Below, piece after piece: positions 1-64,000 of a stretch of DNA of 64,000 nt. Numbering within the stretch: position 1 is the first letter of the stretch; each line of letters starts with the position of its first letter. Where the stretch lies: NCBI GenBank assembly GCA_937910695.1, contig CALEMW010000233.1, forward strand, positions 3,677 through 67,676. Direction: 5' to 3'. The position numbers and the translations under genes are program-made. Below the pieces are notes generated by a model. That model was not told the origin of the DNA and searched no databases. It saw nothing but the letters and a program-made list of their open reading frames with translations. This stretch comes from an uncultured bacterium. Lineage in GTDB: Bacteria; Krumholzibacteriota; Krumholzibacteriia; LZORAL124-64-63.

Positions 1-592
1 AACCTTGGAGGTGGGCCTGGGCAGGCACGTAGCGGTGCATTTCCCCATACAGCCGCACGGCATCGCATACCTCGCGCCGATAGATCTTCAGACCGCAGTT
101 GTGGTCGTGGAGTTTGATGCCCGTGGCCAGGGACGTCGCTCCGTTGTAGAGCTTGGATGTGGTGTTTTTGACGAAGGAGTCCTTGCGGGCCTGCTTCCAG
201 CCCGAAACCAGATCCCACCCTTCCTGGAGTTTTGCAACGAGTCGGGGAATCTCAGCCGGGTCGTCCTGCAGGTCGGCATCCATGGTCACGATCAACGGCG
301 CTCGAGCCGCCGCGAAGCCGGCGGAGAGGGCGGCGGCCTTGCCGTAGTTCCGCGTGAACTGGATGGAGTGGACTTCCGGATGGGATACGCGCAGCTGATC
401 GACGACGGCCTGGGTGGCGTCGGTGCTGCCGTCGTCGACGATCCAGACCTCGTGGGTCAACCCCATGCCGTCTACGGCTTCGGAGATGCGTGCCACGAGT
501 TCCGGCAGGGAGTCTGCCTCGTCGAGAGCTGGAACGACGACCGAGAGGTCAGGCGTTGGCGAACCTGCAAAGAGATCGGTCTGATCAACCAC
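1..592 (-). CDS. GT2 polyprenol-phosphate glycosyltransferase (DPM1/ArnC-like), C-terminally truncated by window edge
   Basis: Manual translation of the reverse strand gives ...VVVPALDEADSLPELV...WIVDDGSTDAT...IQFTRNYGKAAALSAGF...VTMDADLQDDP...SGWKQARKDSF..., the classic GT2 DXD-containing fold. A likely GTG start at 592 lies 3 nt upstream of the epimerase stop. The gene is not in the ORF track because its stop lies outside the window. Confidence 0.75.
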   Translation of the reverse strand, partial: MVDQTDLFAGSPTPDLSVVVPALDEADSLPELVARISEAVDGMGLTHEVWIVDDGSTDATQAVVDQLRVSHPEVHSIQFTRNYGKAAALSAGFAAARAPLIVTMDADLQDDPAEIPRLVAKLQEGWDLVSGWKQARKDSFVKNTTSKLYNGATSLATGIKLHDHNCGLKIYRREVCDAVRLYGEMHRYVPAQAHLQG

Positions 593-1637
593 GGGCTCGT
601 CTCCTGGCGACGACCCAGGCCACTTCTCGGCGCAACCCCTCGGCGAAGGGAACAGCCGCTTTGTAACCCAGCTCGTCATGGATGTGGGAGGGATCGGCCC
701 AAGTGTCACGCACGTCTCCCTCAACCCTGTTTTGGTAGTCGATGGTCGGGACGAGGTCGGGCGCCTCCTCTCCCAGATAATCCCTCATCATCTCGAGGGC
801 TTCGGTCAGCGTGATGCAGGCGCCACCGCCCACGTTGTAGACAGCCCAGGGATGGGGCGCGCCAACAGCCAGCAGATTCGCCCGCACCGCGTCGGCGACG
901 AAGGTGAAGTCGCGGGTCTGACTCCCGTCACCGTAGACCAGCCAGGGTTTCCCGTCGAGGGCCGCCTCGAGGAACTTGCGGAAGGCCATGTCGGGACGCT
1001 GACGAGGACCATAGACCGTGAAGTAGCGCAGGCTCGAGGTGGGCACGCCGAAGTTGGCTCCGTAGAGCACGCACAGATGTTCCGCCGCGAGCTTGGTCAC
1101 ACCGTAAGGTGAGAACGGCTGAGGCAAGGCGGCCTCGCTGACCGGCAGATCGGTGCGGTCGCCGTAGATGGAACTGCTGCTCGAATAGACGAAGCGTACG
1201 AGCCCTTCGGCCACACTGGGGTCCTTGCAGGCTTCCAGCAGGCGTTGGGTGGCTTGGACGTTGCGGTCGAGATAGTCCCCGAACTGGCCGCCCCAACTGG
1301 CACGGACACCGGCCTGAGCCGCCAGGTGGAACACGGCGCGGGCTCCGGCCAGCAGCTCCACGGCGTCGACATCGTTGATGTCGCGCTCAAGAAAGGTCAT
1401 GCGTGGGTGGTCGCAGAAGGTCGCGAGGTTTTCACGCTTGAGGGACGTGTCGTAGTAGTCGGTGACGCAGTCGATGCCCGTCACTTCGCACCCCAGCGCC
1501 AGCAAGGCCTCGCAGAGGTGGCTGCCGATGAAACCGGCGCAGCCGGTCACCACCACCCGGGGAGATTCCGTAAGCACGACGGGCAGACTCGCATCGGGCA
1601 TGCCTTCGAGAACCGTGTCGCATCGCCAGTCCATCAT
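585..1637 (-). CDS. NAD-dependent epimerase/dehydratase (UDP-sugar epimerase/decarboxylase family)
   Basis: Rossmann motif VVVTGCAGFIGSHLCEAL and a YxxxK-type SDR core (YGVTKLAAE). Start may be the internal M (MPDASL...). Confidence 0.85.
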   Translation of the reverse strand: MMDWRCDTVLEGMPDASLPVVLTESPRVVVTGCAGFIGSHLCEALLALGCEVTGIDCVTDYYDTSLKRENLATFCDHPRMTFLERDINDVDAVELLAGARAVFHLAAQAGVRASWGGQFGDYLDRNVQATQRLLEACKDPSVAEGLVRFVYSSSSSIYGDRTDLPVSEAALPQPFSPYGVTKLAAEHLCVLYGANFGVPTSSLRYFTVYGPRQRPDMAFRKFLEAALDGKPWLVYGDGSQTRDFTFVADAVRANLLAVGAPHPWAVYNVGGGACITLTEALEMMRDYLGEEAPDLVPTIDYQNRVEGDVRDTWADPSHIHDELGYKAAVPFAEGLRREVAWVVARRRARG

Positions 1638-1660
1638 CGCACTCCGTTCAGGGTCGAGAC

Positions 1661-4354
1661 TCAGTCGTCGTCGGTGGAGGTGCCCGGTCCGTAGGGGTTG
1701 GTCACGCCGGAGGCCAGCAACTCGATGGCTTCGGCCATTTCCGGGCTGGGTCGCCCGAACTGCTGGGTCCAGAGTGCTTGGACCTCACGGCACCCTTCCA
1801 GATCGTTCAGCGAACGCCTCACCTTGAAGAGAATTTGGTAGTAGACGAGACGCTCCGGTTCGACGAGGAGCCGCCGTTCGATCCACTCGTCCGCCTTGTC
1901 GCCGTAGCCGAGGCTCGTGAGAGCCGTGCCGACCTGCAAGAGGGCGGACTCCTCGTCCTGGGGCGGGATCCGACCGGCGATCACATCCAGATGTGTGATG
2001 GCATCGTCGACGCGCCCCAATTCGACCAGCACCGAAGGATAGACGTCCGGCATCATCAGGAATGTCGGGTCGAAGCTACGGGCCACCTCGTAGGCGGCCA
2101 TGGAGCGGCGGAGCTGGGTCTTGTAGCCCTCGTCGTCGTCCATCGGAGTCTCCCGGGCGGCGTTGAGGAATTCAAGACCAGCACGGATCAGGCCCGCCGG
2201 ATAGTTGCCCGCCAGGTAGGTGGCGTTGTGGCTGTAATGGATGTCGGTGCGGAAATCGCCGAGGTTCTGCCACAACCCCTCGACATCCCAGACGCGGTCG
2301 GTGCAGATTTCCGCCGAATCGCCTCGGCTCAAAGCATCGCTCAACCCGTTCTTGGCGGCGAACTCGGCGCGGCGGGCCTGGCTGTCGCCGCTGAGGGTTG
2401 CGCTGTAGTCGTACACGCCGTACATGTTGGCCAACATGCGCTCGGCGTTCACAGACGGCAGGCCGTTCTCGACCTTGCGTCCCGTGAAGCGATAGGCCAG
2501 CCCCTCCATCTGGAGCATGTCGTAATACCGCTCCATGTTCTCGAGCGGGATCGTTACGGCGAAAAAGATCGGCCGCTTGCCGAAGGCCGTATTGATGATG
2601 TCGTGAGTGATGTAATCCTTCACCCAGACGATCTCTTCGGCGCCGGAGTCCGGGTCCTGGAAGCGAGTCGCCCGCAGTTCGTCGACCTCACGGTCGCTGT
2701 AGGAGCAGGGCATCGCTGGCGTGCGACTCTTCATCTGCTTGATGTACCAGGGAAGGTTGATGAGGCTGAGGTTCACCACCGTCACATCGCGACGGAAGCC
2801 CTCCACCTCCTGCAGGTACCAGAGCGGGAAGGTGTCGTTGTCGCCGTTGGTGAAGACGACCGAATCGGGATCCAGGCCCGCCAGCAGGTTCCAGGCGTAC
2901 TCGTGGGCGACACGACTTCCGGTGCGGTCGTGCTCGAACCATTTCACGTGGCCGGGCCAGACCACCGGGGCCGCCGCAATCAGAATGAGCGCCACCGCAA
3001 ACCCTGCCGCCAATGGCTTGACCTTCGCAGCAGCCGCAGCCACGCCCACTCCCAGTTCGTTGCGCGACTTGCCCAGCGGTCCGTTCAAGAACCGCGGGAG
3101 CGCCGCCGCTCCCAGACCGATAAACAGAGCGAAGAACAGGAAGCCCGACGAGAAAAAGTAATCGCGTTCTCGGACTTCGTGGTCGGAGAAGTTCAGGTAG
3201 AAGTTCAGGATCTCGCCGTTGATCAGATAATTCACAAGCAGCATGATTGCGATCTTGCGCGACCGCCACAGACCGTGCACCACGCCCAGGAAAGCCAGGA
3301 ACATGGGCACCGCGAACACGGACAGGCGGGTGATCAGGACGTCTTTGGTGTCGAGCCAGCTGAACTGCTGGAACAGGTAGTTGTAGTAGTAGCCTATCTG
3401 CCAGCCGAGCTCCGCCTTGCGCGGAATCAACTTCATCGTCGGGTATTGCTCGCGACGCAGCACGGACATGAGGGTTTCGAACGTGTCGGGCTGAGTCTGA
3501 TTGATGGCCGGGTCCAGGCCGGCGCGGATCATCATGAACAGGTGTACCGAAATGCCCAGCAGAAACACGCCGCAGGCGGCGAGGATGATCGGACGACGGC
3601 CGAAGGCCCTTACGACTCCGACGGCCAACAGGACCATCGTCGCTCCCACCAGCACAAAGTCGTCCTTGATCATGGTCGACATCATGAACAGACCCAAGGC
3701 AGCGCTCACGCCGAACAGATCGATGATGTCGATGCGTTTGCGGTCGGACAGCAGGATCAGCAGAAATATGCCGGGATAGACGAGCAGCGATCCGAGATGG
3801 AAACCTACGCCGAGACCGAGCATGTAGACGATGAGGTAGATCAGCCTCTGGCTGTCCTTCTGCTCCCGGACGTCGTACCACTTCAAGGCCACCCAGGTCA
3901 GCGAGCTGACGATGAAGCCCGAGAGGCCGTAGACTTCGGCTTCGATGGCGTTGTTCCAAAAGGTCTCGCTGAACATCAAAAACAAAGCGCCGGTCAGGCC
4001 CCCCGCATGAGCGAGCCAGCCGCTGTCGGGGTCGCTGCGGCGGGCGACGTTCACGATGATCAGGTAGAGGAACATCACGGCCAAGGCGCTGAAGAAGCCC
4101 GACATGAAGTTCACCGCGACCGCCGTGGTCGTGAACGGCGAGAGCAGGACATCGAAGGTGCGTCCCATCAGCACGTACAGAGGCGTGCCCGGCTGATGCG
4201 GTATGCCCAGGATATGACTGGTGGCGATGTACTCGCCGCAATCCCAGAAGCTGAGGGTCGGTGGAAGCGTCAGACCGTAGACGATGAGGCCCAGCAGAAA
4301 GACAGCGGTGGCCAACAGGGTCGTGGGACGCTGCATCCGTTCAACGACGGTCAT
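1661..4354 (-). CDS. DUF2723/TMEM260-like polytopic membrane protein (predicted GT-C glycosyltransferase) with C-terminal TPR repeats
   Basis: N-terminal motif FWDCGEYIATSHILGIPHQPGTPLYVLMGR, many TM helices and a TPR-like C-terminal third. Start ambiguous (4405, 4354 or 4336). Confidence 0.7.
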   Translation of the reverse strand: MTVVERMQRPTTLLATAVFLLGLIVYGLTLPPTLSFWDCGEYIATSHILGIPHQPGTPLYVLMGRTFDVLLSPFTTTAVAVNFMSGFFSALAVMFLYLIIVNVARRSDPDSGWLAHAGGLTGALFLMFSETFWNNAIEAEVYGLSGFIVSSLTWVALKWYDVREQKDSQRLIYLIVYMLGLGVGFHLGSLLVYPGIFLLILLSDRKRIDIIDLFGVSAALGLFMMSTMIKDDFVLVGATMVLLAVGVVRAFGRRPIILAACGVFLLGISVHLFMMIRAGLDPAINQTQPDTFETLMSVLRREQYPTMKLIPRKAELGWQIGYYYNYLFQQFSWLDTKDVLITRLSVFAVPMFLAFLGVVHGLWRSRKIAIMLLVNYLINGEILNFYLNFSDHEVRERDYFFSSGFLFFALFIGLGAAALPRFLNGPLGKSRNELGVGVAAAAAKVKPLAAGFAVALILIAAAPVVWPGHVKWFEHDRTGSRVAHEYAWNLLAGLDPDSVVFTNGDNDTFPLWYLQEVEGFRRDVTVVNLSLINLPWYIKQMKSRTPAMPCSYSDREVDELRATRFQDPDSGAEEIVWVKDYITHDIINTAFGKRPIFFAVTIPLENMERYYDMLQMEGLAYRFTGRKVENGLPSVNAERMLANMYGVYDYSATLSGDSQARRAEFAAKNGLSDALSRGDSAEICTDRVWDVEGLWQNLGDFRTDIHYSHNATYLAGNYPAGLIRAGLEFLNAARETPMDDDEGYKTQLRRSMAAYEVARSFDPTFLMMPDVYPSVLVELGRVDDAITHLDVIAGRIPPQDEESALLQVGTALTSLGYGDKADEWIERRLLVEPERLVYYQILFKVRRSLNDLEGCREVQALWTQQFGRPSPEMAEAIELLASGVTNPYGPGTSTDDD

Positions 4355-4452
4355 GGTTCCCCCAGGGGATAGAAGGTCCGAAATGCAATCGGGCCAAGTT
4401 ATCACACGCGATCAAGGCCAACAAGCTCCCCTACGCAGAGTTCCCTGCCATG

Positions 4453-5406
4453 TCAGGCTGCGCGGCGGCGTCCGATCAGGAAAAGGACGCCGCCGACCAG
4501 GCTGACGGCCACCTGTACCAGCCAGGCCACGAACTCCATGGCCACCGCCGGCGCTTCGGCAGCGGTTACGCCGATGCTCACGAACAGACTCGCCGCCGCC
4601 ATTTCCCGCAATCCGAGGCCGTTCATGCTCACAGGCAAGGAGATCAGGATACCCAGTACCGGCACCGCCACGAAGAGGTGGAGGATCTGGGTATTGCTGA
4701 AGGTCAACCCCAATCCCCATCCCGCCAGCAGATGTGTCAAGACACGCATGAACTGGACGACGAGCGAGAACAGGAACAGACGGCTCAACCAACGCGGCCG
4801 CTCCCGGAAGCGACGGAATTCCTCCAGGAATCCCGCCAATCGTTCGGCGGGCCATGACCAAGGCAGCCTCTTCAGTGAACCCACCAGGAACGTGGACACG
4901 CGGCGGGACAACAGCACCGTCAAACCACCGCCCCAGACGATCATGGCGAGCAGGAGCAACTTCAGCAGCATGCCGTCGAGGATCCTCGCCAGGCCGAGAG
5001 TGACCAGGGCGAGGATCGTCAAAGCAAGCAGCCCAACCAGGCGATCGAGGGCCGTGGCGCCCAGGACTGTGGCGGTACGCCCCTCACGACGCCCCAGGTC
5101 CACGACCTTGACCGCATCGCCCCCCACGTTGCCCAACAGAAAATTGTTGAAGAACATGCCGACCCAGTACACACGGACCATCTCTCCCAGGGGAGTGCGC
5201 AGACCGGCTGTGCGCAGAATCCAGGCCCATTGCAAGGCCCCACCGAGGGCCGAGGCGGCGAACACGGCTACCGCAGCGCCGAGCCAGCCCCAATGCGGTT
5301 GTGCCAAGGATTCACCGACGGTGGCGAGAGGGATCCTCTTCGACAGCACGAAGATCAGCAGGATGCTGACCGTCAACCGCATCAGCAGGACGCGGGCGCC
5401 TTTCAC
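4453..5406 (-). CDS. Flippase-like domain membrane protein (TIGR00374 / lysylphosphatidylglycerol-synthase TM-region family)
   Basis: Motif FFNNFLLGNVGGDAVKV with about 8 TM helices. GTG start overlaps the GT4 stop (GTGA). Confidence 0.65.
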   Translation of the reverse strand: MKGARVLLMRLTVSILLIFVLSKRIPLATVGESLAQPHWGWLGAAVAVFAASALGGALQWAWILRTAGLRTPLGEMVRVYWVGMFFNNFLLGNVGGDAVKVVDLGRREGRTATVLGATALDRLVGLLALTILALVTLGLARILDGMLLKLLLLAMIVWGGGLTVLLSRRVSTFLVGSLKRLPWSWPAERLAGFLEEFRRFRERPRWLSRLFLFSLVVQFMRVLTHLLAGWGLGLTFSNTQILHLFVAVPVLGILISLPVSMNGLGLREMAAASLFVSIGVTAAEAPAVAMEFVAWLVQVAVSLVGGVLFLIGRRRAA

Positions 5407-6527
5407 GGCCGGACGCCCTTGGCCGCAACCTCGGCGAACAGGTCCAGCGATTCCGCGACGCAGCGTTCCCAGGTGAAGGTATCGGCCCAGGTACGGGCAT
5501 TCTCGCTGCAGGAGCGCCAGAGTTCAGGATCGCGGAGAAGCATCAATGCGGCATCGGCCATAGCATCGGGGTCGCCGTAGGGCACGAGCAGGCCCGTCTC
5601 CCCGTCCTGGACCGAATCCACCAGACCGGGTCGGTCGCTGGCCACCACGGGCAGACCGCAACAGTTGGCCTCGATGACCGTGAGTCCCCACCCCTCCTTG
5701 GGACTGGGATTGAGGAAAACCGAGGCGCGATGGAGGACGGCTACCAGATCGTTCCACTCGAGGTGGCCGCTGAACTCGATGATGTCGGCGAGGCCATGGC
5801 TCTCGACGTGCTTGCGCAGGCGGTTTTCGTCCGGCCCCCGCCCCATGATGAGCATCCGCGCCTCGGGGATGGCGGCGTGGATGTAGGTGAAGGCGTCGAC
5901 GGCCACGTCCACACTCTTGTACTTGCGCAGGCGGCTCCAGCTCACGACCAGAGGTGGATCGTCGCGAGCAGGCGGGTCTTCGAGATTGAAGCGGCCGTGG
6001 TCCATACCGCAGAACACCGTCGTCACCCTGTCCCGACTCACGCCACGGGCCGTGAGATCGTCTGCGGTCGAGGGGCTGATGACCTCGAAATGCACGTTGC
6101 GGTAAACGGCGGGGATCAACTGCTCCGAACCCCACACGTATGTAGCCACCAACGGATTGGTCTCACGGAACACCGTGGTTCCGAACAGATGAGGTATGAC
6201 GGCCAGGACAGGAACGCCGCCGCTGTAGAGGGGCGTGTAGAAAGGGATCTTGTTGATGTCCTCGACGATCAGGTCGTAGCGTTCGGCTTTGAGCAGACCC
6301 TTCACCACGCCGGGCAGAACGTAGTTGGCCACCGACCAGTGCCCCTTGCGATGGATCCTCACACCGTCGACGACTTCGGTGCTCGGCGCGCCTGCGTAGG
6401 CCGACACCACGAGGTCCACCTCATGCCCGGCGGCAACGGCGCCCTTGAGGATTTCGTGCAGATGCAGCTCGGCGCCGCCGCCGAGGGGGTCGCCGATGTC
6501 GCGCCAGTTGACTGCGAGGATCTTCAT
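5403..6527 (-). CDS. Glycosyltransferase family 4 (GT-B)
   Basis: MKILAVNWRDIGDPLGGGAELHLHEI... with a EX7E-like C-terminal GT4 core (PSPKEGWGLTVIEANCCGLPVVASD). True ATG at 6527 overlaps the upstream stop (ATGA). The track ORF is N-terminally over-extended. Confidence 0.85.
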   Translation of the reverse strand: MKILAVNWRDIGDPLGGGAELHLHEILKGAVAAGHEVDLVVSAYAGAPSTEVVDGVRIHRKGHWSVANYVLPGVVKGLLKAERYDLIVEDINKIPFYTPLYSGGVPVLAVIPHLFGTTVFRETNPLVATYVWGSEQLIPAVYRNVHFEVISPSTADDLTARGVSRDRVTTVFCGMDHGRFNLEDPPARDDPPLVVSWSRLRKYKSVDVAVDAFTYIHAAIPEARMLIMGRGPDENRLRKHVESHGLADIIEFSGHLEWNDLVAVLHRASVFLNPSPKEGWGLTVIEANCCGLPVVASDRPGLVDSVQDGETGLLVPYGDPDAMADAALMLLRDPELWRSCSENARTWADTFTWERCVAESLDLFAEVAAKGVRP

Positions 6528-7324
6528 CGACTGCCTCCGGGGAACGAATCGGGTTTGCGGATCACGACGCCGATAGTCATGCAGGTGTACAGGGCCCAAC
6601 GACGTTCCTTGTTGCGCCCGCGCCATCGGGCCATGGACCTGCCGAGCGGCGGAATCGGATCGGGGTACATGGGCAGACGCAGGCCCAGCTTCGCCAGCAG
6701 CGTCTTGCGCACGGCCCGGTACCACAGTCCCGGCACCATCCAGTCGCCGTAGGTGCGCACGACCGTCCCTCCCGCCCGACGCGCCATTTCCTCGAGTTCG
6801 CCGGGTGTGAACTGAGTTTCCCAGCCCGCGAACCAGCGGTCCAGGGCGATCAATAATTTTTTGCCGAGGGTGTAGTAGTGCCAGGTCTGGGGAACGTCCA
6901 CCACGAGGTAGCCGCCAGGCTTCACCACACGCAGGTCTTCACGCAGCATGTCCAGGGGATTGCGGAAGTGTTCGAGTAGCCCCTGATGGAAGACCAGGTC
7001 GAAGGTGTCGTCGGCGAAGGGCTTGCCGAAGGCGTCGCCGCCGACGGGGTGCACGGTCACGCCGGCCGCAGCGGCGGCCTGCAAAGTCAGCACCAGGGAG
7101 CCCGGCACGTAGTCGAGGGTCCAAACATCGGCCCCCGCGACCGCAAGGGCCACGGCGTCGCGGCCTGTACCCGCCCCCACCTCGAGCACGGACTTGCCCA
7201 CGGGATCGCCGAGGCCGAAGAGTTCGCGTTCGAGACGGCCGTCGTTGCCGTACACGTCGTCGAGAGAAAGGCGGTCGGCCTCCTCCCAGAACCGCTGCCA
7301 GTGTCCACGGGTGGTCCGTCTCAC
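6524..7324 (-). CDS. Class I SAM-dependent methyltransferase (type 11)
   Basis: Motif VLEVGAGTGRDAVALA. GTG start overlaps the nusB stop (GTGA). The track ORF is over-extended at the 5' end. Confidence 0.7.
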   Translation of the reverse strand: MRRTTRGHWQRFWEEADRLSLDDVYGNDGRLERELFGLGDPVGKSVLEVGAGTGRDAVALAVAGADVWTLDYVPGSLVLTLQAAAAAGVTVHPVGGDAFGKPFADDTFDLVFHQGLLEHFRNPLDMLREDLRVVKPGGYLVVDVPQTWHYYTLGKKLLIALDRWFAGWETQFTPGELEEMARRAGGTVVRTYGDWMVPGLWYRAVRKTLLAKLGLRLPMYPDPIPPLGRSMARWRGRNKERRWALYTCMTIGVVIRKPDSFPGGSR

Positions 7325-7749
7325 GGCTGCTCCGGCGCCGGGCCGTCGATGATCTCCTTCGCGGCGCGGTCGAGCAGGCCGTTGACGAACCCGACAGCCT
7401 TCTCGTCGCAGAACAGCCGCGCCACTTCGCAGGCCTCGTTGATCACGACGTTGCGAGGCACCTCGGGGCAATAGCGCAGCTCGGCGATGGCGAGGCGGAA
7501 GATCGCCCGCTCCACGTTGCCCACCCGCTCCGGATTCCAGTTCTCCAGCAGAACATTCAGATCGGCGTCGATCTGCTTGCCGTTGGCCGCGATACGCCCC
7601 GCCAACGGGCGCACGAAGGCGGCGGTCTCGGCCGAGGCTTGACGTCGCTCGAGCTGATCGTCGAGGCAGTCCATCAGGTCGCCGCCACTGATGGCGGAGG
7701 CGTAGAGGGCTTGAACCAGAAGTTCACGCCCCTTGCGTCGTTTCCCCAT
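7321..7749 (-). CDS. nusB: Transcription antitermination factor NusB
   Basis: 142 aa with typical NusB length and motifs (ELLVQALYA...AIFRLAIAEL). Conserved position downstream of ribH. Confidence 0.9.
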   Translation of the reverse strand: MGKRRKGRELLVQALYASAISGGDLMDCLDDQLERRQASAETAAFVRPLAGRIAANGKQIDADLNVLLENWNPERVGNVERAIFRLAIAELRYCPEVPRNVVINEACEVARLFCDEKAVGFVNGLLDRAAKEIIDGPAPEQP

Positions 7750-7757
7750 CGGGTCTC

Positions 7758-8261
7758 CTAACCGGCGTCGATGGCCTTCCAGAGGTCGATCATTTCGAGG
7801 GCCGTCATGGCAGCGTCGAATCCCTTGTTGCCCGCCTTAGTTCCGGCGCGCTCAATGGCTTGGTCCAGGGTCTCGGCGGTGATCACACCGAACGTGACCG
7901 GCACGCCGCTGTCCAACGAAACCTGGGCGATGCCCTTGGTGACTTCGCTGCTGATGTAGTCGAAGTGGGGCGTGTCGCCCTGGATCAGACAGCCCAGGCA
8001 GATGACCGCGGCATAACGGCCCGAGGCCACCAGGCGTTTGGCGGCCATGGGGATCTCGAAGCTGCCTGGTACCCAGGCCACATCCACGTCGTCGTCGGAC
8101 ACGCCGTGACGGCTCAAACAGTCCTTGGCGCCTTCGAGCAGTTCACCCACGATGAATTCGTTGAAGCGGCTGCCCACGATGGCGATCCTGCCGTCGCCTG
8201 CTTGGTAGTTTCCGGAAAAGGTCTTACCCACGTCGTCCTCCTCGTCTCGGTCGTGAATCAT
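7758..8261 (-). CDS. ribH: 6,7-dimethyl-8-ribityllumazine synthase
   Basis: [21 protein letters not shown]...[11 protein letters not shown]...[22 protein letters not shown] at 8261 overlaps the ribBA stop (ATGA). The upstream part of the track ORF is a spurious extension. Confidence 0.9.
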
Positions 8262-9496
8262 CCCCTGTCCAGGGCTTCCTCGTCCAGATGTTCCAGCATG
8301 TGGCCCATCCGGTCCTTCTTGGTCTGCAGATAGCGGCGGTTGCTCTGATTGGGCGCCACCTCGAGCGGAACACGCCCGAGCAGCTCCAGGCCGTAGCCTT
8401 CGAGGCCCACGAGTTTGCGTGGGTTGTTGGTCATCAGGTTCATGCGCCGAACGCCCAGGTCGCGCAGGATCTGGGCGCCGATGCCGTATTCGCGCAGGTC
8501 GGCGCCGAACCCGAGGCGGTGGTTGGCCTCGACCGTGTCGGCGCCTTCGTCCTGGAGCTGGTACGCCTTGAGCTTGTTGACCAGGCCGATGCCCCGCCCC
8601 TCCTGCCGCATGTAAAGCACGATGCCGCAGCCCTCGCGATCGATCTGGGCGAGGGCTCCTTCGAGCTGCTCGCCGCAGTCGCAGCGCAGGGAGTGGAAGA
8701 GGTCGCCGGTCATGCATTCCGAGTGCACGCGCACGAGGGTTGGCGTGTCAGGATCGGGGTCGCCCTTGACCATCGCCACATGCTGGCTTTCGTCCACCGT
8801 GGTCGAGTAGGCGACGATGCGGAAGTCTCCGAAACGCGTGGGCATGGGGACTTCGACCTCGCGGCGTACGAGCTTTTCGTTGGTGCGTCGGTAGGCGATC
8901 AGATCGGCGATGGAGATGAGCTTCAGGTCGAATTCCGCGGCGATCACGCGCAGGCGCGGCAGGCGGGCCATGCTGCCGTCGTCGTCCATGATCTCGCAGA
9001 TGATCCCCGAAGGGTGCAACCCGGCCAGCTCGGCGAGGTCCACCGACGCCTCGGTGTGACCGGCGCGCTTGAGCACGCCGCCGGGCTGGGCTTCGAGAGG
9101 GAAGATGTGGCCCGGTCGTCCGAGATCGCCGGGCTTCGAGGCGGGGTCGATCATCACCGCGATGGTGCGGGCCCGATCGGCGGCGGAAATACCGGTGGTG
9201 ATCCCCTCGGCCGCGTCGACCGAGACCGTGAAGTGCGTGCGCAGGCGCGCCGTATTCAGAGCCACCATCGGCGGCAGCTCCAGTTCGCGGGCCCGCTCCC
9301 GTGTGATGGCGGCGCAGATCAGGCCGCGGCCGTGCTTCGCAAGGAAGTTGATCGCCGCCGGCGTTGCCTTTTCGGCGGCGACGACGAAGTCACCCTCGTT
9401 TTCACGGTCTTCGTCGTCGACCACGATCACGATCTCGCCGGCGCGAACGGCGGCGATGGCCTCCTCCACCTTGTCGAGCGTCACATCGTCGCGCAT
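8258..9496 (-). CDS. ribBA: Bifunctional 3,4-dihydroxy-2-butanone-4-phosphate synthase / GTP cyclohydrolase II
   Basis: DHBP synthase N-terminal half ([13 protein letters not shown]) and GTP cyclohydrolase II C-terminal half (CECMTGD..., RxGxGxG). ATG at 9496 has a GGAG Shine-Dalgarno. Confidence 0.9.
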
Positions 9497-9518
9497 GGAG
9501 TCTCCTCGTTCCGGTTGA

Positions 9519-10202
9519 TCAGCGACGTCCACGGCGGAAACCGCGGGCGGTGATGTCGTTCACGGTCAGGCCGCGGCGCGGTTCGCCCGCAGCTCTGAGG
9601 GTCTCGCTGGCCGAGCGTGCCACACCGGCGGCGCTGCCCTTGGCCAGCACATCGGCTTCGAGATTCACCCGGGTCCCCGTCTTCATCTCTATGAAACGGG
9701 TCCAGGACAGGGTGTGCGGAATCAGGCTCACGGTGAAAGCCTCGACGAAAGGACCCGCGTCGAGGGTGAGGCTGACGCCGTCGATGGCGATGGACCCCTT
9801 GGGCAACAGCCAGGTCGCGACCTCGTCGGGGGCGCTGAACGTCAGCAGCAGGTTTTCCCCGAGTCGGCGGCGGCGGCGAAGCACGCCCACGCCGTCGATG
9901 TGGCCGAGAACCAGGTGGCCGCCCAACGGATCGCCGGCCCGCAGCGCCGGCTCCAGGTGCAGTCGGCGTCCCGATCGCCAGGTTGCCAAAGTGGTCACGC
10001 TGCGGGTCTCGTTCACGGCGTCGAGCTGGACCAGCTCTCCGCGACGGCCCGCGACCGTCAGGCAGATGCCGTCGACGGCCAGGCTGTCCCCCATGCTCAG
10101 CCCCGGTGCCGACGCCGGGGCGTGAACCCACAGCTTCGTCACCGTCCCGCGCCGGGAGGCCGTACGCAGGGTGCCGATTTCACGGACAAGCCCGGTGAAC
10201 AT
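9519..10202 (-). CDS. ribE: Riboflavin synthase alpha subunit
   Basis: [12 protein letters not shown]... with the duplicated lumazine-binding repeats ([13 protein letters not shown] / [12 protein letters not shown]). Confidence 0.9.
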
Positions 10203-10203
10203 C

Positions 10204-11346
10204 TCAGTCCCTCCTGCGGGCGGTCAGGACGAGACGGGTCGCGAGAAAATCGAGGCGATCCCAGATCAGATAGGCGTCCCGATCGCTGCGGGTGGCCCGG
10301 GTCAAATGGAAGTCCGAGTGGTCCAGGCCCGGCTGGAAACCTACGGGCCAACGCACGCCGTCGCCGACGATCGTCGGCGCCGTGAACTGGAGCCAGCGGT
10401 CGACCAGGCCGGCGGCGAGGAACGACGACGCCAGCCGGGGCCCGCCCTCGACCATGATCACGGCGTGACCGGCCTGGTGGGCCCGACGCAGGATGGAGGC
10501 AGGTTCGACGCGGCCGTCCACGGCATCGCAGCGCAGGACGGTCGTGCCTCTCGCAGTCAACTGCGCGGCGGAATTCTCGGAAGCAGCGGACGAGGTGAAG
10601 ACCGTGACAGCATCGTTCCGCCAGGCGAGCGCCGTGGTGAGGTCCGTGTCCACACAGGCGGGCACGGGGTCTCGTCGAGGCGACCAGTCGGAGCCCTCGG
10701 CGCGGCGGCCGTCCAGACGCGGAGCATCAGCTCGGACCGTGCCGGCGCCCACCAGCACCATGTCGCACCAGCGTCGCTGACGATGCACCTCGTCGAGGGA
10801 TTCGTCGCAGGTGAGATAAAATGGTTCGCCGAGACGGGCGTCCGCCGGGGCGAAGACGCCGTCGATGCTTTGGGCCGTCTTGAGCACCACGAAGGGACGT
10901 GTGAAGGCGTCGGTCACCACGAAGGGCCAGATGAGTTCGAGACAACCCCGGGCCATCACGCCGATGTCGACCTTGATGCCCGCCGCCCTGAGGATCTCCA
11001 CGCCGCCGCCGGCCACATGCGGGTTGGGGTCGCGGATACCGATCACGACCCGCTGGACGCCGCTCGCGATCACCAGCGGCACGCAGGGTGCGGTCCGTCC
11101 CTGATGATTGCAGGGCTCGAGTGTGACATAGAGGGTCCCGCCGCTGGCGCGGTCACCGGCCTGGGTCAGAGCCAAGACCTCGGCGTGGGGCGTGCCCGGG
11201 CCGTCATGGGCTCCGCGTCCGACGATCTCGCCGTCGCACACGACCACGGCACCGACCGGTGGGTTGGGCCAGGGACGCGCCTCGATGTCGCGCGCCGTAC
11301 GGTGCGCCTCGCTCATGAAATGATTGTCTGTGGTTGTAGCCGCCAT
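10204..11346 (-). CDS. ribD: Bifunctional diaminohydroxyphosphoribosylaminopyrimidine deaminase / 5-amino-6-(5-phosphoribosylamino)uracil reductase
   Basis: CMP/dCMP deaminase zinc motif (HAEVLAL...LYVTLEPCNHQGRTAPC) plus a C-terminal reductase domain. Start placed at MAATTTDNHFMSEAH by alignment to the RibD N-terminus. The track ORF runs into the riboswitch. Confidence 0.85.
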   Translation of the reverse strand: MAATTTDNHFMSEAHRTARDIEARPWPNPPVGAVVVCDGEIVGRGAHDGPGTPHAEVLALTQAGDRASGGTLYVTLEPCNHQGRTAPCVPLVIASGVQRVVIGIRDPNPHVAGGGVEILRAAGIKVDIGVMARGCLELIWPFVVTDAFTRPFVVLKTAQSIDGVFAPADARLGEPFYLTCDESLDEVHRQRRWCDMVLVGAGTVRADAPRLDGRRAEGSDWSPRRDPVPACVDTDLTTALAWRNDAVTVFTSSAASENSAAQLTARGTTVLRCDAVDGRVEPASILRRAHQAGHAVIMVEGGPRLASSFLAAGLVDRWLQFTAPTIVGDGVRWPVGFQPGLDHSDFHLTRATRSDRDAYLIWDRLDFLATRLVLTARRRD

Positions 11347-11423
11347 GATCCTGAACTTGGTTGTTCGGGGCGGTAGGCAGACAGGAAGGGACGCCCCGCT
11401 TTGCAGCGGCGCGCCGGCTCCCA

Positions 11424-11550
11424 ACTTCTACCATCCAGACTTTAACTGTCGGCTCCGGAATTCCACCGAATCAACCGGCCGCGCCGAAGCGCAGACGGGT
11501 CGCGGGCTGTGACCGCCGGTGGGGAATTGCACCCCGCCCCGAAGTTGAGT
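11424..11550 (-). promoter_or_regulatory. FMN riboswitch (RFN element) in the ribD leader
   Basis: Minus-strand sequence contains CUUCGGGGCGGGGUGCAAUUCCCCACCGGCGGU ... GCCGACAGUUAAAGUCUGGAUGGUAGAAG, matching the conserved RFN cores (GGGUGAAAUUCCC-ACCGGCGGUA and GCCGACAGUGAAAGUCUGGAUGG-AGAAG). Confidence 0.8.
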
Positions 11551-11597
11551 TTTGACTTGTCTTTCCGGACCAACGCTAGCGTCGATCCGAGGCCTTG

Positions 11598-12635
11598 TCA
11601 AGCCGTGGTCGTTTCGCCCTCGCCATCGCTGAACAGCGCACGGGCGAAGATCTCGGGATCGAACGGAGCGATGTCCTCGACCGTCTCCCCCACGCCGATC
11701 CAGAGCACGGGTAGTCCCAGCGTCTCGGCGATCGCCACAACGATGCCGCCCTTGGCCGTGCCGTCCAGCTTCGTGAGCACGAGGCCGTCCACCGGCACGG
11801 TCTCGGCGAAGATCTTGGCCTGCTGCAGACCGTTCTGGCCCGTGTTGGCGTCGACCACCAACAGTGTTTCCGGATCGCGCCCGATCTTCTTTTGGATGAC
11901 CCGGGCGATCTTCCCCAGTTCGTCCATGAGACTGGACTTGGTGTGCAGCCGGCCTGCCGTGTCCACGATCACCAGGTCGTGACCGCGGGCCTCGGCGGCC
12001 TGCAGGGCGTCGAAGACCACCGCAGCGGGATCGGCGTTCTGACCCTGTTGGATGCAGTCCACGCCGATGCGGTCGGCCCAGATCGTCAACTGCTCCACCG
12101 CCGCAGCGCGGAAGGTGTCGCCCGCGGCGACCATGACCTTGCGGCCCTCCTGCTTGTAGTAGTGGGCCAGTTTGGCGATGGTCGTGGTCTTGCCCGTGCC
12201 GTTGACGCCGACGACGAAGATCACCTGGGGAACACCGGGACGGATCTCCGGCACGGTCTCAGGCTCCCGCTCGAGCTTCCGGCCCTTCTTGCCCTTTTTC
12301 TTCGGGGAGTCGTCTCCGGCCTCGTCCCAGCTCCGGACCTTGATCCGCGGCTTGGCGTCGCGCAGCGTCGCGGTAATATCCTTGCGAATCACTTCAAGGA
12401 CGCTCTCGAGAGAGGACTCCCCGCCCTCCTCCTTGACCCGCTTCTCGATGCTCCGGGTGATGCGCAGGCTGGCCTGCACGCCCAGGTCGGCGGATATGAG
12501 CATCTCTTCGATGGCGTCGAGAGTCTCCGGATCCAGGCGTACTCGCCCGCCGAAAATGTCCCCGAGCCGGCCGACGATGCCGTCACGCGTCTTACGCAGC
12601 CCCTTGCGGAGCTTGTCGAATGCACCCCAGGCCAT
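11598..12635 (-). CDS. ftsY: Signal recognition particle receptor FtsY
   Basis: NG domain motifs GVNGTGKTTTIAKLA, DTAGR and TKLDGTAKGG. Confidence 0.9.
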   Translation of the reverse strand: MAWGAFDKLRKGLRKTRDGIVGRLGDIFGGRVRLDPETLDAIEEMLISADLGVQASLRITRSIEKRVKEEGGESSLESVLEVIRKDITATLRDAKPRIKVRSWDEAGDDSPKKKGKKGRKLEREPETVPEIRPGVPQVIFVVGVNGTGKTTTIAKLAHYYKQEGRKVMVAAGDTFRAAAVEQLTIWADRIGVDCIQQGQNADPAAVVFDALQAAEARGHDLVIVDTAGRLHTKSSLMDELGKIARVIQKKIGRDPETLLVVDANTGQNGLQQAKIFAETVPVDGLVLTKLDGTAKGGIVVAIAETLGLPVLWIGVGETVEDIAPFDPEIFARALFSDGEGETTTA

Positions 12636-15600
12636 CTAGTCCTCCGTGGTGTCCGTGGACGGATCGTCGTCAATCGCTTCGACGTCCCCGCCGCCGGCCG
12701 CGGCAGCCATGGCCCGCTCTGGAACGGCAACCTCTTCGGACCCCTCGTCCTCAAGATCAGCGGCGGTCACTGCAGGGTTTGGGGCCGCCTGTTCCTCCAC
12801 CAAGGTGAAAGCGACGGCCATGTCCGGCACGTTGATGGCATCGAGTTCCGCAGCGGCTTCGTCGAGGGTAAAGCGCACTTCCTCCTCGTTGTAGACCTCG
12901 CCGGCCTCGGCGGCCGCCGTCACTGCGTGTTCGGCCTCGGTGTTGTCGATCTGGCGGCGGCGCTTGGCGATGGCGCGGCCGAGATCGGCATCGCTGTGGG
13001 ATTCGGCCACGTCCTGGAAGCTCACCGAGACGGTGTTGCTCACGCCCTCCTCCATCATCGTCACGCCGTAGAGATGGTTGGCGGTCTCCATCGTCAGCTT
13101 GTTGTGGGTGACCACGAGGAACTGGGTATTGCTGGAGAACTCCCGCAGCATGTGCACGAAGCGCTGGACGTTGGAGTCGTCCAGGGGCGCGTCGGCCTCG
13201 TCCAGCAGACAGAAGGGCGACGGCTTGACCAGATACACGGCAAAGAGTATCGAAAGGGCCGTCAGGCAGCGCTCGCCTCCCGACAGGAGGCGGATGTGGT
13301 CGACCTTCTTGCCGCGAGGCTGGGCGAGGATACGGATGTTGGCCTCGAGAGGATCGTCGGTGGCTTCGAGGATCAGATCCGCGCGGCCGCCTTCGAACAG
13401 GGTCTGGAAGACCGCCACATAGTTGCGCCTGACCTCTTCGTAGGTTTCACGGAAGAGCTTGCGGGCGGTCGTGTTGATCTTCGTGATCGTCGAATTCAGA
13501 TCGTCGCGGGCGCGCTGGACGTCGGCGAGCTGGGTTTCGAGGAACGTGAGCCGCTCGTTCTTCTGCTCGAATTCCTCCACCGCCAGATGGTTCACCGCAC
13601 CAAGGCCTTCGAGCTTATGGCGGGCGTCATCGAGCAAAGACCTGGCCTGCTCCTCGTTGAACACGTCGTCGTCGAACTCGAGCTCCTTGGGCAGAGCTTC
13701 GCGGTCGATGCTGCGGATGAGCTCGCGGAACCTCCCCTTGTGCTGCTCCTCCACACGCTCGACGAGGTTAGCCCGGCGCACGTCCATGGTCGCCAGCTCG
13801 GTTTCGGCTCCGTGGAGGTGCTCACGCACGACGCTGCGGGCGTCTTCGATCTCCTTGACCCGCTCGTGCCAGACGGCCGTCTCTTCATGAAGCGCGGAAA
13901 TGGATTCGGTGGCGACCTGAACCAACCGTCGCCGTCGCTCGCGTTCGTTGACACCTTCGCTCACCTGCCCACGGCGTTCCACCAGCTCCCTCTCCATGTC
14001 CTCGAGTTCCTGGCGGTAGAGTTCCATCTCCTCGCGCAGACGCACTTCGGTGGCGGTCATCTCGGCCACCGATTCCTGGCGATGACGCACGGCTGTGTCC
14101 AGTTCCCGGGACTCGCCGTGGAGTTGGGAATGGAGCAACTGCTTCTCGCCGACCGATCCGCGCAGACCGTCCCGTTCACGTTCGCCCGTCACGACGTTGG
14201 TTCGCAGGTCGTCGAGCCTGGTCGTGCTGCCCTCCCGCTCGCGGGAGCTCGAGTCGAGACGCCCCATCAGAGCGTTTTCCTGAGCGAGCAGATCCGCCAT
14301 CGAGGCCTCGATGGATTCACGGTCGCGGGCGATGGCCTCGAGACGACGCGCCGCCGCTTCGACTCGGCTGCGGGCTTCGGCCTCCTCGACGTGGTGTCGG
14401 CGCAGGCGGTCGTCCAACTCCTCCATGGCGCCGCGTCCGTCCTGCACTCGGGTGCGCAGAGCGGCGAGGTGTTCCTCGGTGGCCGCGAGTCGGGCCTGGT
14501 GGTCGGTGATCTGGGTCTCCAGGTCGGCGATCTCCTGCAACAGGCCGTCGAGCTTTTCGCCGCGCCCGAGCAGGCTGACTTCCTCGGCCTTGCCGCTGCC
14601 GCCTCGGATCAGGCCGTCGCTGGTGACCAGCAGGCCGGTACGGGACAGGCAGGTCACGCCCACGCCGCCGCGATAGGCTGCGGCTGCGGTCAGGGCGGCT
14701 TCATCGGTTTCGAAGCACCAGGTCCGCGAGAGCAACGATGTCAGGTGCGGCACACCGGCCGCTTCGCCACGGACCAGATCGGCGGCCGTGCGGCCGCCGG
14801 CCGGCGGCGTGGGAGCACCGTCGCCGCCGGCGAAGGCGGAGTCGGGCAGCAGGGAAATGCGTCCCTTCTCACCCTCGCGCAGGGAGCGCAGATACTCCGT
14901 CGCCGTATCGGGACCGTCCACGACGACAGCATCGAGAAGATCGCCCAACAGGAGTTCGAAGGCTTCGGTCCAGGCCTCGTCCATGCCGAGGCGGTCGGCG
15001 AGGCTGCCGCGGACGCGGGAGTCGTTGGCGCCGCGTTCGAGAACGTCCTTGGCCGCTTTCGAATACCCGTGATAGCTGTCCTTGATGCGCTTGAGCAGGT
15101 CGTGCCGCGAACTCAGCGACTCGCGCTTGGCTTCGCGCAGGGAGATCTCATCGCGCAGGCGTGAGCGGTCGTCTTCGCCGTCCTGCAGGGCGCGTTCCGT
15201 GTCGGCCAGCGACTGCAACAGCGTGCGGCGTTCGCCCCCCAGGACATCGCGAGCCGAGCTGAGGGATGTCAGACGATCCTCTTCGACGCGGCTGCCTTCC
15301 CGCTGCTCGTCGCCTTCGCGCTCGAGGGCTCGCAGGCGTTCGCCGCGGTTCTCCATGCGGACCTGAAGTTCGCGCAGCTCCGCCTTGTGACGGTTGTCCG
15401 TCTCGATGAACTCCATGTTGAGCTGGGTGGCCTTTTCGAGGGCCTGGCGATCAGCGTCGAAGCGGTGTTCGATCAGACGCAGCTCCTCTTCGAGGCGCAG
15501 CAGATCACTGGTCAGCTCCTCGACCTGGGAGATCACGGTCTGGCGGCGAGCCCCGAGGTCTGTCATTTCGATGTGGACCGTCTCGCGACGGCTGCAGATC

Positions 15601-16580
15601 TCGGCCACCTGTTCGGTGTGTTCCTGCCGACGCCGCGTGTGGTCGGTGATGCGGTGCTCGAGCACGATCACCTTCTGCTCGATCTGCTTCAATTCGGACT
15701 CGTAGGCCAGCATGGACTCTTCGAGCCCGTGACGTTCGGCTTCGCGTTCGTCCACGGCGGGGCGCGTGGATTCGATCCGTCCCCGCAGCTCGGCCAACTC
15801 GCCCGAATCGGATTCGCCGGCCACCATCAGTTCCTGGACGCGCCCCTTGAGCTCGTGCTCCCTATTCTCCATCTGCTTCCAACCGCGCCCCGCCATGAGC
15901 AGGTCGAGGGCTCGCGCCTGGGCATAGAGGCTGCGATAGCGGCGGGCCTTGCCCACCTGACGCTGCAGCGAACGCACCTCGCGTCCGATCTCCTCGACGA
16001 TGTCCATCAGACGCAGCACGTCCTGCTGGGTCTGGTCGAGCTTGCGCTGGGCTTCCTTGCGCCGGGCTTTGTACTTGACGATGCCGGCGCCCTCTTCGAT
16101 AAGCAGGCGCACCTCGTTGGAGTTCTCGGCGAGCACGCGGCCGATCTTCTCCTGCTCGATCACCGAGTAGGTCGTGTTGTTCACGCCGCTGTCGAAGAAG
16201 AGGTCGCGCAGATCCTTCAGCCGGACCGGGCTGTTGTTCAGGAAGTACTGGCTGTTGCCGTCGCGTGTCACACGCCGCTTGATGCCCACCTCGTCGAATT
16301 CGATGGGCAGCAGACGGTCTTCGTTGGAAAAGATCAGCGACACTTCACAGAGGTTCACGGCCTTCCGCTTGGCGGTGCCCTTGAAGATGATGTCCTCCAT
16401 GGTCGAACCGCGCAACTGCTTGGCCGATTGCTCGCCCAGCACCCAGCGGATGGCGTCGACGATGTTGCTCTTCCCGCAGCCGTTGGGGCCCAGGATCGCC
16501 GTGATCCCCTTATCGAATTCAAGGACTGTCTTATCGACGAAGGACTTGAATCCCTGCAATTCCACACGCTTCAGTTTCAC
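12636..16580 (-). CDS. smc: Chromosome segregation protein SMC, with about 130-aa acidic C-terminal extension
   Basis: N-terminal Walker A (LGPNGCGKSNIVDAIRWVLGEQSAK), long coiled coils, hinge, and a C-terminal LSGGE signature/Walker B region (LSGGERCLTALSILFA...LDEADAPLD). Confidence 0.9.
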   Translation of the reverse strand: MKLKRVELQGFKSFVDKTVLEFDKGITAILGPNGCGKSNIVDAIRWVLGEQSAKQLRGSTMEDIIFKGTAKRKAVNLCEVSLIFSNEDRLLPIEFDEVGIKRRVTRDGNSQYFLNNSPVRLKDLRDLFFDSGVNNTTYSVIEQEKIGRVLAENSNEVRLLIEEGAGIVKYKARRKEAQRKLDQTQQDVLRLMDIVEEIGREVRSLQRQVGKARRYRSLYAQARALDLLMAGRGWKQMENREHELKGRVQELMVAGESDSGELAELRGRIESTRPAVDEREAERHGLEESMLAYESELKQIEQKVIVLEHRITDHTRRRQEHTEQVAEICSRRETVHIEMTDLGARRQTVISQVEELTSDLLRLEEELRLIEHRFDADRQALEKATQLNMEFIETDNRHKAELRELQVRMENRGERLRALEREGDEQREGSRVEEDRLTSLSSARDVLGGERRTLLQSLADTERALQDGEDDRSRLRDEISLREAKRESLSSRHDLLKRIKDSYHGYSKAAKDVLERGANDSRVRGSLADRLGMDEAWTEAFELLLGDLLDAVVVDGPDTATEYLRSLREGEKGRISLLPDSAFAGGDGAPTPPAGGRTAADLVRGEAAGVPHLTSLLSRTWCFETDEAALTAAAAYRGGVGVTCLSRTGLLVTSDGLIRGGSGKAEEVSLLGRGEKLDGLLQEIADLETQITDHQARLAATEEHLAALRTRVQDGRGAMEELDDRLRRHHVEEAEARSRVEAAARRLEAIARDRESIEASMADLLAQENALMGRLDSSSREREGSTTRLDDLRTNVVTGERERDGLRGSVGEKQLLHSQLHGESRELDTAVRHRQESVAEMTATEVRLREEMELYRQELEDMERELVERRGQVSEGVNERERRRRLVQVATESISALHEETAVWHERVKEIEDARSVVREHLHGAETELATMDVRRANLVERVEEQHKGRFRELIRSIDREALPKELEFDDDVFNEEQARSLLDDARHKLEGLGAVNHLAVEEFEQKNERLTFLETQLADVQRARDDLNSTITKINTTARKLFRETYEEVRRNYVAVFQTLFEGGRADLILEATDDPLEANIRILAQPRGKKVDHIRLLSGGERCLTALSILFAVYLVKPSPFCLLDEADAPLDDSNVQRFVHMLREFSSNTQFLVVTHNKLTMETANHLYGVTMMEEGVSNTVSVSFQDVAESHSDADLGRAIAKRRRQIDNTEAEHAVTAAAEAGEVYNEEEVRFTLDEAAAELDAINVPDMAVAFTLVEEQAAPNPAVTAADLEDEGSEEVAVPERAMAAAAGGGDVEAIDDDPSTDTTED

Positions 16581-16617
16581 ACTGTCACCTTGTCGTTGTC
16601 GTTCAGGGCTGTTGAGG

Positions 16618-17982
16618 TCATCGCAGCACTCCGGCCCGCTGGGGCAGCGCCCAGTCGGTCTCGAGCCGCGTGTAGAGTTCAGTCATGGCGGCGTTCGCCT
16701 CGCTCAGTGTGGCGAAGCTCCCGGTATAGATGCGGTGCCAGTTCCGATCGTCGACGACGGCTGTGTGCACGACCGCATGGAAACCGCGCCCTTCCATACG
16801 GGCGAGTTCTTCTTCGGCCAGCCGATCATCGGCCAGGGAATAGACCCAGAGGCACCAGCCGGCCGCGCCGACCTCGGCCCCGAAGGGGTCGTCGATAGAC
16901 GATTCGCCTGCGGACGACGGCGTGTCGGCGGCGGCGGCATGGGTGATCGTCGGTGCCGGGGGGTTCTCGGCAGGGGCGTCGACGGGATCATCCACCACAA
17001 GGGTCCCTGGCGACGTTTCGGATTGATCGCCCAGGGAGTCATTCTGCGCCGCTACGACTTCAACGGGGATGCCGTCATCATGAACGGACGTACTGTCGAG
17101 AACCACCACCAGATCATCACCGGATGTCTCGGCCGGATTCTCGCCGCGCCAATCCGTCTGCCCGACCCACCAGATCGCCAGAACGATCACGAGGATTCCC
17201 ATCAGAATCGCCAAGCGGCGGAAAACCGCCGACGAACCCTTGACCACGGTCTTGTCCACACTCCCGTCGTCGAGACGGAAAATCGGGGGACCGGCAACCT
17301 GGCTCGCTCCGACGGCGAAGGCCAGCACTGCCCGTGGCGATTCACCGAGCAGGCCGGCGTCGCGGATCATGTTCTCGACGTTGACCGACAACTGATTGAC
17401 CGGATCCCAGCAGACAACGCGGAGGGACGGCAGAGCCGCCCAGACAGCACCGCGATCACCGGTCGAGGCGCAGACGATTACGTGTTCCACCGTTTCTCCC
17501 AGGAACTCCAGCAGGCGGTGCAGTTCCTCAGCCGTGGCGCGCGTTGGCTGGTAGGATCCCACGCCCAGCAGGCGCGCCGTGCCGTCCCCCAAAGGGAGCA
17601 CGGAAGAAGCGGCTTCGAGGGAGAGATCATAGCGGACAACGTCGATCCAACCCTCTTGCTCCAACTGTCCGGACCAACGCGTCAGGTCGGGAAGATGGTC
17701 GTCGCCGTCGATCACCACGACGCTGCGCCCACGGCAGGAGAGTTCGTCAGCCAAGGCCAGCACCACGGCTGATCTGGTGGCTGTACGCGAGGGCTCGTCC
17801 AGAACGACGCAGAGACTAGGAGCGTCTGGACCTTCGAAATGGACGTCGACGAAAGCTGACACATCAGGCAGACAGCGACAGGCTTCAGAGAAATCAGTGC
17901 GACCGAAGCCAAGGTCCGCCACCACGGATCCGAGTTCGAAACTTGGCAGGCCTCCCGGTCCGCCGTCTTCACGTCGGCTCAT
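16618..17982 (-). CDS. SPOR-domain (peptidoglycan-binding) protein with N-terminal degenerate ParA/MinD-like domain and one TM helix
   Basis: C-terminal ~75 aa (GWCLWVYSLADDRLAEEELARMEGRGFHAVVHTAVVDDRNWHRIYTGSFATLSEANAAM) fits the SPOR repeat pattern. ATG at 17982 overlaps the selA stop (TGATG) and is preceded by GGAGGAGG. The N-terminal domain lacks a Walker A motif. Confidence 0.55.
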   Translation of the reverse strand: MSRREDGGPGGLPSFELGSVVADLGFGRTDFSEACRCLPDVSAFVDVHFEGPDAPSLCVVLDEPSRTATRSAVVLALADELSCRGRSVVVIDGDDHLPDLTRWSGQLEQEGWIDVVRYDLSLEAASSVLPLGDGTARLLGVGSYQPTRATAEELHRLLEFLGETVEHVIVCASTGDRGAVWAALPSLRVVCWDPVNQLSVNVENMIRDAGLLGESPRAVLAFAVGASQVAGPPIFRLDDGSVDKTVVKGSSAVFRRLAILMGILVIVLAIWWVGQTDWRGENPAETSGDDLVVVLDSTSVHDDGIPVEVVAAQNDSLGDQSETSPGTLVVDDPVDAPAENPPAPTITHAAAADTPSSAGESSIDDPFGAEVGAAGWCLWVYSLADDRLAEEELARMEGRGFHAVVHTAVVDDRNWHRIYTGSFATLSEANAAMTELYTRLETDWALPQRAGVLR

Positions 17983-19409
17983 CACGCCTCCTCCCGGCGT
18001 CCGGTTTCCAGAGCGAGCCATGCGGTGCGTACGGCGGCGGCCAAGAGGTCGAACTCTCCGTCAGCGACCGCTCTCGGATCCAAGGCCAGCCCTTCCTGAG
18101 ATATCCTGGCCACGACGGCCGGATCACCGGACCGCAGCAGCTTGTGGCACCGTTCGAGTTCGTCCGCTGGGCCGCGCCAGTGCAGCAGCTTCGAAGGCAC
18201 GATGAGCGCAGCGCCGGCGCCGCCGCCCACCTGGGATTCACCGTCCATGATCGTCCAGGACCACTCGGGAGGCAGATCGACGGCGAGGCCGGCGCCCAGC
18301 TCCGTGGCCAGCGTTTCGAGGTCTGCGAGGGAGCGGTCGAGATGCTTCAGGGTCGGCACCGCTTCGAGGTGATCGCCGGCCAGGTAGTGGCTCAACACAC
18401 CGTCCACCGCAGCCAATGTCGTTTTGTCGACTCGGAAAGTACGACGCATGGGATGAGCGCGCATGGCTCCCACCAGATCGGTGCGGCCGATGGCGAATCC
18501 CGCCTGTCCCCCGCCGAACAGCTTGTCGCCGCTGCAAGTGACAAGATCGACGCCGGCGGCGAGATCGTCGGCGAGGGTGCGTTCGGGCGGCAGACCGAAA
18601 CGTTCCACGCGTTCGAGCAGTCCGCTGCCCGCATCGTAGATCAAGGTGTGGTCGCGCTCGCGGCACAGCGCCGCGAGATCGGCCAGGTCGACGGTCTCGG
18701 TGAAGCCCGTCATCTCGAAGTTGCTGCGGTGGACCTTCAAAACGACGGCCCCGGGCGTCAGGGCGCGGGCGTAGTCGTCGAGGGTCGTACGATTGGTGGT
18801 GCCGACTTCGACCAGCTCGCAGCCCGCCTCGGCTACGATCTCGTGCAGGCGGAACGAACCGCCGATGGCCACGACTTCGCCCCTCGAGAGCAGCACCCGG
18901 CCCCCGTCGGCACAGGTGCGCACGGCGAGCCACAAGGCGGCGGCGTTGTTGTTGACGATCAGAGCGTCGTCGCCGCCGGCGAGCAGGGCGACCTTTTCCT
19001 CGACCTTGCGGCCGCGATGACCGCGACGGCCGGCGACGAGGTCCATCTCCAGGTCGCAGTTCCAGCGGGCGACGTCGCCCATCCAGGCAACGGCGCGTTC
19101 CGGATAGAGGGACCGTCCCAAATTGGTGTGCACGACGATGCCGGTGGCATTGATCACACGGCGCATGGCCTGTCCCAGCAGCTCTTGGTGCCGCTCCACG
19201 ACACGGTGCGTCAACCGCTCCCGCAACTCGTTGCGTTCCACTGTGGTCCCTGCCAAGCCGCCCAGAAGCCGCTCCCGCTCCGATTCCACCTCGCGCTGCA
19301 CCAGACGCGTGACCCAGGCGCGGGCCGCGTCGGTGAGCAGGGGGGTGATGCGGGGGTCCTCGAGCAACTGGCCCACCGAGGGCAGATGGCGGAGGATCTC
19401 GTGACTCAT
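17982..19409 (-). CDS. selA: L-seryl-tRNA(Sec) selenium transferase
   Basis: HLPSVGQLL N-terminal motif and a PLP fold-type I core (HTNLGRSL, IVNNNAAAL, LLSRGEVVAIGGSFR, CSGDKLFGGGQAG). The active-site Lys is in the SGDK motif. Confidence 0.85.
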   Translation of the reverse strand: MSHEILRHLPSVGQLLEDPRITPLLTDAARAWVTRLVQREVESERERLLGGLAGTTVERNELRERLTHRVVERHQELLGQAMRRVINATGIVVHTNLGRSLYPERAVAWMGDVARWNCDLEMDLVAGRRGHRGRKVEEKVALLAGGDDALIVNNNAAALWLAVRTCADGGRVLLSRGEVVAIGGSFRLHEIVAEAGCELVEVGTTNRTTLDDYARALTPGAVVLKVHRSNFEMTGFTETVDLADLAALCRERDHTLIYDAGSGLLERVERFGLPPERTLADDLAAGVDLVTCSGDKLFGGGQAGFAIGRTDLVGAMRAHPMRRTFRVDKTTLAAVDGVLSHYLAGDHLEAVPTLKHLDRSLADLETLATELGAGLAVDLPPEWSWTIMDGESQVGGGAGAALIVPSKLLHWRGPADELERCHKLLRSGDPAVVARISQEGLALDPRAVADGEFDLLAAAVRTAWLALETGRREEA

Positions 19410-19622
19410 GGGCCTGCCGATCCGGCTGGGGGTCGGGGACATATGACGAATCACGGCCGGGCGGCCGACCGTGGCCGACAAATCTACCAGACGATCCGCC
19501 TGCTGTCCAGAAGACCGCCGCGGGTTCCCGACCTCGCAGCCCCCTTCAACGCAAACTTGGAACCTGTTCTGGACACGGGAGTTGCCGTGCTCCTATGCTG
19601 TGGCCCGAGGAAGGAGACTCCC

Positions 19623-22031
19623 ATGAATCGTATGATCCGACCGGCCCTGGTTCTCGCCCTGATCGCCCTCACCCTGCTCGGCTGCGCCCGCCGGGCGCAG
19701 ATGCCTCCGGTCAACGTAGGCTACCAGGAGCTGCGGGAGACCTTCGTCGGCGTCGACCTCTCCCCCCTCGCGGGCCGCTGCATCCTGCTCGACCCGGGCC
19801 ACGGCGGGGTCTTTCCCGGCGTGATCGGCCGCGCCGGGATGAGTGAAGCCGACGTGAACCTTGGCGTGGCCCTGTACCTGCGCGGGCTGCTCGAGGCGGC
19901 CGGAGCCGAAGTCCACATGACCCGCACCTCCGACCGCGACTTCGTCTCGCCGGCCGACTCCACCCTGGCGACTGACCTCGCCGCCCGCGTGACGATGTGC
20001 GATACCCTCCGTCCCGATGTCTTCCTCTCGCTGCACCACAACAGCAACGCGGCGCTGGACCGCGACATGAACGAGACCCAGACCTACTACCCCGTGGGCC
20101 GCGACGGCGCCGACCTGGACCTGGCCCGCTGCATCCACCGTCACCTGGTGCGCAATCTCGACATCAGACCGGCGAAGATCATGGCGGGGAACTTCTACGT
20201 GCTGCGCAATGCGCCCTTGAACGTGCCGGCGGTGCTGGGCGAACCGTCCATGCTCTCGAATCCGCTGGTGGAAGCGAAGTTGATGACGGCGGAGAAGATG
20301 GAGTTGGAGGCGCAGGCGTATTTTTTGGGGTTGGTGGAATTCTTCGAGGGAGGGAGACCGTATTTCACAAACTCGGAGTCCCTTCATGATGGAACCATGA
20401 GCTGCCTGTTCGTTCCGGATGTCCGAAAACCAGAATCGGCACCCCGCCTTGATCCCGCCTCGATCGCCGCCACATGGAACGGCCGTCCCATTGAATCATG
20501 GCTTGGTTCCGACGGATCGAGTGTGCTTGTCAAGCCCCCGCTCGAAAGCGGTCTGCTCAACATCACGGCATCGAATCTCGCAGGCCGGAAAGCATCCATC
20601 GACATAGTCCGAAATCTGTGTGGATCAGCCGATGAAGTCGTGCTCGTCCGGTGGATCGTCTATCAGGAGTCGGGCCTCATACCTCCAGCCCGGTCCTTGA
20701 CCACTTGGCAAGAATCCGGACCATGGCTCCCGACGAACTTCGCAGGCGATCCGGTCTTGTCCCATCTCATCAAGGACGGAGTCATCAACTCGCGTCTGGA
20801 GCCCACAGCGGAACTTCCTGAGGAAATGCAGCACCCCGGAGGGCCGGATCCCTTCAAAATCGATCCTGCGCTGCAAAGGAGCTCCGTCCAATCGGTCATC
20901 AGTGACGGCAGAGTCGTCCTGATGCATCCCGGCTTCCGCTGGGTGAGGCTCGTCTCCGGCTCCATAGACAACGGAATGAATTGGGGTGCACGACTTTCCC
21001 AGGCCGATACGGCGTTCTACAAAACCGTTGGGCCGGACTTCTCCACGACTCCCTTCATCCCTGTCAATCGTGATCTTCCGCTTTGGCTGGAGAGCCCTGG
21101 TCATCATCCCGTTCTTCGTGCTCCGGACGACGCCTGGCAGGACTCCCTCACCTGGCGCCCCATCGCCCCCCGGCTCCTCGGCAAGACCATCATCCTCGAC
21201 CCCGCCGGCGGCGGCCCCGACGACCAGGGCCTCGCACCCATGGGCACCCCAGGCCGCGAGCTCAACCTCCGCGTCGCCGAGCGCCTGGCCGCCCTGCTGC
21301 GCGGCGCCGGCGCCCACCCGATCCTCACCCGCACCGACGCCGGCTGGGTGCCGCCGGAAGCCAAGGTGCTGCAGACCAACCGTGAGAAGGGCGCACTGTT
21401 TTTGACCATCGCCCGCCGCACCGAGGGCGCAGGTCCCAAGCTGTTCCATCACTTCGGCAGCACCAACGGTGAGCGTTGGGCGCGTCTTACAGCATCCGCC
21501 CTGACCGACGCCGGTGCCGACTCCGTCCCCGTCGCGCCTTCCTACGCCTACCTCCTGCGCCACACCGCGCCGCCGGCCCTGCTCTGCGAACTGCCGATGC
21601 CGACGAGCGAAGAGGCCGAAGACCTCGCCCGCTCTCCCGCCGCCCAGCAGGCCGAGGCGCTGGCTTTGTTCCGCGCCGTCGCCGCCTACTTCGAAGGGAC
21701 GGCGGACTTGCCATCGGGTTGGGATCTCGCTTCCTTCATGGCGCGTCACCGCACCGAGCTGCCTCACCCCAACGATGTGGATCTGGTGCGGGTCGACGGC
21801 AACTGGCTCTGGCTGCCCCAGGTCGGCGGCGCTCCCGCGGCCCTCCTGCCGCCGACGGCGGGACCGCGCACCCTCGAAGTGCGATCGGACGACCAATGGT
21901 GGCTGTTCGAGGCCGATCCGGCCGCCGACACGCTCCGTCGCCGGCTGTTCGGCGTGGGCAACCAGGTGCTGACACCCGAACAGAGCGAACCGCCGCGCCC
22001 CGAGGTCCTCGATGCCCCAGATGGAAACTGA
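19623..22031 (+). CDS. N-acetylmuramoyl-L-alanine amidase lipoprotein with two Amidase_3 domains
   Basis: RBS GGAAGGAG plus ATG at 19623 and lipobox LTLLGC. Domain 1 carries LLDPGHGG...SLHHNS. Domain 2 carries ILDPAGGG, so its zinc-ligand His is replaced. The portion of the 17943-22031 track ORF upstream of 19623 is antisense to selA and is rejected. Confidence 0.8.
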   Translation: MNRMIRPALVLALIALTLLGCARRAQMPPVNVGYQELRETFVGVDLSPLAGRCILLDPGHGGVFPGVIGRAGMSEADVNLGVALYLRGLLEAAGAEVHMTRTSDRDFVSPADSTLATDLAARVTMCDTLRPDVFLSLHHNSNAALDRDMNETQTYYPVGRDGADLDLARCIHRHLVRNLDIRPAKIMAGNFYVLRNAPLNVPAVLGEPSMLSNPLVEAKLMTAEKMELEAQAYFLGLVEFFEGGRPYFTNSESLHDGTMSCLFVPDVRKPESAPRLDPASIAATWNGRPIESWLGSDGSSVLVKPPLESGLLNITASNLAGRKASIDIVRNLCGSADEVVLVRWIVYQESGLIPPARSLTTWQESGPWLPTNFAGDPVLSHLIKDGVINSRLEPTAELPEEMQHPGGPDPFKIDPALQRSSVQSVISDGRVVLMHPGFRWVRLVSGSIDNGMNWGARLSQADTAFYKTVGPDFSTTPFIPVNRDLPLWLESPGHHPVLRAPDDAWQDSLTWRPIAPRLLGKTIILDPAGGGPDDQGLAPMGTPGRELNLRVAERLAALLRGAGAHPILTRTDAGWVPPEAKVLQTNREKGALFLTIARRTEGAGPKLFHHFGSTNGERWARLTASALTDAGADSVPVAPSYAYLLRHTAPPALLCELPMPTSEEAEDLARSPAAQQAEALALFRAVAAYFEGTADLPSGWDLASFMARHRTELPHPNDVDLVRVDGNWLWLPQVGGAPAALLPPTAGPRTLEVRSDDQWWLFEADPAADTLRRRLFGVGNQVLTPEQSEPPRPEVLDAPDGN

Positions 22032-22719
22032 GCACCAGCGGTTCCGGCGCGGCGAACGGCGCCGATATCTGACGGCCAGTGCGATCGCCGTGCTGGCGTT
22101 GGTCCTTTTTGCGATCTTCGGACCCAGCCGCGACGACGTGAAGAAGCGCTTCGAGTTCTCCGGTGCCGAAGGCCCCCTGAAGATCATGCCCGAGTTGTCC
22201 ATCGACGAAGGCGCCGACGCAAAGCACAAGGAGGAGCAGCGCCGGAACCTCGAACTGCCCGAACCGGCCCCCAACTACGAGGTCTTCGAGGACAACGACG
22301 GTCCCGTGCCCGTTCCCGAACAGTTCATCTCGTCGGAGAAGGAAGTCGAAACGATCGATCCCGAAGCGGATCCCGAACTCGACGACATCAACGCCGTGGA
22401 GATGAACCTGCCGGCCCAGACCAACCCCTGGTTCCGCCTGATCCGTATGGTGCGCCCGCGTTATCCCGCCGACGCCACCGCAGAAGACAGGCTGCTGCCG
22501 ATGATCCGCGTCGAGGTGGCGTTCTTCGTATCACCCGAAGGCACGATTCAGGGCTCGTATATCATCTCCAACGAGGGCAGCGAAGCCTTCGCCCGCATCA
22601 CCCTCAAAGCAGTCGACGAGTGGCTCTACGAACCTGTCGAGGGCGAAGTGGCTCCCCAAGGATTCTGGAACCGGCTCACCCTGCGCTTCCGCCAACCCAC
22701 GGCCGTCCTTTCCCGCTGA
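22021..22719 (+). CDS. TonB C-terminal-domain protein (energy transducer TonB family)
   Basis: One N-terminal TM helix, a Pro/Glu-rich linker and a C-terminal TonB-like fold (RPRYPADATAEDRLLPMIRVEVAFFVSPEGTIQGSYII...AVDEWLYEP). Overlaps the amidase 3' end. Confidence 0.55.
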   Translation: METEHQRFRRGERRRYLTASAIAVLALVLFAIFGPSRDDVKKRFEFSGAEGPLKIMPELSIDEGADAKHKEEQRRNLELPEPAPNYEVFEDNDGPVPVPEQFISSEKEVETIDPEADPELDDINAVEMNLPAQTNPWFRLIRMVRPRYPADATAEDRLLPMIRVEVAFFVSPEGTIQGSYIISNEGSEAFARITLKAVDEWLYEPVEGEVAPQGFWNRLTLRFRQPTAVLSR

Positions 22720-22788
22720 ACCATACTCCTGAAATCGTCGACGCCACCGTCCGCGGACGGTGGCGTCGACTCGATGAGTCCGAGCTGA

Positions 22789-24666
22789 TCAGCGGGGTGT
22801 GTCGAGCACCGCTTCAGGATCCAGAGGGGGCGAAACTGACGACGTGTCGGCGGCGGCACGAGCCATCCCCTCTCGGAACAGGTCGATGGGGAACGGGACA
22901 ATCCGTCCCTCGGAGAACATGCGCAGGGCCGGTCCCATGGTCTCGGTGTTGATCCCGGCTTCGCGACGAAGTTCGAGACGGTCATTGAGGGCGCGACTCA
23001 GGTCCGTACGCAGGTTCATGCCCTCGTCGCCCAGGGTGTGGAAGGTGAGCATAGCGGCCAGGTAGGCCTGGCGAGCGATGGCGCTGGCTTCTGCGGGCAG
23101 TCCTTCCGGCGACCAGGCACGGTCGAAGGCCGCGCTCCATTCTGGAGGATAGAGCGCCGTGTCGCTGGGGAATACGGCACGTTCGAGGATGGTGCCCACT
23201 TCCTCGGCCAGTCCAGGATTGTTCCAGGTGCTCGGGCCGAGGATCAAAGCGCCGGTGCGGTAGAAATCGAGCTGGGGGCCCAGCAGGCGGAGCATATCGG
23301 CGCCCACCGGCACGAAGATCACTTCGGGCCGGGAGTCGGCCACACGTTGCAAAGGATCGCGGAAGTCGGTCAGGCCGGTGTTGAACGATTCTATTGCGAC
23401 GAGTTCTCCACCCAGGGCCAGGATCTCCTCTGCGAAGACCTCGGCGCTGCGCATGCCCGAAGGCTCGTCGGGATGCACGATGGCCACGCGCTTCTTCAGC
23501 ATCACATCTACGGCCAATCGTGCCAGCAATCGGGCTTCGAACAGACTCGTGACGTTGGTCTGGAACGTGTTGCGCCCCAGATCCTGGATACGTTCGTTTG
23601 TGGCCGTGGGCGAGATCAGAGGAATGCCGAAGCTCTCGGCGGTCAGTGCCGCGGCCACCGTGGGTGCGCTGAGCAGTCCACCGATCACGGCGATGGGTCT
23701 TTGCTCGGCGGCGAAGGCTCGCATGGCCATGGCCGCTGCCACGGGATCGCCCTCGCTGTCGCGGACCGTCAGGATATAATGACGCCAGCCCTCGCGGTTG
23801 GCCTGGTCGCGGGCCAGCTGTACGCCGTCGAAAAAGGCGTTGCCGAGCACGGTGTAGCGCCCCGTCAGAGGCACCAGTACGCCGACATGGAGGGCGTCCA
23901 CATCGCCGGGGAGTTCGTCGGTCGGGTGGGCCGGAAGCACCTCGTAGGAAGGGTCGTCGAGGAGTAGTTCCGCATGGCCCAGCCAGGGATCGTCGGGATC
24001 TCCGCTGCGCATCGCAACAACGACGTCATGGGCTTCTCGACCTCGTTCCTCGGCCACGAGGCGCTGGATCCATAAATACCCAAGATATGATGACATACCC
24101 GAGCCGGGATGAGCGGCGCGCAAGGCGCGCAAAGCATCGGCATCGAGATGTTCTGCCGCTCCGGCGAGGCGGCGGGCAGCTTTTTCGCGGTCGCGTTCGA
24201 GGGTCGCGGCATCGTGCATGCGCACCAGCGCGTCGGCGGCACGGGGCCAATCACGGTCGGCCTCGAGAAGCTCGGCGCGCAGATCCATCATGTCCCAGAG
24301 GTGCGGACTGTCGGGCCATGCAGCCATGAATTCGCCGCTGAGTCGCAACGACTCGTCTGGAGATCCGGCGCGGCGGGCAGAGCGGGCGGCGATCAGGCTC
24401 ACATGATCCATATGAGCATAGCCCTGGTAGTGGTCTAGCAGTTCGTAGGCCAGGCGCAGGCTGGCGCGGTCACGCTCCATGCCGTGCTCTTCCTGGAGTC
24501 TCGCGTAGAGTCGGTCGGCGAGAGCCTCGTTCTGAACGTTGTTCGCGACCTGTCCGCCCTGGGAGGACGACCGCGGCCCCGAAGCACAACCCGTCAACAA
24601 GACGGCCGCGAAGATCAGCAACAAAAACAGGACAACTGCGGCTGTCTTCCGTGGCATCGGAATCAT
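22789..24666 (-). CDS. LpoA/LppC-like lipoprotein: N-terminal TPR-like domain plus C-terminal periplasmic-binding-protein (Peripla_BP_6-like) domain
   Basis: Signal peptide with lipobox LLTGC. The C-terminal half (HVGVLVPLTGRYTVLGNAFFDGVQLARDQ...) resembles LivJ/LpoA-type binding-protein folds. Confidence 0.5.
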   Translation of the reverse strand: MIPMPRKTAAVVLFLLLIFAAVLLTGCASGPRSSSQGGQVANNVQNEALADRLYARLQEEHGMERDRASLRLAYELLDHYQGYAHMDHVSLIAARSARRAGSPDESLRLSGEFMAAWPDSPHLWDMMDLRAELLEADRDWPRAADALVRMHDAATLERDREKAARRLAGAAEHLDADALRALRAAHPGSGMSSYLGYLWIQRLVAEERGREAHDVVVAMRSGDPDDPWLGHAELLLDDPSYEVLPAHPTDELPGDVDALHVGVLVPLTGRYTVLGNAFFDGVQLARDQANREGWRHYILTVRDSEGDPVAAAMAMRAFAAEQRPIAVIGGLLSAPTVAAALTAESFGIPLISPTATNERIQDLGRNTFQTNVTSLFEARLLARLAVDVMLKKRVAIVHPDEPSGMRSAEVFAEEILALGGELVAIESFNTGLTDFRDPLQRVADSRPEVIFVPVGADMLRLLGPQLDFYRTGALILGPSTWNNPGLAEEVGTILERAVFPSDTALYPPEWSAAFDRAWSPEGLPAEASAIARQAYLAAMLTFHTLGDEGMNLRTDLSRALNDRLELRREAGINTETMGPALRMFSEGRIVPFPIDLFREGMARAAADTSSVSPPLDPEAVLDTPR

Positions 24667-25091
24667 TCCGTCTCCTCCTGCGCCGCGACCGTGAAGTCGA
24701 TCGACGCGAGAACCAATCCTTCGGCATCGAGGACCTTCACCGTCCAGCGCCCAGTCCAGGCCGGCAGCAGCGACTTGCTGCTCCACGTACGCCACTCGAT
24801 GGAACGCACCGGCAGCTCGACTCGGGACCGGGTCTCTCCTTCATGGTACCAGACATGGCTCACCACGGTCGGATCGACGGCACCGGTGATGCGGGTGAAG
24901 CAAGTCAGAGTTGTATCGTCGAGAGTGAAGCGGTCGGAAGCCCCGACCGGCATCCGAGTTTCGCGGTCCATATCGCGGCAGATCACGATCTCCGTCACCG
25001 AAAGGCCGCCAAACGCTGCCGGCTCGGCGGCATCCTGGGCAACGGCCGTGACGGCCACCATCAGCGGCAAGGCAAGCATGAAGACTCGCAT
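24663..25091 (-). CDS. DUF2914-like small secreted protein
   Basis: Signal peptide MRVFMLALPLMVAVTAVAQD and 142 aa. Family call from memory (VWYHEG...W motif). Confidence 0.45.
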   Translation of the reverse strand: MRVFMLALPLMVAVTAVAQDAAEPAAFGGLSVTEIVICRDMDRETRMPVGASDRFTLDDTTLTCFTRITGAVDPTVVSHVWYHEGETRSRVELPVRSIEWRTWSSKSLLPAWTGRWTVKVLDAEGLVLASIDFTVAAQEETE

Positions 25092-25218
25092 GTGATCCGT
25101 CCTCCTCACCGGCAAAGCACATCCTACGAAACGATGCAATCTTGGGACCCATCATCACACAGGCGAGGAAGCGCCGCAACGCTTCCTCGCCAAAGTATCG
25201 GCCGCTGTCGTTCGATCT

Positions 25219-26457
25219 TTACTTTGCCAGCTTCTGGAGCTCCTCAATGCTCTTGGGAGCCTTGAAGTTGATCGTCGAAAGATTCGCGAGCATATAGTCC
25301 GCCTGCTCCCGGAGCTCGGAGTTGGGATGGTTTGCGACGAGCTCGCGCAGGCTCGAGCGGGCGCGGCGCGTATCACCCCAGTTGTCCAGATAAACGTTGG
25401 CCTTCATGAACAGCGACTTGGCCGCGAATTCGGAGTCTGGAAAATCCTCGATGATGAGGTCGAAGAGATCGAGCTGCTTATCCGGATCGTTGGCAAGCAG
25501 TCCGTGCTGGAACAACTCCTCGGCGCTACGACCGTTGCCCGGAGAGAACTCACCCAGATATTCAACAGCGGTCGCCTTGCGAACTTCGGCCAGGCGCTCT
25601 TCCAGGACCGCCTTCTGCAAGCTGGGCATGATGTCGCTGATGATTCGGCCGCGCACTTCGCTGACACTCAGCTGGCGGGGATTCCGTCGCTCGAGAACCT
25701 CGACGATGTGCCAGTTCTCACCGACATGGATAGGCTCGTGGAGACCGAGGTCCCAGCCGAAGACTTCCTTGGAGAGAAGATTGCCTTCTTTGACGAAACG
25801 GACATATCCGCCCTCGTTGATCCAACCGAGATCGCCGCCCTCGGCGGCCGTCTGGATGTTCCGGGAATATTTGGCCAGGACGCTCAGGAATTTGGCGCCG
25901 GGATCCGTTACCTGCAAGGCCTCATACGCCTGAGATGCGGACTGCTCGTCCAAACACTGAATGTGGCGGATATGAACGGCGCCTTCGGCCACGAACTGCT
26001 TCTTGTACTGATCGTAATAATTCTGGATCTCCTCTTCGCTGGGCTGGAGATCCACGTACACTTCGAGCTGTTTATAGGCTTCGATAAGGGTTTCTCGATG
26101 CATCGAGATCAACTGCTGCCTCACTGCGGCGTCGGCTTCGAGATTCAAGGCCTTGGCTGCGTCGTACATCAGGATTTCATCGGCCATGTAGTGCAGAAAA
26201 CGCCGTTCCCAATTCTTGCCGGTGAACTGACCCTTCAACCCTTGAGGCAATTCCGCGTAGCGTATATCGAGGTTCTGCTGGGTGATTTCATGGTCGCCGA
26301 CGCGGCAGATGACCGGCGTGAGATCCTTGAAACCATTGCCGTAGACATGACCGGAGATGGTCTCGTTCGAGGTCTCCTGCTGGCAGGAGGACAGGCCCAA
26401 GACGGCGGCGGCGAGCACCAGCACGGCGAGGGCGCGTGGCAGGATATTGCGGATCAT
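25219..26457 (-). CDS. Peptidyl-prolyl cis-trans isomerase, SurA/PrsA-like lipoprotein (parvulin domain plus C-terminal TPR)
   Basis: Lipobox LGLSSC. Parvulin core HIRHIQ...LAKYSRNIQTAAEGGDLGWINEGGYV. C-terminal TPR-like helices. Confidence 0.7.
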   Translation of the reverse strand: MIRNILPRALAVLVLAAAVLGLSSCQQETSNETISGHVYGNGFKDLTPVICRVGDHEITQQNLDIRYAELPQGLKGQFTGKNWERRFLHYMADEILMYDAAKALNLEADAAVRQQLISMHRETLIEAYKQLEVYVDLQPSEEEIQNYYDQYKKQFVAEGAVHIRHIQCLDEQSASQAYEALQVTDPGAKFLSVLAKYSRNIQTAAEGGDLGWINEGGYVRFVKEGNLLSKEVFGWDLGLHEPIHVGENWHIVEVLERRNPRQLSVSEVRGRIISDIMPSLQKAVLEERLAEVRKATAVEYLGEFSPGNGRSAEELFQHGLLANDPDKQLDLFDLIIEDFPDSEFAAKSLFMKANVYLDNWGDTRRARSSLRELVANHPNSELREQADYMLANLSTINFKAPKSIEELQKLAK

Positions 26458-26742
26458 GATCGCCTCACGCTCCTTTGATGGGTTCAGGGGTGCGGGTCAT
26501 CGGAGATCCTGACGACCCTCTTCTTCCAATCGATCGAGGACATCCCGCAGAAGCTGGGAATCCCGATGCGAGCCTCGAACTAGTCGGGAGCGTGAACGAT
26601 ATCGCCCGCGCTGTCGACGGCCAACACCGAAGCTCCTCCCTGGTTCCAGGATTCGAGTTCCGGCGCCGGAAAGCCGCAGGAGGCCGCTGCGTGGGCGGAC
26701 TCCAAACCGTCGTGGCGTCAGACGCAGATGTTCGTCAGCTCC

Positions 26743-26783
26743 CAAAACAGCAGAGGGGCCAGAAGCGCATGCTCCGGCCCCCC
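26743..26783 (-). terminator. Putative rho-independent terminator downstream of rplI
   Basis: Minus strand shows GGGGGCCGGAGC-AUGC-GCUUCUGGCCCCUC followed by UGCUGUUUUGGG. The stem is imperfect. Confidence 0.4.
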
Positions 26784-26854
26784 GCCATGATCATACATGT
26801 CGCGTTGATACGGTCATGATGCGGCCGTGCTATCACGTCCATCATGGATCCGTG

Positions 26855-27304
26855 TCAAGCCTCGGCCTTGACGACCCACACCTTCACACTGACTTCCACG
26901 TCCTCATGAAGGCGAATGGGCACAGTGTACACGCCGAGCTGCTTGATGGGGTCTTCGAGACGGACCATCCTGTGATCCACCTCGTGTCCCAGCTCCTGGA
27001 GGGCTGAGGCGATCTCGCGCTCAGCGACCGAACCGTAGAGCTGTTCTTCCTCATTGGCCTGCACGCTGATAGTGCAGGACACATCGGCGAACGTGGACGC
27101 ATGGGCTTCGGCGACCAGCTTCAGCTTTTTGCTGCGCAGGCCTGATAGCCGGGCTTCCTCGTCCATGATGCGACGATGGGTATCATTGGCAGCCATCGCC
27201 TGGCCCCGGGGAATGAGAAAATTCCGTGCGTAACCTCGGGTAACGCTGACGATGTCGCCGGCGTCGCCCAGTTGATCCACACGAGCGGTCAGGATCACGT
27301 CCAT
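26855..27304 (-). CDS. rplI: 50S ribosomal protein L9
   Basis: MDVILTARVDQLGDAGDIVSVTRGYARNFLIPRGQA... Confidence 0.9.
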   Translation of the reverse strand: MDVILTARVDQLGDAGDIVSVTRGYARNFLIPRGQAMAANDTHRRIMDEEARLSGLRSKKLKLVAEAHASTFADVSCTISVQANEEEQLYGSVAEREIASALQELGHEVDHRMVRLEDPIKQLGVYTVPIRLHEDVEVSVKVWVVKAEA

Positions 27305-27371
27305 GGCGAGTCTCCCTCGTCATGCCGTCCCGGGACTCGGGCCCCGGGCGGCGTTCCATGTCCGGTCATGG

Positions 27372-27635
27372 CTACCGGAAGTATTCCTTGATGAACGGGA
27401 CGAGCGCGATGTGACGGGACCGCTTCACGGCCGTCGCCAACAGGCGCTGATGCTTGGGACAGGTGCCCGTGTTCCGGCGGGGAGCGATCTTGCCGCGCTC
27501 CGTCGTGAACCGACGCATCATTTCCACGTCCTTGTAATCGACTACAACGAAGCCTTCGGTGCAGAAGTGGCAAGCCTTCTTCTTTGCCGGGCGACGCTTC
27601 TTGGCTTTCTTGTCTCGACCTCGACCCTTCGGCAT
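27372..27635 (-). CDS. rpsR: 30S ribosomal protein S18
   Basis: 87 aa, ...CHFCTEG...DYKDVEMMRRFTTERGKIAPRRNTGTCPKHQRLLATAVKRSRHIALVPF. Confidence 0.9.
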   Translation of the reverse strand: MPKGRGRDKKAKKRRPAKKKACHFCTEGFVVVDYKDVEMMRRFTTERGKIAPRRNTGTCPKHQRLLATAVKRSRHIALVPFIKEYFR

Positions 27636-27691
27636 CGGTCCATCCTTTCACTTCGCGACCGCCGGACTCCCGTCCGGCGTCGTGACAACCG

Positions 27692-28168
27692 TTACTGCTC
27701 AGCCGGGGTCTCGGGGGCGCCGTCGCCCACAACCTCGGGAGCGCTCTCGTTCACAGGAGCCTCGGGCTCGGTCTTCTGCACGGGCGCGGCCGCTGTCACG
27801 CCGATGGGCGCGGAGGCGGGCGCGGACACTGTCGCACCTGGACGGCGGCGACGGGCCATGCTGGCCTCGTTCCGCTCTTTCCATTCGTCGTCAATGACGA
27901 TGATGTGACGCAGGACCTTGTGATCGAGACGGAATTCGTTGTCCAGCTTCGCGATGACTTCCGTCACGCTCTTGAACATCAAGTGCATGTAGTTGCCGCG
28001 CGTCTGATGCTGGATTTCGTACGCCAGCTGGCGGACGCCCCAGTGGTTGCGCTGGGTCATTTCACCGCCCGCGGCGGTGACGATGGATTCGACTTTCGTG
28101 ACGCGGGCTTCGAGCTCGGATTCGGGCTCGTCGGCCTGCAGCACGAAAATCATTTCGTACTTCCTCAC
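27692..28168 (-). CDS. rpsF: 30S ribosomal protein S6
   Basis: RKYEMIFVLQADEPESELEARVTKVESIV... A GTG start at 28168 is preceded by GGAGGTG. The track ORF is 5'-extended. The gene is directly adjacent to rpsR, with no ssb or priB between. Confidence 0.85.
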   Translation of the reverse strand: MRKYEMIFVLQADEPESELEARVTKVESIVTAAGGEMTQRNHWGVRQLAYEIQHQTRGNYMHLMFKSVTEVIAKLDNEFRLDHKVLRHIIVIDDEWKERNEASMARRRRPGATVSAPASAPIGVTAAAPVQKTEPEAPVNESAPEVVGDGAPETPAEQ

Positions 28169-28354
28169 GGGTTCACCTCCCCTTGGACAGAACGACCCGG
28201 ATCCGGCCCCGCGATGCGGGCGATCCGAGTAGGGATGCGACAGGGCCTCAGGGACCCTGTTCATATGATCGACGTCGATCCGGACGGGATCCGGATTCGA
28301 TCCGAAGATCGCCGACGCCGGGCCGCCTCTCGACGACCGACCGCGAATGATAGC

Positions 28355-29014
28355 TCATTCAGACCCTTTTAGCAAATCCCTGTCTCGCGGCCCGTCGTCG
28401 GCCTCGGGGCGCTTCCGGTTGTACCGGCTTCCGGTCCACTCCAGACCGTTCTCCAGCCAGGCCGTCAGCGTGTCGCAGGCATAATCGACCAGTTCCTCGC
28501 TGTCATCCCACTCCTGATGATCAAATTCCTCGAGAACGAAGCTTTTCCACTGATCGGCGGGCACTGCGGCGGCGGCAGGTGCGACGCCGAGCCGCAGACG
28601 CGGGTAGTCGTCACCACCGAGGGTCCTGGCCAGGGACTCCAGTCCGCGGTGCCCCCCGTCACTCCCCCGGGCCCGCAGCCGCAGCGCGCCAAGGGGCAAG
28701 GCGATGTCGTCGACAACGATCAGCGGCGTGACCGGCCTGACGAGACCGTCAGGGTCCGGCAGGCCGAGCTCCAACGCCGTGCGGGCTGCCCAGACGGCGA
28801 GGGCTTCTCCACTGAGGTTCATGTAACGCATCGGCTTGACGAGCACCACATCGTGTCCGACGATCCTGCCCGCGACAATTCGGCAGCCGTCTTTCACTCG
28901 GCCGAATTCCAGACCATGACGCGCCGCCAACCGATCCAGGCAACGGAATCCGATATTGTGACGAGTCCTCGCATACTCGGGGCCAGGATTGCCCAGTCCG
29001 ACGATCAGATGCAC
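28355..29014 (-). CDS. pth: Peptidyl-tRNA hydrolase
   Basis: MHLIVGLGNPGPEYARTRHNIGF... with a short C-terminal extension. Confidence 0.9.
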   Translation of the reverse strand: MHLIVGLGNPGPEYARTRHNIGFRCLDRLAARHGLEFGRVKDGCRIVAGRIVGHDVVLVKPMRYMNLSGEALAVWAARTALELGLPDPDGLVRPVTPLIVVDDIALPLGALRLRARGSDGGHRGLESLARTLGGDDYPRLRLGVAPAAAAVPADQWKSFVLEEFDHQEWDDSEELVDYACDTLTAWLENGLEWTGSRYNRKRPEADDGPRDRDLLKGSE

Positions 29015-29107
29015 GGGTCCTCCAATGCGGGCTCTACGAAACGAGGCGGCCTGCAGGCCGCCTCGTTTCTATCTTCGTTCCGAGAAACAGAGCGGAAACC
29101 CCTGCGA

Positions 29108-29767
29108 TCAGTCTCCGTCTTCAGACTGGGTCTCGGCACCTTCGGCACCTTCGGCGACCTCGTCACCCTCGGCACCCTCGGCAGCCTCGTCGACCTCGTC
29201 TTCGAGAGCGATGATGGTGTTCGGGTTCAGCTTACAGAGGGTATCGTCCGGATCTGAGAGGATGATGACATCGTCCATCTGCAGATCGCTCACGGCGATC
29301 CGGTCGCCGATCGTGAGCTCGGAGATGTTCAGCTCGATGGACTCGGGGAGCTTACGGGGCAGGCATTCCACCTCGATGGCGCGACGGGTGATGTCCAACA
29401 GGGCGTCGCCGCCGCGGACCAACTTGTTGTCGCCCACATAATCGATGGAGACGTCGAACTGCATCGGCACGCCCAGTGGAATCTCGAAGAGATCCATGTG
29501 GAACATCATGTCTGTCACGGGGTGCTTTTGCATTTCCCGCACCATCGCGACACAGGTCTCGCCCGCGATCATGAGGTTGAACAGAGGATGACGCCCACCC
29601 TTGGCCAGGGCCTTCTTCAGCTCGGCGGTATCGAGTTCGAGGGACAAGGCTTCGGTCCGCTCGTTCCCGTAGATGTTGGCGGGAGTACGGCCCGCGGCAC
29701 GCAATCGACGGTTTTCGTTCTTACCGCCGGTTGTGCGCGGATAAGCTTCTAGATTGATCAGACCCAT
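29108..29767 (-). CDS. rplY: 50S ribosomal protein L25 / general stress protein Ctc
   Basis: Ctc-type two-domain L25 (RTTGGKNENRRLRAAGRTPANIYG...) with an acidic low-complexity C-terminal tail. Confidence 0.85.
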   Translation of the reverse strand: MGLINLEAYPRTTGGKNENRRLRAAGRTPANIYGNERTEALSLELDTAELKKALAKGGRHPLFNLMIAGETCVAMVREMQKHPVTDMMFHMDLFEIPLGVPMQFDVSIDYVGDNKLVRGGDALLDITRRAIEVECLPRKLPESIELNISELTIGDRIAVSDLQMDDVIILSDPDDTLCKLNPNTIIALEDEVDEAAEGAEGDEVAEGAEGAETQSEDGD

Positions 29768-29943
29768 CTCGTTGCCTCCAGGGCAAGACTCGAAAAGATT
29801 GCTCTCGCAGCAGACTCGCCCGCATACAACCGGGCCCGCTCGCGCAAAATGGACGCCCGGATCGCAGGGCGACCGGGAAAGGAATCAAAAGGACCGCTCA
29901 ATTAAGCACGCTGGGCGCCGGATGTCAAGATTCCTGGCGAAGT

Positions 29944-30876
29944 TCAGACGAAGAGCTTGCTGACGGTCTTTTCCAAATGGATGCGCTCGATGGCCTCCGC
30001 GAGCAGAGTGGACATGTCCAGAACCTTGACTTTAGGACATTCTGAGAAGCGGGTGAACGGAATCGTATTGCTGACAACGACTTCGTGGATACTCGACTGA
30101 TTGAGGCGCTCGAGAGCCCTCCCCGAGAAAATCGGGTGGGTGGCGCAGGTGGTCACCGAGACGGCGCCCTCCTGGGCGCACACTTCGGCAGCCTGGGTAA
30201 TGGTGCCCGCCGTGTCGATCATATCGTCGAAGATGATGACCTCTTTGTCCTTCACGTCCCCGATGAAGTTCATGACCTCGGCCTCGTTGGCCGCCGGGCG
30301 GCGCTTGTCGACAATGGCCAGCGGTGCGCCGAGACGTTTGGCGAAGGACCGCGCCATCTTCAGAGAACCCACGTCGGGGGCCACGACCGCCATATTCTCA
30401 TGGCTCCGATCCGCGAAGTGCTTCAAAAGCACCGGCGCCGAGTAGAGATGGTCGAGGGGGATATCGAAGAAGCCCTGGATCTGGGGAGCGTGCAGATCGA
30501 TGGTCAGCACCCGGTCCGCTCCTGCCTTGGTTATCAGGTTCGCCATCAGCCGGGCGCCGATAGGAACACGTGGTCGATCCTTGCGGTCCTGCCGGGCATA
30601 GCCGAAGTAGGGCAACACCGCTGTGGCGCGCCTGCAAGAAGCGCGTTTGACAGCGTCGAGCAGCAGCAGCAGCTCCAGGATGTGCTCCGCCGGCGGGTTG
30701 GTTGGCTGGATGATGAAGACGTCGGTTCCACGGATGTTCTCGTGAATCCTGACGTTGATCTCACCGTCCGAAAAACGACCCACTTCCACGTCGAGAAGGG
30801 GTCGTTGCAGCGTTTCAGCGATCTTGGCCGCCATGTCGAGGTTGGCGTTGCCGCTGATCAGAACGAGGTCGCTCAT
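29944..30876 (-). CDS. prs: Ribose-phosphate pyrophosphokinase
   Basis: MSDLVLISGNANLDMAAKIAETL...; PRPP-binding loop DLHAPQIQGFFDIP; divalent-cation site VVAPDVGS. Confidence 0.9.
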   Translation of the reverse strand: MSDLVLISGNANLDMAAKIAETLQRPLLDVEVGRFSDGEINVRIHENIRGTDVFIIQPTNPPAEHILELLLLLDAVKRASCRRATAVLPYFGYARQDRKDRPRVPIGARLMANLITKAGADRVLTIDLHAPQIQGFFDIPLDHLYSAPVLLKHFADRSHENMAVVAPDVGSLKMARSFAKRLGAPLAIVDKRRPAANEAEVMNFIGDVKDKEVIIFDDMIDTAGTITQAAEVCAQEGAVSVTTCATHPIFSGRALERLNQSSIHEVVVSNTIPFTRFSECPKVKVLDMSTLLAEAIERIHLEKTVSKLFV

Positions 30877-31002
30877 GGCGAGAGGAGCCTCCGGCCGGAT
30901 CGGTGTAGACGATCGTCAGGTGTATGTCGCGGGTCGAGTGGCAAGATGAAGGATGATGAGGCGGGGGTCAATAGGAAAAGGGAGCGTCGTTGCGAGACAA
31001 GC

Positions 31003-31077
31003 TGGCTGGGGCGGCAGGATTCGAACCTGCGAATGCATGGACCAAAACCATGTGTCTTGCCACTTGACGACGCCCCA
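31003..31077 (-). tRNA. tRNA-Gln (anticodon UUG)
   Basis: Reverse-strand sequence UGGGGCGUCGUCAAGUGGCAAGACACAUGGUUUUGGUCCAUGCAUUCGCAGGUUCGAAUCCUGCCGCCCCAGCCA. Anticodon loop UUUUGGU, 7-bp acceptor stem, encoded CCA. Close to E. coli tRNA-Gln. Confidence 0.85.
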
Positions 31078-31088
31078 GCCGGAGATCG

Positions 31089-31412
31089 TTAGTAGTTCTC
31101 CTCGTAGGCGGAGTCGTTGTCGTTGTGGGGGCCGACGGTGATCTCACCACGTTCGACACGACCCAGCTCTTCTTTGAACGCCGCGATGATCGAGCTTTCC
31201 ATCCATTCGCGAGTCGACATGTTGATGGGGTGGGCGATGTCCTGGAAGGACCCGTCCTTGCGGCGGCGGTTCGGCATCGCCACGAACGTGCCGGACGCCC
31301 CTTCGATGACTTTGAGTCCGCGCACCACGAAGCAGTTGTCCAGCGTGATGCTGGCGAAACCCCGCAGCTTGTCGTCATCGCGTAGAGTGATCCTGATTTC
31401 AGTGATCTCCAA
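31089..31412 (-). CDS. spoVG: Septation protein SpoVG
   Basis: MEITEIRITLRDDDKLRGFASITLDNCFVVRGLKVIEGASGTFVAMP... Confidence 0.85.
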   Translation of the reverse strand: MEITEIRITLRDDDKLRGFASITLDNCFVVRGLKVIEGASGTFVAMPNRRRKDGSFQDIAHPINMSTREWMESSIIAAFKEELGRVERGEITVGPHNDNDSAYEENY

Positions 31413-31462
31413 GACAGCACCTCTCCGTAGCAGCTTCCTGGATCATGTCGGGTCGGAGCGAG

Positions 31463-32395
31463 TCAGTCTTCCGTGAAGACGGCTCCTCGTGGATGGGGGT
31501 CGACGATGTGCACCGTCAGTGCATTCCCGTCGATGATCTCCCCCAGCCCCGCCAGACCTTGGTCGTCGTCGAATACGGCGAAAACCGCGGCCCCGCTACC
31601 CGCGAGCATGGCGACGGAAGCCTGACTCCGCAACTCCAACAGGAGTCTATGCAGAGCGGGGTGTTGCGGCAGGACAACGTCTTCCAGACGATTGAGTCCG
31701 AACCACGACCCCTTGGGAAAACGGGCGATCAGGGCTTCCGTGTTGCGGATGTTAACCTTGGGCGAACGTGATGTCAATCCGAGATTGACGTGTTCGTAGA
31801 CGGAAGCCGTACGCAATGAAAGAGTTGGCTTGATGATGACGAATCGTCCGCCCCTGATCGGAGCCAAGGGTGTCAGGTCGGTACCCCGCCCCCGCCCGAG
31901 CTGGGTCCCTCCCCGGATGAAGAACGGCACGTCTGAGCCGAGATCCGCAGCCATAGCTTCGAGTTCTGGCGCGGACAGGCCCGTTTCCAGAAGGCGGTCA
32001 CAAGCCATCAGGACCGCAGCGGCGTCGGAACTGCCTCCGCCGAGACCGGCTTCGCAGGGGATCACTTTGTCCAGATCGATCCGGATGTGGCCGCTCAACC
32101 CCGTACGCCTACAGAAAAGTTCGACGGCCTGCCAGGCCAGGTTGGTCGCATCGTCCGGAGCGGCGCCCGGCGGCGTCACCGACAATTCGACGCGCGGTGG
32201 CCGACCTCGCCAGGGCTCGCACAGCTCCACCTTCAGCGAGTCGAACAACCCCACCGCCTGCAGGATGGTTTCGATGTCGTGATAGCCGTCCTCACGCCGC
32301 TGGAGAACCTCCAAATGGAGATTCACCTTGGCCGGGGCCAGCATACGGACAGATCGCCGGGGAGGCCGGACAGGGTCCATGTGTTCCGATTTCAA
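31463..32395 (-). CDS. ispE: 4-diphosphocytidyl-2-C-methyl-D-erythritol kinase
   Basis: GHMP kinase motifs (LAPAKVNLHLEVL, PCEAGLGGGSSDAAAVL). Confidence 0.85.
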   Translation of the reverse strand: MKSEHMDPVRPPRRSVRMLAPAKVNLHLEVLQRREDGYHDIETILQAVGLFDSLKVELCEPWRGRPPRVELSVTPPGAAPDDATNLAWQAVELFCRRTGLSGHIRIDLDKVIPCEAGLGGGSSDAAAVLMACDRLLETGLSAPELEAMAADLGSDVPFFIRGGTQLGRGRGTDLTPLAPIRGGRFVIIKPTLSLRTASVYEHVNLGLTSRSPKVNIRNTEALIARFPKGSWFGLNRLEDVVLPQHPALHRLLLELRSQASVAMLAGSGAAVFAVFDDDQGLAGLGEIIDGNALTVHIVDPHPRGAVFTED

Positions 32396-32407
32396 GCTGA
32401 TGTGCTC

Positions 32408-33301
32408 CTAGGATTGACGCAGCCCGATAACCAGGCAGGCCGTAATGATCCATCCCAGCACCGAAAGCTGGATGCGGCCGTCGGTCAGCAGGATTTCGTG
32501 AGGGTGTCCGCCCTGACCGTCTTTGAAGACAAGAACCAGGTAGCGCGACATACCGGTGACCACGAACGGAACCGTGAACACCAGGTTCCCCGTCTGGAAC
32601 TGTGCGATCGTCCCCTGCGAGACGGTGTAAAGAATATATGCCGTGACCGTCAGAGCAAAGGATCCACCGATGAGCAGGTTGAGCAGCAGTTCCGAATAGT
32701 TATGCAGAGTGGGCCGAATGGTCCCGGTGCCAGTCTGTTCCACAACGAACTCCGCCCGACGCTTGGCGAAGCCCAGGAACATCGCCAGCAGAGCCGTACA
32801 CAGGATCAGCCAGGGCGAAAGGGGGATGTGATCTGTGGCCTCGCGGAGCACCTCGACGCTGCCGACCGCCCTGAGCACGAACCCGCCCGCGATGCCCAGG
32901 ACATCGAGGATCACGATCTTCTTCAGCACGAACGTGTAGACGACGTTGAGCAGCAGGTAGCCCCCGGCCGTAAAGCCGAAGCCCCTACCGAGCAGGAACG
33001 CCGAGACGAGGCTCATGGCAACCAGGCCGATGGCGCCGAAGGCGGCGGTCCGGGGGTCGAGCCGTCCCGAAGCGATGGGGCGGTTCTTCTTGATGGGATG
33101 GCGGCGGTCCATTGCCGCATCGGCGATGTCGTTCATAACGTAGACGGCGCCCGAGAGCAGACAGAAGATGAAAAATCCGAACGCGGCCCTGAACAAAAGA
33201 CCCGTCTCGGCCGTGTTCTGGGAGAAGATCAATCCGGCGAAAAGGATCAGGTTCTTGGTCCACTGCCGGGGCCTCAGGTTCTCGACGAAGGCGATCATCA
33301 C
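32408..33301 (-). CDS. UbiA-family prenyltransferase (decaprenyl-phosphate phosphoribosyltransferase-like)
   Basis: NLRPRQWTKNLILFAG...NDIADAAMDRRHPIKKNRPIASG, with 8-9 TM helices. Confidence 0.7.
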   Translation of the reverse strand: MMIAFVENLRPRQWTKNLILFAGLIFSQNTAETGLLFRAAFGFFIFCLLSGAVYVMNDIADAAMDRRHPIKKNRPIASGRLDPRTAAFGAIGLVAMSLVSAFLLGRGFGFTAGGYLLLNVVYTFVLKKIVILDVLGIAGGFVLRAVGSVEVLREATDHIPLSPWLILCTALLAMFLGFAKRRAEFVVEQTGTGTIRPTLHNYSELLLNLLIGGSFALTVTAYILYTVSQGTIAQFQTGNLVFTVPFVVTGMSRYLVLVFKDGQGGHPHEILLTDGRIQLSVLGWIITACLVIGLRQS

Positions 33302-33316
33302 ATCGTTCCTCCGTCG

Positions 33317-33910
33317 TCAGATCCTGTCGGCCATGCGGATCTCAAGGATCTCGCAGAGCAGATGGCCCATGAGGATGTGGATTTCCTGGATCCGCGGCGT
33401 ATCGACAGCAGGTGCGATCATCGCCCCGTCGACCAGGCTCTTCAACTGGCCGCCCTCTCCCCCGAGAAACCCGAAGGGATGGGCTCCGGCCCGACGGGCG
33501 GCTTCGACCGCGAGGATGCAGTTGCGGGAATTTCCAGAAGTCGAGATCACCAACAACACGTCGCCGGGACGGGCCACGCCCTCCACCTGCCTGGCGAACA
33601 CGTGGTCGAAGCCGTAGTCGTTGCCCACGGCGGTCAGGGTCGACATGTTGACCGTGAGGGCTTCGGCGGCGTAGGCCGGACGCTCTGCGCGGAACCTGCC
33701 GACCAGTTCGGCAACGATGTGCTGGGCGTCGGCGGCGCTGCCGCCGTTGCCGCAGACCAGCAACCGGCCGCCTCCGTGCCAGGCGCTCAGCACGGCGTCG
33801 GCCAAGGCGGTCACAGCCTCGCAATGACCGGCGTCGAGCAGGGCGACCGCGTCGCGGTGGTCGGCGACTGTTGCTGCGAACAGGTCTTCGGCTGTCGGAC
33901 GATCGCTCAT
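33317..33910 (-). CDS. gmhA: D-sedoheptulose 7-phosphate isomerase (SIS domain)
   Basis: GRLLVCGNGGSAADAQHIVAELV...VLLVISTSGNSRN. ATG at 33910 with a GGAGGAACG Shine-Dalgarno, overlapping the rfbD stop (ATGA). Confidence 0.8.
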   Translation of the reverse strand: MSDRPTAEDLFAATVADHRDAVALLDAGHCEAVTALADAVLSAWHGGGRLLVCGNGGSAADAQHIVAELVGRFRAERPAYAAEALTVNMSTLTAVGNDYGFDHVFARQVEGVARPGDVLLVISTSGNSRNCILAVEAARRAGAHPFGFLGGEGGQLKSLVDGAMIAPAVDTPRIQEIHILMGHLLCEILEIRMADRI

Positions 33911-34791
33911 CGTTCCTCCCGCGAGGGATCGGGTTCGTGGATGTCTAGCCAGGCCACGTAACGGGCCGCAGCGTCTTGCCAGTGGGGCCGCGGTGGGCAC
34001 CCTAGATCCTCGAGGCGGCTGCTCATCAGCACAGAACAGGCAGGCCGCTTGGCGGGCGTCGGGAATGCATCGCTCCGACACGGCTGTACCCGTTCGGGAT
34101 CATGGCCGCTGAGCCTGGCGACTTCCCTGGCAAAATCGTACCAGCTGCATACGCCGGCGTTGGTGGCGTGGAAGCGCCCGCTGCTGCCGTCTTCGGCGAG
34201 GAAGGCCAGGACCGCTGCAAGATCAGGTGCATAGGTGGGGCTCCCCCGCTGATCATCCACCACGTTGAGAATTTCACGCTCGGCCAACAAGCGTCGGATC
34301 GTGCGGACGAAGTTCTTCGGGCCGGGACCGAAGAGCCAGCTCGTGCGGACGATCTGCCAGGGAGCCGTCATGGCCTCGACGGCGACCTCGCCCGCCGCCT
34401 TGGATTGACCGTAGGCATTGACGGGTCGACGCGGATCATCCTCATGATAACCGTCCGGAGCATCGCCGGGAAACACGTAGTCCGTGCTGACGGACGTCAG
34501 ACCACAGCCTGCTTCGTCGCAGGCTCCAGCAAGGTTCGCCGTCGCGTCGGCGTTGACGGCATGGGCCAGGTCCCTCGCTGATTCGGCTCCGTCCACATCG
34601 GTGTAGGCGGCGCAGTGCAGCACCCACTCGGGACGGTGACGATCGAAAAGACGGGCCACATCGTCGGCACGTCGGAGATCACCCTCCGCAAGATCCACAC
34701 AAACGGCGTCGTGATGGCCCTGCAGGGTTGTTGCCACGGCTCGGCCGAGCATACCCTTCGCACCGGTCACCAGGATCCTCATGCCTCGCAC
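33907..34791 (-). CDS. rfbD: dTDP-4-dehydrorhamnose reductase
   Basis: MRILVTGAKGMLGRAV...; SDR motif YGQSKAAGE. Confidence 0.8.
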   Translation of the reverse strand: MRGMRILVTGAKGMLGRAVATTLQGHHDAVCVDLAEGDLRRADDVARLFDRHRPEWVLHCAAYTDVDGAESARDLAHAVNADATANLAGACDEAGCGLTSVSTDYVFPGDAPDGYHEDDPRRPVNAYGQSKAAGEVAVEAMTAPWQIVRTSWLFGPGPKNFVRTIRRLLAEREILNVVDDQRGSPTYAPDLAAVLAFLAEDGSSGRFHATNAGVCSWYDFAREVARLSGHDPERVQPCRSDAFPTPAKRPACSVLMSSRLEDLGCPPRPHWQDAAARYVAWLDIHEPDPSREER

Positions 34792-34792
34792 C

Positions 34793-35440
34793 TCATGCGC
34801 AATCCCCTTCGCCGAAGGCCGCCGCGACCGCTGACCGCACCAGCGTCGAAGGGAACCCGCGTCCGTTCAAAAAGCGTTGGGCCCTGGCGCGCCGGTTCCA
34901 GTCGTCTCCGCCCGGATTCTTGCGGTACCAGGACCGGGCGGCAGCGAGGGCCAGCTCCCTTTCGGTGTCCGCCGTCAATTCGGCGTCGACGACCGACACG
35001 ACCGTGGCGCGGGCGATGCCCCGCCCGCACAGTTTCGCCACGAGGTAGTGTCGGCCCACCGCGCGGGCGCGGATGGTGTCGCGGCACCAAGCCGCGGCGA
35101 AGGTCCGGTCCGAGTGAACACCCTGGGCCTCGAAACGATCGAGCACGGCTGCGACCTGTTCGGGGTCGTGGCCGCGCTCGACGAGTTTCTCTTCCATATC
35201 CCGCCGTGTCCGCAGTTTGCGGTCCAGCATAACGAAAACGCGTTTGGCGATGGCCTTCCGCTCCGCACCGGCGCGCAGGACGTCGAGCATCCCGGGCGGA
35301 AGAGCCTCCCCCGGTGCGGGAAGAGCCGGCGGCAGGGAATCGACCGCCAGCTCCATGGTATCACCGTCACTCAAGCGGATCCGGGCGGTGACGCCGTCCT
35401 GATCAAGGTCGACGATGCGCAGATCCTGCTCCACGACCAC
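34793..35440 (-). CDS. recX: Regulatory protein RecX
   Basis: Position immediately downstream of recA and three-repeat helical RecX pattern (...DRFEAQGVHSDRTFAAAWCRD...HYLVAKLCGRGI...). Confidence 0.8.
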   Translation of the reverse strand: MVVEQDLRIVDLDQDGVTARIRLSDGDTMELAVDSLPPALPAPGEALPPGMLDVLRAGAERKAIAKRVFVMLDRKLRTRRDMEEKLVERGHDPEQVAAVLDRFEAQGVHSDRTFAAAWCRDTIRARAVGRHYLVAKLCGRGIARATVVSVVDAELTADTERELALAAARSWYRKNPGGDDWNRRARAQRFLNGRGFPSTLVRSAVAAAFGEGDCA

Positions 35441-35443
35441 GCC

Positions 35444-36550
35444 CTAACTCGCCGGTTTGCTCTTGGCCGCCTTGGCCTTGCCCGAGCCGGCAGCGGCTTC
35501 AGCGGCCGCAGGTGCGGGCGCAGCTTTATCAACGGTCTTTTCGTGTTCGCGCACACCGTAATGGATGAGCACTTCGTTCTCGATGCGGGAATAGAGATCG
35601 GCGTTTTCCTGGAGCAATTCCCTGGCGTTCTCCTTGCCCTGCCCCAGCCTTTCGTCGCCGTAGCTGTACCAGGCGCCGGACTTCTGCACGATGCCGGCGT
35701 TGACGCCCAGCTCGATGAGATCGCCCTCCTTGGAGATGCCGCGCCCATACAGGATGTCGAACTCGGCCTTCTTGAACGGAGGCGCCGTCTTGTTCTTCAC
35801 GACCTTCACGCGCACATGGTTGCCGACGACTTCTTCACCCTGGGTCAGGGCGCCGACGCGGCGGATGTCCAGACGCACGGAACTGTAGAATTTCAGCGCG
35901 TTGCCGCCCGAAGTGGTTTCGGGGTTGCCGAACATCACACCGATCTTCATGCGGATCTGGTTGGTGAAGATGACCAGCGTGTTGGTCTTGGAGATGGCCC
36001 CGGTGAGCTTGCGCAGGGCCTGGCTCATGAGCCGGGCCTGCAGGCCCACGTGGGTGTCGCCCATCTCGCCTTCGATCTCGGCACGCGGCACCAGGGCGGC
36101 CACCGAGTCGATCACGATGACGTCCACGGCGCCCGAGCGCACGAGCATCTCGGTGATCTCGAGGGCCTGCTCGCCGGTGTCGGGCTGCGAGACGAGCATG
36201 TTGTCGATGTCCACGCCCAGCAGGCGGGCGTAAGCGGGATCGAGAGCGTGCTCGGCGTCGACGAAGGCGGCCATGCCGCCGGCGGCCTGGCAGTTCGCGA
36301 CCGTGCTGAGCGCCACGGTCGTCTTGCCGCTGCCTTCGGGACCGTAGATCTCCACGACGCGTCCCCGCGGCAGACCGCCGATCCCCAGAGCGATATCCAG
36401 GGTCAGGCTGCCCGTGGAGATGGCGTCGATGTTGTCGACGACCTTGCCGTCGCCCAACAGCATGATGGCGCCCTTGCCGAACTGCTTTTCGATCTGGGCA
36501 CGCGTGAGCTCGAGGGCCTTGGCCCGTTCCTGTTGCCTGTCCAATGCCAT
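35444..36550 (-). CDS. recA: Recombinase RecA
   Basis: [35 protein letters not shown]...; L2 loop [25 protein letters not shown]. Confidence 0.95.
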
Positions 36551-36951
36551 GCTTCACTCCTTGTGATGTTGGATCCGTCGTCCGGGAGGTGTGCTGCGGA
36601 GGTCGGCTCGTCGGAAAAAGGGCCGCGCGAAGCCGGGCCTGGACCTATGTCCGGACAGGTCGCGTCACCATACTATGTCCCCCAGTCGGTCGCCAGCGGA
36701 AACACGATCTTAACGACAGTGCATCCGCCTTAAGACGTCATGCGCATCGGATCCGACAAACCAAGACCGTCACCCAGTTGCAGGAACAGGACCTGGGGAC
36801 GGCAATCCGTCAGAAAGAGCCATGAGATCCAGAAAGTCTCGAACAGACCACGGAGCGGACGTATTGCGGATCCCGGCGCCGATCCGATCCGTCCCATTGG
36901 GGCGACGGGTCGGCAAGGAACCGCTCCCCAGAGGCCACGGGCCGATGAGTC

Positions 36952-38208
36952 TTATGAACCGTCGCCGATCCAGGGGTCGCGGTCTGTCTGCAGATGACGG
37001 CGCAGGGCATCGAGAGCCCTGGCTACTGTCAATCGGCGGTTTCGGGCGCGGTGAGAGCGGAAGCGTTCACAGTGGCTCCAAACCCCCCTGGGACCGGCCA
37101 GGGCGAGCCAGGTGGTCCCCACCGGCTTGGTGTCGGTGCCCCCGTCAGGACCGGCGATGCCCGTCACGGCGAGAGCATAGTCGGCGCCGACGAGCCGGCG
37201 GGCTCCCTCAGCCATGGCCTCGGCCGTTTCACTGGATACCGCTCCCTGGACCGCGAGAGTTGCTCCCGGAACTCCCAGAAGACGCTCTTTGATTTCATTC
37301 TGGTAGGCCAGCACGCCGCCGCAGAACACTGCTGACGATCCCGGCAGATCAGTCAAGGCAGCGCCGAGCAGCCCACCGGTGCAGGACTCTGCCACCGCGA
37401 TGGTGCTGCCGCGGGCCTTCAAGAGATCCTGGACGACTTGATTCAACTCGACGAACTGGTCGGCATACACACGGGTTCCCAGCACCTCGTCGAGGGCTTG
37501 CGCAAGCCCTTCGGGAATCGTGGCGCCGGGCGCCGCCGACGCCTGGACATCCACACCCCAACGCGTCAGCCACCACGACCAGGTCAGGTCCGGCCAAAGC
37601 GCGCGCACAGGCTCGGTGAGCCCTGTCAGAGCAGGCTCCGAGAGACCACTCGTTCGGCGCAACACTGAAAACACAGGTGGGCCGAACACGGACCGCGCTT
37701 CCAAATCGGCTTCGATCCCCGGCCACAACGCTTCGACTTCCGAAGGTACGCCCGGCAGCAGCACCAGAACCCTTCCTCTGGCCTCACCCACCAGCCCGGG
37801 CGCCGTGCCGGCGGGATTGATGACCGCCGTGAAGTCGTCGGGCACCCTGGTCTGCTTGTCCATGTGCGGACCGTAGGGAAAGCCGCGGTCGGCAGCCAAG
37901 GTCTTCAGATGCATGGTTACCGACGGACTCCGCTTCAGGCCGAGTCCGGACCAGTCCGCGAAGGCGTCCACCGTCAGGTCATCCGGAGTAGGACCGAGAC
38001 CGCCTGTGATGATCACCAGGCTTCCCTCGGGTGTGGCATCGAGGGCCGCGGCGATGGCCGCGGACGTATCGAGCACGACGTTCACGCCGTCCACCGGCAC
38101 GCCGCGGCTCAGCAGGCGCTTCTGGGTATCGTGGGCGTTCGTATCGACGGTTCGGCCGCAGAGCAGTTCGTCGCCGACGGAGATGATGCGCGCCCGTCGA
38201 CCCGTCAT
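36952..38208 (-). CDS. cinA: Competence/damage-inducible protein CinA (MoCF-binding domain plus PncC-like nicotinamide-nucleotide amidase domain)
   Basis: MTGRRARIISVGDELLCGRTVDTNA... and a C-terminal CinA domain (AESCTGGLLGAALTDLPGSS). Confidence 0.85.
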   Translation of the reverse strand: MTGRRARIISVGDELLCGRTVDTNAHDTQKRLLSRGVPVDGVNVVLDTSAAIAAALDATPEGSLVIITGGLGPTPDDLTVDAFADWSGLGLKRSPSVTMHLKTLAADRGFPYGPHMDKQTRVPDDFTAVINPAGTAPGLVGEARGRVLVLLPGVPSEVEALWPGIEADLEARSVFGPPVFSVLRRTSGLSEPALTGLTEPVRALWPDLTWSWWLTRWGVDVQASAAPGATIPEGLAQALDEVLGTRVYADQFVELNQVVQDLLKARGSTIAVAESCTGGLLGAALTDLPGSSAVFCGGVLAYQNEIKERLLGVPGATLAVQGAVSSETAEAMAEGARRLVGADYALAVTGIAGPDGGTDTKPVGTTWLALAGPRGVWSHCERFRSHRARNRRLTVARALDALRRHLQTDRDPWIGDGS

Positions 38209-38212
38209 CCGC

Positions 38213-38662
38213 CTACCATCCTGTCACCATGAGGGTCAGTCGCAGGGCGATGTGTGCATACACGCCGGCGGCGAGATCGTCGACGGTGATGCCCCACCCT
38301 CCCGGCAGCTTTTCGAACGAACGCACCGGCGGCGGCTTGAGGATGTCGAAAATGCGGAACCAGAAGAAGCCGGCCAGCCAGCCCAGCCAGCCGGTGGAGA
38401 TCCCGAGATAGGTGACGATCATTCCCGCCACCTCGTCGCTGACCACAAGGGAGGGATCCTTCCCTTCCCTGCGTTCGACCCAGGTGGCCGCAGGCACGCC
38501 CAGCGCCACCACCACGATCAAGGCCACAAACTGCCAGAGCAGCGGCACAGGTGCGAGCAATCCCCAGATCACCGCCACGGCCAGACTGGCCACGGTGGCG
38601 GGGGCGATGGGTGCGTATCCGCAGCCCAGGAATGTGACGAAGGCATAGATGAGCAGCCGCAT
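38213..38662 (-). CDS. pgpA: Phosphatidylglycerophosphatase A
   Basis: MRLLIYAFVTFLGCGYAPIAPATVASL...LVVSDEVAGM...FDILKPPPV. ATG at 38662. The track ORF is 5'-extended. Confidence 0.8.
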   Translation of the reverse strand: MRLLIYAFVTFLGCGYAPIAPATVASLAVAVIWGLLAPVPLLWQFVALIVVVALGVPAATWVERREGKDPSLVVSDEVAGMIVTYLGISTGWLGWLAGFFWFRIFDILKPPPVRSFEKLPGGWGITVDDLAAGVYAHIALRLTLMVTGW

Positions 38663-38717
38663 GGGCGGTCCTCCAGGTTCGGGTCGGAAGGGAGGGTAAT
38701 GCGCAGATGGGTCCCGG

Positions 38718-39314
38718 TCAATCCCGGCGGGACGACAAGGCATCGAGAAGCAGGCGCAAAGTGTCGAGAACGCCCTCTCCCCGGTTGGCGACTGCGGTGG
38801 TGCGAAGTCCGCTGTGACGGTTGAGTTCGCTGTCCAGCCGCGAGGCGGCCAGGGCATCGCGATCGTCTGTGCGGTTGTATTGGAGGACGAGCCCGATCTT
38901 CGGTGGTACAAGCCCCAGGCCCACCAGATGTGAGCCCAATTCGTCGAGCAGCAGCACATCGGCGTCGATCCGCTCACGACGACTGTCGGCCACGAACACG
39001 ACGCCCGCCGCTCCCTTGAGCAAGGTCCGGCGGCTGCGAGACGCCAAGTAGAGTCCGGGCACCGTCAACAGATGGAGCGGACCGGCTGCGGTGAGCCCCA
39101 GTTCCTCTGCGTCGCAGCTCAGCAGCTCGAACGGCACGCCACCATCGATGTCTGCCTTCAGGTGCCGGACGCGCTCTTCACCTTCCGGCAGCATCCGTGC
39201 AAGAGCCAACAGGTTCGCCGTCTTGCCCGACAGCCCGGGGCCGTAGAACACCACCCGCCGCGGCTGTGCCATGGCGATGTTGGAAATGATGTTCTGGGAC
39301 CGCGGTTCGATCAT
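38718..39314 (-). CDS. MglA-like Ras-superfamily small GTPase (catalytic Gln replaced by Leu)
   Basis: Alignment to Myxococcus MglA: [14 protein letters not shown] vs [43 protein letters not shown] vs [39 protein letters not shown] vs [18 protein letters not shown] vs GVFDTLKAV. Confidence 0.75.
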   Translation of the reverse strand: [198 protein letters not shown]

Positions 39315-39315
39315 C

Positions 39316-39807
39316 TCACTCCCAAATGGGATCGCCGTCGTCAGCGGCGGGCTCTGCGGGTGCGGGTCGGGGACCCTTTGCCGCGACCGGCGACCCGTCC
39401 AGGATCTTCGTCAGAGCGATGGCGACTTTTTCGCCCACCCGCCAGGCCAGTCCAGGGTTGGCTTCGAGCTCACGGAACACCACGAGGGTAAGGCCCCGGC
39501 CGGCCGGCGCCAGCCAAGCCCCGTGGCGATCGTCACAGGCATACCAACAAGGAGGTCTGCCGGCGGAATCACCGCCCAAACCCGAAGTGGCCCGCACGAT
39601 CTTCAAGAACCGACCAGCCAGACCTTCCACGTCTCCCAAGGGTTCACCGCCCTCATGGATCACGAGTCTGCCCTCACGATCGAGCAGCACGACGCCGGTC
39701 ACGCCCTCGCTGTCGAGCAGGGCGAGCACCAGACGACGCACCTCGTCGTAGAGGTGTCGGCTCGGTGTGGTGGATTCCATGCCGTCTTTCCGTTCCGCCC
39801 GACGCAC
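39316..39807 (-). CDS. Roadblock/LC7-domain protein (MglB-like GTPase partner)
   Basis: Immediately upstream of the MglA-like gene with a 1-nt gap. Roadblock-type core LVLALLDSEGVTGVVLLDREGRLVIHEG with a C-terminal Pro/Ala-rich tail. Confidence 0.55.
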   Translation of the reverse strand: MRRAERKDGMESTTPSRHLYDEVRRLVLALLDSEGVTGVVLLDREGRLVIHEGGEPLGDVEGLAGRFLKIVRATSGLGGDSAGRPPCWYACDDRHGAWLAPAGRGLTLVVFRELEANPGLAWRVGEKVAIALTKILDGSPVAAKGPRPAPAEPAADDGDPIWE

Positions 39808-39867
39808 ATCGACGGGCAGGGTCTCGCTGACGACATCGGCTGAAATCGCAAGAACTTGAGGAATGGA

Positions 39868-40518
39868 CTAGAAGGAACGCCGGAACTGGAAAGCCCGGTG
39901 GAGAGTGGCCTCGTCGGTGTAGGCGAGCGCCCCACCCACGGGGATCCCCGTTGCCAGGCGCGTGAGGCTGAGGTCCAGGTCTTCGATCATGCGCTGGATG
40001 TAAAGGGCGGTCGCCTCCCCTTCCACGCTGCTGTCGAGGGCCAGGATAAGTTCCCGCACGTCGTGCTCGCGGATCCGCGCGTCGAGCCTGTCGAACGGCA
40101 GATCGTCGACCCGCACGCCGTCGAGGGGCGAAAGCAGCCGGCCGAGAACGAAATACCTGCCCTGAAAAAACCCGGCCTTTTCGAAGGGCAGGATGTCCAC
40201 AGGCGAGGCCACGACGCAAAGCAGCGCCGAGTCACGTTTATCCGAGCAGCAGATGCGACAGGGGTCGTCCTCGGTGATGGCTCCGCAGCGGCTGCAGGTT
40301 CGCACCTGCTCCCGGGCCGCGGTCACCGATTCCGCTAGCTCTGCAGCCGTTTCCCCGCCGCCCTGGACGAGCTCCAGGGCGATGCGGGTTGCCGACTTGC
40401 GGCCGAGTCCGGGCAGGCGTCCCAGAGCGCGCACCAGACGTTCGAGGGCCGGCGACTGGAATTCGCCGCCGTCGTTGCCCTTGGCCGCTTCGCGGGGTGT
40501 GGGAGTCGCGTGGTCCAC
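39868..40518 (-). CDS. recR: Recombination protein RecR
   Basis: HhH (GLGRKSATRIALEL), C4 zinc finger (CSRCGAITEDDPCRIC) and Toprim domain (LLCVVASPVDI). Confidence 0.9.
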   Translation of the reverse strand: MDHATPTPREAAKGNDGGEFQSPALERLVRALGRLPGLGRKSATRIALELVQGGGETAAELAESVTAAREQVRTCSRCGAITEDDPCRICCSDKRDSALLCVVASPVDILPFEKAGFFQGRYFVLGRLLSPLDGVRVDDLPFDRLDARIREHDVRELILALDSSVEGEATALYIQRMIEDLDLSLTRLATGIPVGGALAYTDEATLHRAFQFRRSF

Positions 40519-40520
40519 AG

Positions 40521-40835
40521 CTACATGCCGGGGAAGCCGGGGATGTTCAGGCCACCGGTGATCGACCCCATCTCCTGCTCGACCATCTCGTCGACCAGGC
40601 GGACGGCCTCGTTCACGGCTGAAAGAACCATGTCGGCCAGGAATTCCGTGTCTTCGGGATCGATGGCCTCGGGTTTTATGGTCAAAGCGGTCAGCTGATG
40701 CTTGCCGTTCATTTCAACGACAACCTGGCCTCCGGCCACTTCGGCGGTCACGCTCTTGGCCGCCAGCTGTTCCTGGGTCTCGGCCATTTGCTTCTGCATC
40801 TTCTGGGCCTGCTTCATCAGGGCGCGCATGTCCAC
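40521..40835 (-). CDS. ybaB: Nucleoid-associated protein YbaB/EbfC
   Basis: 104 aa, MDMRALMKQAQKMQKQMAETQEQL...GGLNIPGFPGM. Conserved dnaX-ybaB-recR synteny. Confidence 0.85.
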   Translation of the reverse strand: MDMRALMKQAQKMQKQMAETQEQLAAKSVTAEVAGGQVVVEMNGKHQLTALTIKPEAIDPEDTEFLADMVLSAVNEAVRLVDEMVEQEMGSITGGLNIPGFPGM

Positions 40836-40865
40836 GTCGTCCTCCTAGATGGTCTCTGGGCTGGG

Positions 40866-42647
40866 TCAGGAAGCGCTGTCGCCGCCGGGGCGGCGCAGCC
40901 AGTCTTCGCGTTCGGCGTCGGGTATGGCCTCGCCGTCGATCAGGTCCACCAAGCTGTCCAGGGTGGCATCCTTGCGGCGCTCATTGTCCAGCGCCTCGTT
41001 TTCGGTGGGCGCCACGGCGCGTCGCAGATCCTCGCGGTGATCGGTGCGGGCCTGATGATCGCCGTCGACGAGCTCAAGGACCAGTTTGCGCCCCAGATGG
41101 GTGCGCGCCTCTGTCTCTAGCAGAGCCAAGTCCTGGCGCAGGCGTTGCAGCTGGAATTCCTTCTCTACGGGATAGGTCAGTGCAATGCGATCGTCGCGTT
41201 CGGCGGGGATGCCCTCCATCAGGCAGGCCGCAATGCCGGGCGACGTGGCGAGCATGGCCTCGATGAACCCGGCCCAGCCCGACACCGTGCAGGCCGCGGC
41301 AGCCTGAAAGACTTCGCCTCCGGCGCTGACGGTCGGCAGATCTTCGGGCCCGATGGCCTCGGCCACACGTGGCGGTGCCGGTGCAGCGGAGACACGGGCT
41401 GCGGCGTGGCCTGAAGTGGTGTGAGCGCCACCCGTCGCGGGCGCCGAACGGGACGGTGTCGACTTGCCGGCGGATCGAGGGTTCCCGCCACCGGTAGCCG
41501 GCGCCCCAACCACTCCGAGAGCGTCGAGCCGCCGCACGAGATCAGAAAGCAACACCCGGGACTCCAGCAACGCCAGTTCCACCAGCAGGGCTTCGAGCAC
41601 CACACGGGGCTGGGTGCTGCGGTGGATGCGTTCGAACCCGCGGGTCGCACGCTCGAGCAGGACCAGCAGATCCTGAGCTGCGAATCCCTCGGCCTGGCCA
41701 CGCAGGACCGAAATCTGTTCCTCAGGCAGGCTGATGCCCGCGGCCAGGGCCGGATCGATCCTCAGCAGCATGAGGTTGCGCAGATTGCCCACCAGCTGAG
41801 CGGCGAAGTCGTCGAGGCTCTGGCCGGCGCCGGCCACGCGGTCGGCGATGCGTAGGGCCGCGGCGGCGTCGTGGGTCAGAATCGCATCGTTCAGTTCGCG
41901 GAACAGGTCCGATTGCACCAGGCCGAACAGATCGACCACGGCCTGTTCGGTCACGGCGCCTTCGCAGGCCGCGAGGACCTGGTCGAGCAGGCTCTGGGCG
42001 TCGCGCATGCTGCCTTCAGCCTGACTCACAACCAGGCGCAGGGCGCCCGGATCGATGGTCATGCCCTCGGTCGCGACGATTTCCTCGAGACGGGCCGTCA
42101 ATTCGTCGCGCGTCAGCAGGCGGAAATCGAAGCGCTGGCAACGCGAGAGGATGGTCCGGGGAATGCGGTTGGGCTCGGTGGTGGCGAAGAAGAAGAACAC
42201 GCGCGCCGGCGGCTCTTCGAGGATCTTCAACAGGGCGTTGAAGGCCCCTTTCGAGAGCATGTGCACTTCGTCGATGATGAAGACGCGGCACTGGCCCTTG
42301 GTGGGCGAGTACTGCGCCATGTCACGCAGCTCACGGATGTTGTCCACGCCGGTATGGCTGGCGGCGTCGATCTCCAGCACGTCGAGCCAGGTGCCGGCGG
42401 CGATGCCCTTGCAGGAGTCGCAGACGCCACAAGGCAAGTCGGCCGCGCCGACGGCGCAGTTGAGCGCCTTGGCCAAGAGTCTCGCGACCGTGGTCTTGCC
42501 GCAACCGCGGGGCCCTGAGAAGAGATAGGCGTGGGAGAGCTTTCCGTTGCGCAACGCCGCGCGGAGGGTGCCAGTGACGTGCTCCTGGCCCACCATCTCC
42601 TCAAAGGTCGAGGGCCGGTATTTTCGGGCCAGGGCATGGTAGGTCAT
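40866..42647 (-). CDS. dnaX: DNA polymerase III subunits gamma/tau
   Basis: AAA+ clamp-loader motifs (LFSGPRGCGKTT, FIIDEVHML, SRC motif ILSRCQRF) and a zinc module (CGVCDSC). Confidence 0.9.
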   Translation of the reverse strand: MTYHALARKYRPSTFEEMVGQEHVTGTLRAALRNGKLSHAYLFSGPRGCGKTTVARLLAKALNCAVGAADLPCGVCDSCKGIAAGTWLDVLEIDAASHTGVDNIRELRDMAQYSPTKGQCRVFIIDEVHMLSKGAFNALLKILEEPPARVFFFFATTEPNRIPRTILSRCQRFDFRLLTRDELTARLEEIVATEGMTIDPGALRLVVSQAEGSMRDAQSLLDQVLAACEGAVTEQAVVDLFGLVQSDLFRELNDAILTHDAAAALRIADRVAGAGQSLDDFAAQLVGNLRNLMLLRIDPALAAGISLPEEQISVLRGQAEGFAAQDLLVLLERATRGFERIHRSTQPRVVLEALLVELALLESRVLLSDLVRRLDALGVVGAPATGGGNPRSAGKSTPSRSAPATGGAHTTSGHAAARVSAAPAPPRVAEAIGPEDLPTVSAGGEVFQAAAACTVSGWAGFIEAMLATSPGIAACLMEGIPAERDDRIALTYPVEKEFQLQRLRQDLALLETEARTHLGRKLVLELVDGDHQARTDHREDLRRAVAPTENEALDNERRKDATLDSLVDLIDGEAIPDAEREDWLRRPGGDSAS

Positions 42648-42683
42648 GACATCCGTATCGGCATGGGGATTTGAAATGGAGAA

Positions 42684-42783
<100 letters not shown>

Positions 42784-42821
42784 ATCATATCGCGTCCGGG
42801 ACGATTGCCCCAGAGAAAAGG

Positions 42822-42897
42822 TGGTGGAGATGATCGGGTTCGAACCGACGACCCCCACGTTGCGAACGTGGTGCTCTCCCAGCTGAGCTACATCCCC
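42822..42897 (-). tRNA. tRNA-Ala (anticodon CGC)
   Basis: GGGGAUGUAGCUCAGCUGGGAGAGCACCACGUUCGCAACGUGGGGGUCGUCGGUUCGAACCCGAUCAUCUCCACCA. G3:U70 identity pair present and CCA is encoded. Confidence 0.85.
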
Positions 42898-42925
42898 ACC
42901 TGAACTGAGATCACGAGAACGGCGC

Positions 42926-43015
42926 TGGCGGAGAGGCAGGGATTCGAACCCTGGGAACACTTGCGTGCTCAACGGTTTTCGAGACCGCCCCGTTCAACCA
43001 CTCCGGCACCTCTCC
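42926..43015 (-). tRNA. tRNA-Ser (anticodon CGA)
   Basis: GGAGAGGUGCCGGAGUGGUUGAACGGGGCGGUCUCGAAAACCGUUGAGCACGCAAGUGUUCCCAGGGUUCGAAUCCCUGCCUCUCCGCCA. Class II long variable arm. Anticodon loop CUCGAAA. Near-identical anticodon arm to E. coli serU. Confidence 0.85.
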
Positions 43016-43049
43016 ACGCCGTATCCGTCCCTGAGCACGGGACAGAGAA

Positions 43050-43137
43050 TGGCGGAGAGTCAGGGATTCGAACCCTGGGTGCCTTGCGACACACACGATT
43101 TCCAGTCGTGCCGATTCGACCGCTCTCGCAACTCTCC
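43050..43137 (-). tRNA. tRNA-Ser (anticodon GGA)
   Basis: GGAGAGUUGCGAGAGCGGUCGAAUCGGCACGACUGGAAAUCGUG...GGGUUCGAAUCCCUGACUCUCCGCCA. Anticodon loop CUGGAAA and long variable arm. Confidence 0.85.
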
Positions 43138-43206
43138 GCCTGATCTGTTGCGGCGGGCAATATAACATGGCCCTCCGCGAAAATCAACTTAGCCAGAATA
43201 CAGGGG

Positions 43207-43731
43207 TTAGCGCCCCTTGTCCCCTCCCGGTCGCTCCACGTCGCCCCGCCGCAGGCGCCCGAAGAACTCCTTCAGCAGTCCCGCGCACTCCGACGCCAGA
43301 ATCCCCTCCACCACTTCGAAGTCCAGGTTGTAGGGATTCTGCTCCAGGAGTCGGGCGGTCGAAGAGACGGCCCCTGCCCGCGGATCCCTGGTGCCATAGA
43401 CGATCAGACGCGGTCGAGCCAGCAGAATAGCCCCCGAGCACATGGTGCAGGGTTCGAGGGTCGAGTAGAGCGTGCAGGCGTCCAGCCGCCAATCGCCGAT
43501 ACCGGCCGCCGCTGCCCCGAGGGCGAGGATCTCGGCATGGGCGGTGGGGTCGTTCAGGACCTCCACCTGGTTGCGCCCGCGACCGACGATCCGTCCATCA
43601 TGGACCACAACGGCACCGATGGGCACGTCGCCGGCCTCAGCGGCCAAGCGGGCTTCCTCGATCGCGACGCTCATGAAGCGCTCGTGGGTGGCGAAGGAGG
43701 CGAGAGCGTCTTCCATGGCGGCTCCGGTCAT
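43207..43731 (-). CDS. tadA: tRNA adenosine(34) deaminase
   Basis: FMSVAIEEARLAAEAGDVPIGAVVV...HAEILAL...LYSTLEPCTMCSGAI; CDA zinc motif. Start approximate (43731 or 43716). The track ORF is 5'-extended. Confidence 0.8.
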   Translation of the reverse strand: MTGAAMEDALASFATHERFMSVAIEEARLAAEAGDVPIGAVVVHDGRIVGRGRNQVEVLNDPTAHAEILALGAAAAGIGDWRLDACTLYSTLEPCTMCSGAILLARPRLIVYGTRDPRAGAVSSTARLLEQNPYNLDFEVVEGILASECAGLLKEFFGRLRRGDVERPGGDKGR

Positions 43732-43843
43732 CGTTGCGGGCGTGTGATGGATCGGGTGGAAGATAGCATTGCAGCACCAACGGAACAAGACGCCCTCCTG
43801 GCCTGATAAATATTTGACATACACTGGTCTCCCCGCCATGCTG

Positions 43844-43868
43844 TGTTACGATTATTCCATTCGTAACA
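43844..43868 (+). promoter_or_regulatory. Candidate NikR operator: perfect 8-bp inverted repeat TGTTACGA-N9-TCGTAACA
   Basis: Located 14-38 nt upstream of the TTG start (43882) of the nik ECF operon. It partly overlaps the region just upstream of the GGAGG Shine-Dalgarno (43870-43874). nikR is encoded at the operon's end. Confidence 0.35.
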
Positions 43869-43881
43869 TGGAGGCCTCCCC

Positions 43882-44310
43882 TTGCGCTCCCCGACCATCA
43901 TCGCCTTGCTGCTCCTAGTTGCGACCATCGCCTCGGCTCATGGGATCACCCACACCATCACCCGCGACCAAGCCGTCACGATCACCGTGACCCAGTACGA
44001 CGGCTCTCCCCTGGCTCATGCCGAGGCCGAGGTCCGCGCGCCTGACGACGACAGTCCCTTCCTGCAGGGCCGCACCGACGCCCGCGGACGGCTCGTCTTC
44101 CTGCCTGACCGTTCCGGCGACTGGCGCGTCACCGTCCTTACCAGCGACGGTCACGGACTGGACACCGTCGTCCATGTCGACGATCTCGGCGTACCTGCGG
44201 TCCCGAAGGATCCATCCCCGAACCGGACACGGCGAGGACTGGCCGGTTTCGCGATCATCGCCGTGATCACCATGGCCTTGCTGCGTATGCTCAGGGGAGC
44301 ACGCAAATGA
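43882..44310 (+). CDS. NikL/CbiN-like small bitopic membrane component of Ni/Co ECF transporter
   Basis: N-terminal signal/TM (IIALLLLVATIASAHG), a roughly 100-aa beta-rich periplasmic segment and a C-terminal TM (GLAGFAIIAVITMALL). Sits immediately upstream of nikM. TTG start with GGAGG Shine-Dalgarno. Confidence 0.45.
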   Translation: MRSPTIIALLLLVATIASAHGITHTITRDQAVTITVTQYDGSPLAHAEAEVRAPDDDSPFLQGRTDARGRLVFLPDRSGDWRVTVLTSDGHGLDTVVHVDDLGVPAVPKDPSPNRTRRGLAGFAIIAVITMALLRMLRGARK

Positions 44311-44353
44311 GCGGTTCGATCTCTTCCTTCTCGACCAAGTTCTAGGAGGCACC

Positions 44354-45001
44354 GTGCACATCCCCGACGGATTTCTGGGACCGCAGACCTGGCTGCCCGC
44401 CGCAGGCGTTGCCGCGTTGGGTTGGACCTGGGCTGTCCGTCGTGTCCGTCGCACTCTCCACACCGAGAGCGTGCCCACCCTCGGCGTGGTCACGGCCTGC
44501 AGTTTCGGACTGATGCTCGTTACGATCCCCCTGCCCGGCGGCACCACCATCCACGCCACCGGCATCGGCCTGCTCGCGCTGCGCTTCGGCGTGGCGGCGA
44601 CGTTCCTGTCCGTGTCGCTGGTCCTAGCACTGCAGGCCCTGCTGCTGGGCGACGGCGGGCTGACGACCCTGCCGGTGACGGCCCTGGCCCTGGGACTCGT
44701 CGGCGGCGGCGCCGTGGTCGGCACGCACCGGCTGTGTGCGCCCTTCGCCGGACGCTACGCCGTCGGCGCGGCGGCGTTCGTCGGCGTCGTCGCTGCGGCG
44801 TTCGTCGCGGCGATCGTCCTCGGCCTGCAACCGCTGCTGTCCCACGGGCCCGACGGCGCCCCTCTCTACTTCCCCTTCGGCCTGCGCACGACCCTCCCCG
44901 CCGTCGTGCTGCCCCACCTGCTGGTGGGCGTGCTGGAGGCGGCGCTGACCATGGCCGCGGACCGCCTCCTGCGGCATGACGATAAAGGAGGACGGTCATG
45001 A
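44354..45001 (+). CDS. nikM: Ni/Co ECF transporter substrate-capture component CbiM/NikM
   Basis: Hallmark N-terminus MHIPDGFL (metal-coordinating Met1-His2) and about 6 TM helices. Confidence 0.85.
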   Translation: MHIPDGFLGPQTWLPAAGVAALGWTWAVRRVRRTLHTESVPTLGVVTACSFGLMLVTIPLPGGTTIHATGIGLLALRFGVAATFLSVSLVLALQALLLGDGGLTTLPVTALALGLVGGGAVVGTHRLCAPFAGRYAVGAAAFVGVVAAAFVAAIVLGLQPLLSHGPDGAPLYFPFGLRTTLPAVVLPHLLVGVLEAALTMAADRLLRHDDKGGRS

Positions 45002-45561
45002 AAGACCGCGTGCTGCTGCTCGCCGCCCTCGTCGGGCTGGGGCTCCTGTCGTCGATCCACGCGCCGCGCACCCTGGGCCTCGCCCTCGCCGCGGTCCTGA
45101 TCCTCTCGGGCCGCGACGCGCCGGTCCTGCTCAAGCGGGCCGCCTGCGCCGTGCTCCTGTTCAGCGGCGCCGTGTCGATTGTCCATGCCGCAGTCGTCCT
45201 GCGGTCCGGCGGCGATCCGTTGCCCTGGCTCGTGAGTACGAACCTGCGCGTGCTGACGATGACTTCGCTCACCCTGCTCGTCGCCCGCCGCGTGGACCTG
45301 GTCCAGGCTGCCGGCTGCTCCCGCCCACTGCAGTTCGTGGTGGTGTTGGCCCTCGCCCAGATCGCCGTCCTGCGGCGACTCGTGCGGGACTTCGCCCTCG
45401 CCCTGCGCAGCCGCGGCGTCGACCGGCCCGGCCTGCAGACCGCCGTCCGTTACGGCGGCGCCGTGGGCGCGGCCCTGCTGCTCAAAGCGGACCACGATGC
45501 GACCACCGTCACCCAGGCCATGACCTCCCGGGGGTTCTTCAACGATGCTGATCAAGGTTGA
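44998..45561 (+). CDS. nikQ: ECF transporter transmembrane (T) component CbiQ/NikQ
   Basis: Polytopic. Position between the M and O components. ATGA overlap with nikM. Confidence 0.75.
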   Translation: MKDRVLLLAALVGLGLLSSIHAPRTLGLALAAVLILSGRDAPVLLKRAACAVLLFSGAVSIVHAAVVLRSGGDPLPWLVSTNLRVLTMTSLTLLVARRVDLVQAAGCSRPLQFVVVLALAQIAVLRRLVRDFALALRSRGVDRPGLQTAVRYGGAVGAALLLKADHDATTVTQAMTSRGFFNDADQG

Positions 45562-46321
45562 ACACCTGAGCCACGCCCACGACGGCCGACCCGCCCTGCA
45601 CGGCGTGGGCTTCACCGCTCAGGAGGGCGAACGCCTCGTCCTGTTGGGCTGCAACGGCAGCGGCAAATCGACGCTGCTGAAGATCATCGACGGCCTGATC
45701 CCGCCCGACGCCGGCGTCGTGACCTACGACGACCGCCCCGTCGACCGCGCCGCCCTGGCCGACCGCCCGTGGCGCCTGCGTTTCCGCCGCGAAGTCGTCC
45801 TGCTGTTCCAGGACCCCGCCGCCATGCTCTTCCACCCCACCGTGGCCGAGGAGGTGGCCTTCGGGCCGCGTCAGCTCGGCCTCGACGAGCCGGAAGCGCG
45901 GGCCGTAGCCTGGATCGAGAGGGCCGGCCTCGCCGCCCTGCGCGACCGCAGTCCCCACGCGCTGAGCCGGGGCGAACAGCAGAAGGTGGCCCTGGCCTCG
46001 CTGCTCGTGCTCGAGCCGCGCCTGCTGCTGCTCGACGAGCCCACCGCCTCGCTGGACCCGCGCAGCACGGGCTGGCTCGTGGACCTGCTCCAGGACCTCG
46101 AAACGACCACCGTGGTCGCCACCCACAGCCTGTCCCTCGCCCCCGAGCTGGGCTCGCGCTGCCTCGTGCTCGGCGAGGACCACACCCTGCTGCACGACGG
46201 CCCCGTCCCCCGCCCCGACGCCGACATGGATCTGCTGCGCCGCGCCAACCTCGTGCACCGCCACCGTCACGACCACGACGGCCATGTCCACCGCCACGAT
46301 CACGTCCACGACTGGGAGTAG
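45545..46321 (+). CDS. nikO: ECF transporter ATPase CbiO/NikO with His-rich C-terminal tail
   Basis: Walker A GCNGSGKST, signature LSRGEQQKVALA and Walker B LLLLDEP. C-terminal tail HRHRHDHDGHVHRHDHVHDWE. Confidence 0.85.
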   Translation: MLIKVEHLSHAHDGRPALHGVGFTAQEGERLVLLGCNGSGKSTLLKIIDGLIPPDAGVVTYDDRPVDRAALADRPWRLRFRREVVLLFQDPAAMLFHPTVAEEVAFGPRQLGLDEPEARAVAWIERAGLAALRDRSPHALSRGEQQKVALASLLVLEPRLLLLDEPTASLDPRSTGWLVDLLQDLETTTVVATHSLSLAPELGSRCLVLGEDHTLLHDGPVPRPDADMDLLRRANLVHRHRHDHDGHVHRHDHVHDWE

Positions 46322-46323
46322 CC

Positions 46324-46743
46324 ATGAGCCCCGACCAGACCATCCGCTTCACGGTGTCGCTGCCCCGCAACCTGCTCGACGAACTCGACGCAACCATGAC
46401 CCACCGCGGCTACGCCTCGCGCAGCGAACTCGTGCGCGACCTGATCCGCGCCCGCATGATCGAGGCCGCCTGGGACGACCCCGCGGCCGCCGTCCACGGC
46501 GTGCTGACCATCGTCTACGACCACCACCGCCGCGGTCTGACCGACAAGCTCCACGCCGTGCAGCACTCGCAGTACGTGCACATCCTCTGCACCCAGCACG
46601 TGCACCTCGACCACGACCACTGCCTTGAGACCATCGTGCTGCGGGGCACGCCCGCGGAGATCGAGCGGATGGCCCTGGAGATCGGGGGGTTGAAGGGCGT
46701 GAGCTATGCGGAGCTGACGCGGACGGGGGTAGCGGGGGGATAG
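46324..46743 (+). CDS. nikR: Nickel-responsive regulator NikR (RHH plus C-terminal metal-binding domain)
   Basis: RHH N-terminus RFTVSLPRNLLDELD... and a C-terminal His/Cys cluster (HAVQHSQYVHILCTQHVHLDHDHC). ATG at 46324. The track ORF 45769-46743 is a 5' over-extension. Confidence 0.8.
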   Translation: MSPDQTIRFTVSLPRNLLDELDATMTHRGYASRSELVRDLIRARMIEAAWDDPAAAVHGVLTIVYDHHRRGLTDKLHAVQHSQYVHILCTQHVHLDHDHCLETIVLRGTPAEIERMALEIGGLKGVSYAELTRTGVAGG

Positions 46744-46751
46744 CAAGAGGC

Positions 46752-46778
46752 CGCCGCATCGGTTGCGGCGGCCTGGGT
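46752..46778. terminator. GC-rich perfect 11-bp hairpin between convergent nikR and lipoprotein genes (no U-tract)
   Basis: AGGCCGCCGCA-TCGGT-TGCGGCGGCCT. Confidence 0.35.
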
Positions 46779-46804
46779 CTAGGGCGTGCGATATCCCTGT
46801 ACCG

Positions 46805-47407
46805 CTAGTTACTCGAGATTCGGATCACCTTGTTGCCGATGTCTTCCTGCCCAAGCAGCTTCCACTCCGTCTTCGCTTCGCCGCCGACCATCGTGGTGAC
46901 CGGCACTGCGTAGAAGAATTGGGTGCAGGATACTGTGATCGTACCTGCATCATGGTGAAAAATGAACACCACATCATAGAATCCACGCTTTGCACCGGCA
47001 ATGGCTCCGAAATCCGAATGTGAAGCTGAAACAGGTTGCCATGATTCCAAGGGCAGAATCTTGTCAACATCGACGGACCTGATCCCGGAGTTGGTCGAAC
47101 CGGGATCGGGATTCGTCGGCGGATTGCCCGAGAACATGTTTTCGGTGATCCGCACTTCGGTCGCGTAGTCGTGGTCGGTCCCATCGTTGTAGTAGAACTT
47201 GAATCGGGTGTCGAGCAACGCCGTATAGGATTCGTCGTCCAACCTCGTGTAGCTCGTAGAGAAATTCTGCATCAGCTTCTCGGCGGTGCTCGCAAAAATC
47301 TGTCCGGTGTCGGATGGTGGCGGGGCAACGGAGTCGTCGCTGCAACCGGTGCCCAACACGAGGATCATCAAACCGAGAAGAAGGATGGGGATTCTTTGGA
47401 TCTGCAT
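46805..47407 (-). CDS. Secreted lipoprotein, paralog 1 of a 3-gene tandem family
   Basis: Lipobox LGTGCSDD. Shared family motifs FSGNPPTNP, GIRSV, HSDFG, FHHDAGTITVS, QFFYAVPV and TEWKLLGQED. Lacks the C-terminal tail motif of paralogs 2 and 3. Confidence 0.6.
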   Translation of the reverse strand: MQIQRIPILLLGLMILVLGTGCSDDSVAPPPSDTGQIFASTAEKLMQNFSTSYTRLDDESYTALLDTRFKFYYNDGTDHDYATEVRITENMFSGNPPTNPDPGSTNSGIRSVDVDKILPLESWQPVSASHSDFGAIAGAKRGFYDVVFIFHHDAGTITVSCTQFFYAVPVTTMVGGEAKTEWKLLGQEDIGNKVIRISSN

Positions 47408-47537
47408 GGTTTCTCCGAGTTAAGAATGCGCGATAACCTGGACGACTTGATTCCCGTCTTTTCTGCTGCGATCAAATGAGGTCGCTGGAGCCTGCAAGTT
47501 TGATAAGTATGACAGTCTCCTCCCTCATGATGTCTTG

Positions 47538-48161
47538 CTACCGGAACAGACTCTTCAATTCACTCCAGCTCAAGTCTTCGTCGCTCGCCTTGACTGCAAC
47601 GTCTTCCTGACCGAGCAACTTCCACTCCGTGATCGTCGCACCGCCGACCAGGCGCTCGACCGGTACAGCATAGAAAAGCTGGCCACTGCTGATCGTGATC
47701 GTTCCCGCATCATGGTGGAAGATCACGAATATTTCGAAGTAGCCTCTCATCGCACCGGGGATCGAACCGAAATCTGCATGGGCGACATCGACCGGCGCCC
47801 AGGCCCCCTGTATTCTCAGCATGTCGAATTCGATCGATCTGATCCCCTGATGCCATGAATAGGGAGGCGGATTCGTCGGCGGGTTGCCGGAAAATATATT
47901 CCCGATGATCCGCTGTTCCGCGTCGTAATCGTGATCTTCGCCATCGGTATAAAAGAAGCGAAAACGTGAGTCGAGGAGATCGCGGTACTTCGCTCCATCC
48001 ATATCTGCGTACGACGCAACGAAGAAAGCCATCAGCTCCTCGACGGTTTCGGCCTGAGTGTCGATGACCGGAGCGGGCTTGGTCGTATCGTCGCTGCATC
48101 CGATCAGGACGAACATGAGCGCCAAAGTGAAGAACAACGAGAAGGGACGCACCAATTTCAT
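47538..48161 (-). CDS. Secreted lipoprotein, paralog 2
   Basis: Start at MKLVRPF and lipobox LIGCSDD. Same internal motifs. C-terminus ...DEDLSWSELKSLFR. Confidence 0.6.
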   Translation of the reverse strand: MKLVRPFSLFFTLALMFVLIGCSDDTTKPAPVIDTQAETVEELMAFFVASYADMDGAKYRDLLDSRFRFFYTDGEDHDYDAEQRIIGNIFSGNPPTNPPPYSWHQGIRSIEFDMLRIQGAWAPVDVAHADFGSIPGAMRGYFEIFVIFHHDAGTITISSGQLFYAVPVERLVGGATITEWKLLGQEDVAVKASDEDLSWSELKSLFR

Positions 48162-48213
48162 GCTTTGCTCCGTCGACTTGAATGATATCCGCTTCCTGGA
48201 TGGCGGCTCTGCA

Positions 48214-48843
48214 TCATGGTCGGAAGAGGAACTTGAGACCACTCCAGCTCATGTCTTCGTTGCCCGCCTTGAGTTCCACGTCCTCCTGACCGAGCATTTT
48301 CCACTCCGTTTTGGAAACGCCGTCCGCAACGACGGTCACAGGTACGGCATAGAAAAACTGGTGCGTATTCACCGTGATGTTGCCGGAATCATGCAGGAAC
48401 TTCATGTGAGTATCGAAAAACCCGCGCCTGGCTCCTGCGACGCCACCAAAATCGGGATGGGATTCCGAGACTTCCACCCAAGGCTCCAGCAGAGAACAAC
48501 GAACCACCTCTACGGATCTGATTCCTGCGGCCGTACTGCCAGGTGCCGGGTTGGTCGGCGGATTGCCGGAGAACATCGCTTCGATGATGCGGATCTCGGT
48601 CACCGCGTTGTGGTTCGCCGATTCCACATCATAAAATCGATACCGGGAATCGATCATGTCCCGATATTCCACGGCATCGAGTTCCCCGTAGGCTCGCGCG
48701 AAGTTCTCCATCAGGACATCAGCGGAATCTGCAAACGGGAATCCGTCACAGCACGACGAAAGCGGCTCGACGGAATCATCGCTGCAGCCGATAAGCAGAG
48801 CCAAAACGATGAGTGCCAGAATACGAAGACGATATTGAGGCAT
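48214..48843 (-). CDS. Secreted lipoprotein, paralog 3
   Basis: Lipobox LIGCSDD. Same internal motifs. C-terminus ...NEDMSWSGLKFLFRP. Confidence 0.6.
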   Translation of the reverse strand: MPQYRLRILALIVLALLIGCSDDSVEPLSSCCDGFPFADSADVLMENFARAYGELDAVEYRDMIDSRYRFYDVESANHNAVTEIRIIEAMFSGNPPTNPAPGSTAAGIRSVEVVRCSLLEPWVEVSESHPDFGGVAGARRGFFDTHMKFLHDSGNITVNTHQFFYAVPVTVVADGVSKTEWKMLGQEDVELKAGNEDMSWSGLKFLFRP

Positions 48844-48980
48844 GGGAATCTCCCAGGGCAGCGATCTGGCTTGAAATCTCGAATCCGGAATCGACGATCC
48901 GCGCCACTATCCAATGACTCCATGAAACACCATGTTCAAGTGTTGTGTCAAGAGGCCGTCCGAATTTCATGTCCCCCAAC

Positions 48981-49015
48981 GAAAAAGAGGGCCACGGCAA
49001 TTGCCGCGGCCCTCT
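48981..49015 (-). terminator. Rho-independent terminator downstream of tRNA-Arg
   Basis: Minus strand shows AGAGGGCCGCGGCAAUUGCCGUGGCCCUCU followed by UUUUUCG. Confidence 0.6.
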
Positions 49016-49021
49016 TCAAAA

Positions 49022-49098
49022 TGGTACGCCCAGGAGGATTCGAACCCCCAACCTCCTGGTCCGTAGCCAGACGCTCTATCCAATTGAGCTATGGGCGC
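49022..49098 (-). tRNA. tRNA-Arg (anticodon ACG)
   Basis: GCGCCCAUAGCUCAAUUGGAUAGAGCGUCUGGCUACGGACCAGGAGGUUGGGGGUUCGAAUCCUCCUGGGCGUACCA. Anticodon loop CUACGGA. G1:U72 wobble noted. Confidence 0.8.
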
Positions 49099-49117
49099 AC
49101 CTATTCAGTTTTCTTGC

Positions 49118-49205
49118 TGGCGGAGAGGGAGGGATTCGAACCCTCGTTGAGTTGCCCCAAACACGCTTAGCAGGCGTGCGCCTTCAGCCACTCGGCCACC
49201 TCTCC
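49118..49205 (-). tRNA. tRNA-Ser (anticodon GCU)
   Basis: GGAGAGGUGGCCGAGUGGCUGAAGGCGCACGCCUGCUAAGCGUG...GGGUUCGAAUCCCUCCCUCUCCGCCA. Class II. Confidence 0.85.
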
Positions 49206-49216
49206 GCCGAAATCGC

Positions 49217-49302
49217 TGGCGGAGGGCGGGGGACTCGAACCCCCAAGGGATCGCTCCCGGCGGTTTTCAAGACCGCTGCGTTACCAATTACGCTAGCCCT
49301 CC
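49217..49302 (-). tRNA. tRNA-Ser (anticodon UGA)
   Basis: GGAGGGCUAGCGUAAUUGGUAACGCAGCGGUCUUGAAAACCGCCGGGAGCGAUCCCUUGGGGGUUCGAGUCCCCCGCCCUCCGCCA. Anticodon loop CUUGAAA, so UGA (Ser) and not the UCA of tRNA-Sec. Confidence 0.85.
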
Positions 49303-49365
49303 GACGCCGCTGACGTCGAGGGCCACCCGAGGGGGTAACGCTCCCAATTGCCGCGGCGATGCACG

Positions 49366-51231
49366 TTAATCCTTACGCTTCAGTTTGTCAAGCCAGCCCT
49401 GGACGCCGCCGCTGACGGCGTTCTGCAGTCGATTCTGTGCCGCACTGAGATCCAGTGCGACGGTCGGTCTCGCGGCTCTGCCGGTCAGCCCGAGATCCAG
49501 CGCCAAACGGCCATCCTCTCCCCTGAGCGATTCGGCGAGCATGGTCATCGCCCCGAGCTCCGGACGGAATTCCCGCGGAAACTTGATGTTCAGCCCCAGG
49601 TCGATAGCGCCGTCGAGCCCGATCCAGCCGTCGCCGGTCCAGTCGGTGTCGTGCCCGACGAGGTTCAGATCCTCGATGATGTAGCGCCCCTCGCGGACCT
49701 TCATCAAGTGGCTCAAGGTGTGGAAGCGGACCTCCTTGAGATCCTGACGATCCCCCAGATAGCGGCTGATGCCGTCGAGCCAGGCGCTGGCGTGGACCAC
49801 GCCCTCCTGCAGGATCCCTTCGCCGTCGAGGGTCAGCGACGAGCGCAGGGCCTCCGGCTCGCCCAGCCGGAAACCGCCGACGATCTTGCCGTCGAGGCCG
49901 CCCTCGAGATACGGAGCCGCCGAAGGCACGACGGTCTCCAGGACGATCTTCGTGGGCAGGTCGTGCATCTCGGCATCCAGGCTGACCAGGGCGTCCGGGG
50001 CGCCGAGAGGAGCCATGGTCATCGTACCGTCGAGGTGTCCGGCACCGATGTCCACACGGCTCTGCGAAACCGTCAGCGCGCCGCCTTCGATGGCGGCCAC
50101 GGCCTGCACGCGCCAGGGCGTCGTCATGTCCGGTGGTGTGAATTCCGCTTGGTCGAGGGTGATCACGGCGTCGAGGCCTTGCAGATGATCCGCCGGCGTG
50201 GCGTCGGACGCCGGCGGCAGCAGCGCCGTGTAGGTTCCCGAGGCGACCAGGCCTTCGATGTTGATCGGGGCCGTCTTCAACCACGTCGTCCAAGGCTCCA
50301 CGAGGGCTGGGTTCAGCTGCGGTACGGCTTTCTGCACGGCGTCGGCGTCGAGGTCGGCGAGGCGCCACTGCAGGTTCAGGCGGAAGTCTCCGGCCTCGCC
50401 GCGCACGGATCCTTGACCCTCGAAACGGGTCCCGCCCCAGGTCACAGCCACATCGGTGAGTTCGACGAGGTCGGCGGCTGCGCCGATCGTCGCGGTGGCC
50501 GCGAACCCCACGTCGGACAGCGAGGTCGTAAATTCGGGCTGGAAGCCGATCAATTCGAGGACGTCGATGCGACCCTCGAGTCCCACCAGTGAAGGATCGC
50601 CGCTCTCAAGCAGGGGCGAGCCCTGTCCGAAGGCGGTCAGGCGTCTACCCAGCACGGCGACGTCGTCGAGCACGGCATCCTGACGCCAACCGGCGATGTT
50701 CACAGAGCGCCCGGTGCCCTCCTCGCGCCAGGTCAGTGCGCCGTCGCGCACCGACACACCCGCGAGGATGACGGCCATCGGCGACGCCTCCGCAGTTCCG
50801 ACAACTGCGGCGGCCGTCGAGGACTCAGGTTCCGGCGCCCGCGTGACCAAGGTCACTTCGGGATGATCGAGAACCAGGCGGTCCAGCTCGATGCGCTTCT
50901 TGAACAGTGGTCCCCAAGCCAGGCCGGCGGTGGCGCGCAGCACGCCGACATGCACAGACACCAACGGGCCGACATCCGTATCCTGGGCGGCCGCCATATC
51001 CTCGCCCGTGAGAGCTACGGTCAGGCCGTCGATCGTCAGCGCTGCACGGGGCCAGAGGTCCAGGCCCACTGGCCCGTATGTCACTTCGGCTCCCGTCTCG
51101 GCCAGGAGTCGGTCGGCGGCCAAGGCGGCCAGCTTCTCCGCAGGGAACAAGGCCTTCAGCACAAGGCCGCCCACGGTCAGCACGGCGACCGTGACAACCA
51201 AGACGATCAGCAGTCTTCGTCCCTTGCTCAT
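49366..51231 (-). CDS. AsmA-family outer-membrane biogenesis protein
   Basis: N-terminal TM anchor followed by a long beta-rich periplasmic domain (AsmA-like). Confidence 0.7.
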   Translation of the reverse strand: MSKGRRLLIVLVVTVAVLTVGGLVLKALFPAEKLAALAADRLLAETGAEVTYGPVGLDLWPRAALTIDGLTVALTGEDMAAAQDTDVGPLVSVHVGVLRATAGLAWGPLFKKRIELDRLVLDHPEVTLVTRAPEPESSTAAAVVGTAEASPMAVILAGVSVRDGALTWREEGTGRSVNIAGWRQDAVLDDVAVLGRRLTAFGQGSPLLESGDPSLVGLEGRIDVLELIGFQPEFTTSLSDVGFAATATIGAAADLVELTDVAVTWGGTRFEGQGSVRGEAGDFRLNLQWRLADLDADAVQKAVPQLNPALVEPWTTWLKTAPINIEGLVASGTYTALLPPASDATPADHLQGLDAVITLDQAEFTPPDMTTPWRVQAVAAIEGGALTVSQSRVDIGAGHLDGTMTMAPLGAPDALVSLDAEMHDLPTKIVLETVVPSAAPYLEGGLDGKIVGGFRLGEPEALRSSLTLDGEGILQEGVVHASAWLDGISRYLGDRQDLKEVRFHTLSHLMKVREGRYIIEDLNLVGHDTDWTGDGWIGLDGAIDLGLNIKFPREFRPELGAMTMLAESLRGEDGRLALDLGLTGRAARPTVALDLSAAQNRLQNAVSGGVQGWLDKLKRKD

Positions 51232-52391
51232 GATCCCTCCCCCGAATTCTGCTTATGCGCGGCGACGATCCTGCCGCCACCCAAGACTTCATCGTCCCGA
51301 TACAGAACCAGTGCCTGTCCGGGCGCCACACCCTCTGCGTCCACGGCGAGATCGATATCCAGGAATTCCCCCTGCACTCGCCAGGACGCCACCTGAACAC
51401 CGCCGTGCCCATGGCGCAACTGTGCCGTCAACCTGTCGGCCGCAGCGGTTGGCGGCTCCGCTGGGGCGATGTCCGGCGCCGTCCAGCGCCAATCGTCGCA
51501 GCGCACCGTATCCACCCTCAGTTCAGGCCGGCGTCCGATGATCACGGTGTTGGACGCCGTATCCAGCTCCAGAACGTAGAGCGGCGCCTCGGCCGCCACA
51601 CCAAGCCCCCGACGCTGGCCCACCGTGTAGTGTTCCAGACCACGATGCCGGCCGAGCACCATACCGCCGCGGTCGACGATGTCCCCCGGCGCCGAGGGTT
51701 GGTCCTCGAACAGAAATGACCGGTCGTCGTCGGGCACGAAGCAGATCTCTTGACTGTCGGGGGTCCGCGCCGAATCCAGGCCGAGCTCGGCGGCGGCGCG
51801 ACGCACCTCGTCCTTGGTCCACCAGCCCAACGGAAAGACGCTGCGGGTCAGAATTTCCGGGGCCACGCCGTGGAGGAAATAACTCTGGTCCTTGGTCCGA
51901 TCGAGTCCACGCAGCAAACGCACCCCCGGCTCGTCGTGCAGCACCCGTGCGTAATGTCCCGTGCCCACGTAGTCAAGGCCGAGCTGATCGGCACGGCGGG
52001 CCAACTCCGGGAATCTCACCCAGGTATTGCAGCCCACGCAGGGATTCGGTGTCCGTCCCGCTCGATATTCTGCGATGAAGGGATCGATGACATGGGAACG
52101 GAACGGCGTTTCGACGTTGCCCACCCAGTGCTTCACATCGAATCGGGCCGCCTGGCGTCGGGCCGAATCGATCGCCTCGAGGGAACAGCACGAGGAGGCG
52201 TCGTCGCCGCCGAAGGAACCGTCGCTGGTGCAGAAGTTCTTGAAGGTGACTGCGACCACATGGCAGCCCATGTGCTTCAGGAGCGCCAGGGCCACACTGC
52301 TGTCCACGCCCCCGCTTACGCCCAGCAACACGCCGCTGCCCTTAGGGACAGCGGCGCTCAGCTCCGCCGGGACTGGCAGCGGGAAATCCAT
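51228..52391 (-). CDS. mnmA: tRNA 2-thiouridine(34) synthase
   Basis: PP-loop GVSGGVDSSVA with catalytic Cys residues and a C-terminal beta-barrel. Confidence 0.9.
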   Translation of the reverse strand: MDFPLPVPAELSAAVPKGSGVLLGVSGGVDSSVALALLKHMGCHVVAVTFKNFCTSDGSFGGDDASSCCSLEAIDSARRQAARFDVKHWVGNVETPFRSHVIDPFIAEYRAGRTPNPCVGCNTWVRFPELARRADQLGLDYVGTGHYARVLHDEPGVRLLRGLDRTKDQSYFLHGVAPEILTRSVFPLGWWTKDEVRRAAAELGLDSARTPDSQEICFVPDDDRSFLFEDQPSAPGDIVDRGGMVLGRHRGLEHYTVGQRRGLGVAAEAPLYVLELDTASNTVIIGRRPELRVDTVRCDDWRWTAPDIAPAEPPTAAADRLTAQLRHGHGGVQVASWRVQGEFLDIDLAVDAEGVAPGQALVLYRDDEVLGGGRIVAAHKQNSGEGS

Positions 52392-52408
52392 GACGGTCCT
52401 CCGTCGAT

Positions 52409-53182
52409 TCAGTGCCCGCCCTGGGTGAGTTCGGCAGGGATCTCGCTGTTCATCAATTCCTCGATGACCTTGATGTTGTCGCGGGAGCGCTCACCGATGT
52501 CACCGTCGGGATCCGAATCGACAGCGGCCTCCCATTCCACCAGGGCCTCGCGGTACATGCGCGATTCGGCAAAGAGAATGGCCAGGTTGTAGTGGGCCAG
52601 GGCGCTCTCGGGATTGCTGTCGAGCACGGCCTTGAACTGTTCGATGGCCTCGGGGTACAGATGCCGGCGGAAGAAAAGAGAGCCCAGATTGCAGCGCGCC
52701 TTTTCATCCTCGGGAGCAAGCTCGATGGCGGTCGTGTACGCCTCGCGGGCCAGATCGATGGCCTGACGCGCCTGAGGAGTGCGACCGTCCGAGATGTCGT
52801 CCCAAATCAGGCCCATGTTCACCCAGGCTTCGACCATGGTGCTGTCGGCGGCGATGGCCGCTTCGAAGAACGTCACAGCCGAATCGAGCAGGGCGCTCTC
52901 CCCCGTGCGGGTCTCTGGTCCGGGAGGCACGTTTTCGTTCTGGGAACGCTCGTAATACATGTTGCCCAGTCCGTACCAGCCGAAGGCCTCATTGTCGGGG
53001 CCGGACGCCGCGAGTTCACGCAGGGCCGGCTCCCGTTCCTCGACGGGCATGGCGCGGTACTCCGCGAGGGCTTTTTCGACGGGACTCATCTGTTCGCCGT
53101 CGTTGCAGCCGACTATGACGCAGGCGGCGGCGACCAGAAGCAGGGCCGTCAGGACGATGCGGGTGCGAATCGAGTCGTTCAT
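52409..53182 (-). CDS. TPR-repeat lipoprotein (CpoB/YbgF-like position)
   Basis: Lipobox IVGCNDG and 4-5 TPR repeats. Confidence 0.65.
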   Translation of the reverse strand: MNDSIRTRIVLTALLLVAAACVIVGCNDGEQMSPVEKALAEYRAMPVEEREPALRELAASGPDNEAFGWYGLGNMYYERSQNENVPPGPETRTGESALLDSAVTFFEAAIAADSTMVEAWVNMGLIWDDISDGRTPQARQAIDLAREAYTTAIELAPEDEKARCNLGSLFFRRHLYPEAIEQFKAVLDSNPESALAHYNLAILFAESRMYREALVEWEAAVDSDPDGDIGERSRDNIKVIEELMNSEIPAELTQGGH

Positions 53183-53222
53183 GTTCTCGCTCTCCTGTAG
53201 AACTGGTTGTCGACGGGGTATT

Positions 53223-54461
53223 CTACCACCATTTTTCGAGGCCCGCCAGAGACAGGGTCAACCGCCAGGCCCGATCCTGGACACCATGGTCGTCGAGGCT
53301 GCCGGTCATGATGTAGGACATCGCCACATCCAAGTGTCCGCCCTGATTGCGCAATGGCACGCCCGTGCCCACACTGATCCGGCGCTCGTCGATGGTCTGG
53401 CCGTTGATGGTGTAGGGCAGACGCCGCAGGGAGGCGCCGGCGCGCAACGGCAGATTGTCACGGCCACCGCGGCGTTGGAACGCTTCGAGACGTTCGACGC
53501 CTGCGCTCAAGCACCAGGAATCGGTCATGATGCCCTCCCAATCAGGACGACCGGTAAACCCGCTGAACGCCTGGGACTCGTAATCGAAGCCGAACCGCCA
53601 ACGTTCGGTCACGCCGACAGCGGCCCCCACACCCCAATGGGCGGGTATGCGGACCTGGTAGTCGATCGTAACGTCGCCGGGAATGCCGTTCATGTCCCGG
53701 GTACGGGTCACGTCCCAATTGTGAGCCGTCGTGTAGGTCGCACCGATGTGCAGACTCTCGCTCAGGGACACCAAGGCCGAGACCGTGGAGGAAACCGAGT
53801 TCAACTGATCCTCGATCACTTCGGAATTCGTACGCAGCGGCAGCAGTCCATCGTCCGTGTTGTCGTAGAACCCTTCGGACAAGCGCTCCCTCAGCAGTCC
53901 GTTGACCAGATTCAGGCTGGCGCCCACGGCGAGACGATCGTCAAAGCGCCAGGCAACTCCCAGGGGGACCTCGAACTGGGTCCCCTCCCGCTGAAAAGTG
54001 CGCAGTCCGTCGATGTCCTCGGTCGCCCCGCCACCGTCTGGAATGGGCAGGGTGATGGAAAAATCCTCCACCCAGGAATACTGGGTGCCGCGCAGTGCCC
54101 GGAAGCCGACTGTGGCCACACCGCGTCCGCCGAGGAAAGGCAGTGCGGTCCGCAGACTCGGCGTTCGCACGTTGCTCGTCATGCGGCTTCCGCTTGCATC
54201 TTCAGCGACGGCACGTTCGCCGTAACCGCTCATGACCACCGCCAGCCGGGTCAGTCCGGGCAGCGAAGCCAGATTGTGGAAGGATGGTGTCAGGGTGTCG
54301 CGTTCGGCCAGGCCCCAGCCCCCGCGCCCGTCGACACGGGCGTCGCTGGAACGCAGGTCGACGCCGATGTTCGTCAGGGCAAAGGGATTCTGTGCCGAAG
54401 CTGTGACGGCGGCGATCAGGACCGTCAACACGACGGCCGCTACGGAGCGGCGGCGGAGCAT
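53223..54461 (-). CDS. Putative outer-membrane beta-barrel protein (family unresolved, FadL/OmpP1-like size)
   Basis: Signal peptide MLRRRSVAAVVLTVLIAAVTASAQ, alternating beta-pattern and C-terminus ...LAGLEKWW. ATG overlaps the upstream stop by 1 nt (TGATG). Confidence 0.5.
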   Translation of the reverse strand: MLRRRSVAAVVLTVLIAAVTASAQNPFALTNIGVDLRSSDARVDGRGGWGLAERDTLTPSFHNLASLPGLTRLAVVMSGYGERAVAEDASGSRMTSNVRTPSLRTALPFLGGRGVATVGFRALRGTQYSWVEDFSITLPIPDGGGATEDIDGLRTFQREGTQFEVPLGVAWRFDDRLAVGASLNLVNGLLRERLSEGFYDNTDDGLLPLRTNSEVIEDQLNSVSSTVSALVSLSESLHIGATYTTAHNWDVTRTRDMNGIPGDVTIDYQVRIPAHWGVGAAVGVTERWRFGFDYESQAFSGFTGRPDWEGIMTDSWCLSAGVERLEAFQRRGGRDNLPLRAGASLRRLPYTINGQTIDERRISVGTGVPLRNQGGHLDVAMSYIMTGSLDDHGVQDRAWRLTLSLAGLEKWW

Positions 54462-55855
54462 CACTGGCCTCCCGAGAAGATGGTGTAGGTGACCTCGAGA
54501 TAGGGGGCGAAGTCCGGATCGCCCGTGCCCAGGAATTGGAAACGCGTCAGATAGAATTCCGGGTCCCACAGCACGACGTCGTAGTTGGAAAACACATCCT
54601 CGCCCGCCGTGAGGATCAGGCACGTCTCATCTTCGGTCACACCATTCACATGGCGCTGAATCGCAGAAGTCACGTTGAAGCCCACCCAGGGGCGCTGCTC
54701 CGCCGCGATGTAGGTCGGATCGAGGTTGGTCTGGCCGGAGATCACCGACACGGCGTCCTCGAGATCGGCAAGCTGGAGGGTGTCGACGCCGCTGACCGCA
54801 GCGAGGGCGATTTCACTGACCACCGCTGCCTCGAGCGGCCCGTACCCCGCCAGCGTGTCCATGGCGCAGCGCAGGATGGCCCGGTTGATCAGGATGTTGT
54901 CCGGCAATGCGTCCAGGTTGAAGCGCAGCCAAGGATAGCGGCGGAAATGGGTGCGGAGCATGAAACCGTCGGTAAAGGTGTCTCCTGGCTCGTCGAGCTG
55001 ATGGAAGGTCGAAACGTCCTTCGTGGCGGGGAACACGATGACGTGTTCGATGTCGTCGCTGTCGGTGATCGTGACCGAGACGGTTACGCCCACCGTCGTG
55101 CCGGCCAGAGCCCGGGGATGCTGGCTGTTGAGCTGGAGGTCGCGCGAGGCATAGCCGATGAGGCCCTCCTCGGACGAGGCGCCGGCTCTGATCATCAGGT
55201 CGGCGCGGCCCGTCTCCCACCAGTCGATGAAATCGCCTTCGGGGATGTTGATGGAGATGACCTCGCCGCCGTCGTCTTCCGAGGTGATGAAGTCGGCGGT
55301 GGCCGGCTCGATTCCTGGATACGCCGATGTCGCGAGGGTGTCGGCCAAGGACCAGATCTCGAAGTTCTTCCAGCCAGGGAAAATCTCCTTCGTCGCATCC
55401 GAGTCGTCATCATCCTGGCCGACGTCGGCGTAGCCGAGCGTTCGGTAAAGGTACATCGTGACACTGGTGATCGTCGAAGGACTGATCGTCACGTCGGCCC
55501 CGACACTGTCCTGCAACCCTGAGAAATCGTAGCTCAGCAGAATGGAAGAGGCTTCGTCCCCCTTGAAACCCAGATAAAGCACTTCGCTCAGGTCGAACGG
55601 GTGATCATCGTCCACGATGGTCACGGTGCCTTGGTTCTCCAGGAACTTCATCGTGACCAAGGTGGGATCGATCAGGTCGAGCTCGGGTGGAATCACCGTT
55701 CCGACCGGATTGCTCTGATCGCTCGTACAGCCGGCGAAGATGCCGAGGCCAAGGGCCAGGGCGGCGGCCGTCAGCACCGCGCACCGGACTCCCCGGCCGT
55801 TGATTTCCAGGACTCTGTTCAGCATTCCTTCTCCTCGATCGCGATAGGCCCACAT
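54461..55855 (-). CDS. Hypothetical lipoprotein (464 aa)
   Basis: Signal peptide plus Cys (LGIFAGCTSDQ). No recognisable family. Confidence 0.5.
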   Translation of the reverse strand: MWAYRDRGEGMLNRVLEINGRGVRCAVLTAAALALGLGIFAGCTSDQSNPVGTVIPPELDLIDPTLVTMKFLENQGTVTIVDDDHPFDLSEVLYLGFKGDEASSILLSYDFSGLQDSVGADVTISPSTITSVTMYLYRTLGYADVGQDDDDSDATKEIFPGWKNFEIWSLADTLATSAYPGIEPATADFITSEDDGGEVISINIPEGDFIDWWETGRADLMIRAGASSEEGLIGYASRDLQLNSQHPRALAGTTVGVTVSVTITDSDDIEHVIVFPATKDVSTFHQLDEPGDTFTDGFMLRTHFRRYPWLRFNLDALPDNILINRAILRCAMDTLAGYGPLEAAVVSEIALAAVSGVDTLQLADLEDAVSVISGQTNLDPTYIAAEQRPWVGFNVTSAIQRHVNGVTEDETCLILTAGEDVFSNYDVVLWDPEFYLTRFQFLGTGDPDFAPYLEVTYTIFSGGQ

Positions 55856-55892
55856 GCGAGCGGGCGGATCTTAGGCGGCGGGCAGCGGTGCG

Positions 55893-56339
55893 TCAAGGCG
55901 CGCCGGGGCCGTCGTCGGCAACGTTGTCGGTGGCGGGGGCGTCCTTGCGTGCGGCCAGGCTCACCCGGTGGAATCCGCTTTCCTTGATCAGATCCATCAG
56001 ATGGACAACACGGCCGTGACGGCTGTCCTGATCGGCCCTCAATACGATGCGGTCGTCACCCTTGCTAGCCAACAGCTGCCGTAAAGTCGGCAGGATTTCC
56101 TCGTCGGACAGCAGACGGCCCTCGAGATAGACGGCGCCCGCAGCGGTCAGGTAGAGGGTCGCCGGTCCTTCTTCCATAGCTTGGACCGTACTCGACGACG
56201 GCAGGTCGAGATTGATGGCGGGCTGTTGCTTGAAGGTCGATGAGACCAGCACGAAGATCAACAGCAGGAACATCACATCGATCAGCGACGTGACGTTGAT
56301 GATCACCCGACGTCCTTGCCGCGGCGGTGCAAACCGCAT
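55893..56339 (-). CDS. exbD: Biopolymer transport protein ExbD/TolR
   Basis: INVTSLIDVMFLLLIFVLV single TM and a periplasmic domain. Confidence 0.85.
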   Translation of the reverse strand: MRFAPPRQGRRVIINVTSLIDVMFLLLIFVLVSSTFKQQPAINLDLPSSSTVQAMEEGPATLYLTAAGAVYLEGRLLSDEEILPTLRQLLASKGDDRIVLRADQDSRHGRVVHLMDLIKESGFHRVSLAARKDAPATDNVADDGPGAP

Positions 56340-56968
56340 TACGCCTCCTCCCCGGCCGCCTCGGCGCGGCGGCGACGCAAAGAATCGAGGAGCTTGGAAG
56401 CATACTGCTCAAGCTCGAAGATGATGCCGTCGGCGCGTCCTTGCAACCAATGGTACGCGACAAGGGCCGGAATACCGATGATCAGTCCCGCAGCTGTGGT
56501 GATCATGGCCTCGGAAATCCCCCCCGAAAGGACCTCGGGCTGTCCCAGGCCGGCGGTGCTGACGACGCGGAACACCCGGATCATGCCCGTCACCGTGCCG
56601 AGCAGTCCCAGCAGCGGCGCGACGGCGGCCACCGTCTCGAGGATGTTCAGGTTGCGTGACAGGCGCACCGCCTCCTGGCGGCCGGATTCCTGCAGCACGT
56701 CGCGCACGATCTCCCAGTCGGCGTCGGCGTGGTCCAGCCCTGCGCGCACGACGTTGGCGAACGGTCCGGGCCGTCGGTCGAGGATGGCGTAGGCGACGCC
56801 GAAGTCGCGCCCGGCGCCGAGGGTTTCGACCGCCTGGGCCACTTCGGGGTAGACGATCTGCCCGCGCCGCAACGCGAACAGCCGCTCGAGAAAGATCGCG
56901 AGCCCTACCAAGGAGCATACTCCCAGGGGAATCATCATCACGTTACCGGATCGGATCAGTTCCCACAT
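56339..56968 (-). CDS. exbB: MotA/TolQ/ExbB proton-channel protein
   Basis: Three TM helices and the conserved C-terminal region GLLGTVTGMIRVF. Confidence 0.85.
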   Translation of the reverse strand: MWELIRSGNVMMIPLGVCSLVGLAIFLERLFALRRGQIVYPEVAQAVETLGAGRDFGVAYAILDRRPGPFANVVRAGLDHADADWEIVRDVLQESGRQEAVRLSRNLNILETVAAVAPLLGLLGTVTGMIRVFRVVSTAGLGQPEVLSGGISEAMITTAAGLIIGIPALVAYHWLQGRADGIIFELEQYASKLLDSLRRRRAEAAGEEA

Positions 56969-57001
56969 GCGGGTTCATCCCTTCGTCGTCGTGAGTTCGG
57001 G

Positions 57002-58162
57002 TCATTGCTGGGGACTCTGTGGCCGACGGCGTCGCCCCGGAGTCTGCTCTTGTGGACGCGCTGGGCGCTGCATCTCCTCGAGCGTCGGATACAGGAGCCC
57101 AAGTTCGAGGACCAGGTCCTCTTCAGGAAAATCGGGAGGCAGAGGTGCAAAGGGCGCCGCACCATGCAGGGCGGCAATGCTGGCTTGGTGCAAAGACGGA
57201 TGCCCCTGCTCGTCCAGGACATCCAGGCTCCCGATGGTGCCGTCTTGCTCCACCACGAGCCGCATGACGGTCTTGCCGTCGATCACGCCCAAGCGGTAGG
57301 CATAGGGTGGAATCCAATGAGGCAGGAAGTCCTGCTTGAAACGCTCGAGCCAGGGGGCGAAGTCCCACGACAGGGTGTTGAGGCGGAATTCGCCGAATTG
57401 AATCATGTTGCCGGCACTGCTGCTGACTGCGAGCTGGTCGTAGTCGAAGCCCGGATCGCCGCTCCGGCTCGTTCCCTCGGCGAGGATCGAAGGGCGGTTC
57501 GAGGGAAAGAGGTCAAAATTGTCCGGCGACGTCGCAGCCGTCGCAGACTCATCGTGATCGGACACTTCGTCCGGCTTCGCCTCGTCATTCCCAACGGTCG
57601 ATTCACCTGTCTGCTCTTCAGGAGCCTCGTTGCTCTGTTGCGCTCGGGCGAGGTCATGATCGCCGTCTTCGGGCGTTTCCCCTTCACCGGTCCGGAATTC
57701 CGGTGAACGGATCAGGGCGATCCCTCCCTCGGTCGCCGCGGAGTTCGCCTGGATCGCCACCTGTTCGATTTCCGAGGTGCGCTCCGCCCCCGGCGCACTG
57801 TTTTCCGTACCACCTTCAAGCTCGTCGGCGGCGAGGCTGTTGTGCATGGCCAGGAAATCCGCCCGCGCAGGCGGCGCCTCAACAGCCTGGCGCTCGGGGA
57901 TGCTGGTAAACTCAGTGGGTCTTCCGGGATCCTGTTCGTCTGCGACATCCGGCTCGAAGACGATCTCGATGACATCGTCGGGGCGCACCTTCGGAGTTCG
58001 TGCTTTCTCGACGCCGAACAGATCCACGCCCCATGTCGCCGCCCCGAACCCCAGGTGGAGCAGCAGGGAGGCCAGCAGGGCCAGGATGATGGGACGACGA
58101 CTGGACACGGTTCTCCTTGACGATGGAGGACGCCGACCGGATTCTGTGCGAACGTTTCGCAA
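57002..58162 (-). CDS. TonB/TolA-like energy transducer (TonB C-terminal domain)
   Basis: N-terminal TM (IILALLASLLLHLGFG), a long acidic/Pro linker and a C-terminal TonB fold (YRLGVIDGKTVMRLVVEQDGTIGSLDVLDEQGHPSLHQASIAAL). Confidence 0.65.
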   Translation of the reverse strand: MRNVRTESGRRPPSSRRTVSSRRPIILALLASLLLHLGFGAATWGVDLFGVEKARTPKVRPDDVIEIVFEPDVADEQDPGRPTEFTSIPERQAVEAPPARADFLAMHNSLAADELEGGTENSAPGAERTSEIEQVAIQANSAATEGGIALIRSPEFRTGEGETPEDGDHDLARAQQSNEAPEEQTGESTVGNDEAKPDEVSDHDESATAATSPDNFDLFPSNRPSILAEGTSRSGDPGFDYDQLAVSSSAGNMIQFGEFRLNTLSWDFAPWLERFKQDFLPHWIPPYAYRLGVIDGKTVMRLVVEQDGTIGSLDVLDEQGHPSLHQASIAALHGAAPFAPLPPDFPEEDLVLELGLLYPTLEEMQRPARPQEQTPGRRRRPQSPQQ

Positions 58163-58189
58163 GGTCCGGAGTCACCCTCGGAGTAGTAC

Positions 58190-59188
58190 ATGATGCATCG
58201 ACAGGACGCCCCTGACAACCACGACGCCGCTGAAGAGCGGACGGCGGCCGCCGTCCGCGATCTGGCCGGCACCGTCGGCGAGGGTCTCCTGGAGATCGAT
58301 ACGGTCCTTTCCGAGGTCACGACGTTCCACATCGGTGGACCCGCTGCGGGGTTGGCCCACGTGCGAACGTCGGACGACGCCCGCAGGTTCCTGGAATTCG
58401 CAGGAGAGCGCGAGATCGACGTCCTGGGCCTCGGCGGCGGCAGCAACCTTCTGGTGGACGACAACGGTTTCTGCGGCCTGATCCTGCGCATGGAAATGAC
58501 AGATGTCGTATTCGGGCCCGGTACGGTCCGCGCCGGAGCCGGACTCCCCTTCGACGAACTGATCGCCCTCAGCCTGGCCGCAGGCCGACCCGGGCTTGAA
58601 TTCGCCTCAGGCATCCCCGGCAGCCTGGGCGGCGCCGTGGTGGGCAACGCCGGCTGTTACGGTCACGAAATCGGCGAGTTCGTCCTCGAAGCCACCCTCT
58701 TGCGGCCCGACGGATCGGTCGAACGTGTCGGCCCCGAGGACCTCGGTTTCCGCTACCGCAGCTCCGATCTCAAGGGCAGCGACACTCTTCTGCTCGACGT
58801 CTTGATCCACGCCGAGGCCGGAAATGTCACGGCCGCAGTCGCCGAGCGCCATGAGCATCTGACCGATCGGCTGCGCAAGCATCCGGTGGACGAACCCTGT
58901 GCCGGCAGCTACTTTCAGAATCTCGCGCCGTCGTCCCCCGGCGAACGCCGACGGGCCGCAGGAGCCCTGCTCGACGAGCTCGGCGTCCGCGGTTGGCGGG
59001 AGGGCGATGCAGCCGTTTATCACAAGCATGCCAACATCATCGTCAACCTCGGCCGGGCCACCTGCCTGGACGTTTTGACCCTGGCGGGCCGGATGAAGGC
59101 CGCCGTCGTCGATAAATTCGGAGAAGAATTGGTCGAAGAAGTACGTCATCTGCCGCGTCATCGTACAGGTCGCGGGTTTTGCGGTTGA
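58190..59188 (+). CDS. murB: UDP-N-acetylenolpyruvoylglucosamine reductase
   Basis: FAD-binding PCMH-type domain (TTFHIGGPAAGLAHVRTSDD...GGGSNLLV). Confidence 0.85.
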   Translation: MMHRQDAPDNHDAAEERTAAAVRDLAGTVGEGLLEIDTVLSEVTTFHIGGPAAGLAHVRTSDDARRFLEFAGEREIDVLGLGGGSNLLVDDNGFCGLILRMEMTDVVFGPGTVRAGAGLPFDELIALSLAAGRPGLEFASGIPGSLGGAVVGNAGCYGHEIGEFVLEATLLRPDGSVERVGPEDLGFRYRSSDLKGSDTLLLDVLIHAEAGNVTAAVAERHEHLTDRLRKHPVDEPCAGSYFQNLAPSSPGERRRAAGALLDELGVRGWREGDAAVYHKHANIIVNLGRATCLDVLTLAGRMKAAVVDKFGEELVEEVRHLPRHRTGRGFCG

Positions 59189-59260
59189 CACCGGCGGGCC
59201 AAGACCAGACTTTTAAAGCGATTGGCCCCATGTGAGGACAGCCTGACAGGAGCGGACCCT

Positions 59261-60190
59261 ATGCCCCGTAGTTTCACCGTCGCCTTCATCTGCGTGATCA
59301 TCATGATCGCAGGCACCGCCTTGTCCCAGACCGAAGGCGGCGCCGAAGTCCGGCCCGACGCTCAGGTCGACGAGCAGAACTTCAACCTCAAGCCAGGCGG
59401 AGGGGCCTCCGAGAGGATCGAGGACGTCGACGACGCGCCCGAGTACGAGCCCGTCATCCCGGTGAAGAACCTGGAAACGTCGGTCACGCTCGGCTTCTGG
59501 GGACTCGACATGCCCCTGATCGCTCACGATCTACTCATCTACAAGTACACCGATGAGTTCACCTACTTCGGCGATGTCGAGCTCCGCGGAGAATCCGCGT
59601 TCCACCCTCAGCTGCGGCTCAGCTACAACGCATCGACGTACCTCGCCATCGAGCCTTTCTTCGACGTCTCGGTCTCCGAGTACCAGTCGACGATCACCAA
59701 CCCCCAGCAGATCACCAACAGCACCGAAGGCGGTGTGCTCGAGCCCGTCGAGGAGCTCGGTGAATTCGACTACGAGAAGCGGTCGAACATCACGCTGGGC
59801 ACCGGCGTGAACATGTTGCTCTACCCCCACAACTACGGCAACTTCGGCAAGGGCAACTGGCATCCGTTCCTGATCGGCGGCCTGTCGAAGGTGTGGATGA
59901 GCATCAACTCGAACTACGTGGACGACGCCGCCAGCATGTGGCGATACTCCGGAGGCGCGGGCATCCGCTACGTCGCCGACGACATGATCAGCATCCGCTT
60001 CGAGATGATGTTCCACAAGATGACCTTCCAGTTCAATCCTTCGGACTCCTATAAGGAACTGGACGGCGGACTCATCAAGATTCCCGTCTACGAGTATGTC
60101 ATCGGCGAAGGCGAAAAGCCTGTGACCGAGTTCACAGAGCAATCGGTCAACACGATCAGCTGGGCCTTGGGCTTTACGGCCACCTTCTGA
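59261..60190 (+). CDS. Putative outer-membrane beta-barrel protein
   Basis: Signal peptide MPRSFTVAFICVIIMIAGTALSQ, amphipathic beta-strands and C-terminal ...ALGFTATF. Confidence 0.5.
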   Translation: MPRSFTVAFICVIIMIAGTALSQTEGGAEVRPDAQVDEQNFNLKPGGGASERIEDVDDAPEYEPVIPVKNLETSVTLGFWGLDMPLIAHDLLIYKYTDEFTYFGDVELRGESAFHPQLRLSYNASTYLAIEPFFDVSVSEYQSTITNPQQITNSTEGGVLEPVEELGEFDYEKRSNITLGTGVNMLLYPHNYGNFGKGNWHPFLIGGLSKVWMSINSNYVDDAASMWRYSGGAGIRYVADDMISIRFEMMFHKMTFQFNPSDSYKELDGGLIKIPVYEYVIGEGEKPVTEFTEQSVNTISWALGFTATF

Positions 60191-60224
60191 TCCCGAGCCG
60201 AACGAGCAGCGAGCGGGGCGGTCC

Positions 60225-61760
60225 TCAAAGGGCCGCCCCGCTCTGCGTCAAAGCCGCCTCGCGACGCCAGCCGAGAGCGCGGACGGCATCGCAACGGAGT
60301 GCCGTCGTGCGGCCTTCAAGGGCCGCAACTGTCCTCGCCACCCCCGCACAACGGATCAAGCTGCGGATCGAAAGTGCCATTCCCGTCCGCGCCCGATCCA
60401 GGATCTCTCTTGCCCCCTCGTCGAGATGGCGTCGGGCGAACAAGAGCTCCCCGGCACCGCGGACTGGATCCGCGTCGAGGATTCTGCGTGCCATGACGAC
60501 CCGGTCACGGGCCTCGACCGGGTTCCACTGGCCACCGGGATCGAAGGGCCCTCGGTTGTCCGGCAGGGTTTCGTCGAGTTCACAGAACAGATCGATGCGA
60601 TCGAGAAAAGGCCCCGACAACCTATCCCGATGACGGGCAACGGTCGCAGCGGAACAACTGCAGTGGCGCCGGCGGCTTCCGAGCCAACCACAGCGGCAGG
60701 GGTTCATGGCGGCGAGGAGCTGAAAATCCGCCGGCCATTCCCGGCTCCCTCCCCCTCGAACCACACTGATCCGGCGCTCCTCGAGCGGCTCACGCAGGGC
60801 ATCGAGGACGCCGTAGGCGAATTCCGTCAACTCGTCGAGGAACAGGACGCCGTGATGGGCCAGCGTCGCCTCACCCGGCTGCATACCGGCGCCCCCGCCA
60901 ACGAGCCCAGCTCGGGTGACACTGTGGTGAGGAGCCCGGAAGGGCCTTGGCGGGCGGCTCAGGCCACAGTTGAGATCGGCGTGGAACCCGAGAGTGCCGG
61001 AGATCCTCAGCACATCGATGGCGTCACGGGTGGTCATTTCGGGTTGCAGAACACCCACGGCTCGACAGAGGCGAGTTTTACCACTGCCGGGAGTACCGAC
61101 CAGCAGCATGTTGTGACGTCCGGCGGCCGCTGTCATTGCCAGATGGCGGGTATGGGAGTCGACAAGCCCCAGGAACGCATCGCCGGAACCACGCTCTGGA
61201 GGAAGACCGGGAAGGGGGCGACCTCCGGCCGACCAATTGGGAATCGACTCGCCGTCCAACCAGGACCCGACTTCCCGGAGAGTTTCTGCGCCAAGCACCT
61301 CGATACCCTCGACGAGACAGGCTTCGACGAGCTGTCGACGAGGGACGACGAAGCGTCGTCGCCCCCCCGCTGAGAGAGCCATCACAATGGCGAGGAGGCC
61401 CCGCACGGGCTCCACACCACCGGCCAAGGACAACTCGCCCAGAAAGACGACGTCGCGAAAGTCCGCCAAAGCACCGGAGCAGCCCCCCTGCCCCAGCACG
61501 CCGACGGCCACCGCCAGGTCCAAGGATGCTCCCTCTTTGCGAACCTCTGCCGGCGCCAGGTTGACGGTCACCCGACCCTTCGGCCACCCGAGTCCGCAGT
61601 TCCTCACCGCGCTCATGACCCGTTCACGGCTCTCGCGGACCGCGGTGTTGGGCAGACCGACGATCTGGAACGTGGGCAGCCCCCGCCCTGCATCGACTTC
61701 GACCCTGACCTCGTAGCCGTTGATCCCGTCGACGGCTCCCCCGAATACCATGACAACCAT
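60225..61760 (-). CDS. comM: YifB/ComM-family Mg-chelatase-like AAA+ ATPase
   Basis: N-terminal Lon-like domain, Walker A LLVGTPGSGKT, Walker B LFLDEL and zinc-finger-like C-terminal segments. True start MVVMVF... at 61760. Confidence 0.85.
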   Translation of the reverse strand: MVVMVFGGAVDGINGYEVRVEVDAGRGLPTFQIVGLPNTAVRESRERVMSAVRNCGLGWPKGRVTVNLAPAEVRKEGASLDLAVAVGVLGQGGCSGALADFRDVVFLGELSLAGGVEPVRGLLAIVMALSAGGRRRFVVPRRQLVEACLVEGIEVLGAETLREVGSWLDGESIPNWSAGGRPLPGLPPERGSGDAFLGLVDSHTRHLAMTAAAGRHNMLLVGTPGSGKTRLCRAVGVLQPEMTTRDAIDVLRISGTLGFHADLNCGLSRPPRPFRAPHHSVTRAGLVGGGAGMQPGEATLAHHGVLFLDELTEFAYGVLDALREPLEERRISVVRGGGSREWPADFQLLAAMNPCRCGWLGSRRRHCSCSAATVARHRDRLSGPFLDRIDLFCELDETLPDNRGPFDPGGQWNPVEARDRVVMARRILDADPVRGAGELLFARRHLDEGAREILDRARTGMALSIRSLIRCAGVARTVAALEGRTTALRCDAVRALGWRREAALTQSGAAL

Positions 61761-61896
61761 GCGCACCTCCTCGGCGCAGACATGCTCGAACCATGCCGAA
61801 CGCCCACCAGCGAGGATCGGGCATAGCGGGTCGTCAGCCTGCAGAACAGGTGCAGGCATGACATCGAAACAGGACGGGGCTGGAAACAGGTGTCAC

Positions 61897-61931
61897 CCAA
61901 CAAGAACGGGCCCCGCCGAAGCGGGGCCCGT
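61897..61931 (-). terminator. Rho-independent terminator after secreted-protein gene 61953-62657
   Basis: Perfect 11-bp stem ACGGGCCCCGC-UUCG-GCGGGGCCCGU followed by UUCUUGUUG on the minus strand. Confidence 0.55.
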
Positions 61932-61952
61932 CCACGGGGAGTCGGAACGGAA

Positions 61953-62657
61953 CTAGCGGAACATGGTCTTCAAATCGCCCCAGCTTGCATCGTCGTTGCC
62001 GGTGGGGTCGAAGGGGAAGATGATCTTGATGCCGAAGACCAGGTCGAAACCGGCCGGCACCGAGACAAAGAAACTGGGTTCGGCGATGCCCGTACCGGCG
62101 AAGGTCCAGCCTCCCATGGGAAATTCGAGGCCCAGAAGGTAGGCCAGCTCGGACCCTCCGTTCAGCACGCAGGTGCCGATGCCGGCGCCCGAGAAGCCGA
62201 AGCCGATGGGGTTGTCCAGAAGCATGTCCCAGTTCGGATCGACAGCGGCCTGCAGGAGCATCACGCCGTCGGTGAACGTCGCCTCGTTGGCATAGTTGGC
62301 CGCGGTGCCGCCGGCGATCGCATCTTCGTAGATCTCGATCACGGCGCCGTTGAACACATATTCCTTCATGCTCAGCCCGGGGGTGAACGTGAAGGCCGTG
62401 AGGGCCATGTTGACCACTCGGATCGTGTACTGGTTACTGGCGAAATCCATGGGCAGCGGGGTCGGAGCGCTCACCGGGGGGTTCGCGATGCCGAGCACCG
62501 TGTAGCTGGATCCGACGGTATCCTGGCCGAGAGTGCTTTTGGAAAAGCCCTCGAAGGTGAATTCGACCTGTCCCAGGACGGGAACGGCCGCGACGAGCAC
62601 CATTGCGGCAAGCGCGGTGCGGATCATGGTGCGAGTGTTGATCTGCTTCATCATCAT
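61953..62657 (-). CDS. Secreted hypothetical protein (beta-rich), paralog A
   Basis: Signal peptide MMMKQINTRTMIRTALAAMVLVAAVPVLGQ. C-terminus ...FPFDPTGNDDASWGDLKTMFR. Confidence 0.6.
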   Translation of the reverse strand: MMMKQINTRTMIRTALAAMVLVAAVPVLGQVEFTFEGFSKSTLGQDTVGSSYTVLGIANPPVSAPTPLPMDFASNQYTIRVVNMALTAFTFTPGLSMKEYVFNGAVIEIYEDAIAGGTAANYANEATFTDGVMLLQAAVDPNWDMLLDNPIGFGFSGAGIGTCVLNGGSELAYLLGLEFPMGGWTFAGTGIAEPSFFVSVPAGFDLVFGIKIIFPFDPTGNDDASWGDLKTMFR

Positions 62658-62672
62658 GCCCTCCTTCCGTTC

Positions 62673-63380
62673 CTAGCGGTACAGGTTCTTAAGGTTGCTG
62701 AACGTGGTGTCTTCGTTCGGGATCGTCGGGTCGTAGTAGATCGAGCCGTCGGCTTCGCAGTCATAGCCTTCGGGAATCGTGCTGTCGGCGCCCACGCCGA
62801 CGAGGCCCGCGATGGCCATGCCGTCGGGGTTGGCCAGCATGTCGCCCAGTTCACCGTAGTTGGTGCCCAGGGTGAAGGTGACCGCGCCCTGGTAGTTGCC
62901 GGAGAAGTTCGTGGTGTTGTAGGTCAACACGAACTGGGTGAACACGCCCGACAGATAGGCGTCGCCGTTGCTGAAACTGCCGATGGCGCCGGCGTCCGGA
63001 GGATCGACGCCGTAGAAAGGCATCGTGTAGCCGGGGTCGAGATACCGATCGGCGATGATGTCGATGGTGCCGCCGGTGTAGTAGACGCGGATCACGCCGC
63101 CTCCCAGATCGATCTGCCCCATCGAAACGAGGCCGTCGATGACCCAGGTGTACTCATAGTCGGCGGTGCTCCAGGTCAACGGATGGCTGATGTTGTCGAC
63201 GAAACCGATACCCGCCAGAACGTCGCCGGCATCGCTGGGCGGAAAGCCCGGTGTTCCCGGAGTGTTGTCCGACTCGTACATATAGCCGATGATGTTGAGG
63301 ACTTCGAAGCTCTGAGCCTGTGCGAGGCCGGTGGCCGAGCACAGCAGTGCGAAGCAAACGAGTAAGTTGAACTTCTTCAT
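62673..63380 (-). CDS. Secreted hypothetical protein (beta-rich), paralog B
   Basis: Start MKKFNLLVCFALLCSATGLAQAQ. C-terminus ...SIYYDPTIPNEDTTFSNLKNLYR. Confidence 0.6.
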   Translation of the reverse strand: MKKFNLLVCFALLCSATGLAQAQSFEVLNIIGYMYESDNTPGTPGFPPSDAGDVLAGIGFVDNISHPLTWSTADYEYTWVIDGLVSMGQIDLGGGVIRVYYTGGTIDIIADRYLDPGYTMPFYGVDPPDAGAIGSFSNGDAYLSGVFTQFVLTYNTTNFSGNYQGAVTFTLGTNYGELGDMLANPDGMAIAGLVGVGADSTIPEGYDCEADGSIYYDPTIPNEDTTFSNLKNLYR

Positions 63381-63630
63381 GTTTCCCCCCGTGGAGACCG
63401 ACGGTTCCGGCGCCGGCACTTGATGTGGACCGTAGATGTTTGTTCCGGCCCGCGAGCAACCATCAGAGCGGGGTCCATTCTCGGGCGCGAATGGATGATG
63501 GTCGATATATCCGCACCCCGAGACTCAATCTCAGGGTTGCCAACTCCCTTGAAGGCTAACACTGCCAACAGTGCCCTGCAATGTCAGTCATAAGCTATTC
63601 ACTATTATTTGTACGTCACAAAGCCTCATA

Positions 63631-63668
63631 CATTAAAAATGCGGAGGTTCCATCAGGAATCTCCGCAT
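63631..63668 (-). terminator. Rho-independent terminator downstream of histone-fold gene
   Basis: Perfect 8-bp inverted repeat AUGCGGAG-N14-CUCCGCAU followed by UUUUUAAUG on the minus strand. Confidence 0.5.
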
Positions 63669-63719
63669 GATTGTCGAGATGCGGCCGAAATAACGACAAC
63701 ATTCGTCTCGTTAGACTTA

Positions 63720-63878
63720 CAGATCGCAGGGACGGACGGTCTTGCGACCGTTCTCCATCGCACGCTTCTCGGCGGCGGCGATGAGCTCGTAAACCTTCTT
63801 GTCCAAGGCGTCGTAGAATTCGCCGGAGACGTTGCAGTTCTTGACCGCTTCCTTGGTCTTTGTCTTGCTGATGATCAT
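63720..63878 (-). CDS. Bacterial histone-fold DNA-binding protein (singlet histone, DUF1931-like), 53 aa
   Basis: MIISKTKTKEAVKNCNVSGEFYDALDKKVYELIAAAEKRAMENGRKTVRPCDL. ATG at 63878 with an AGGAGGA Shine-Dalgarno 9 nt upstream. The C-terminal RAxENGRKTVxPxDL matches the histone-fold alpha3 signature (archaeal HMfB ...ARHAGRKTIKAEDIELA; Bdellovibrio-type bacterial histones). The track ORF adds a TTG-initiated 18-aa extension that is rejected. Confidence 0.65.
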
Positions 63879-64000
63879 GGTCGCTGATCCTCCTGCGGGA
63901 AAAAGGGGTGACGGGAAGGGAATCCTTTCCAACCGGACGCCGAAGGATCATGCCCGCGAATGCCCCGATCTGTCAATCGAGAGATCCACGAACGTTCTCC

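What the first reader, a model, noticed from the sequence alone, without database searches (positions are those of the whole stretch)
1..7324. Candidate lipid-linked glycosylation module: GT2 polyprenol-P glycosyltransferase, epimerase, DUF2723/TMEM260-like GT-C with TPR, flippase-like protein, GT4 and methyltransferase
Six co-directional, tightly packed and partly overlapping genes. A DPM1/ArnC-type GT2 would make a polyprenol-phosphate monosaccharide. The TIGR00374 flippase-like membrane protein is often fused or adjacent to such GT2s. The 914-aa DUF2723 protein has the TMEM260 core motif FWDCGEY...HQPGTPL and a C-terminal TPR domain. The human homolog TMEM260 was recently shown to be a protein O-mannosyltransferase using Dol-P-Man. 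Bacterial DUF2723 proteins are uncharacterised. The arrangement predicts a periplasmic protein- or glycan-directed glycosyltransfer pathway fed by a lipid-linked sugar, analogous to PMT/ArnT systems.
Basis: partly seen in the sequence, partly recalled or inferred. Interest (0 to 1): 0.55.

Follow-up and report, generated by a model that had tools for sequence, protein, structure and literature searches.

The report
Bacterial TMEM260-like periplasmic glycosylation operon
This is a real, tightly coupled operon in an uncultured Krumholzibacteriota-like bacterium, built around a bacterial relative of the human protein O-mannosyltransferase TMEM260, and it offers a concrete way to test what this large uncharacterised bacterial enzyme family does.

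Summary
Six co-directional minus-strand genes fill window 1-7324: a partial ArnC-like GT2, an SDR epimerase, a GT117/DUF2723 GT-C (897 aa), an MprF-type flippase-like protein, a GT4 and a methyltransferase. They are joined by ATGA/GTGA overlaps.

- **Catalytic residues.** The GT117 protein matches human TMEM260 (E 1.8e-22). It keeps D52, H67 and the luminal catalytic base D441 as D38, H53 and D505. All three are invariant in 37 homologues.
- **Synteny.** Partner genes are conserved across several phyla of the Fibrobacterota-Chlorobiota-Bacteroidota (FCB) group.

Three corrections apply.

- The operon is larger than described. It is fused to ribH-nusB upstream. Beyond position 1 it continues with a second GT2, a YfhO-like second GT-C, a Dol-P-Man-synthase-like GT2 and a GT2 fusion protein.
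- The most widely conserved partners are the methyltransferase, the GT4, the flippase-like protein and the DPM-like GT2. The epimerase and ArnC-like GT2 are confined to one clade.
- The epimerase is closest to UDP-GlcA 4-epimerases, so it and the ArnC-like GT2 may supply polyprenyl-P-GalA, possibly to the YfhO-like enzyme.

My best reading is a periplasmic glycosylation pathway fed by polyprenyl-phosphate sugars, most likely protein O-glycosylation. No biochemistry exists for any bacterial member. I rate it a new variant of a known kind, of moderately high interest.

The parts
1..592 (-). GT2a: the N-terminal 197 aa of a 319-aa ArnC/GtrB-type polyprenyl-phosphate glycosyltransferase. It runs off the window start.
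   Evidence: Pfam PF00535 E 5e-32. The best NCBIfam match is ArnC, at 139 bits for the partial protein and 174 bits over model positions 7-293/316 for the full protein. Both are below the equivalog cut-off. The GTG start at 592 overlaps the SDR stop by 8 nt. The full gene was read in L081:13763-14722.
585..1637 (-). SDR nucleotide-sugar epimerase, most similar to UDP-glucuronate 4-epimerases.
   Evidence: Pfam Epimerase E 1e-54. The best PDB matches are 6zl6/6zlj (E 3.6e-72, 247 bits) and MoeE5 6kv9 (E 2e-60). That 6zl6 and 6kv9 are UDP-GlcA 4-epimerases is my own knowledge; the codes are cited beside the Iacovino 2020 paper. No NCBIfam equivalog is reached.
1661..4354 (-). GT117 / DUF2723 / TMEM260-like GT-C glycosyltransferase, 897 aa. 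The alternative GTG start at 4405 would give 914 aa.
   Evidence: PF11028 at 175 bits. Human TMEM260 9rql matches at E 1.8e-22 in two stretches. It is 100% identical to P0001, which carries PF11028 and PF28495. The AF2 model has pLDDT 81.5 and pTM 0.79 and shows a TM domain, an alpha/beta domain and helical repeats. The best Foldseek hits are AglB and STT3.
4187..4249 (-). First periplasmic loop motif F36-W-D38-C-G-E41 ... H53-Q-P-G56. This is the counterpart of the TMEM260 sugar-recognition motif containing D52 and H67.
   Evidence: HMMER alignments place D38 opposite D52 and H53 opposite H67. Both are invariant in A1 (28 sequences) and A2 (9 sequences). D52A and H67A inactivate human TMEM260.
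3443..3457 (-). R300-R301-E-Q-Y304: a candidate counterpart of the TMEM260 donor-loading-loop residues R264 and Y267.
   Evidence: The motif is invariant in A1 and conserved as REQY in A2. It has the same R-x-x-Y spacing and lies in a low-confidence loop between TM helices. HMMER did not align it to 9rql, so this part is an inference only.
2834..2848 (-). N503-G-D505-N-D507 in the periplasmic alpha/beta domain. D505 is the counterpart of the TMEM260 catalytic base D441.
   Evidence: HMMER aligns ...FTNGDND... with ...LRGDLPG... of 9rql. R439-G440-D441 are named, and D441A abolishes activity. The residue is invariant in A1 and A2.
1712..2230 (-). C-terminal helical-repeat (TPR-like) domain of the GT117 protein, residues about 709-881.
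   Evidence: The AF2 model shows helices only in this region. phmmer and the profile hit designed TPR proteins (E 0.0085 and 0.001). Foldseek hits CTPR, MamA, PilF and the OGT TPR at probability 1.00. There is no Pfam TPR hit in this protein, although some homologues carry PF13428.
4453..5406 (-). Stand-alone MprF-type flippase-like membrane protein, 317 aa.
   Evidence: PF03706 LPG_synthase_TM E 4.8e-31, above its cut-off. TIGR00374 scores 32.7, below its cut-off of 43.2. It is present next to GT117 in 18 of 80 loci, and 15 of those 18 also carry GT2a or GT2c.
5403..6527 (-). GT4 (GT-B, retaining) glycosyltransferase, 374 aa.
   Evidence: Pfam Glycos_transf_1 E 4e-40 plus Glyco_transf_4. It has only generic PDB and NCBIfam relatives such as BshA, PimB and MshA. 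The start is the ATG at 6527, in an ATGA overlap with the MT stop. Orthologues scoring 230-580 bits lie beside GT117 in 23 of 80 loci.
6524..7324 (-). Class I SAM-dependent methyltransferase, 266 aa.
   Evidence: Pfam Methyltransf_11/25/23. It has weak relatives among sugar O-methyltransferases (MftM, 3bus, 6uv6) and phosphoethanolamine N-methyltransferases. The GTG start at 7324 sits in a GTGA overlap with the nusB stop. Orthologues scoring 210-390 bits lie beside GT117 in 18 of 80 loci.
7321..7749 (-). nusB (context). It is translationally coupled to the methyltransferase gene and marks the conserved chromosomal position of the cluster.
   Evidence: TIGR01951 at 117 bits, above its cut-off. 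The arrangement ribH-nusB followed by the GT117 cluster occurs in 13 of 80 loci from several phyla.

Best explanation
Window 1-7324 is the first part of a long operon for glycosylation on the outer face of the inner membrane, fed by polyprenyl-phosphate-linked sugars. The full order is ribH, nusB, MT, GT4, flippase-like, GT117, epimerase, GT2a, GT2b, YfhO-like, GT2c, GT2d.

The proposed mechanism has four steps.

1. On the cytoplasmic face, GT2 enzymes of the ArnC/DPM1 class load a monosaccharide onto undecaprenyl phosphate. GT2c lies beyond the window and is Dol-P-Man-synthase-like; it would make polyprenyl-P-mannose or another hexose. GT2a, together with the adjacent UDP-GlcA 4-epimerase-like SDR, would make polyprenyl-P-galacturonate.
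2. The MprF-type flippase-like protein moves the lipid-linked sugar to the periplasmic leaflet.
3. The GT117 GT-C enzyme binds the donor in its transmembrane domain through D38, H53 and probably R301/Y304. It transfers the sugar with inversion to a hydroxyl that D505 of its periplasmic alpha/beta domain activates. The acceptor is held by the TPR-like domain. By homology with TMEM260 it is most likely a Ser or Thr in an extended segment of an exported protein.
4. GT4 and the methyltransferase are cytoplasmic and are the most widely conserved partners. They most likely add and O-methylate a further sugar on a lipid-linked intermediate of the same pathway.

What is shown: the gene identities, the operon structure, the conservation of catalytic residues, the three-domain architecture and the cross-phylum synteny. 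What is inferred: the donor sugar, which GT2 serves which GT-C, the flippase substrate, the protein acceptor, and the roles of GT4 and MT.
For: - **Family and residues.** PF11028 scores 175 bits. Human TMEM260 9rql matches at E 1.8e-22, and the alignments pair D38 with D52, H53 with H67 and D505 with D441. These residues are essential in the human enzyme and invariant in 28 + 9 bacterial homologues.
- **Architecture.** The AF2 model (pLDDT 81.5) shows a multi-pass TM domain, an alpha/beta domain and a helical-repeat domain, as in TMEM260. Its best solved-structure matches are the GT-C oligosaccharyltransferases AglB and STT3. The 430-residue C-terminal part is soluble and acidic and follows the last TM helix.
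- **Donor synthases.** GT2a's best match is ArnC over the whole model. GT2c's only PDB relative is P. furiosus Dol-P-Man synthase, E 1.9e-25. The SDR's best matches are 6zl6 and MoeE5.
- **Operon.** Start and stop codons overlap, and there is no promoter or terminator signal inside.
- **Synteny in 80 loci.** The counts are GT4 23, MT 18, FLP 18, GT2c 17, GT2a 10 and SDR 9, always on the same strand as GT117. FLP is accompanied by GT2a or GT2c in 15 of its 18 loci. It occurs without GT4 or MT in 4 loci: L020, L021, L036 and L052.
- **GT2c tracks GT117.** KSB1-type loci keep GT117, FLP and GT2c without any YfhO-like gene. So GT2c follows GT117 independently of the second GT-C.
Against: - No experiment exists for any bacterial GT117.
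- The central region carrying the putative R264, Y267 and R355 equivalents could not be aligned to TMEM260.
- Two GT2 synthases and two GT-Cs share the operon, so pairing by adjacency (GT117 next to SDR-GT2a) conflicts with pairing by phylogenetic breadth (GT117 with GT2c).
- 44 of 80 loci show GT117 with none of these partners nearby.
- Cytoplasmic GT4 and MT do not fit a simple transfer of one sugar.
- No candidate acceptor protein or TMEM260-type IPT sequon was found in the window.
- MprF-type flippase domains are known for glycerolipids, not for polyprenyl-phosphate sugars.
Confidence: 0.55

Rival explanations
1. The acceptor is not a protein. The GT117 enzyme would decorate a lipid or glycan such as LPS core or lipid A, a glycolipid, a peptidoglycan-linked polymer or an exopolysaccharide. 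The sugar would be galacturonate taken from polyprenyl-P-GalA, made by the adjacent epimerase and ArnC-like GT2. This would work like Rhizobium RgtE with RgtA-D, or like ArnC with ArnT.
For: - In this genome GT117 is immediately followed by a UDP-GlcA 4-epimerase-like SDR and an ArnC-like GT2.
- Most bacterial three-component GT-C systems modify glycans or lipids (own knowledge; PMC11127046 is listed).
- No acceptor protein was identified.
Against: - The only characterised family member is a protein O-mannosyltransferase. Its acceptor-activating base (D441) and its peptide-gripping alpha/beta and TPR domains are conserved here.
- SDR and GT2a accompany GT117 in only 9-10 of 80 loci, and every locus with the YfhO-like GT-C also has GT2a. 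The GalA donor may therefore belong to the YfhO-like enzyme.
Confidence: 0.2
2. The six genes are not one pathway. MT, GT4 and the flippase-like protein would form a separate glycolipid module: a cytoplasmic GT makes a (methylated) glycosyl-lipid, and the MprF-type protein flips it, as proposed for C. difficile HexSDF. GT117 would work with other genes and merely share the transcript.
For: - HexF is a stand-alone MprF flippase-domain protein in an operon with a glycolipid-forming GT.
- GT4 and FLP are translationally coupled by a GTGA overlap.
- GT4 has weak similarity to glycolipid and PI-mannoside GT4 enzymes.
- MT has weak similarity to phosphoethanolamine N-methyltransferases.
Against: - MT and GT4 sit next to GT117 without FLP in about 11 loci, for example L031, L038, L042, L061 and L062.
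- FLP sits next to GT117 without MT or GT4 in 4 loci. In L036 FLP is directly adjacent to the ArnC-like GT2.
- Each of the three therefore tracks GT117 rather than the other two.
Confidence: 0.15
3. GT117 acts as an en-bloc O-oligosaccharyltransferase. A short glycan would be built on polyprenyl monophosphate: GT2c adds the first hexose, GT4 a second sugar and MT a methyl cap. The glycan is then flipped and transferred whole to Ser/Thr. This would be analogous to the Dol-P-linked glycans of haloarchaeal AglB pathways.
For: - It gives the cytoplasmic, widely conserved GT4 and MT a role in the same pathway.
- GT2a and GT2c show similarity to AglJ and to haloarchaeal Dol-P-hexose transferases.
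- MT resembles sugar O-methyltransferases.
- KSB1-type loci add an RmlD-like gene.
Against: - TMEM260 transfers a single mannose that stays unextended.
- No GT-C using a monophosphate-linked oligosaccharide is known in bacteria (own knowledge).
- No structural evidence for a larger donor pocket was obtained.
Confidence: 0.1

Closest known systems
Human TMEM260 (CAZy GT117), the protein O-mannosyltransferase for IPT domains of plexins, cMET and RON (PMC10214176; bioRxiv 10.64898/2026.03.17.711096; PDB 9RQL/M/N)
   Same: - It belongs to the same Pfam families (PF11028 and PF28495).
- The sequence match is significant in the TM loop-1 region and in the luminal alpha/beta domain.
- The D52, H67 and D441 equivalents are conserved.
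- The order of domains is the same: GT-C TM domain, Rossmann-like domain, TPR-like domain.
   Different: - Overall identity is low outside the two aligned stretches.
- The bacterial protein is about 190 residues longer than the human one, with extra sequence between the alpha/beta and TPR parts.
- It is periplasmic rather than ER-luminal, and the carrier would be undecaprenyl rather than dolichyl.
- It is encoded in an operon with a flippase-like protein, a GT4, a methyltransferase and GT2 synthases.
- The donor sugar and acceptor are unknown, and no IPT-type sequon was found nearby.
Bacterial three-component periplasmic glycosylation systems: GtrA/GtrB/GtrC, ArnC/ArnEF/ArnT, CsbB/GtcA/YfhO, Rhizobium RgtE with RgtA-D (own knowledge; PMC11127046 listed)
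   Same: The logic is the same: a GT2 makes a polyprenyl-P-monosaccharide, a small membrane protein flips it, and a GT-C transfers it outside the cytoplasm. An ArnC-like GT2 and an epimerase that could give a GalA donor are present.
   Different: - The GT-C belongs to GT117, not to GT83, GtrC or YfhO.
- No GtrA or ArnE/F-type flippase is present. The candidate flippase is an MprF-type domain.
- A conserved GT4 and methyltransferase are extra components.
- Two synthases and two GT-Cs share one operon.
PMT/POMT (GT39) with Ppm1 or DPM1: classical protein O-mannosylation in fungi, animals and Actinobacteria
   Same: It shares the predicted chemistry, which is inverting transfer from polyprenyl-P-Man to Ser/Thr on the non-cytoplasmic face. 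It also has a loop-1 acidic residue and a DPM-synthase-like partner (GT2c).
   Different: There is no Pfam PMT or PMT_2 match and no MIR domain. The catalytic base lies in the soluble domain rather than in loop 1.
C. difficile HexSDF glycolipid operon (PMC10128005)
   Same: A stand-alone MprF flippase-domain protein is encoded next to a cytoplasmic glycosyltransferase.
   Different: There is no deacetylase. The operon here is associated with GT-C enzymes and polyprenyl-P-sugar synthases. The organism is Gram-negative and belongs to the FCB group.
YfhO proteins, predicted in July 2026 to be the Bacteroidota general O-glycosylation OTase (bioRxiv 10.64898/2026.07.27.740950)
   Same: A distant YfhO-like GT-C lies four genes downstream of GT117 in the same operon (L081:15696-18254). 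All 7 of its orthologues hit Pfam YfhO and nothing else.
   Different: It lies outside the window. It matches YfhO only below the gathering score (best E 1.7e-7). Its relation to the Bacteroidales YfhO was not tested.

Membership tests
GT117 / TMEM260-like (PF11028 + PF28495) | Pfam PF11028 above the gathering score. | tested here: met
   It scores 175.1 bits against a cut-off of 24.2, E 1.6e-51. The identical database protein P0001 carries PF11028 and PF28495.
GT117 / TMEM260-like (PF11028 + PF28495) | Significant sequence similarity to human TMEM260. | tested here: met
   9rql_A matches at E 1.8e-22 with the single sequence and 2.7e-23 with the profile. Two stretches are covered: TM loop 1 to TM5, and the luminal domain.
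GT117 / TMEM260-like (PF11028 + PF28495) | Loop-1 sugar-recognition motif residues D52 and H67. | tested here: met
   D38 and H53 are aligned to them. Both are invariant in A1 and A2.
GT117 / TMEM260-like (PF11028 + PF28495) | Catalytic base D441 in the soluble Rossmann-like domain. | tested here: met
   D505, in NGDND, is aligned to the RGD441 motif. It is invariant in A1 and A2.
GT117 / TMEM260-like (PF11028 + PF28495) | Donor-loading-loop residues R264 and Y267, and R355 in TMH10. | tested here: inconclusive
   Invariant R301-x-x-Y304 and R395/R397 lie at plausible positions. No alignment to 9rql was obtained for this region.
GT117 / TMEM260-like (PF11028 + PF28495) | Three-domain 'hand' architecture: GT-C TM domain, alpha/beta domain and TPR domain. 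| tested here: met
   The AF2 secondary structure and domain order agree. Foldseek hits GT-C OSTs and TPR proteins. Direct superposition on 9RQL was not possible, because the structure is not in the fold library.
GT117 / TMEM260-like (PF11028 + PF28495) | Transfers mannose from polyprenyl-P-Man to protein Ser/Thr. | not testable with these tools
   This needs biochemistry or glycoproteomics.
Three-component periplasmic glycosylation system (Gtr/Arn/CsbB-GtcA-YfhO type) | A GT2 polyprenyl-phosphate monosaccharide synthase. | tested here: met
   GT2a matches ArnC at 174 bits over the whole model. GT2c matches Dol-P-Man synthase 5mlz at E 1.9e-25. Neither reaches an NCBIfam equivalog cut-off.
Three-component periplasmic glycosylation system (Gtr/Arn/CsbB-GtcA-YfhO type) | A GtrA-family or ArnE/F (SMR-like) flippase. 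| tested here: not met
   No such protein is encoded in the operon. The only candidate belongs to PF03706, the MprF flippase domain.
Three-component periplasmic glycosylation system (Gtr/Arn/CsbB-GtcA-YfhO type) | A GT-C transferase encoded with the synthase. | tested here: met
   Both GT117 and a YfhO-like protein lie in the same operon.
MprF flippase-domain family (PF03706 / TIGR00374) | Match above the curated cut-off. | tested here: inconclusive
   PF03706 scores 108.8 against a cut-off of 33.4, which is met. TIGR00374 scores 32.7 against 43.2, which is not met. The protein has no synthase domain and is only 317 aa long.
UDP-glucuronate 4-epimerase | Closest characterised relatives are UDP-GlcA 4-epimerases, and an equivalog model is reached. 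| tested here: inconclusive
   The top PDB hits are 6zl6 (247 bits) and MoeE5 (208 bits), clearly above the UDP-GlcNAc and UDP-Glc epimerases at about 136 bits or less. No NCBIfam equivalog is reached. Substrate-determining residues were not examined.
PMT/POMT (GT39) protein O-mannosyltransferases | Pfam PMT or PMT_2 domain and a MIR domain. | tested here: not met
   Only PF11028 is found in the 914-aa ORF at E <= 0.01.
YfhO family (the 852-aa protein beyond the window start) | Pfam PF09586 above the gathering score. | tested here: not met
   It scores 23.9 bits against a cut-off of 28.5, and only over the C-terminal 50 residues. All 7 orthologues hit YfhO and nothing else, best E 1.7e-7. It is YfhO-like but not a demonstrated member.

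The most novel reading that the evidence does not exclude
The GT117 enzyme, the YfhO-like GT-C and the MprF-type flippase-like protein encoded together here could be the long-missing periplasmic machinery of FCB-group general protein O-glycosylation. Under this reading GT117 is the initiating O-mannosyltransferase, YfhO-like is the ligase or extender that adds further sugar to the protein-bound glycan, and the MprF-type protein is the flippase for the lipid-linked core sugar. GT4, MT and, in some lineages, an RmlD-like enzyme would provide the methylated deoxyhexose of the core.

This would also make bacterial GT117 the evolutionary source of the metazoan TMEM260 pathway, and MprF-type domains a new class of polyprenyl-phosphate-sugar flippase.

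Nothing here excludes this reading. The Bacteroidota core is Man, Rha and hexuronic acid, carries methyl groups, and has an undiscovered OTase, ligase and core flippase. But I could not show that GT117 exists in classical Bacteroidia. Searches returned only MAGs and Balneolales- or Ignavibacteria-type sequences.
Probability: 0.15. Interest if true: 0.85.

Novelty: new variant of a known kind. Interest (0 to 1): 0.58.

Why it matters
The family is large and has no bacterial function assigned. phmmer finds 14,336 clusters at 50% identity with E <= 1e-3 and 6,358 with E <= 1e-10. Its one characterised member is a human disease gene.

This operon gives the family a defined genetic context. It contains candidate donor synthases, a candidate flippase and conserved cytoplasmic partners. 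These can be reconstituted or knocked out in cultivable carriers such as Chlorobiaceae, Balneolales or Ignavibacteria.

It bears on two open problems.

- **Who initiates general protein O-glycosylation in the Bacteroidota/FCB lineage.** The enzyme was still unidentified in July 2026, when YfhO was only predicted.
- **Which proteins flip polyprenyl-phosphate sugars.**

It would also show whether the split active site described for TMEM260 is ancient.

Tried and rejected
- **Aligning the central region.** phmmer of residues 255-440 alone against PDB gave no TMEM260 match. The R264, Y267 and R355 equivalents therefore stay inferred.
- **Looking for GT117 in model Bacteroidia.** Two large protein searches with 'Bacteroidota'-labelled queries returned only MAGs, Ignavibacteria-like and Balneolales or Fodinibius sequences. 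They also showed that several MAG taxonomy labels are unreliable. L038 ('Chitinophagaceae') is 74% identical to an 'Ignavibacteriales' protein, and L063 ('Chitinophagales') is Balneolales-type. The link to Bacteroidota O-glycosylation is therefore left as a low-probability novel case.
- **Candidate acceptors.** Scanning the window's ORFs for the TMEM260 IPT-type sequon found none. Counts of the D-S/T-[ALVIMT] motif are too small to test.
- **Internal signals.** The promoter and terminator scan found nothing useful. FCB-type promoters are not covered by that scan.
- **Other libraries.** NCBIfam has no model for the GT117 protein. A PDB profile search for the YfhO-like protein gave nothing.
- **Rejected readings.**
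  - The plus-strand ORFs overlapping the genes (for example 1778-4372, 864 aa) are not genes. They are mirror ORFs of a high-GC coding region.
  - A genomic island or horizontally acquired cassette is unlikely. GC content is like the flanks, the flanks are housekeeping genes, and the position beside ribH-nusB is conserved across phyla.

Full report
**1. Observation**

| Gene | Coordinates | Size | Key evidence |
|---|---|---|---|
| GT2a (ArnC-like GT2) | 1-592 | 197 of 319 aa | Pfam Glycos_transf_2 E 5e-32; best NCBIfam match ArnC |
| SDR | 585-1637 | 350 aa | Pfam Epimerase E 1e-54 |
| GT117 (DUF2723/TMEM260-like) | 1661-4354 | 897 aa | PF11028, 175 bits against a cut-off of 24 |
| FLP (flippase-like protein) | 4453-5406 | 317 aa | PF03706 E 4.8e-31; TIGR00374 below its cut-off |
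| GT4 | 5403-6527 | 374 aa | Pfam Glycos_transf_1 E 4e-40 |
| MT (class I SAM methyltransferase) | 6524-7324 | 266 aa | Pfam Methyltransf_11/25/23 |

- The mechanical GT117 ORF reaches 4405, which would give 914 aa. The ATG at 4354 is the more likely start. It has a Shine-Dalgarno-like GGGGGA upstream and gives the 897-aa protein found at 100% identity in public assemblies.
- The junctions are GTGA (nusB/MT), ATGA (MT/GT4), GTGA (GT4/FLP), a 98-nt spacer (FLP to GT117), a 23-nt spacer (GT117 to SDR) and an 8-nt overlap (SDR/GT2a).
- There is no sigma-70-like promoter in 1-11000. The three terminator-like sites are fewer than the shuffle expectation.
- The long plus-strand ORFs are mirror ORFs of a high-GC coding region.

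**2. Organism and wider context**

The closest relatives of the GT117 protein come from MAGs labelled Krumholzibacteriia, Latescibacteria and Eisenbacteria.

A public contig that is 99.97% identical over window 1-7749 (L081) shows what lies beyond position 1. After GT2a come four more genes:
- GT2b, a second GT2 of 314 aa.
- An 852-aa polytopic membrane protein. Its only Pfam similarity is a sub-threshold match to YfhO, which all 7 of its orthologues share (best E 1.7e-7).
- GT2c, a 235-aa GT2 whose only PDB relative is Pyrococcus Dol-P-Man synthase (E 1.9e-25).
- GT2d, a 675-aa GT2 fused to a WcaJ-N-terminal-like region.

Upstream lie an FMN riboswitch (11419-11550) and then ribD, ribE, ribBA, ribH and nusB. 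The rest of the window is housekeeping: SMC, FtsY, RecA, DnaX, MnmA, Prs, tRNAs and SRP RNA. GC content matches the flanks. The cluster is therefore a core-genome operon and not an island.

**3. The GT117 protein**

- phmmer against PDB sequences finds human TMEM260 (9rql) at E 1.8e-22 in two stretches. A 28-sequence profile gives E 2.7e-23.
- The alignments pair D38 with D52 and H53 with H67. These are the loop-1 'sugar-recognition motif' residues. They also pair D505, in FTNGDND, with D441.
- The 2026 cryo-EM study reports that D52A, H67A, R264A, Y267A and D441A abolish activity. It identifies D441, in the luminal Rossmann-like domain, as the general base that activates the acceptor Thr.
- D38, E41, H53 and N503-G-D505-N-D507 are invariant in 28 close homologues. 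D38, E41, H53 and the corresponding TNGDND motif are also invariant in 9 more distant homologues.
- An invariant R301-E-Q-Y304 has the R-x-x-Y spacing of R264/Y267. It sits in a flexible loop between TM helices. HMMER did not align this region to TMEM260, so this equivalence is only inferred.
- The AlphaFold2 model (pLDDT 81.5, pTM 0.79) has three parts: a multi-helix membrane domain (1 to about 466), an alpha/beta domain (about 480-640) and C-terminal helical repeats (about 709-881). This is the domain order described for TMEM260.
- The best solved-structure matches are the GT-C oligosaccharyltransferases AglB and STT3. The C-terminus matches TPR proteins.
- The soluble part is acidic and follows the last TM helix. 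With the basic N-terminus before TM1, this places loop 1 and the C-terminal domains in the periplasm.

**4. Neighbourhood conservation**

A genome scan found at least 598 related loci. I examined the best 80, each with up to 10 kb of flank, using phmmer of the operon proteins against six-frame ORFs. The table shows how many loci carry each partner near GT117. Every partner lies on the same strand as GT117.

| Partner near GT117 | Loci (of 80) |
|---|---|
| GT4 | 23 |
| MT | 18 |
| FLP | 18 |
| GT2c | 17 |
| nusB | 13 |
| GT2b | 12 |
| GT2a | 10 |
| SDR | 9 |
| YfhO-like | 6 |

36 of the 80 loci carry at least one glyco partner.

- The full order is conserved in Krumholzibacteriia, Eisenbacteria and Latescibacteria.
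- KSB1-type loci have MT, GT4, GT117, a second GT117 and FLP, followed further downstream by GT2c.
- Ignavibacteria-like loci have GT117, MT and GT4.
- Zixibacteria, Fibrobacterota and Chitinispirillaceae keep nusB next to GT117.
- Chlorobiaceae, Marinimicrobia, Balneolales and others show GT117 alone.

The second refutation test is therefore also not met. Loci are phylogenetically non-independent, several contigs are truncated, and MAG taxon labels are partly unreliable. The counts are descriptive only.

**5. Which synthase feeds which GT-C?**

The SDR is closest to 6zl6/6zlj and to MoeE5 (E 3.6e-72 and 2e-60). These hits score clearly above the UDP-GlcNAc and UDP-Glc 4-epimerases and the dehydratases. 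I know them as UDP-glucuronate 4-epimerases from my own knowledge, and cites the codes beside the Iacovino 2020 paper. The SDR and the ArnC-like GT2a would then make polyprenyl-P-galacturonate, as Rhizobium RgtE does (own knowledge). GT2c is DPM-synthase-like.

- By adjacency, GT117 pairs with SDR and GT2a, and the YfhO-like protein pairs with GT2c.
- By breadth, GT2c follows GT117 and FLP into KSB1-type and Calditrichaceae loci. Those loci have no YfhO-like gene between FLP and GT2c.
- The YfhO-like gene is found only where GT2a is present.
- TMEM260 uses Dol-P-Man, and the two sugar-contacting residues that could be aligned are conserved.

I therefore weakly favour GT2c as the donor synthase for GT117, with SDR and GT2a serving the YfhO-like enzyme.

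**6. The flippase-like protein, GT4 and MT**

- **FLP.** It is a stand-alone MprF flippase domain. In 15 of its 18 loci a polyprenyl-P-sugar-type GT2 is also present. In L036 it abuts the ArnC-like GT2. In four loci it occurs without GT4 or MT. This favours a role in flipping the lipid-linked sugar. The only experimental precedent for such a protein, HexF, is a glycolipid operon, so I keep that as a rival.
- **GT4 and MT.** They have no signal peptide or TM segment, and both use cytoplasmic donors. Their orthologues (210-580 bits) stay next to GT117 from Krumholzibacteriota to Ignavibacteria-like genomes.
- **MT relatives.** The MT has weak relatives among sugar O-methyltransferases (MftM, 3bus, 6uv6) and phosphoethanolamine N-methyltransferases.
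- **Likely role of GT4 and MT.** The most economical reading is that they add and methylate a sugar on a lipid-linked intermediate of the same pathway. That does not fit simple one-sugar transfer, and it is the weakest part of the model.

**7. Comparison with what is known**

- The protein passes every GT117 membership feature that could be tested by sequence (see the membership table).
- It is not a PMT/GT39 member, because it has no PMT or PMT_2 domain, although it probably works like one.
- The operon works like a three-component Gtr/Arn/CsbB-type system. It fails one defining feature, because it has no GtrA or ArnE/F flippase.
- Searches of the paper library found no characterisation of a bacterial DUF2723/GT117 protein. 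The TMEM260 discovery paper only notes 'distant homologs in bacteria'.
- A 2025 review states that the OTase, the ligase and the core flippase of the Bacteroidota general O-glycosylation system are undiscovered. The reducing-end core there is mannose, rhamnose and hexuronic acid, with methyl groups. The review suggests looking for O-mannosylation homologues.
- A July 2026 preprint still calls the OTase unidentified. It predicts YfhO and notes that YfhO is absent from P. gingivalis.

The present operon encodes a TMEM260 homologue, a YfhO-like GT-C, a flippase-like protein, a DPM-like synthase and a uronic-acid epimerase together. This is suggestive. I could not show GT117 in classical Bacteroidia, and the review reports motif enrichment mainly within Bacteroidota. 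I therefore keep the link as a novel case at about 15% probability.

**8. Verdict**

It needs extension in three ways: the operon is larger, the core partners are different, and a second synthase and a second GT-C are present.

I rate it a new variant of a known kind: a GT-C system fed by polyprenyl-phosphate sugars, built on a GT117 enzyme with an MprF-type flippase candidate.

Interest is moderately high. The family is large (14,336 clusters at 50% identity) and uncharacterised in bacteria. The operon also makes two open questions experimentally approachable.

Noticed in passing
L081:14703-21020 (same contig, beyond window position 1): The operon continues with GT2b (314 aa), an 852-aa YfhO-like polytopic protein, a 235-aa Dol-P-Man-synthase-like GT2 and a 675-aa GT2 fused to a WcaJ-N-terminal-like domain that lacks a detectable phosphoglycosyltransferase catalytic domain. 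One operon therefore holds two polyprenyl-P-sugar synthases and two GT-C enzymes.
   Followed up: partly
window 11419-11550 (-) and 7321-7324: An FMN riboswitch (113 bits) precedes ribD-ribE-ribBA-ribH-nusB. The nusB stop overlaps the methyltransferase start (GTGA). On paper the glycosylation genes are therefore contiguous with a riboswitch-controlled operon. The ribH-nusB-GT117 cluster synteny recurs in 13 of 80 loci from several phyla.
   Followed up: partly
L013, L016, L017, L057, L080: These loci carry tandem pairs of full-length GT117 paralogues, each scoring about 320-360 bits to the query. This suggests duplication with divergence in acceptor or donor specificity in KSB1-type and Latescibacterota genomes.
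   Followed up: no
L016:13939-15096, L029:4455-5576, L080:16352-17434 and counterparts in L013, L017, L021, L052: A conserved predicted lipoprotein of about 350 aa, with a signal peptide and a Cys, directly follows the flippase-like gene in KSB1-type loci. An RmlD-like reductase gene directly precedes the DPM-like GT2 (L016:15795-16697, L029:5858-6940, L080:20132-21049). Neither is present in the window's operon.
   Followed up: partly
L038, L062, L016, L063, L029 (record titles): The taxonomy labels of several MAGs look wrong. The 'Chitinophagaceae' GT117 proteins are 74-82% identical to 'Ignavibacteriales' and 'Bacteroidetes bacterium' ones. The best named hits of the 'Chitinophagales' L063 protein are Balneolales and Fodinibius. 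An 'Actinomycetota' MAG carries a KSB1-type locus.
   Followed up: partly
window 17820-22028 (+), 49369-51252 (-), 54464-55870 (-): A 1403-aa ORF carries only a central Amidase_3 domain, at residues 655-838. Two further large ORFs, of 628 and 469 aa, have no Pfam match at E <= 1e-5.
   Followed up: no
window 42685-43137 and 49022-49302 (-): SRP RNA lies next to a tRNA-Ala/Ser/Ser cluster just upstream of dnaX. A second cluster holds tRNA-Arg/Ser/Ser. Four of the seven tRNAs in the window are tRNA-Ser.
   Followed up: no

What the first reader, a model, noticed from the sequence alone, without database searches (positions are those of the whole stretch)
47538..63380. Conserved extreme C-terminal tail motif shared by unrelated secreted proteins, a candidate new sorting or recognition tag
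Four secreted proteins in this window end with nearly the same 12-14 residues at the very C-terminus:
- ...DEDLSWSELKSLFR (47538-48161)
- ...NEDMSWSGLKFLFRP (48214-48843)
- ...NDDASWGDLKTMFR (61953-62657)
- ...NEDTTFSNLKNLYR (62673-63380)

The consensus is [DN][ED]D-x-(S/T)-[WF]-[SG]-x-L-K-x-[LM]-[FY]-R at the very end. The lipoprotein family and the 61953/62673 family show no other obvious similarity upstream of the tail. The first lipoprotein paralog (46805-47407) lacks it. The motif is therefore modular. It does not resemble PEP-CTERM, LPXTG, GlyGly-CTERM, T9SS CTDs or an OMP beta-signal (the terminal residue is Arg, not an aromatic). It could be a lineage-specific C-terminal secretion, attachment or protease-recognition signal.
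Basis: seen in the sequence. Interest (0 to 1): 0.7.

Follow-up and report, generated by a model that had tools for sequence, protein, structure and literature searches.

The report
Short C-terminal tag on exported proteins
Four exported proteins in this window end in the same ~16-residue peptide (…P-V-E-E-S-S-W-G-x-I-K-A-L-Y-R), and the same tag ends at least 60 unrelated exported protein families in uncultured Eisenbacteria, Krumholzibacteria and related phyla; it looks like an undescribed cell-envelope sorting or anchoring signal whose reader is unknown.

Summary
Four minus-strand ORFs end in [DE]-D-x-[ST]-[WF]-[SG]-x-L-K-x-[LM]-[FY]-R; a six-frame scan finds the motif nowhere else in the window.

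**Modular:** only the tail aligns between the families. Homologues of the lipoprotein family lack it.

**Widespread:** a degenerate DNA pattern hit at least 120 genome blocks. Every taxon-named hit came from FCB-group candidate phyla.
- 160 ORFs end in [VT]-[PA]-[VT]-E-[ED]-[ST]-[ST]-W-G-x-[VI]-K-[AS]-[LM]-[YF]-R.
- With tails removed, 143 carriers fall into 63 unrelated clusters.
- 86% have signal-peptide-like N-termini.
- Some carry "choice-of-anchor" domains, or passenger domains that elsewhere end in a type IX secretion (T9SS) C-terminal domain.

**Undescribed:** no Pfam, NCBIfam or PDB entry and no paper searched matches it.

**Structure:** AlphaFold puts it outside the fold, as a short low-confidence helix on a disordered linker.

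**Variants:** rare proteins carry 2-5 tandem copies, or a second copy just after the signal peptide.

**Covariation:** tags in one genome resemble each other more than tags across genomes.

**Reading:** most likely an envelope docking or anchoring peptide read by a conserved partner (about 0.45). The main rival is an outer-membrane translocation signal. It meets six of the eight published attributes of small C-terminal sorting signals. It lacks the transmembrane helix and the Arg cluster.

The parts
47538..48161 (-). Tag-bearing lipoprotein (207 aa). Lipobox LIGC; low-confidence alpha+beta model; function unknown.
   Evidence: ORF and translation. Aligns with its two paralogues up to ...LLGQEDV. 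AlphaFold model is poor (pLDDT 55) but residues 188-207 are detached, with a short helix at 202-205. No Pfam or NCBIfam family.
47541..47588 (-). Tag copy 1: ASDEDLSWSELKSLFR, followed by TAG stop (47538-47540).
48214..48843 (-). Tag-bearing lipoprotein paralogue (209 aa, lipobox LIGC).
48217..48264 (-). Tag copy 2: GNEDMSWSGLKFLFRP (one extra residue after the Arg), followed by TGA stop.
46805..47407 (-). Third lipoprotein paralogue (200 aa), which lacks the tag. It is the within-family control for modularity.
   Evidence: About 52% identical to the other two up to GQEDI. No tag remnant downstream in any frame. Homologues P0046 and P0047 also end at GQEDI..., whereas P0048 carries the tag.
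61953..62657 (-). Tag-bearing secreted protein (234 aa). Signal peptide, then an 8-stranded AOC/dirigent-like beta-barrel, a disordered linker and the tag.
61956..62003 (-). Tag copy 3: TGNDDASWGDLKTMFR, followed by TAG stop.
62673..63380 (-). Tag-bearing secreted protein (235 aa, signal peptide ...GLAQA). Adjacent to the 61953 gene here and in other genomes (L103, L018).
62676..62723 (-). Tag copy 4: IPNEDTTFSNLKNLYR (F in place of W), followed by TAG stop.
   Evidence: Orthologues in L103 and L018 have W.

Best explanation
The tail is an autonomous envelope-targeting tag of about 16 residues. Its consensus is [VT]-[PA]-[VT]-E-[ED]-[ST]-[ST]-W-G-x-[VI]-K-[AS]-[LM]-[YF]-R-COOH. The carrier is exported by Sec (or made a lipoprotein). 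A flexible, often Cys-flanked linker then holds the tag clear of the folded domain. The last ~10 residues form a short amphipathic helix preceded by an acidic P-V-E-E cap. This helix docks non-covalently onto one conserved component of the cell envelope in these FCB-group bacteria, probably a receptor protein. That retains or sorts otherwise soluble exoproteins at the envelope or cell surface, and extra copies raise avidity. In function it resembles a docking or cargo-loading peptide, but it works outside the cytoplasm. Shown here: terminal position, modularity, export signals on the carriers, placement outside the fold, taxon restriction, within-genome covariation, and interchange with other C-terminal sorting modules. 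Inferred only: the docking itself, the identity of the partner, and the final location of the carriers.
For: - **Position.** In 803 kb of related loci, 169 of 175 loose motif matches lie within 4 residues of a stop. Of 47 matches that the stop-containing DNA pattern had not selected, 46 lie within 10 residues of a stop; reversed translations give 0 matches. In an unbiased HMM search of 1.84 billion proteins, 76 proteins score E<=1e-3. Nearly all matches run to the last residue (or within 3 of it); the exceptions are four tandem-tag proteins and two unrelated repeat proteins.
- **Modularity.** With tails removed, 143 carriers form 63 clusters. Homologues exist without the tag.
- **Export.** 111 of 129 carriers have signal-peptide-like N-termini, against 146 of 438 other ORFs in the same loci.
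- **Carrier types.** Carriers include choice-of-anchor W/P/X/J, LTD, CHRD, CBM20/X25 and beta-helix domains. A beta-helix passenger is homologous up to 12 residues from its end (residues 27-551 of 563) with a protein that continues into a ~100-aa T9SS CTD.
- **Outside the fold.** AlphaFold gives pLDDT below 50 for the linker and tag, with a short helix. The helical hydrophobic moment is 0.46-0.48 against 0.32 for shuffles.
- **Peptide-level selection.** Six Arg codons, four Gly codons and all three stop codons are used.
- **A specific reader.** Tags of unrelated families in the same genome are 0.50 identical at 12 variable positions, against 0.375 between genomes; 0 of 2000 permutations reach this.
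- **Helix rather than free carboxylate.** Some proteins carry 2-5 tandem copies (P0070, P0073, P0103, P0118). Others carry a second copy directly after the signal peptide (P0052, P0060, P0061, P0096, P0111).
- **Sorting-signal attributes.** The tag meets six of Haft's eight attributes of small C-terminal sorting signals.
Against: - No partner was identified. In 120 loci no neighbouring gene recurs across independent contexts.
- The near-absolute stop directly after the Arg (155 of 163 strict matches) is not required for a mere docking helix. It fits a mechanism that reads or threads a free C-terminus better.
- Some carriers are already lipid-anchored lipoproteins, so a second anchor needs a bridging explanation.
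- The tandem and N-terminal copies are largely confined to one protein family and could be non-functional duplications.
- The helix prediction has low confidence, and the hydrophobic moment is only about one SD above shuffles.
- Within-genome similarity could also come from intragenomic recombination of the tag cassette or from shared composition.
- No experimental data exist; every carrier genome is a MAG.
Confidence: 0.45

Rival explanations
1. The tag is an outer-membrane translocation (secretion) signal. A secretion machine reads the C-terminal peptide in the periplasm and carries the protein across the outer membrane. The machine could be a T9SS-related route through PorV/PorQ-family barrels or an unknown system. 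The tag may then be removed.
For: - Extreme C-terminal position with a stop right after the Arg.
- Carriers are typical surface or extracellular protein types.
- The tag occupies the position held by a T9SS CTD in homologous passengers.
- Tag genomes contain T9SS CTD proteins (46 of 120 loci) and PorV/PorQ-family genes (L105, L073).
- T9SS signals are known to shrink: 3-stranded 'short CTDs' are described in PMC11969387.
- Both signals end hydrophobic-hydrophobic-basic.
Against: - No T9SS CTD model (PF18962, TIGR04183) matches any of 71 carriers or isolated tails.
- The tag is about 16 aa and predicted helical, against at least 45 aa of beta-sheet with motifs B, D and E.
- Tandem and N-terminal copies are unexpected for a C-terminal threading signal.
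- PorV-family genes lie near tag genes in only two independent contexts.
Confidence: 0.25
2. The tag is a partner-independent amphipathic membrane anchor. The helix inserts into the interface of a membrane leaflet or the LPS layer, as the C-terminal helices of PBP5/PBP6 or the MinD membrane-targeting sequence do, and tethers exported proteins peripherally.
For: - Short predicted helix.
- Hydrophobic residues at i, i+3, i+6 and i+7, flanked by Lys and Arg and by interfacial Trp and Tyr; helical moment above shuffles.
- Tandem copies would add avidity.
- Position at either end of the mature protein is tolerated.
Against: - Residue-level conservation (E, W, G, K, R) across 63 unrelated families and several phyla is much tighter than known lipid-binding helices need.
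- Within-genome concerted variation points to a specific reader.
- The helix has only about 10 residues and a modest moment.
- The conserved acidic P-V-E-E and S/T-S/T segment has no obvious role in lipid binding.
Confidence: 0.15
3. The tag is a proteolysis or processing tag. A periplasmic C-terminal-processing or PDZ protease (S41/tricorn-like), or another peptidase, recognises it to control the abundance or maturation of the carriers.
For: - C-terminal position and an invariant terminal Arg.
- A PD40 + PDZ + S41 tricorn-like protease gene sits in one tag locus, L118; the other four members of that BLAST cluster are shorter proteins (about 330-390 aa) whose domains were not scanned.
- A CPBP/Rce1-like protease lies next to tag-bearing lipoproteins in L087 and L105.
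Against: - These neighbours occur in only one or two independent contexts.
- A terminal Arg is atypical for PDZ or Prc recognition (own knowledge).
- An encoded degron on 60 or more families of surface-type proteins, sometimes in tandem, has no precedent.
- CPBP sorting proteases act on transmembrane signals, which the tag is not.
Confidence: 0.08
4. There is no special feature. The shared tail reflects ordinary paralogy, chance, or a DNA-level repeat or terminator element overlapping gene ends.
For: The two lipoproteins are true paralogues. The stop after the tag is TAG more often than background, which could hint that tag and stop spread together as a cassette.
Against: - Only the tail aligns between families; carriers form 63 clusters.
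- 0 matches are expected by chance in the window, and 0 appear in reversed translations.
- Synonymous codons vary freely, and downstream DNA is unrelated.
Confidence: 0.01

Closest known systems
Small tripartite C-terminal sorting signals read by sortase-type enzymes (LPXTG/sortase, PEP-CTERM/exosortase, GlyGly-CTERM/rhombosortase, MYXO-CTERM/myxosortase)
   Same: C-terminal position; several copies per genome; nearly invariant signature residues; N-terminal signal peptides on the carriers; carriers otherwise unrelated; homologues that lack the signal or carry a different one; shared 'choice-of-anchor' passenger domains.
   Different: No hydrophobic transmembrane segment and no Arg cluster, so it cannot sit in the membrane for an intramembrane or membrane-bound sortase. 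No NCBIfam model matches. Occasional tandem or N-terminal copies.
Type IX secretion C-terminal domains (type A, TIGR04183/PF18962, including the 3-stranded 'short CTDs' of Prevotella, PMC11969387)
   Same: Occurs in FCB-superphylum bacteria, on Sec-exported surface-type proteins, joined by a flexible linker. It sits at the position a CTD occupies in homologous passengers, and it ends hydrophobic-hydrophobic-basic.
   Different: About 16 residues and predicted helical, against 45-100 residues of beta-sandwich or sheet. Motifs B, D (GxY) and E are absent, and there is no HMM match. The tag and CTDs coexist in the same genomes as distinct classes.
C-terminal amphipathic membrane anchors (PBP5/PBP6) and the MinD membrane-targeting sequence
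   Same: A terminal amphipathic helix of about 10 residues with basic flanks, preceded by acidic residues and attached to a soluble domain. Duplication would increase binding (the comparison itself rests on own knowledge).
   Different: Those helices are orthologous features of single protein families and are loosely conserved. This tag is near-identical across 63 unrelated families and co-varies within genomes. MinD acts in the cytoplasm.
Cargo-loading and encapsulation peptides (encapsulins, bacterial microcompartments) and dockerin-cohesin docking
   Same: A short peptide on a flexible linker at a terminus, usually C-terminal but sometimes N-terminal or repeated, on unrelated cargo proteins and read by one common receptor. 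This is the closest analogy for how the tag may work.
   Different: Those cargoes are cytoplasmic and are encoded next to shell genes. Here the carriers have signal peptides, and no shell or scaffold gene is linked. Dockerins are folded ~70-aa modules.
OMP beta-signal read by BamA
   Same: An extreme C-terminal motif on proteins that have crossed the inner membrane.
   Different: The terminal residue is Arg, not aromatic. The tag lies outside the fold on a disordered linker. This organism's own OMPs end in F or W (window 59222-60190 ...FTATF; 53223-54623 ...EKWW).

Membership tests
Small C-terminal protein-sorting signals (Haft's attributes, bioRxiv 10.1101/2023.06.07.544157) | [quoted passage not shown] | tested here: met
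   155 of 163 strict matches are followed directly by a stop. 46 of 47 unselected matches lie within 10 aa of a stop. Nearly all of the 76 HMM hits end at the last residue or within 3 of it.
Small C-terminal protein-sorting signals (Haft's attributes) | 2. [quoted passage not shown] | tested here: met
   4 in this 64-kb window. At least 8 in four 8-kb blocks of MAG173-P120; 29 loci hold two or more.
Small C-terminal protein-sorting signals (Haft's attributes) | 3. [quoted passage not shown] | tested here: met
   E(-13), W(-9), G(-8), K(-5) and R(-1) in the logo. W and K are also conserved in the unselected orthologue alignment. Several of these positions were partly imposed by the DNA search pattern.
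Small C-terminal protein-sorting signals (Haft's attributes) | 4. Strongly hydrophobic transmembrane segment in the middle | tested here: not met
   The last 16 residues hold about 2 acidic and 2 basic residues and no hydrophobic run.
Small C-terminal protein-sorting signals (Haft's attributes) | 5. Cluster of 2-5 basic residues at the end | tested here: not met
   A single terminal Arg plus a Lys at -5.
Small C-terminal protein-sorting signals (Haft's attributes) | 6. Most carriers have an N-terminal signal peptide | tested here: met
   111 of 129 carriers (86%) against 33% of other ORFs, by heuristic, Fisher p=2e-27. Lipoboxes or AxA-type sites are visible in the window proteins.
Small C-terminal protein-sorting signals (Haft's attributes) | 7. 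Many carrier pairs share nothing but the signal | tested here: met
   63 clusters among 143 tail-trimmed carriers. Window pairs align only in the tail.
Small C-terminal protein-sorting signals (Haft's attributes) | 8. Homologues lack the signal or carry a different C-terminal signal | tested here: met
   Window 46805-47407, P0046 and P0047 lack it. Beta-helix passengers carry either the tag or a T9SS CTD.
T9SS type A C-terminal domain | Folded beta-sandwich or sheet of about 45-100 aa with motifs B, D (GxY) and E; matches PF18962/TIGR04183 | tested here: not met
   No such hit among 71 carriers or 10 isolated tails. The tag is about 16 aa, disordered or helical in AlphaFold.
T9SS type A C-terminal domain | Co-occurrence with T9SS machinery (PorV, SprA, PorU and others) | tested here: inconclusive
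   PorV/PorQ-family genes (L105, L073) and CTD proteins (46 of 120 loci) occur in tag-bearing genomes. Whole-genome co-occurrence could not be computed.
OMP beta-signal | Terminal aromatic residue closing the last strand of a membrane beta-barrel | tested here: not met
   The terminal residue is Arg. The tag follows a disordered linker outside the fold.
Encapsulin or microcompartment cargo-loading peptides | Cytoplasmic cargo encoded near shell genes | tested here: not met
   Carriers have signal peptides. No shell genes occur in the window or loci.
Amphipathic-helix membrane anchors (PBP5 or MinD MTS type) | Terminal amphipathic helix that binds lipid directly | not testable with these tools
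   The helix is predicted at low confidence. The moment is 0.46 against 0.32 +/- 0.15 for shuffles. Lipid binding needs experiment.

The most novel reading that the evidence does not exclude
A new envelope protein-sorting or docking system of the non-Bacteroidota FCB candidate phyla (Eisenbacteria, Krumholzibacteriota, Latescibacterota and relatives). A 16-residue peptide that spans no membrane and has no fold of its own, usually at the C-terminus, is read by a dedicated and still unidentified receptor or machine. It directs dozens of unrelated Sec-exported proteins per genome to a common envelope destination, in parallel with and distinct from T9SS and the exosortase-type systems.
Probability: 0.4. 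Interest if true: 0.85.

Novelty: new variant of a known kind. Interest (0 to 1): 0.75.

Why it matters
Eisenbacteria, Krumholzibacteriota, Latescibacterota and their relatives are known only from metagenomes, and most of their exported proteins are annotated as hypothetical. A single recognisable tag that marks a whole class of envelope or surface proteins would help in two ways. It would improve annotation of their secretomes straight away: an HMM of the tag could be added to Pfam or NCBIfam. It would also give a handle for finding the machinery that reads the tag, by phylogenetic profiling.

Every small C-terminal sorting signal described so far either spans the membrane for a sortase-type enzyme or is a folded domain, as in T9SS. 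A 16-residue soluble peptide that behaves like a sorting signal in six of eight respects would widen the known ways that two-membrane bacteria address proteins after Sec export. It could also serve as a compact targeting tag for engineering.

Tried and rejected
- **Tag profile in the word-indexed protein search.** The third returned only 9 short fragments, because the candidates appear to be limited to proteins of query-like length.
- **Homologues of the lipoprotein.** Only 5 hits, so the AlphaFold alignment was shallow and the model poor (pLDDT 55). No fold was assigned.
- **Neighbour analysis for a partner gene.** 690 ORFs in 120 loci were clustered. Recurrent neighbours (YceG, ECF sigma with zf-HC2 anti-sigma, sulfatase-TPR, ABC transporters, a PD40-containing cluster with one tricorn S41 protease, PorV-like, CPBP protease) each trace to one or two orthologous contexts. 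None qualifies as a linked partner.
- **Window context.** Housekeeping genes. One look-up failed on the start codon choice. No T9SS-CTD-like ends occur in the window.
- **Literature.** Motif strings and taxon-plus-signal terms found nothing relevant. The Prevotella 'short CTD' paper describes signals that are still at least 45 aa.
- **PDB profile search.** No match at E<=10.
- **Considered and rejected.**
  - OMP beta-signal: terminal Arg, and the tag lies outside the fold.
  - Bacteroidetes O-glycosylation sequon D-[ST]-[AILVMT]: does not fit most tags.
  - TolB box or TonB box: no real match.
  - RiPP-like released peptide: the carriers are folded proteins of 200-560 aa.
  - DNA-level repeat: synonymous codons vary.

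Full report
**1. Observation**

The four ORFs lie on the minus strand at the coordinates given. Their ends are:
- ASDEDLSWSELKSLFR* (47538-48161)
- GNEDMSWSGLKFLFRP* (48214-48843)
- TGNDDASWGDLKTMFR* (61953-62657)
- IPNEDTTFSNLKNLYR* (62673-63380)

The tag coordinates were confirmed by translation. A six-frame regex scan of all 64 kb finds the motif four times only, each at a stop codon and never inside an ORF. A degenerate DNA form of the motif matches twice, against 0.00 expected in 100 dinucleotide-preserving shuffles.

**2. Modularity inside the window**

- BLASTP between the lipoprotein 47538 and the protein 61953 aligns only the last 15 residues.
- 61953 and 62673 align only over their last 37 residues. 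They are not demonstrably one family.
- The three lipoprotein paralogues are about 45-52% identical to one another up to ...LLGQED. Two then continue into the tag, while the third (46805-47407) ends ...IGNKVIRISSN*. It has no tag remnant in any downstream frame.
- Database homologues of the lipoprotein show the same split: P0046 and P0047 stop at GQEDI..., and P0048 carries ...HWSDLKALFR.
- None of the five proteins hits Pfam or NCBIfam.
- In 20 homologues of 61953 at 43-70% identity (aligned with the window protein, 21 rows), the tag is kept: W226 is nearly invariant, K230 is invariant, and most sequences end in R.

**3. Distribution outside the window**

I scanned one genome per species for 185,579 species with the pattern GANGANNNNWSNTGGDSNNNNNTNAARNNNHTNTWYMGNTRR. 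By my rough estimate this specifies about 38 bits, which would give only a handful of chance matches in 1.2e12 positions.

My count from the record titles:

| Label in record title | Blocks |
|---|---|
| Eisenbacteria / Eiseniibacteriota | 21 |
| Effluviviaceae | 1 |
| Krumholzibacteria(-ota) | 19 |
| 'Fibrobacteraceae' / 'Fibrobacter sp.' MAGs | 13 |
| Latescibacterota | 5 |
| Gemmatimonadota | 4 |
| Unclassified 'bacterium' MAGs | 57 |
| Any other named phylum | 0 |

All are MAGs. I suspect (not measured) that the 'Fibrobacter' labels are doubtful; the L030 ORF translations look G+C-rich.

- These 803 kb hold 160 ORFs ending in the tag.
- The logo is [VT]-[PA]-[VT]-E-[ED]-[ST]-[ST]-W-G-x-[VI]-K-[AS]-[LM]-[YF]-R. 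Positions -13, -12, -10, -9, -8, -5 and -1 were partly imposed by the pattern. Positions -16 to -14, -6 and -4 were not.
- 29 loci hold two or more tag genes, and one holds six.

**4. Terminal position, tested without selection**

- Of 175 loose matches (W-[GSA]-x-[LIVM]-K-x-[LMIVF]-[FY]) in the loci, 169 lie within 4 residues of a stop. Only one is truly internal.
- 47 of the 175 had not been selected by the stop-containing DNA pattern. Of those, 46 still lie within 10 residues of a stop.
- The same regex finds 0 matches in reversed translations.
- A profile built from window tails and short fragments (A6) was run with HMMER against 1.84 billion representative proteins. It gave 76 hits at E<=1e-3, and nearly all matches run to the last residue of the protein or within 3 of it.

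**5. Selection acts on the peptide**

Within the tag, all six Arg codons, four Gly codons, both Lys codons and all three stop codons are used. The DNA downstream of the four window tags is unrelated.

**6. The carriers**

- With the last 18 residues removed, 143 carriers fall into 63 single-linkage BLAST clusters at E<1e-5.
- Median length is 240 aa.
- A simple signal-peptide heuristic is positive for 111 of 129 carriers, against 146 of 438 other ORFs in the same loci (Fisher p=2e-27). About 15 have lipobox-like sites.
- Half have a Cys within the 17 residues before the tag.
- Pfam and NCBIfam scans of 71 representatives find no family common to them. They find scattered surface-type modules: choice-of-anchor W, P, X and J, DVUA0089/FDP, LTD, CHRD, beta-helix/NosD-like, CBM20 with X25, PPC, Big_5, and TolB-like PD40.
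- From my own knowledge of NCBIfam naming, 'choice-of-anchor' families are so called because their members carry different C-terminal sorting signals in different lineages.
- T9SS-type CTD proteins (...GVYFxRL...TRKxVLLR) occur in 46 of the 120 loci and share passenger domains with seven tag-bearing proteins. For example, the 563-aa tagged protein L044:3666-5354 aligns over residues 27-551 with residues 396-935 of a 1038-aa protein, which then continues into a ~100-aa CTD. The tag and the CTD are therefore alternative C-terminal modules.

**7. Structure**

- For 61953, AlphaFold gives a confident 8-stranded barrel (pLDDT above 90 for residues about 30-215). A linker and tag follow with pLDDT below 50, including a short helix at 226-232.
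- The lipoprotein model is poor, but its last 20 residues are again detached, with a helix at 202-205.
- As a helix, the last 11 residues have a hydrophobic moment of 0.46-0.48, against 0.32 +/- 0.15 for shuffles.

**8. Rare variants**

- In the lipoprotein family to which the window paralogues belong, some members carry tandem tags: P0070 has four, P0073 five, P0103 two and P0118 two.
- Others carry a second copy directly after the signal peptide as well as the terminal one: P0052, P0060, P0061, and in degenerate form P0096 and P0111.
- P0066 has domain-tag-domain-tag.
- The element is therefore self-contained and does not strictly need a free C-terminus.

**9. Within-genome covariation**

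I took one tag per genome and family and compared pairs at 12 variable positions. Tags of unrelated families in the same genome are 0.50 identical, against 0.375 for pairs from different genomes. None of 2000 label permutations reaches this difference. In this window all four tags have Leu at -6, where V or I dominates globally and Leu appears in only 10 of 155 tags. This fits co-evolution with one reader per genome. Intragenomic spread of the tag, shared ancestry or shared composition could contribute as well.

**10. Genomic context**

The window is housekeeping DNA, and the tag genes are scattered within it:
- a NikR-CbiM operon;
- three tRNA genes;
- an AsmA/GspN-like gene, MnmA, a BamG-like barrel, ExbBD-TonB, MurB and ComM.

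Clustering 690 ORFs from the loci reveals no neighbour that recurs across independent contexts. PorV/PorQ-family genes (L105, L073) and a CPBP/Rce1-like protease (L087, L105) lie next to some tag genes, but in only one or two contexts.

**11. Comparison with known systems**

Haft's eight attributes of small C-terminal sorting signals give a checklist.
- **Met:** C-terminal location, multiplicity per genome, invariant signature residues, signal peptides on carriers, unrelated carriers, and homologues that lack the signal or have swapped it.
- **Not met:** the transmembrane segment and the basic cluster.

Other comparisons:
- T9SS CTD membership fails on length, fold, motifs and HMM match. Even the 3-stranded 'short CTDs' are at least 45 aa.
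- Beta-signal membership fails, because the terminal residue is Arg and the tag lies outside the fold.
- Isolated tails match nothing in Pfam or NCBIfam at E<=10 and nothing in PDB.
- Text searches found no description of the motif.

**12. Mechanism**

- **Best reading (about 0.45):** an envelope docking or anchoring peptide. A short amphipathic helix on a flexible linker is recognised by one conserved envelope component, which keeps otherwise soluble exoproteins at the envelope or surface. Extra copies add avidity.
- **Main rival (about 0.25):** an outer-membrane translocation signal, possibly linked to PorV-family barrels. The near-absolute stop after the Arg and the interchange with CTDs favour this.
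- **Partner-independent lipid anchor (about 0.15):** disfavoured by the tight residue conservation and the covariation.
- **Proteolysis tag (about 0.08):** has only anecdotal neighbours.
- **Paralogy, chance or a DNA element:** excluded.

Shown here: position, modularity, export, placement outside the fold, taxon restriction, interchange with other signals, and covariation. Inferred only: binding, the partner and the destination.

**13. Verdict**

The feature is a widespread and, as far as these libraries show, undescribed sorting-type tag of FCB candidate phyla. I classify it as a new variant of the known kind 'small C-terminal protein-sorting signals', because it lacks the membrane-spanning architecture that defines the known members. 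I give about 0.4 probability that it marks a system with no described counterpart.

**Limitations**
- Every carrier genome is a MAG.
- The signal-peptide calls are heuristic.
- The genome scan was truncated.
- The logo is partly shaped by the search pattern.
- No whole-genome co-occurrence analysis could be run.

Noticed in passing
P0070, P0073, P0103, P0118; P0052, P0060, P0061, P0096, P0111; P0066 (proteins): In the lipoprotein family of the window paralogues, some members carry 2-5 tandem tag copies at the C-terminus, a second tag copy right after the signal peptide, or a domain-tag-domain-tag layout. The tag copy number in one family therefore ranges from 0 to 5.
   Followed up: partly
tag-bearing ORFs in loci L004-L123; window 47538, 61953, 62673: The stop codon after the tag is TAG in 84 of 133 tag ORFs, against 155 of 398 other ORFs (Fisher p=2e-6) and 34 of 85 other ORFs that end in Arg. 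Three of the four window tags use TAG. This may mean that tag and stop spread together as a 3' cassette; it remains unexplained.
   Followed up: partly
window 52409-58162 (minus strand): Operon-like run: TonB-like (57002-58162), ExbB (56339-56968), ExbD (55893-56339), a 454-aa lipoprotein with a weak DNRLRE-domain hit (54461-55825), a FadL-like barrel that matches NCBIfam BamG end to end (53223-54461; E 1e-28 but below the cutoff), and a TPR lipoprotein (52409-53182). It could be a Bacteroidota-style BAM accessory module next to a Ton motor.
   Followed up: partly
window 49022-49302 (minus strand): Three tRNA genes (Arg-ACG, Ser-GCT, Ser-TGA) lie immediately upstream of the lipoprotein paralogue array.
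   Followed up: yes
window 49366-51231 (minus strand): A 621-aa protein with one N-terminal hydrophobic segment gives a weak match to the Leptospira-type T2SS GspN model (E 1.4e-8, below cutoff). It looks AsmA-like from its sequence (my reading, not tested).
   Followed up: no
window 44354-46743: CbiM-like permease, a small membrane protein, an ABC ATPase and a NikR-type regulator (a nickel/cobalt uptake operon) converge on the tag-less lipoprotein gene.
   Followed up: no
L087:1696-2817 and L105:658-1710: A CPBP/Rce1-like intramembrane protease sits next to tag-bearing lipoprotein-family genes, with a PorV/PorQ-family barrel nearby (L105:4393-5544). It gives weak matches to myxosortase-type models (MrtS, MrtJ). 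These two loci represent a single orthologous context.
   Followed up: partly
P0107 (925 aa): A phage tape-measure-like protein (my reading of the sequence) carries five tandem repeats of ...GWSALKALYRWSPLGVMQRGFG.... It scored against the tag profile, probably by chance resemblance.
   Followed up: no
L015, L025, L101: An ECF sigma factor plus a zf-HC2 anti-sigma pair lies directly beside tandem tag-bearing paralogues with CBM20/X25-like N-termini. This hints at regulated expression in that family.
   Followed up: no
window 61953-63380; L103, L018: The 62673-like and 61953-like genes form a conserved adjacent pair, both tagged, in several genomes. In some they are flanked by an M20 peptidase and ComM.
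   Followed up: partly

What the first reader, a model, noticed from the sequence alone, without database searches (positions are those of the whole stretch)
63580..63951. Stand-alone bacterial histone-fold gene in an AT-rich island
The 53-aa ORF MIISKTKTKEAVKNCNVSGEFYDALDKKVYELIAAAEKRAMENGRKTVRPCDL has a strong Shine-Dalgarno (AGGAGGA) and its own hairpin-plus-U-tract terminator. It sits in a roughly 140-bp stretch that is conspicuously AT-rich for this ~67% GC genome (63580-63720). Its C-terminal ...RA-x-ENGRKTV-x-P-x-DL is the signature of histone-fold helix alpha3 (archaeal HMf: ARHAGRKTIKAEDI). Overall length and layout match the recently characterised bacterial singlet histones (Bdellovibrio/Leptospira type). 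Such genes are rarely annotated. If expressed, the product would be a nucleoid protein with an unusual DNA-binding mode, here encoded next to the yifB/comM and secreted-paralog region.
Basis: partly seen in the sequence, partly recalled or inferred. Interest (0 to 1): 0.75.

Follow-up and report, generated by a model that had tools for sequence, protein, structure and literature searches.

The report
Small face-to-face bacterial histone gene
The 53-codon gene is real and encodes a miniature histone of the recently described "face-to-face" type, conserved across the uncultured bacterial phylum Krumholzibacteriota. It is a new member of a known family, not a new kind of protein.

Summary
Window 63717-63878 (- strand) is a 53-aa ORF with an AGGAGGA ribosome-binding site, a promoter-like site and its own hairpin plus T-tract terminator.

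**Fold.** The histone reading is supported.
- Pfam DUF1931 passes its threshold narrowly.
- A family profile hits solved histones: HTkC 3.7e-13, HLp 1.3e-6, HBb 7.5e-5.
- An AlphaFold model (pLDDT 91) superposes on HTkC and HLp at TM 0.91-0.92, rmsd about 1 A.

**Subtype.** It is the face-to-face (FtF) alpha3-truncated type of Thermococcus and Leptospira, not the Bdellovibrio dimer type. The tetramer signature R-x3-N-x-R-x-T-x4-D-x-COOH occurs in 118/120 relatives, 82/84 HLp relatives and 0/120 HBb relatives. The likely mechanism, inferred only, is a toroidal homotetramer that wraps about 60 bp of DNA as a nucleoid protein.

**Distribution.** A relative was found in 364 species genomes; the best 80, which were fetched, are nearly all Krumholzibacteriia. 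In 71-73 of those 80 loci it lies between an M20 peptidase gene and comM.

**Corrections.**
- The AT-rich stretch is the 3' flank, not the ORF.
- Window GC is 64%, not 67%.
- It is not an island.
- Databases already label some homologs "DUF1931" or "histone H3/H4".

New member of a known kind; moderate interest.

The parts
63717..63878 (-). Coding sequence (53 codons plus TAA) of a 5.98-kDa, pI 9.0 alpha3-truncated histone-fold protein. Predicted helices: alpha1 residues 5-11, alpha2 residues 19-42, alpha3 turn residues 50-52.
   Evidence: ORF list and sequence. Codon-position identity shows purifying selection. Pfam and PDB hits. AF2 model with pLDDT 91.2. Foldseek TM 0.92 to 9F2C.
63888..63894 (-). 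Shine-Dalgarno sequence AGGAGGA, 9 nt before the ATG.
   Evidence: Read from the sequence. A GGGAGGA or AGGAGGA site lies in the equivalent place in nearly all of 81 related loci.
63947..63976 (-). Proximal sigma-70-like promoter candidate TTGACA-18 nt-CATGAT, implying a 5' UTR of about 60 nt.
   Evidence: Consensus scan, 10 of 12 matches. A TTGACA-17/18-nAnnAT site at -83 to -108 recurs in about 28 related loci. Function is inferred, not shown.
63635..63667 (-). Intrinsic terminator: hairpin at 63640-63667 followed by TTTTT at 63635-63639, beginning about 50 nt after the stop codon.
   Evidence: RNA fold, coordinates, analogous hairpin plus T-run in 54 of 77 related loci.
63580..63720 (.). 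AT-rich stretch (41% GC). It is the 3' UTR and terminator of the histone gene plus the upstream region of the next gene, a secreted paralog. It is not part of the ORF.
   Evidence: Composition. A low-GC 3' flank occurs mainly in loci of the sub-lineage that carries the two paralog genes.

Best explanation
The gene encodes a tail-less, 53-residue histone of the alpha3-truncated family, face-to-face (FtF) subtype. This is the subtype of Thermococcus HTkC, haloarchaeal FtF histones and Leptospira HLp.

**Proposed mechanism**
1. *Expression (read from sequence, conserved in relatives).* It is its own transcription unit, with a sigma-70-like promoter, a strong ribosome-binding site and an intrinsic terminator.
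2. *Fold (predicted with high confidence).* The 6-kDa product forms alpha1, L1, a long alpha2, L2 and a one-turn alpha3.
3. *Dimer (inferred from family).* Two chains pair head to tail through alpha2.
4. *Tetramer (inferred from conserved residues).* Two dimers close face to face into a flat toroidal tetramer. R39 would salt-bridge to the C-terminal carboxylate of L53 on the opposing dimer, and N43 would hydrogen-bond to R45.
5. *DNA binding (inferred by homology).* DNA contacts the rim without sequence specificity, through the alpha1 N-terminus (K5, T6, K7, K9, K13), loop L1 (V17, S18, G19) and loop L2 (K46, T47). About 60 bp would wrap around each tetramer.
6. *Role (inferred).* It acts as an abundant nucleoid-compacting protein of Krumholzibacteriota.
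For: **Family and fold**
- Pfam PF09123 scores 22.6 bits against a 21.8 cut-off.
- The family profile against PDB gives 9F2C (HTkC) 3.7e-13, 9QT0 (HLp) 1.3e-6 and HBb 7.5e-5.
- The AF2 model has pLDDT 91.2. Foldseek gives TM 0.92 and rmsd 1.0 A to HTkC, and TM 0.91 and rmsd 0.9 A to HLp.
- Identity to haloarchaeal plasmid-borne FtF histones is 52-54%.

**Tetramer signature**
- R39, N43, R45, K46, T47 and D52 are invariant in 118 relatives.
- R39, R45, T47 and D52 stay invariant, and N43 is at least 90% conserved, in an 83-sequence alignment reaching 42% identity.
- R39 aligns with HTkC R45. The R45A mutant is a dimer, and R45 binds the opposing C-terminal carboxylate (bioRxiv 10.64898/2025.12.06.692711).
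- R39, N43 and R45 align with HLp R49, N53 and R55, which form the tetramer interface (PMC12701072).
- The motif R-x3-N-x-R-x-T-x4-D-x-end occurs in 118/120 Krumholzibacteria proteins, 82/84 HLp relatives and 0/120 HBb relatives.
- The window protein scores 37.7 bits on an HLp-family HMM and 17.8 bits on an HBb-family HMM.

**DNA contacts**
- HTkC contacts K7, S8, K9, K11, V23, R51, K52 and T53 align with K5, T6, K7, K9, V17, R45, K46 and T47.
- HLp contacts K15, K17, K21, G29 and T57 align with K7, K9, K13, G19 and T47.

**Real, vertically inherited gene**
- Purifying selection is evident.
- 364 species genomes carry a relative.
- Synteny of M20 peptidase, histone and comM holds in 71-73 of 80 loci.
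- The ribosome-binding site and terminator are conserved.
Against: - There are no experimental data, and no expression data, for this protein or organism.
- Tetramerisation could not be modelled.
- Loop L1 is 2-4 residues shorter than in HTkC, HLp and HBb.
- The minor-groove "sprocket" arginine of HTkC (R22) is an invariant Asn (N16) here.
- Net charge is only +3, and there is no basic N-terminal tail of the kind many bacterial relatives carry. DNA affinity or wrapping geometry could therefore differ.
- By overall sequence score HBb is about as close to HLp as this protein is. The subtype call rests mainly on the C-terminal signature.
- Whether these genomes also encode HU or IHF is unknown. 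No HU-like sequence was found in the 64-kb window, which says little about the genome.
Confidence: 0.7

Rival explanations
1. It is a Bdellovibrio-type "bacterial dimer" histone (HBb/Bd0055-like). It would stay a dimer and either bend DNA like HU/IHF or coat straight DNA end-on, without wrapping.
For: It has the same alpha3-truncated fold, with TM 0.86-0.89 and rmsd 1.1-1.2 A to HBb. The family profile hits HBb at 7.5e-5. It shares the S-K motif at the alpha1 N-terminus and RKT in L2. Oligomeric state was not tested here.
Against: Identity to HBb is only 31%, against 42-43% to HTkC and 52-54% to haloarchaeal FtF histones. It scores 17.8 bits on the HBb-family HMM and 37.7 bits on the HLp-family HMM. 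None of 120 HBb relatives carries the R...N.R.T....D-x-end signature. The HBb-like member read has S and D at the two key positions and 5 extra C-terminal residues. Schwab et al. note that bacterial dimers lack these residues (PMC11390915).
Confidence: 0.12
2. It is a histone-fold protein with a role outside general chromatin, for example a specific regulator or a protein-binding module. Schwab et al. suggest such roles for pseudodimeric DUF1931 proteins.
For: The only Pfam hit is DUF1931. Schwab et al. warn that not all prokaryotic histone-fold proteins need be genome organisers. Net charge is modest, +3. The neighbourhood with comM is conserved.
Against: It is a single fold, not a DUF1931 pseudodimer; the match covers model positions 20-53 of 138. 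The residues that contact DNA in HTkC and HLp are conserved, several invariantly. It is transcriptionally separated from comM by a terminator.
Confidence: 0.1
3. It is a recently acquired foreign gene in an AT-rich genomic island.
For: The 3' flank has the lowest GC in the window, and the CDS has 55.6% GC against 64.2% for the window. Haloarchaeal relatives sit on plasmids.
Against: The same position between M20 peptidase and comM holds in 71-73 of 80 loci across the class. There are no phage hits, and the plasmid hits listed or tallied by genus are haloarchaeal. The surrounding window is ordinary chromosome, with tRNAs, SRP RNA and an FMN riboswitch. The AT-rich part is intergenic and is found mainly in the sub-lineage with the two inserted paralog genes.
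Confidence: 0.03

Closest known systems
HTkC, face-to-face histone of Thermococcus kodakarensis (PDB 9F2C, 9T30)
   Same: Best sequence hit (family profile E 3.7e-13) and best structural hit (TM 0.92, rmsd 1.0 A, 42-43% identity). They share the alpha1 K-x-K-x-K pattern, the EFYDAL start of alpha2, the tetramer arginine (HTkC R45 aligns with R39) and RKT in L2.
   Different: HTkC has a 4-residue longer L1 and the sprocket arginine R22 (Asn here). It has His in place of the RD-clamp Asp, which this protein retains as D52, and Glu where this protein has N43. It is archaeal and coexists with nucleosomal histones.
HLp, tetrameric bacterial FtF histone of Leptospira perolatii (PDB 9QT0-9QT2)
   Same: TM 0.91, rmsd 0.9 A, 41% identity. 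The C-terminal signature is identical: R49, N53, R55, T57, D62 and a final hydrophobic residue align with R39, N43, R45, T47, D52 and L53. The alpha1 lysines and L1 glycine that contact DNA are conserved. Both are bacterial, single-copy-like and stand-alone genes.
   Different: HLp has about 9 extra N-terminal residues and a 2-residue longer L1. Its alpha2 N-terminus differs (GDAVDGLN against GEFYDALD). Its L2 has T-T where this protein has K-T. Its neighbours are SMC and MAP, against M20 peptidase and comM here.
Haloarchaeal FtF histones (HVO_0196/D4GZE0 type, chromosomal and plasmid copies)
   Same: 52-54% identity over 98% of the length. Same length class (about 55 aa), same NVS-x-(D/E)FYDALD and R-x3-N-x-R-K-T motifs.
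   Different: They are archaeal and much more acidic. Some copies are plasmid-borne.
HBb/Bd0055, dimeric histone of Bdellovibrio bacteriovorus (PDB 8FVX, 8CMP, 9EZZ)
   Same: Same alpha3-truncated fold (TM 0.86-0.89). Both have the S-K motif, RKT and the RD clamp. Both are bacterial singlets of similar size.
   Different: HBb lacks the tetramer Arg and Asn, has a 5-residue C-terminal extension, and is a strict dimer that bends or coats DNA. Identity is only 31%.
Pfam DUF1931 pseudodimers (Aquifex Aq_328, Thermus TTHA1479, PDB 1WWI)
   Same: This is the only Pfam model matched. NCBI names homologs "DUF1931 domain-containing protein" on that basis.
   Different: Those proteins are about 140-150 aa with two fused histone folds, and are reported to lack the usual DNA-binding residues. 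This protein is a 53-aa single fold matching only model positions 20-53. TTHA1479 scores E 0.27.

Membership tests
Face-to-face (FtF) alpha3-truncated histones (Schwab et al. 2024) | Histone fold with alpha3 cut to a single turn (3-4 residues) and a shortened alpha2. | tested here: met
   The AF2 model (pLDDT 91.2) has H5-11, H19-42 (24 residues) and a turn at 50-52. TM is 0.91-0.92 to HTkC and HLp.
Face-to-face (FtF) alpha3-truncated histones (Schwab et al. 2024) | RxTxxxxD motif (RD clamp shaping loop L2). | tested here: met
   R45-K46-T47...D52, invariant in 118 relatives. Present in 119 of 120 relatives.
Face-to-face (FtF) alpha3-truncated histones (Schwab et al. 2024) | Conserved Arg near the C-terminal end of alpha2 that bridges to the opposing dimer (logo R48, HTkC R45, HLp R49). 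| tested here: met
   R39 is invariant in 118 relatives and in the 83-sequence wider alignment. Alignment to HTkC and HLp is; the residue's role is described.
Face-to-face (FtF) alpha3-truncated histones (Schwab et al. 2024) | Conserved Asn two residues before the RxT arginine (logo N52, HLp N53). | tested here: met
   N43 is invariant in 118 relatives and at least 90% conserved in the wider alignment.
Face-to-face (FtF) alpha3-truncated histones (Schwab et al. 2024) | Chain ends one residue after the clamp Asp, so the C-terminal carboxylate can pair with the Arg of the opposing dimer. | tested here: met
   The protein ends ...D52-L53. 118 of 120 relatives and 82 of 84 HLp relatives end at D+1, against 0 of 120 HBb relatives.
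Face-to-face (FtF) alpha3-truncated histones (Schwab et al. 2024) | Solvent-exposed lysines on alpha1 (logo positions 12, 14, 16 and 20). | tested here: met
   K5, K7, K9 and K13 have the same 2-2-4 spacing. K5 and K9 are invariant, position 7 is K or R in all 118, and K13 occurs in 83 of 118.
Face-to-face (FtF) alpha3-truncated histones (Schwab et al. 2024) | Closed toroidal homotetramer. This is the feature that defines the category. | not testable with these tools
   Only single chains can be predicted.
Face-to-face (FtF) alpha3-truncated histones (Schwab et al. 2024) | Non-specific DNA binding with about 60 bp wrapped per tetramer. | not testable with these tools
   Known for HLp and HTkC only. 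Here it is inferred from conserved contact residues.
Bacterial dimer histones (HBb/Bd0055 type) | Sequence clustering with HBb. The category is defined by sequence. | tested here: not met
   17.8 bits on an HBb-family HMM against 37.7 bits on an HLp-family HMM. 31% identity.
Bacterial dimer histones (HBb/Bd0055 type) | Absence of the FtF tetramer residues R48 and N52. | tested here: not met
   Both are present and invariant here and absent from all 120 HBb relatives.
Pfam DUF1931 (PF09123) | Score above the curated gathering threshold. | tested here: met
   22.6 bits against 21.8, E 1.3e-4. The margin is small.
Pfam DUF1931 (PF09123) | Pseudodimeric architecture: two histone folds in one chain of about 140 aa. 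| tested here: not met
   53 aa, a single fold, matching model positions 20-53 of 138. TTHA1479 scores only E 0.27.
Nucleosomal archaeal histones (HMf/HTk, Pfam CBFD_NFYB_HMF) | Full-length alpha3 (about 10 residues) forming a four-helix-bundle tetramer interface, plus a PF00808 match. | tested here: not met
   No PF00808 hit at E up to 10. Alpha3 is one turn. TM to HMfA is only 0.47-0.48.

The most novel reading that the evidence does not exclude
Krumholzibacteriota may be a third bacterial lineage, after Bdellovibrionota and Leptospirales, in which a histone is inherited vertically across the whole clade and serves as a principal chromatin protein. Here it would be a minimal, tail-less 53-56-residue FtF histone. 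That histone resembles archaeal FtF histones (43-54% identity) more than the characterised bacterial one (41%), which hints at an old inter-domain transfer or common ancestry. The gene keeps a fixed position next to comM. In most relatives it is preceded by a strongly conserved block of two overlapping divergent promoters.
Probability: 0.3. Interest if true: 0.55.

Novelty: new member of a known kind. Interest (0 to 1): 0.35.

Why it matters
Bacterial histones were thought rare: 1.86% of genomes in Hocher et al. 2023. Only two have been characterised, HBb as a dimer and HLp as a tetramer.

A whole uncultured phylum that keeps a tightly conserved FtF histone at a fixed locus (72-98% identity among the retrieved relatives) widens the known range of histone-based bacterial chromatin. 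At 53 residues with no tail, it offers a minimal natural version of the fold, convenient for biophysics and design.

No paper in the searchable library links Krumholzibacteriota with histones. The protein family, its fold and its probable mechanism are already described, so this adds distribution rather than a new principle.

Tried and rejected
- **First AF2 model.** With a shallow alignment (72-98% identity) it reached only pLDDT 71.8. Its helices packed wrongly: Foldseek gave rmsd about 10 A to histones and E about 0.1. It was replaced by the model built on a more diverse alignment.
- **NCBIfam.** No family matched.
- **Rfam.** Nothing matched in the gene's flanks or in the extended upstream region in L001. 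The AT-rich 3' region holds no known RNA family.
- **Phage collection.** No relatives found.
- **Literature.** Schwab et al.'s supplementary text was searched for Krumholzibacteria and other phyla. The phylum lists are in figures, so nothing was found.
- **Taxonomy of tailed and doublet relatives.** Cluster look-ups were mostly unnamed. The only names were Planctomycetota (Engelhardtia and one MAG) and Poseidoniales archaea.
- **HU in the window.** This is uninformative for the whole genome.
- **"Island" reading.** Rejected on synteny.
- **Promoter-like site on the + strand at 63581-63608**. Judged a chance match in AT-rich sequence.

Full report
**1. What is in the sequence**

On the - strand, an ATG at 63878 opens a 53-codon ORF that ends with TAA at 63717-63719.
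- AGGAGGA sits at 63888-63894, 9 nt upstream of the ATG.
- A TTGACA-18 nt-CATGAT promoter-like site lies at 63976-63947.
- About 50 nt after the stop codon, a hairpin (63640-63667) is followed by TTTTT (63635-63639).

The window has 64.2% GC, not about 67%. The stretch 63580-63720 has 41.1% GC, the lowest 141-bp stretch in the window. That stretch is the 3' flank of the gene. The ORF has 55.6% GC and lies beside it, not inside it.

The rest of the window is ordinary chromosome: seven tRNAs, SRP RNA and an FMN riboswitch.

**2. Is it a real gene?**

Yes.
- 165 protein clusters of 72-98% identity were found, mostly 56 aa (an MADM- N-terminal variant) or 53 aa.
- A scan of one genome per GTDB species found relatives in 364 genomes. 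The best 80 are almost all labelled Candidatus Krumholzibacteriia or Krumholzibacteriota. Some carry generic or probably misassigned labels.
- Between the window gene and 77 orthologous loci, identity is 0.86, 0.88 and 0.63 at codon positions 1, 2 and 3, which is clear purifying selection.
- Nearly all of 81 related loci have a GGGAGGA or AGGAGGA site correctly placed.
- 54 of 77 loci have a GC-rich hairpin plus T-run 46-168 nt after the stop, with differing stem sequences.
- A metagenome contig (L001) is 99.98% identical to the last 10.3 kb of the window and continues beyond its end.

**3. What family?**

*Sequence.* Pfam gives DUF1931 at 22.6 bits, just above the 21.8 cut-off, over model positions 20-53 of 138. 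NCBIfam gives nothing.

| PDB entry | Protein | Single sequence | Family profile |
|---|---|---|---|
| 9F2C | HTkC | 2.6e-6 | 3.7e-13 |
| 9QT0 | HLp | 2e-5 | 1.3e-6 |
| 8FVX / 8CMP | HBb | about 0.06 | about 8e-5 |

HTkC is the face-to-face histone of Thermococcus kodakarensis (PMC11390915). HLp is the tetrameric bacterial histone of Leptospira perolatii (PMC12701072).

*Structure.* A first AlphaFold run on a shallow alignment was poor. With an 83-sequence alignment reaching 42% identity, the model has pLDDT 91.2: alpha1 residues 5-11, alpha2 residues 19-42 and a one-turn alpha3 at 50-52. Foldseek against the PDB gives:
- HTkC: TM 0.92, rmsd 1.0 A.
- HLp: TM 0.91, rmsd 0.9 A.
- HBb: TM 0.86-0.89.
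- NF-Y, HMfA, H3, H4 and TAF histone folds: TM about 0.5-0.65.

The listed matches are all histone-fold proteins. The Foldseek E-values are weak (best 2.6e-3) because the protein is so short. The fold assignment therefore rests on TM and rmsd together with the independent sequence hits.

**4. Which subtype?**

The literature separates two kinds of alpha3-truncated histone.
- FtF histones form closed toroidal tetramers.
- "Bacterial dimer" histones (HBb) lack the conserved Arg and Asn of the dimer-dimer interface.

In HTkC, R45 bridges to the C-terminal carboxylate of the opposing dimer, and the R45A mutant is a dimer (bioRxiv 10.64898/2025.12.06.692711). In HLp, the interface is built by R49, S52 and N53 with R55, T61 and F63.

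By the alignments, these residues correspond to R39, N43, R45 and the C-terminal L53 here. R39, N43, R45, K46, T47 and D52 are invariant in 118 relatives. R39, R45, T47 and D52 remain invariant in the wider alignment.

I collected HBb relatives and HLp relatives and counted the composite signature R-x3-N-x-R-x-T-x4-D-x-(end):

| Group | Proteins with the signature |
|---|---|
| Krumholzibacteria relatives | 118 of 120 |
| HLp relatives | 82 of 84 |
| HBb relatives | 0 of 120 |

Other evidence points the same way.
- The window protein scores 37.7 bits on the HLp-family HMM and 17.8 bits on the HBb-family HMM.
- It is 52-54% identical to haloarchaeal plasmid-borne FtF histones.

One caveat applies. 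By overall score HBb is about as close to HLp as this protein is, so the subtype call depends mainly on the interface signature.

**5. DNA-contact residues**

- HTkC contacts K7, S8, K9, K11, V23, R51, K52 and T53 align with K5, T6, K7, K9, V17, R45, K46 and T47.
- HLp contacts K15, K17, K21, G29 and T57 align with K7, K9, K13, G19 and T47 in the profile alignment.
- The sprocket arginine of HTkC (R22) is an invariant Asn (N16) here. HLp also lacks that arginine.
- Loop L1 is 2-4 residues shorter than in the solved proteins.
- The protein is 5.98 kDa, pI 9.0, net charge +3, and has no tail.

**6. Context**

- The order is M20 peptidase (divergent, about 250-300 nt away), then the histone gene, then comM about 250 nt further on the same strand. 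This holds in 71-73 of 80 loci.
- The two secreted paralogs of about 235 aa that separate the histone gene from comM in the window occur in only 16 loci. A low-GC 3' flank is seen mainly in those loci.
- The gene is therefore not in an island.
- No phage relatives were found. The plasmid hits listed or tallied by genus are haloarchaeal.

**7. Wider family**

A profile search of 1.84 billion cluster representatives gave 952 clusters at E of 1e-3 or better. Among the best 150:
- many carry Lys-rich N-terminal tails;
- many are natural tandem doublets of about 120 aa.

The few that carry names are from Planctomycetota and Poseidoniales archaea.

**8. Verdict**

The refinements are:
- FtF subtype, not HBb type;
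- the AT-rich region is the 3' flank;
- the gene is not in an island;
- some homologs are already machine-labelled "DUF1931" or "histone H3/H4".

Shown here: the gene structure, its conservation, the fold prediction and the signature residues. Inferred: dimer and tetramer assembly, DNA wrapping, abundance and a chromatin role.

No searchable paper links Krumholzibacteriota and histones. The family and its mechanism were described in 2023-2025, so this is a new member of a known kind and of moderate interest.

Noticed in passing
Beyond the window end: L001 9803-9841, which would be window positions about 64038-64076. The same element occurs in 72 distinct related upstream sequences.: A strongly conserved block of about 45 nt, aAA.cTA..C-TTGACa-N8-TGTCGAGgCgATTGTG, lies 107-234 nt upstream of the histone start codon. 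It reads as TTGACA-17-GATTGT toward the histone gene. On the other strand it reads as TCGACA-17-TA(a/g)nTT toward the divergent M20 peptidase gene. That makes two overlapping divergent promoters, or possibly an operator. In most lineages it is the only promoter-like site for the histone gene.
   Followed up: partly
L004-L083, the first 60 nt after the conserved GATTGT element.: In most loci the predicted 5' leader of the histone transcript begins with a stem-loop whose sequence differs between lineages, for example CAGCTTGCCGGA...TCCGGAGCTG and GGCCGG...CCGGC. This could be an mRNA-stabilising or regulatory 5' hairpin. No Rfam family matches the region tested in L001. No formal covariation test was run.
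   Followed up: partly
Window 61953-62657 (-) and 62673-63380 (-).: Two tandem paralogous genes of about 235 aa with signal-peptide-like N-termini and no Pfam hit on record. They sit between the histone gene and comM in only 16 of 80 related loci, so they are a lineage-specific insertion into an otherwise conserved histone-comM neighbourhood.
   Followed up: partly
Window 63867-63894, compared with L005-L079.: There are two N-terminal forms. Most relatives are 56 aa (MAD/E-M/L-IISK...), with GGGAGGA 5-7 nt before the first ATG. The window's lineage has lost that ATG (ATGGCTGACATG has become ATCAGCGACCATG) and starts at MIISK, with the ribosome-binding site now 9 nt upstream.
   Followed up: yes
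Proteins P0123, P0125, P0133, P0140, P0143, P0162 and others; P0126, P0128, P0144 and others.: The wider family includes natural tandem doublets of about 115-125 aa, meaning two FtF-like folds in one chain; one such cluster is from Poseidoniales archaea. It also includes many singlets with long Lys/Ala-rich N-terminal tails; two named examples are from Planctomycetota, including Engelhardtia mirabilis.
   Followed up: partly
L004, L006, L020, L024 and other ENA "TPA_asm" records.: Many MAG records that carry the Krumholzibacteriia-type histone locus with the same synteny are titled "uncultured Fibrobacteraceae bacterium". A few are titled Gemmatimonas, Latescibacterota or Fibrobacter sp. These labels look like taxonomic misassignments or placeholders.
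   Followed up: no
Window 11419-11550 (-), 42685-42782 (-), 42822-43137 (-), 49022-49302 (-).: An FMN riboswitch (112.9 bits), bacterial small SRP RNA, and two tRNA clusters (Ala-Ser-Ser and Arg-Ser-Ser). These are ordinary chromosomal features showing that the window is core genome.
   Followed up: no
Residues C15 and C51 of the window protein (codons within 63717-63878).: Cys15 in loop L1 is invariant in all 118 close relatives, where the solved homologs have Met or Phe. Position 51, at the predicted tetramer interface (HLp T61), alternates between C, Q, Y and H. Whether the cysteines have a redox or metal role is unknown.
   Followed up: no
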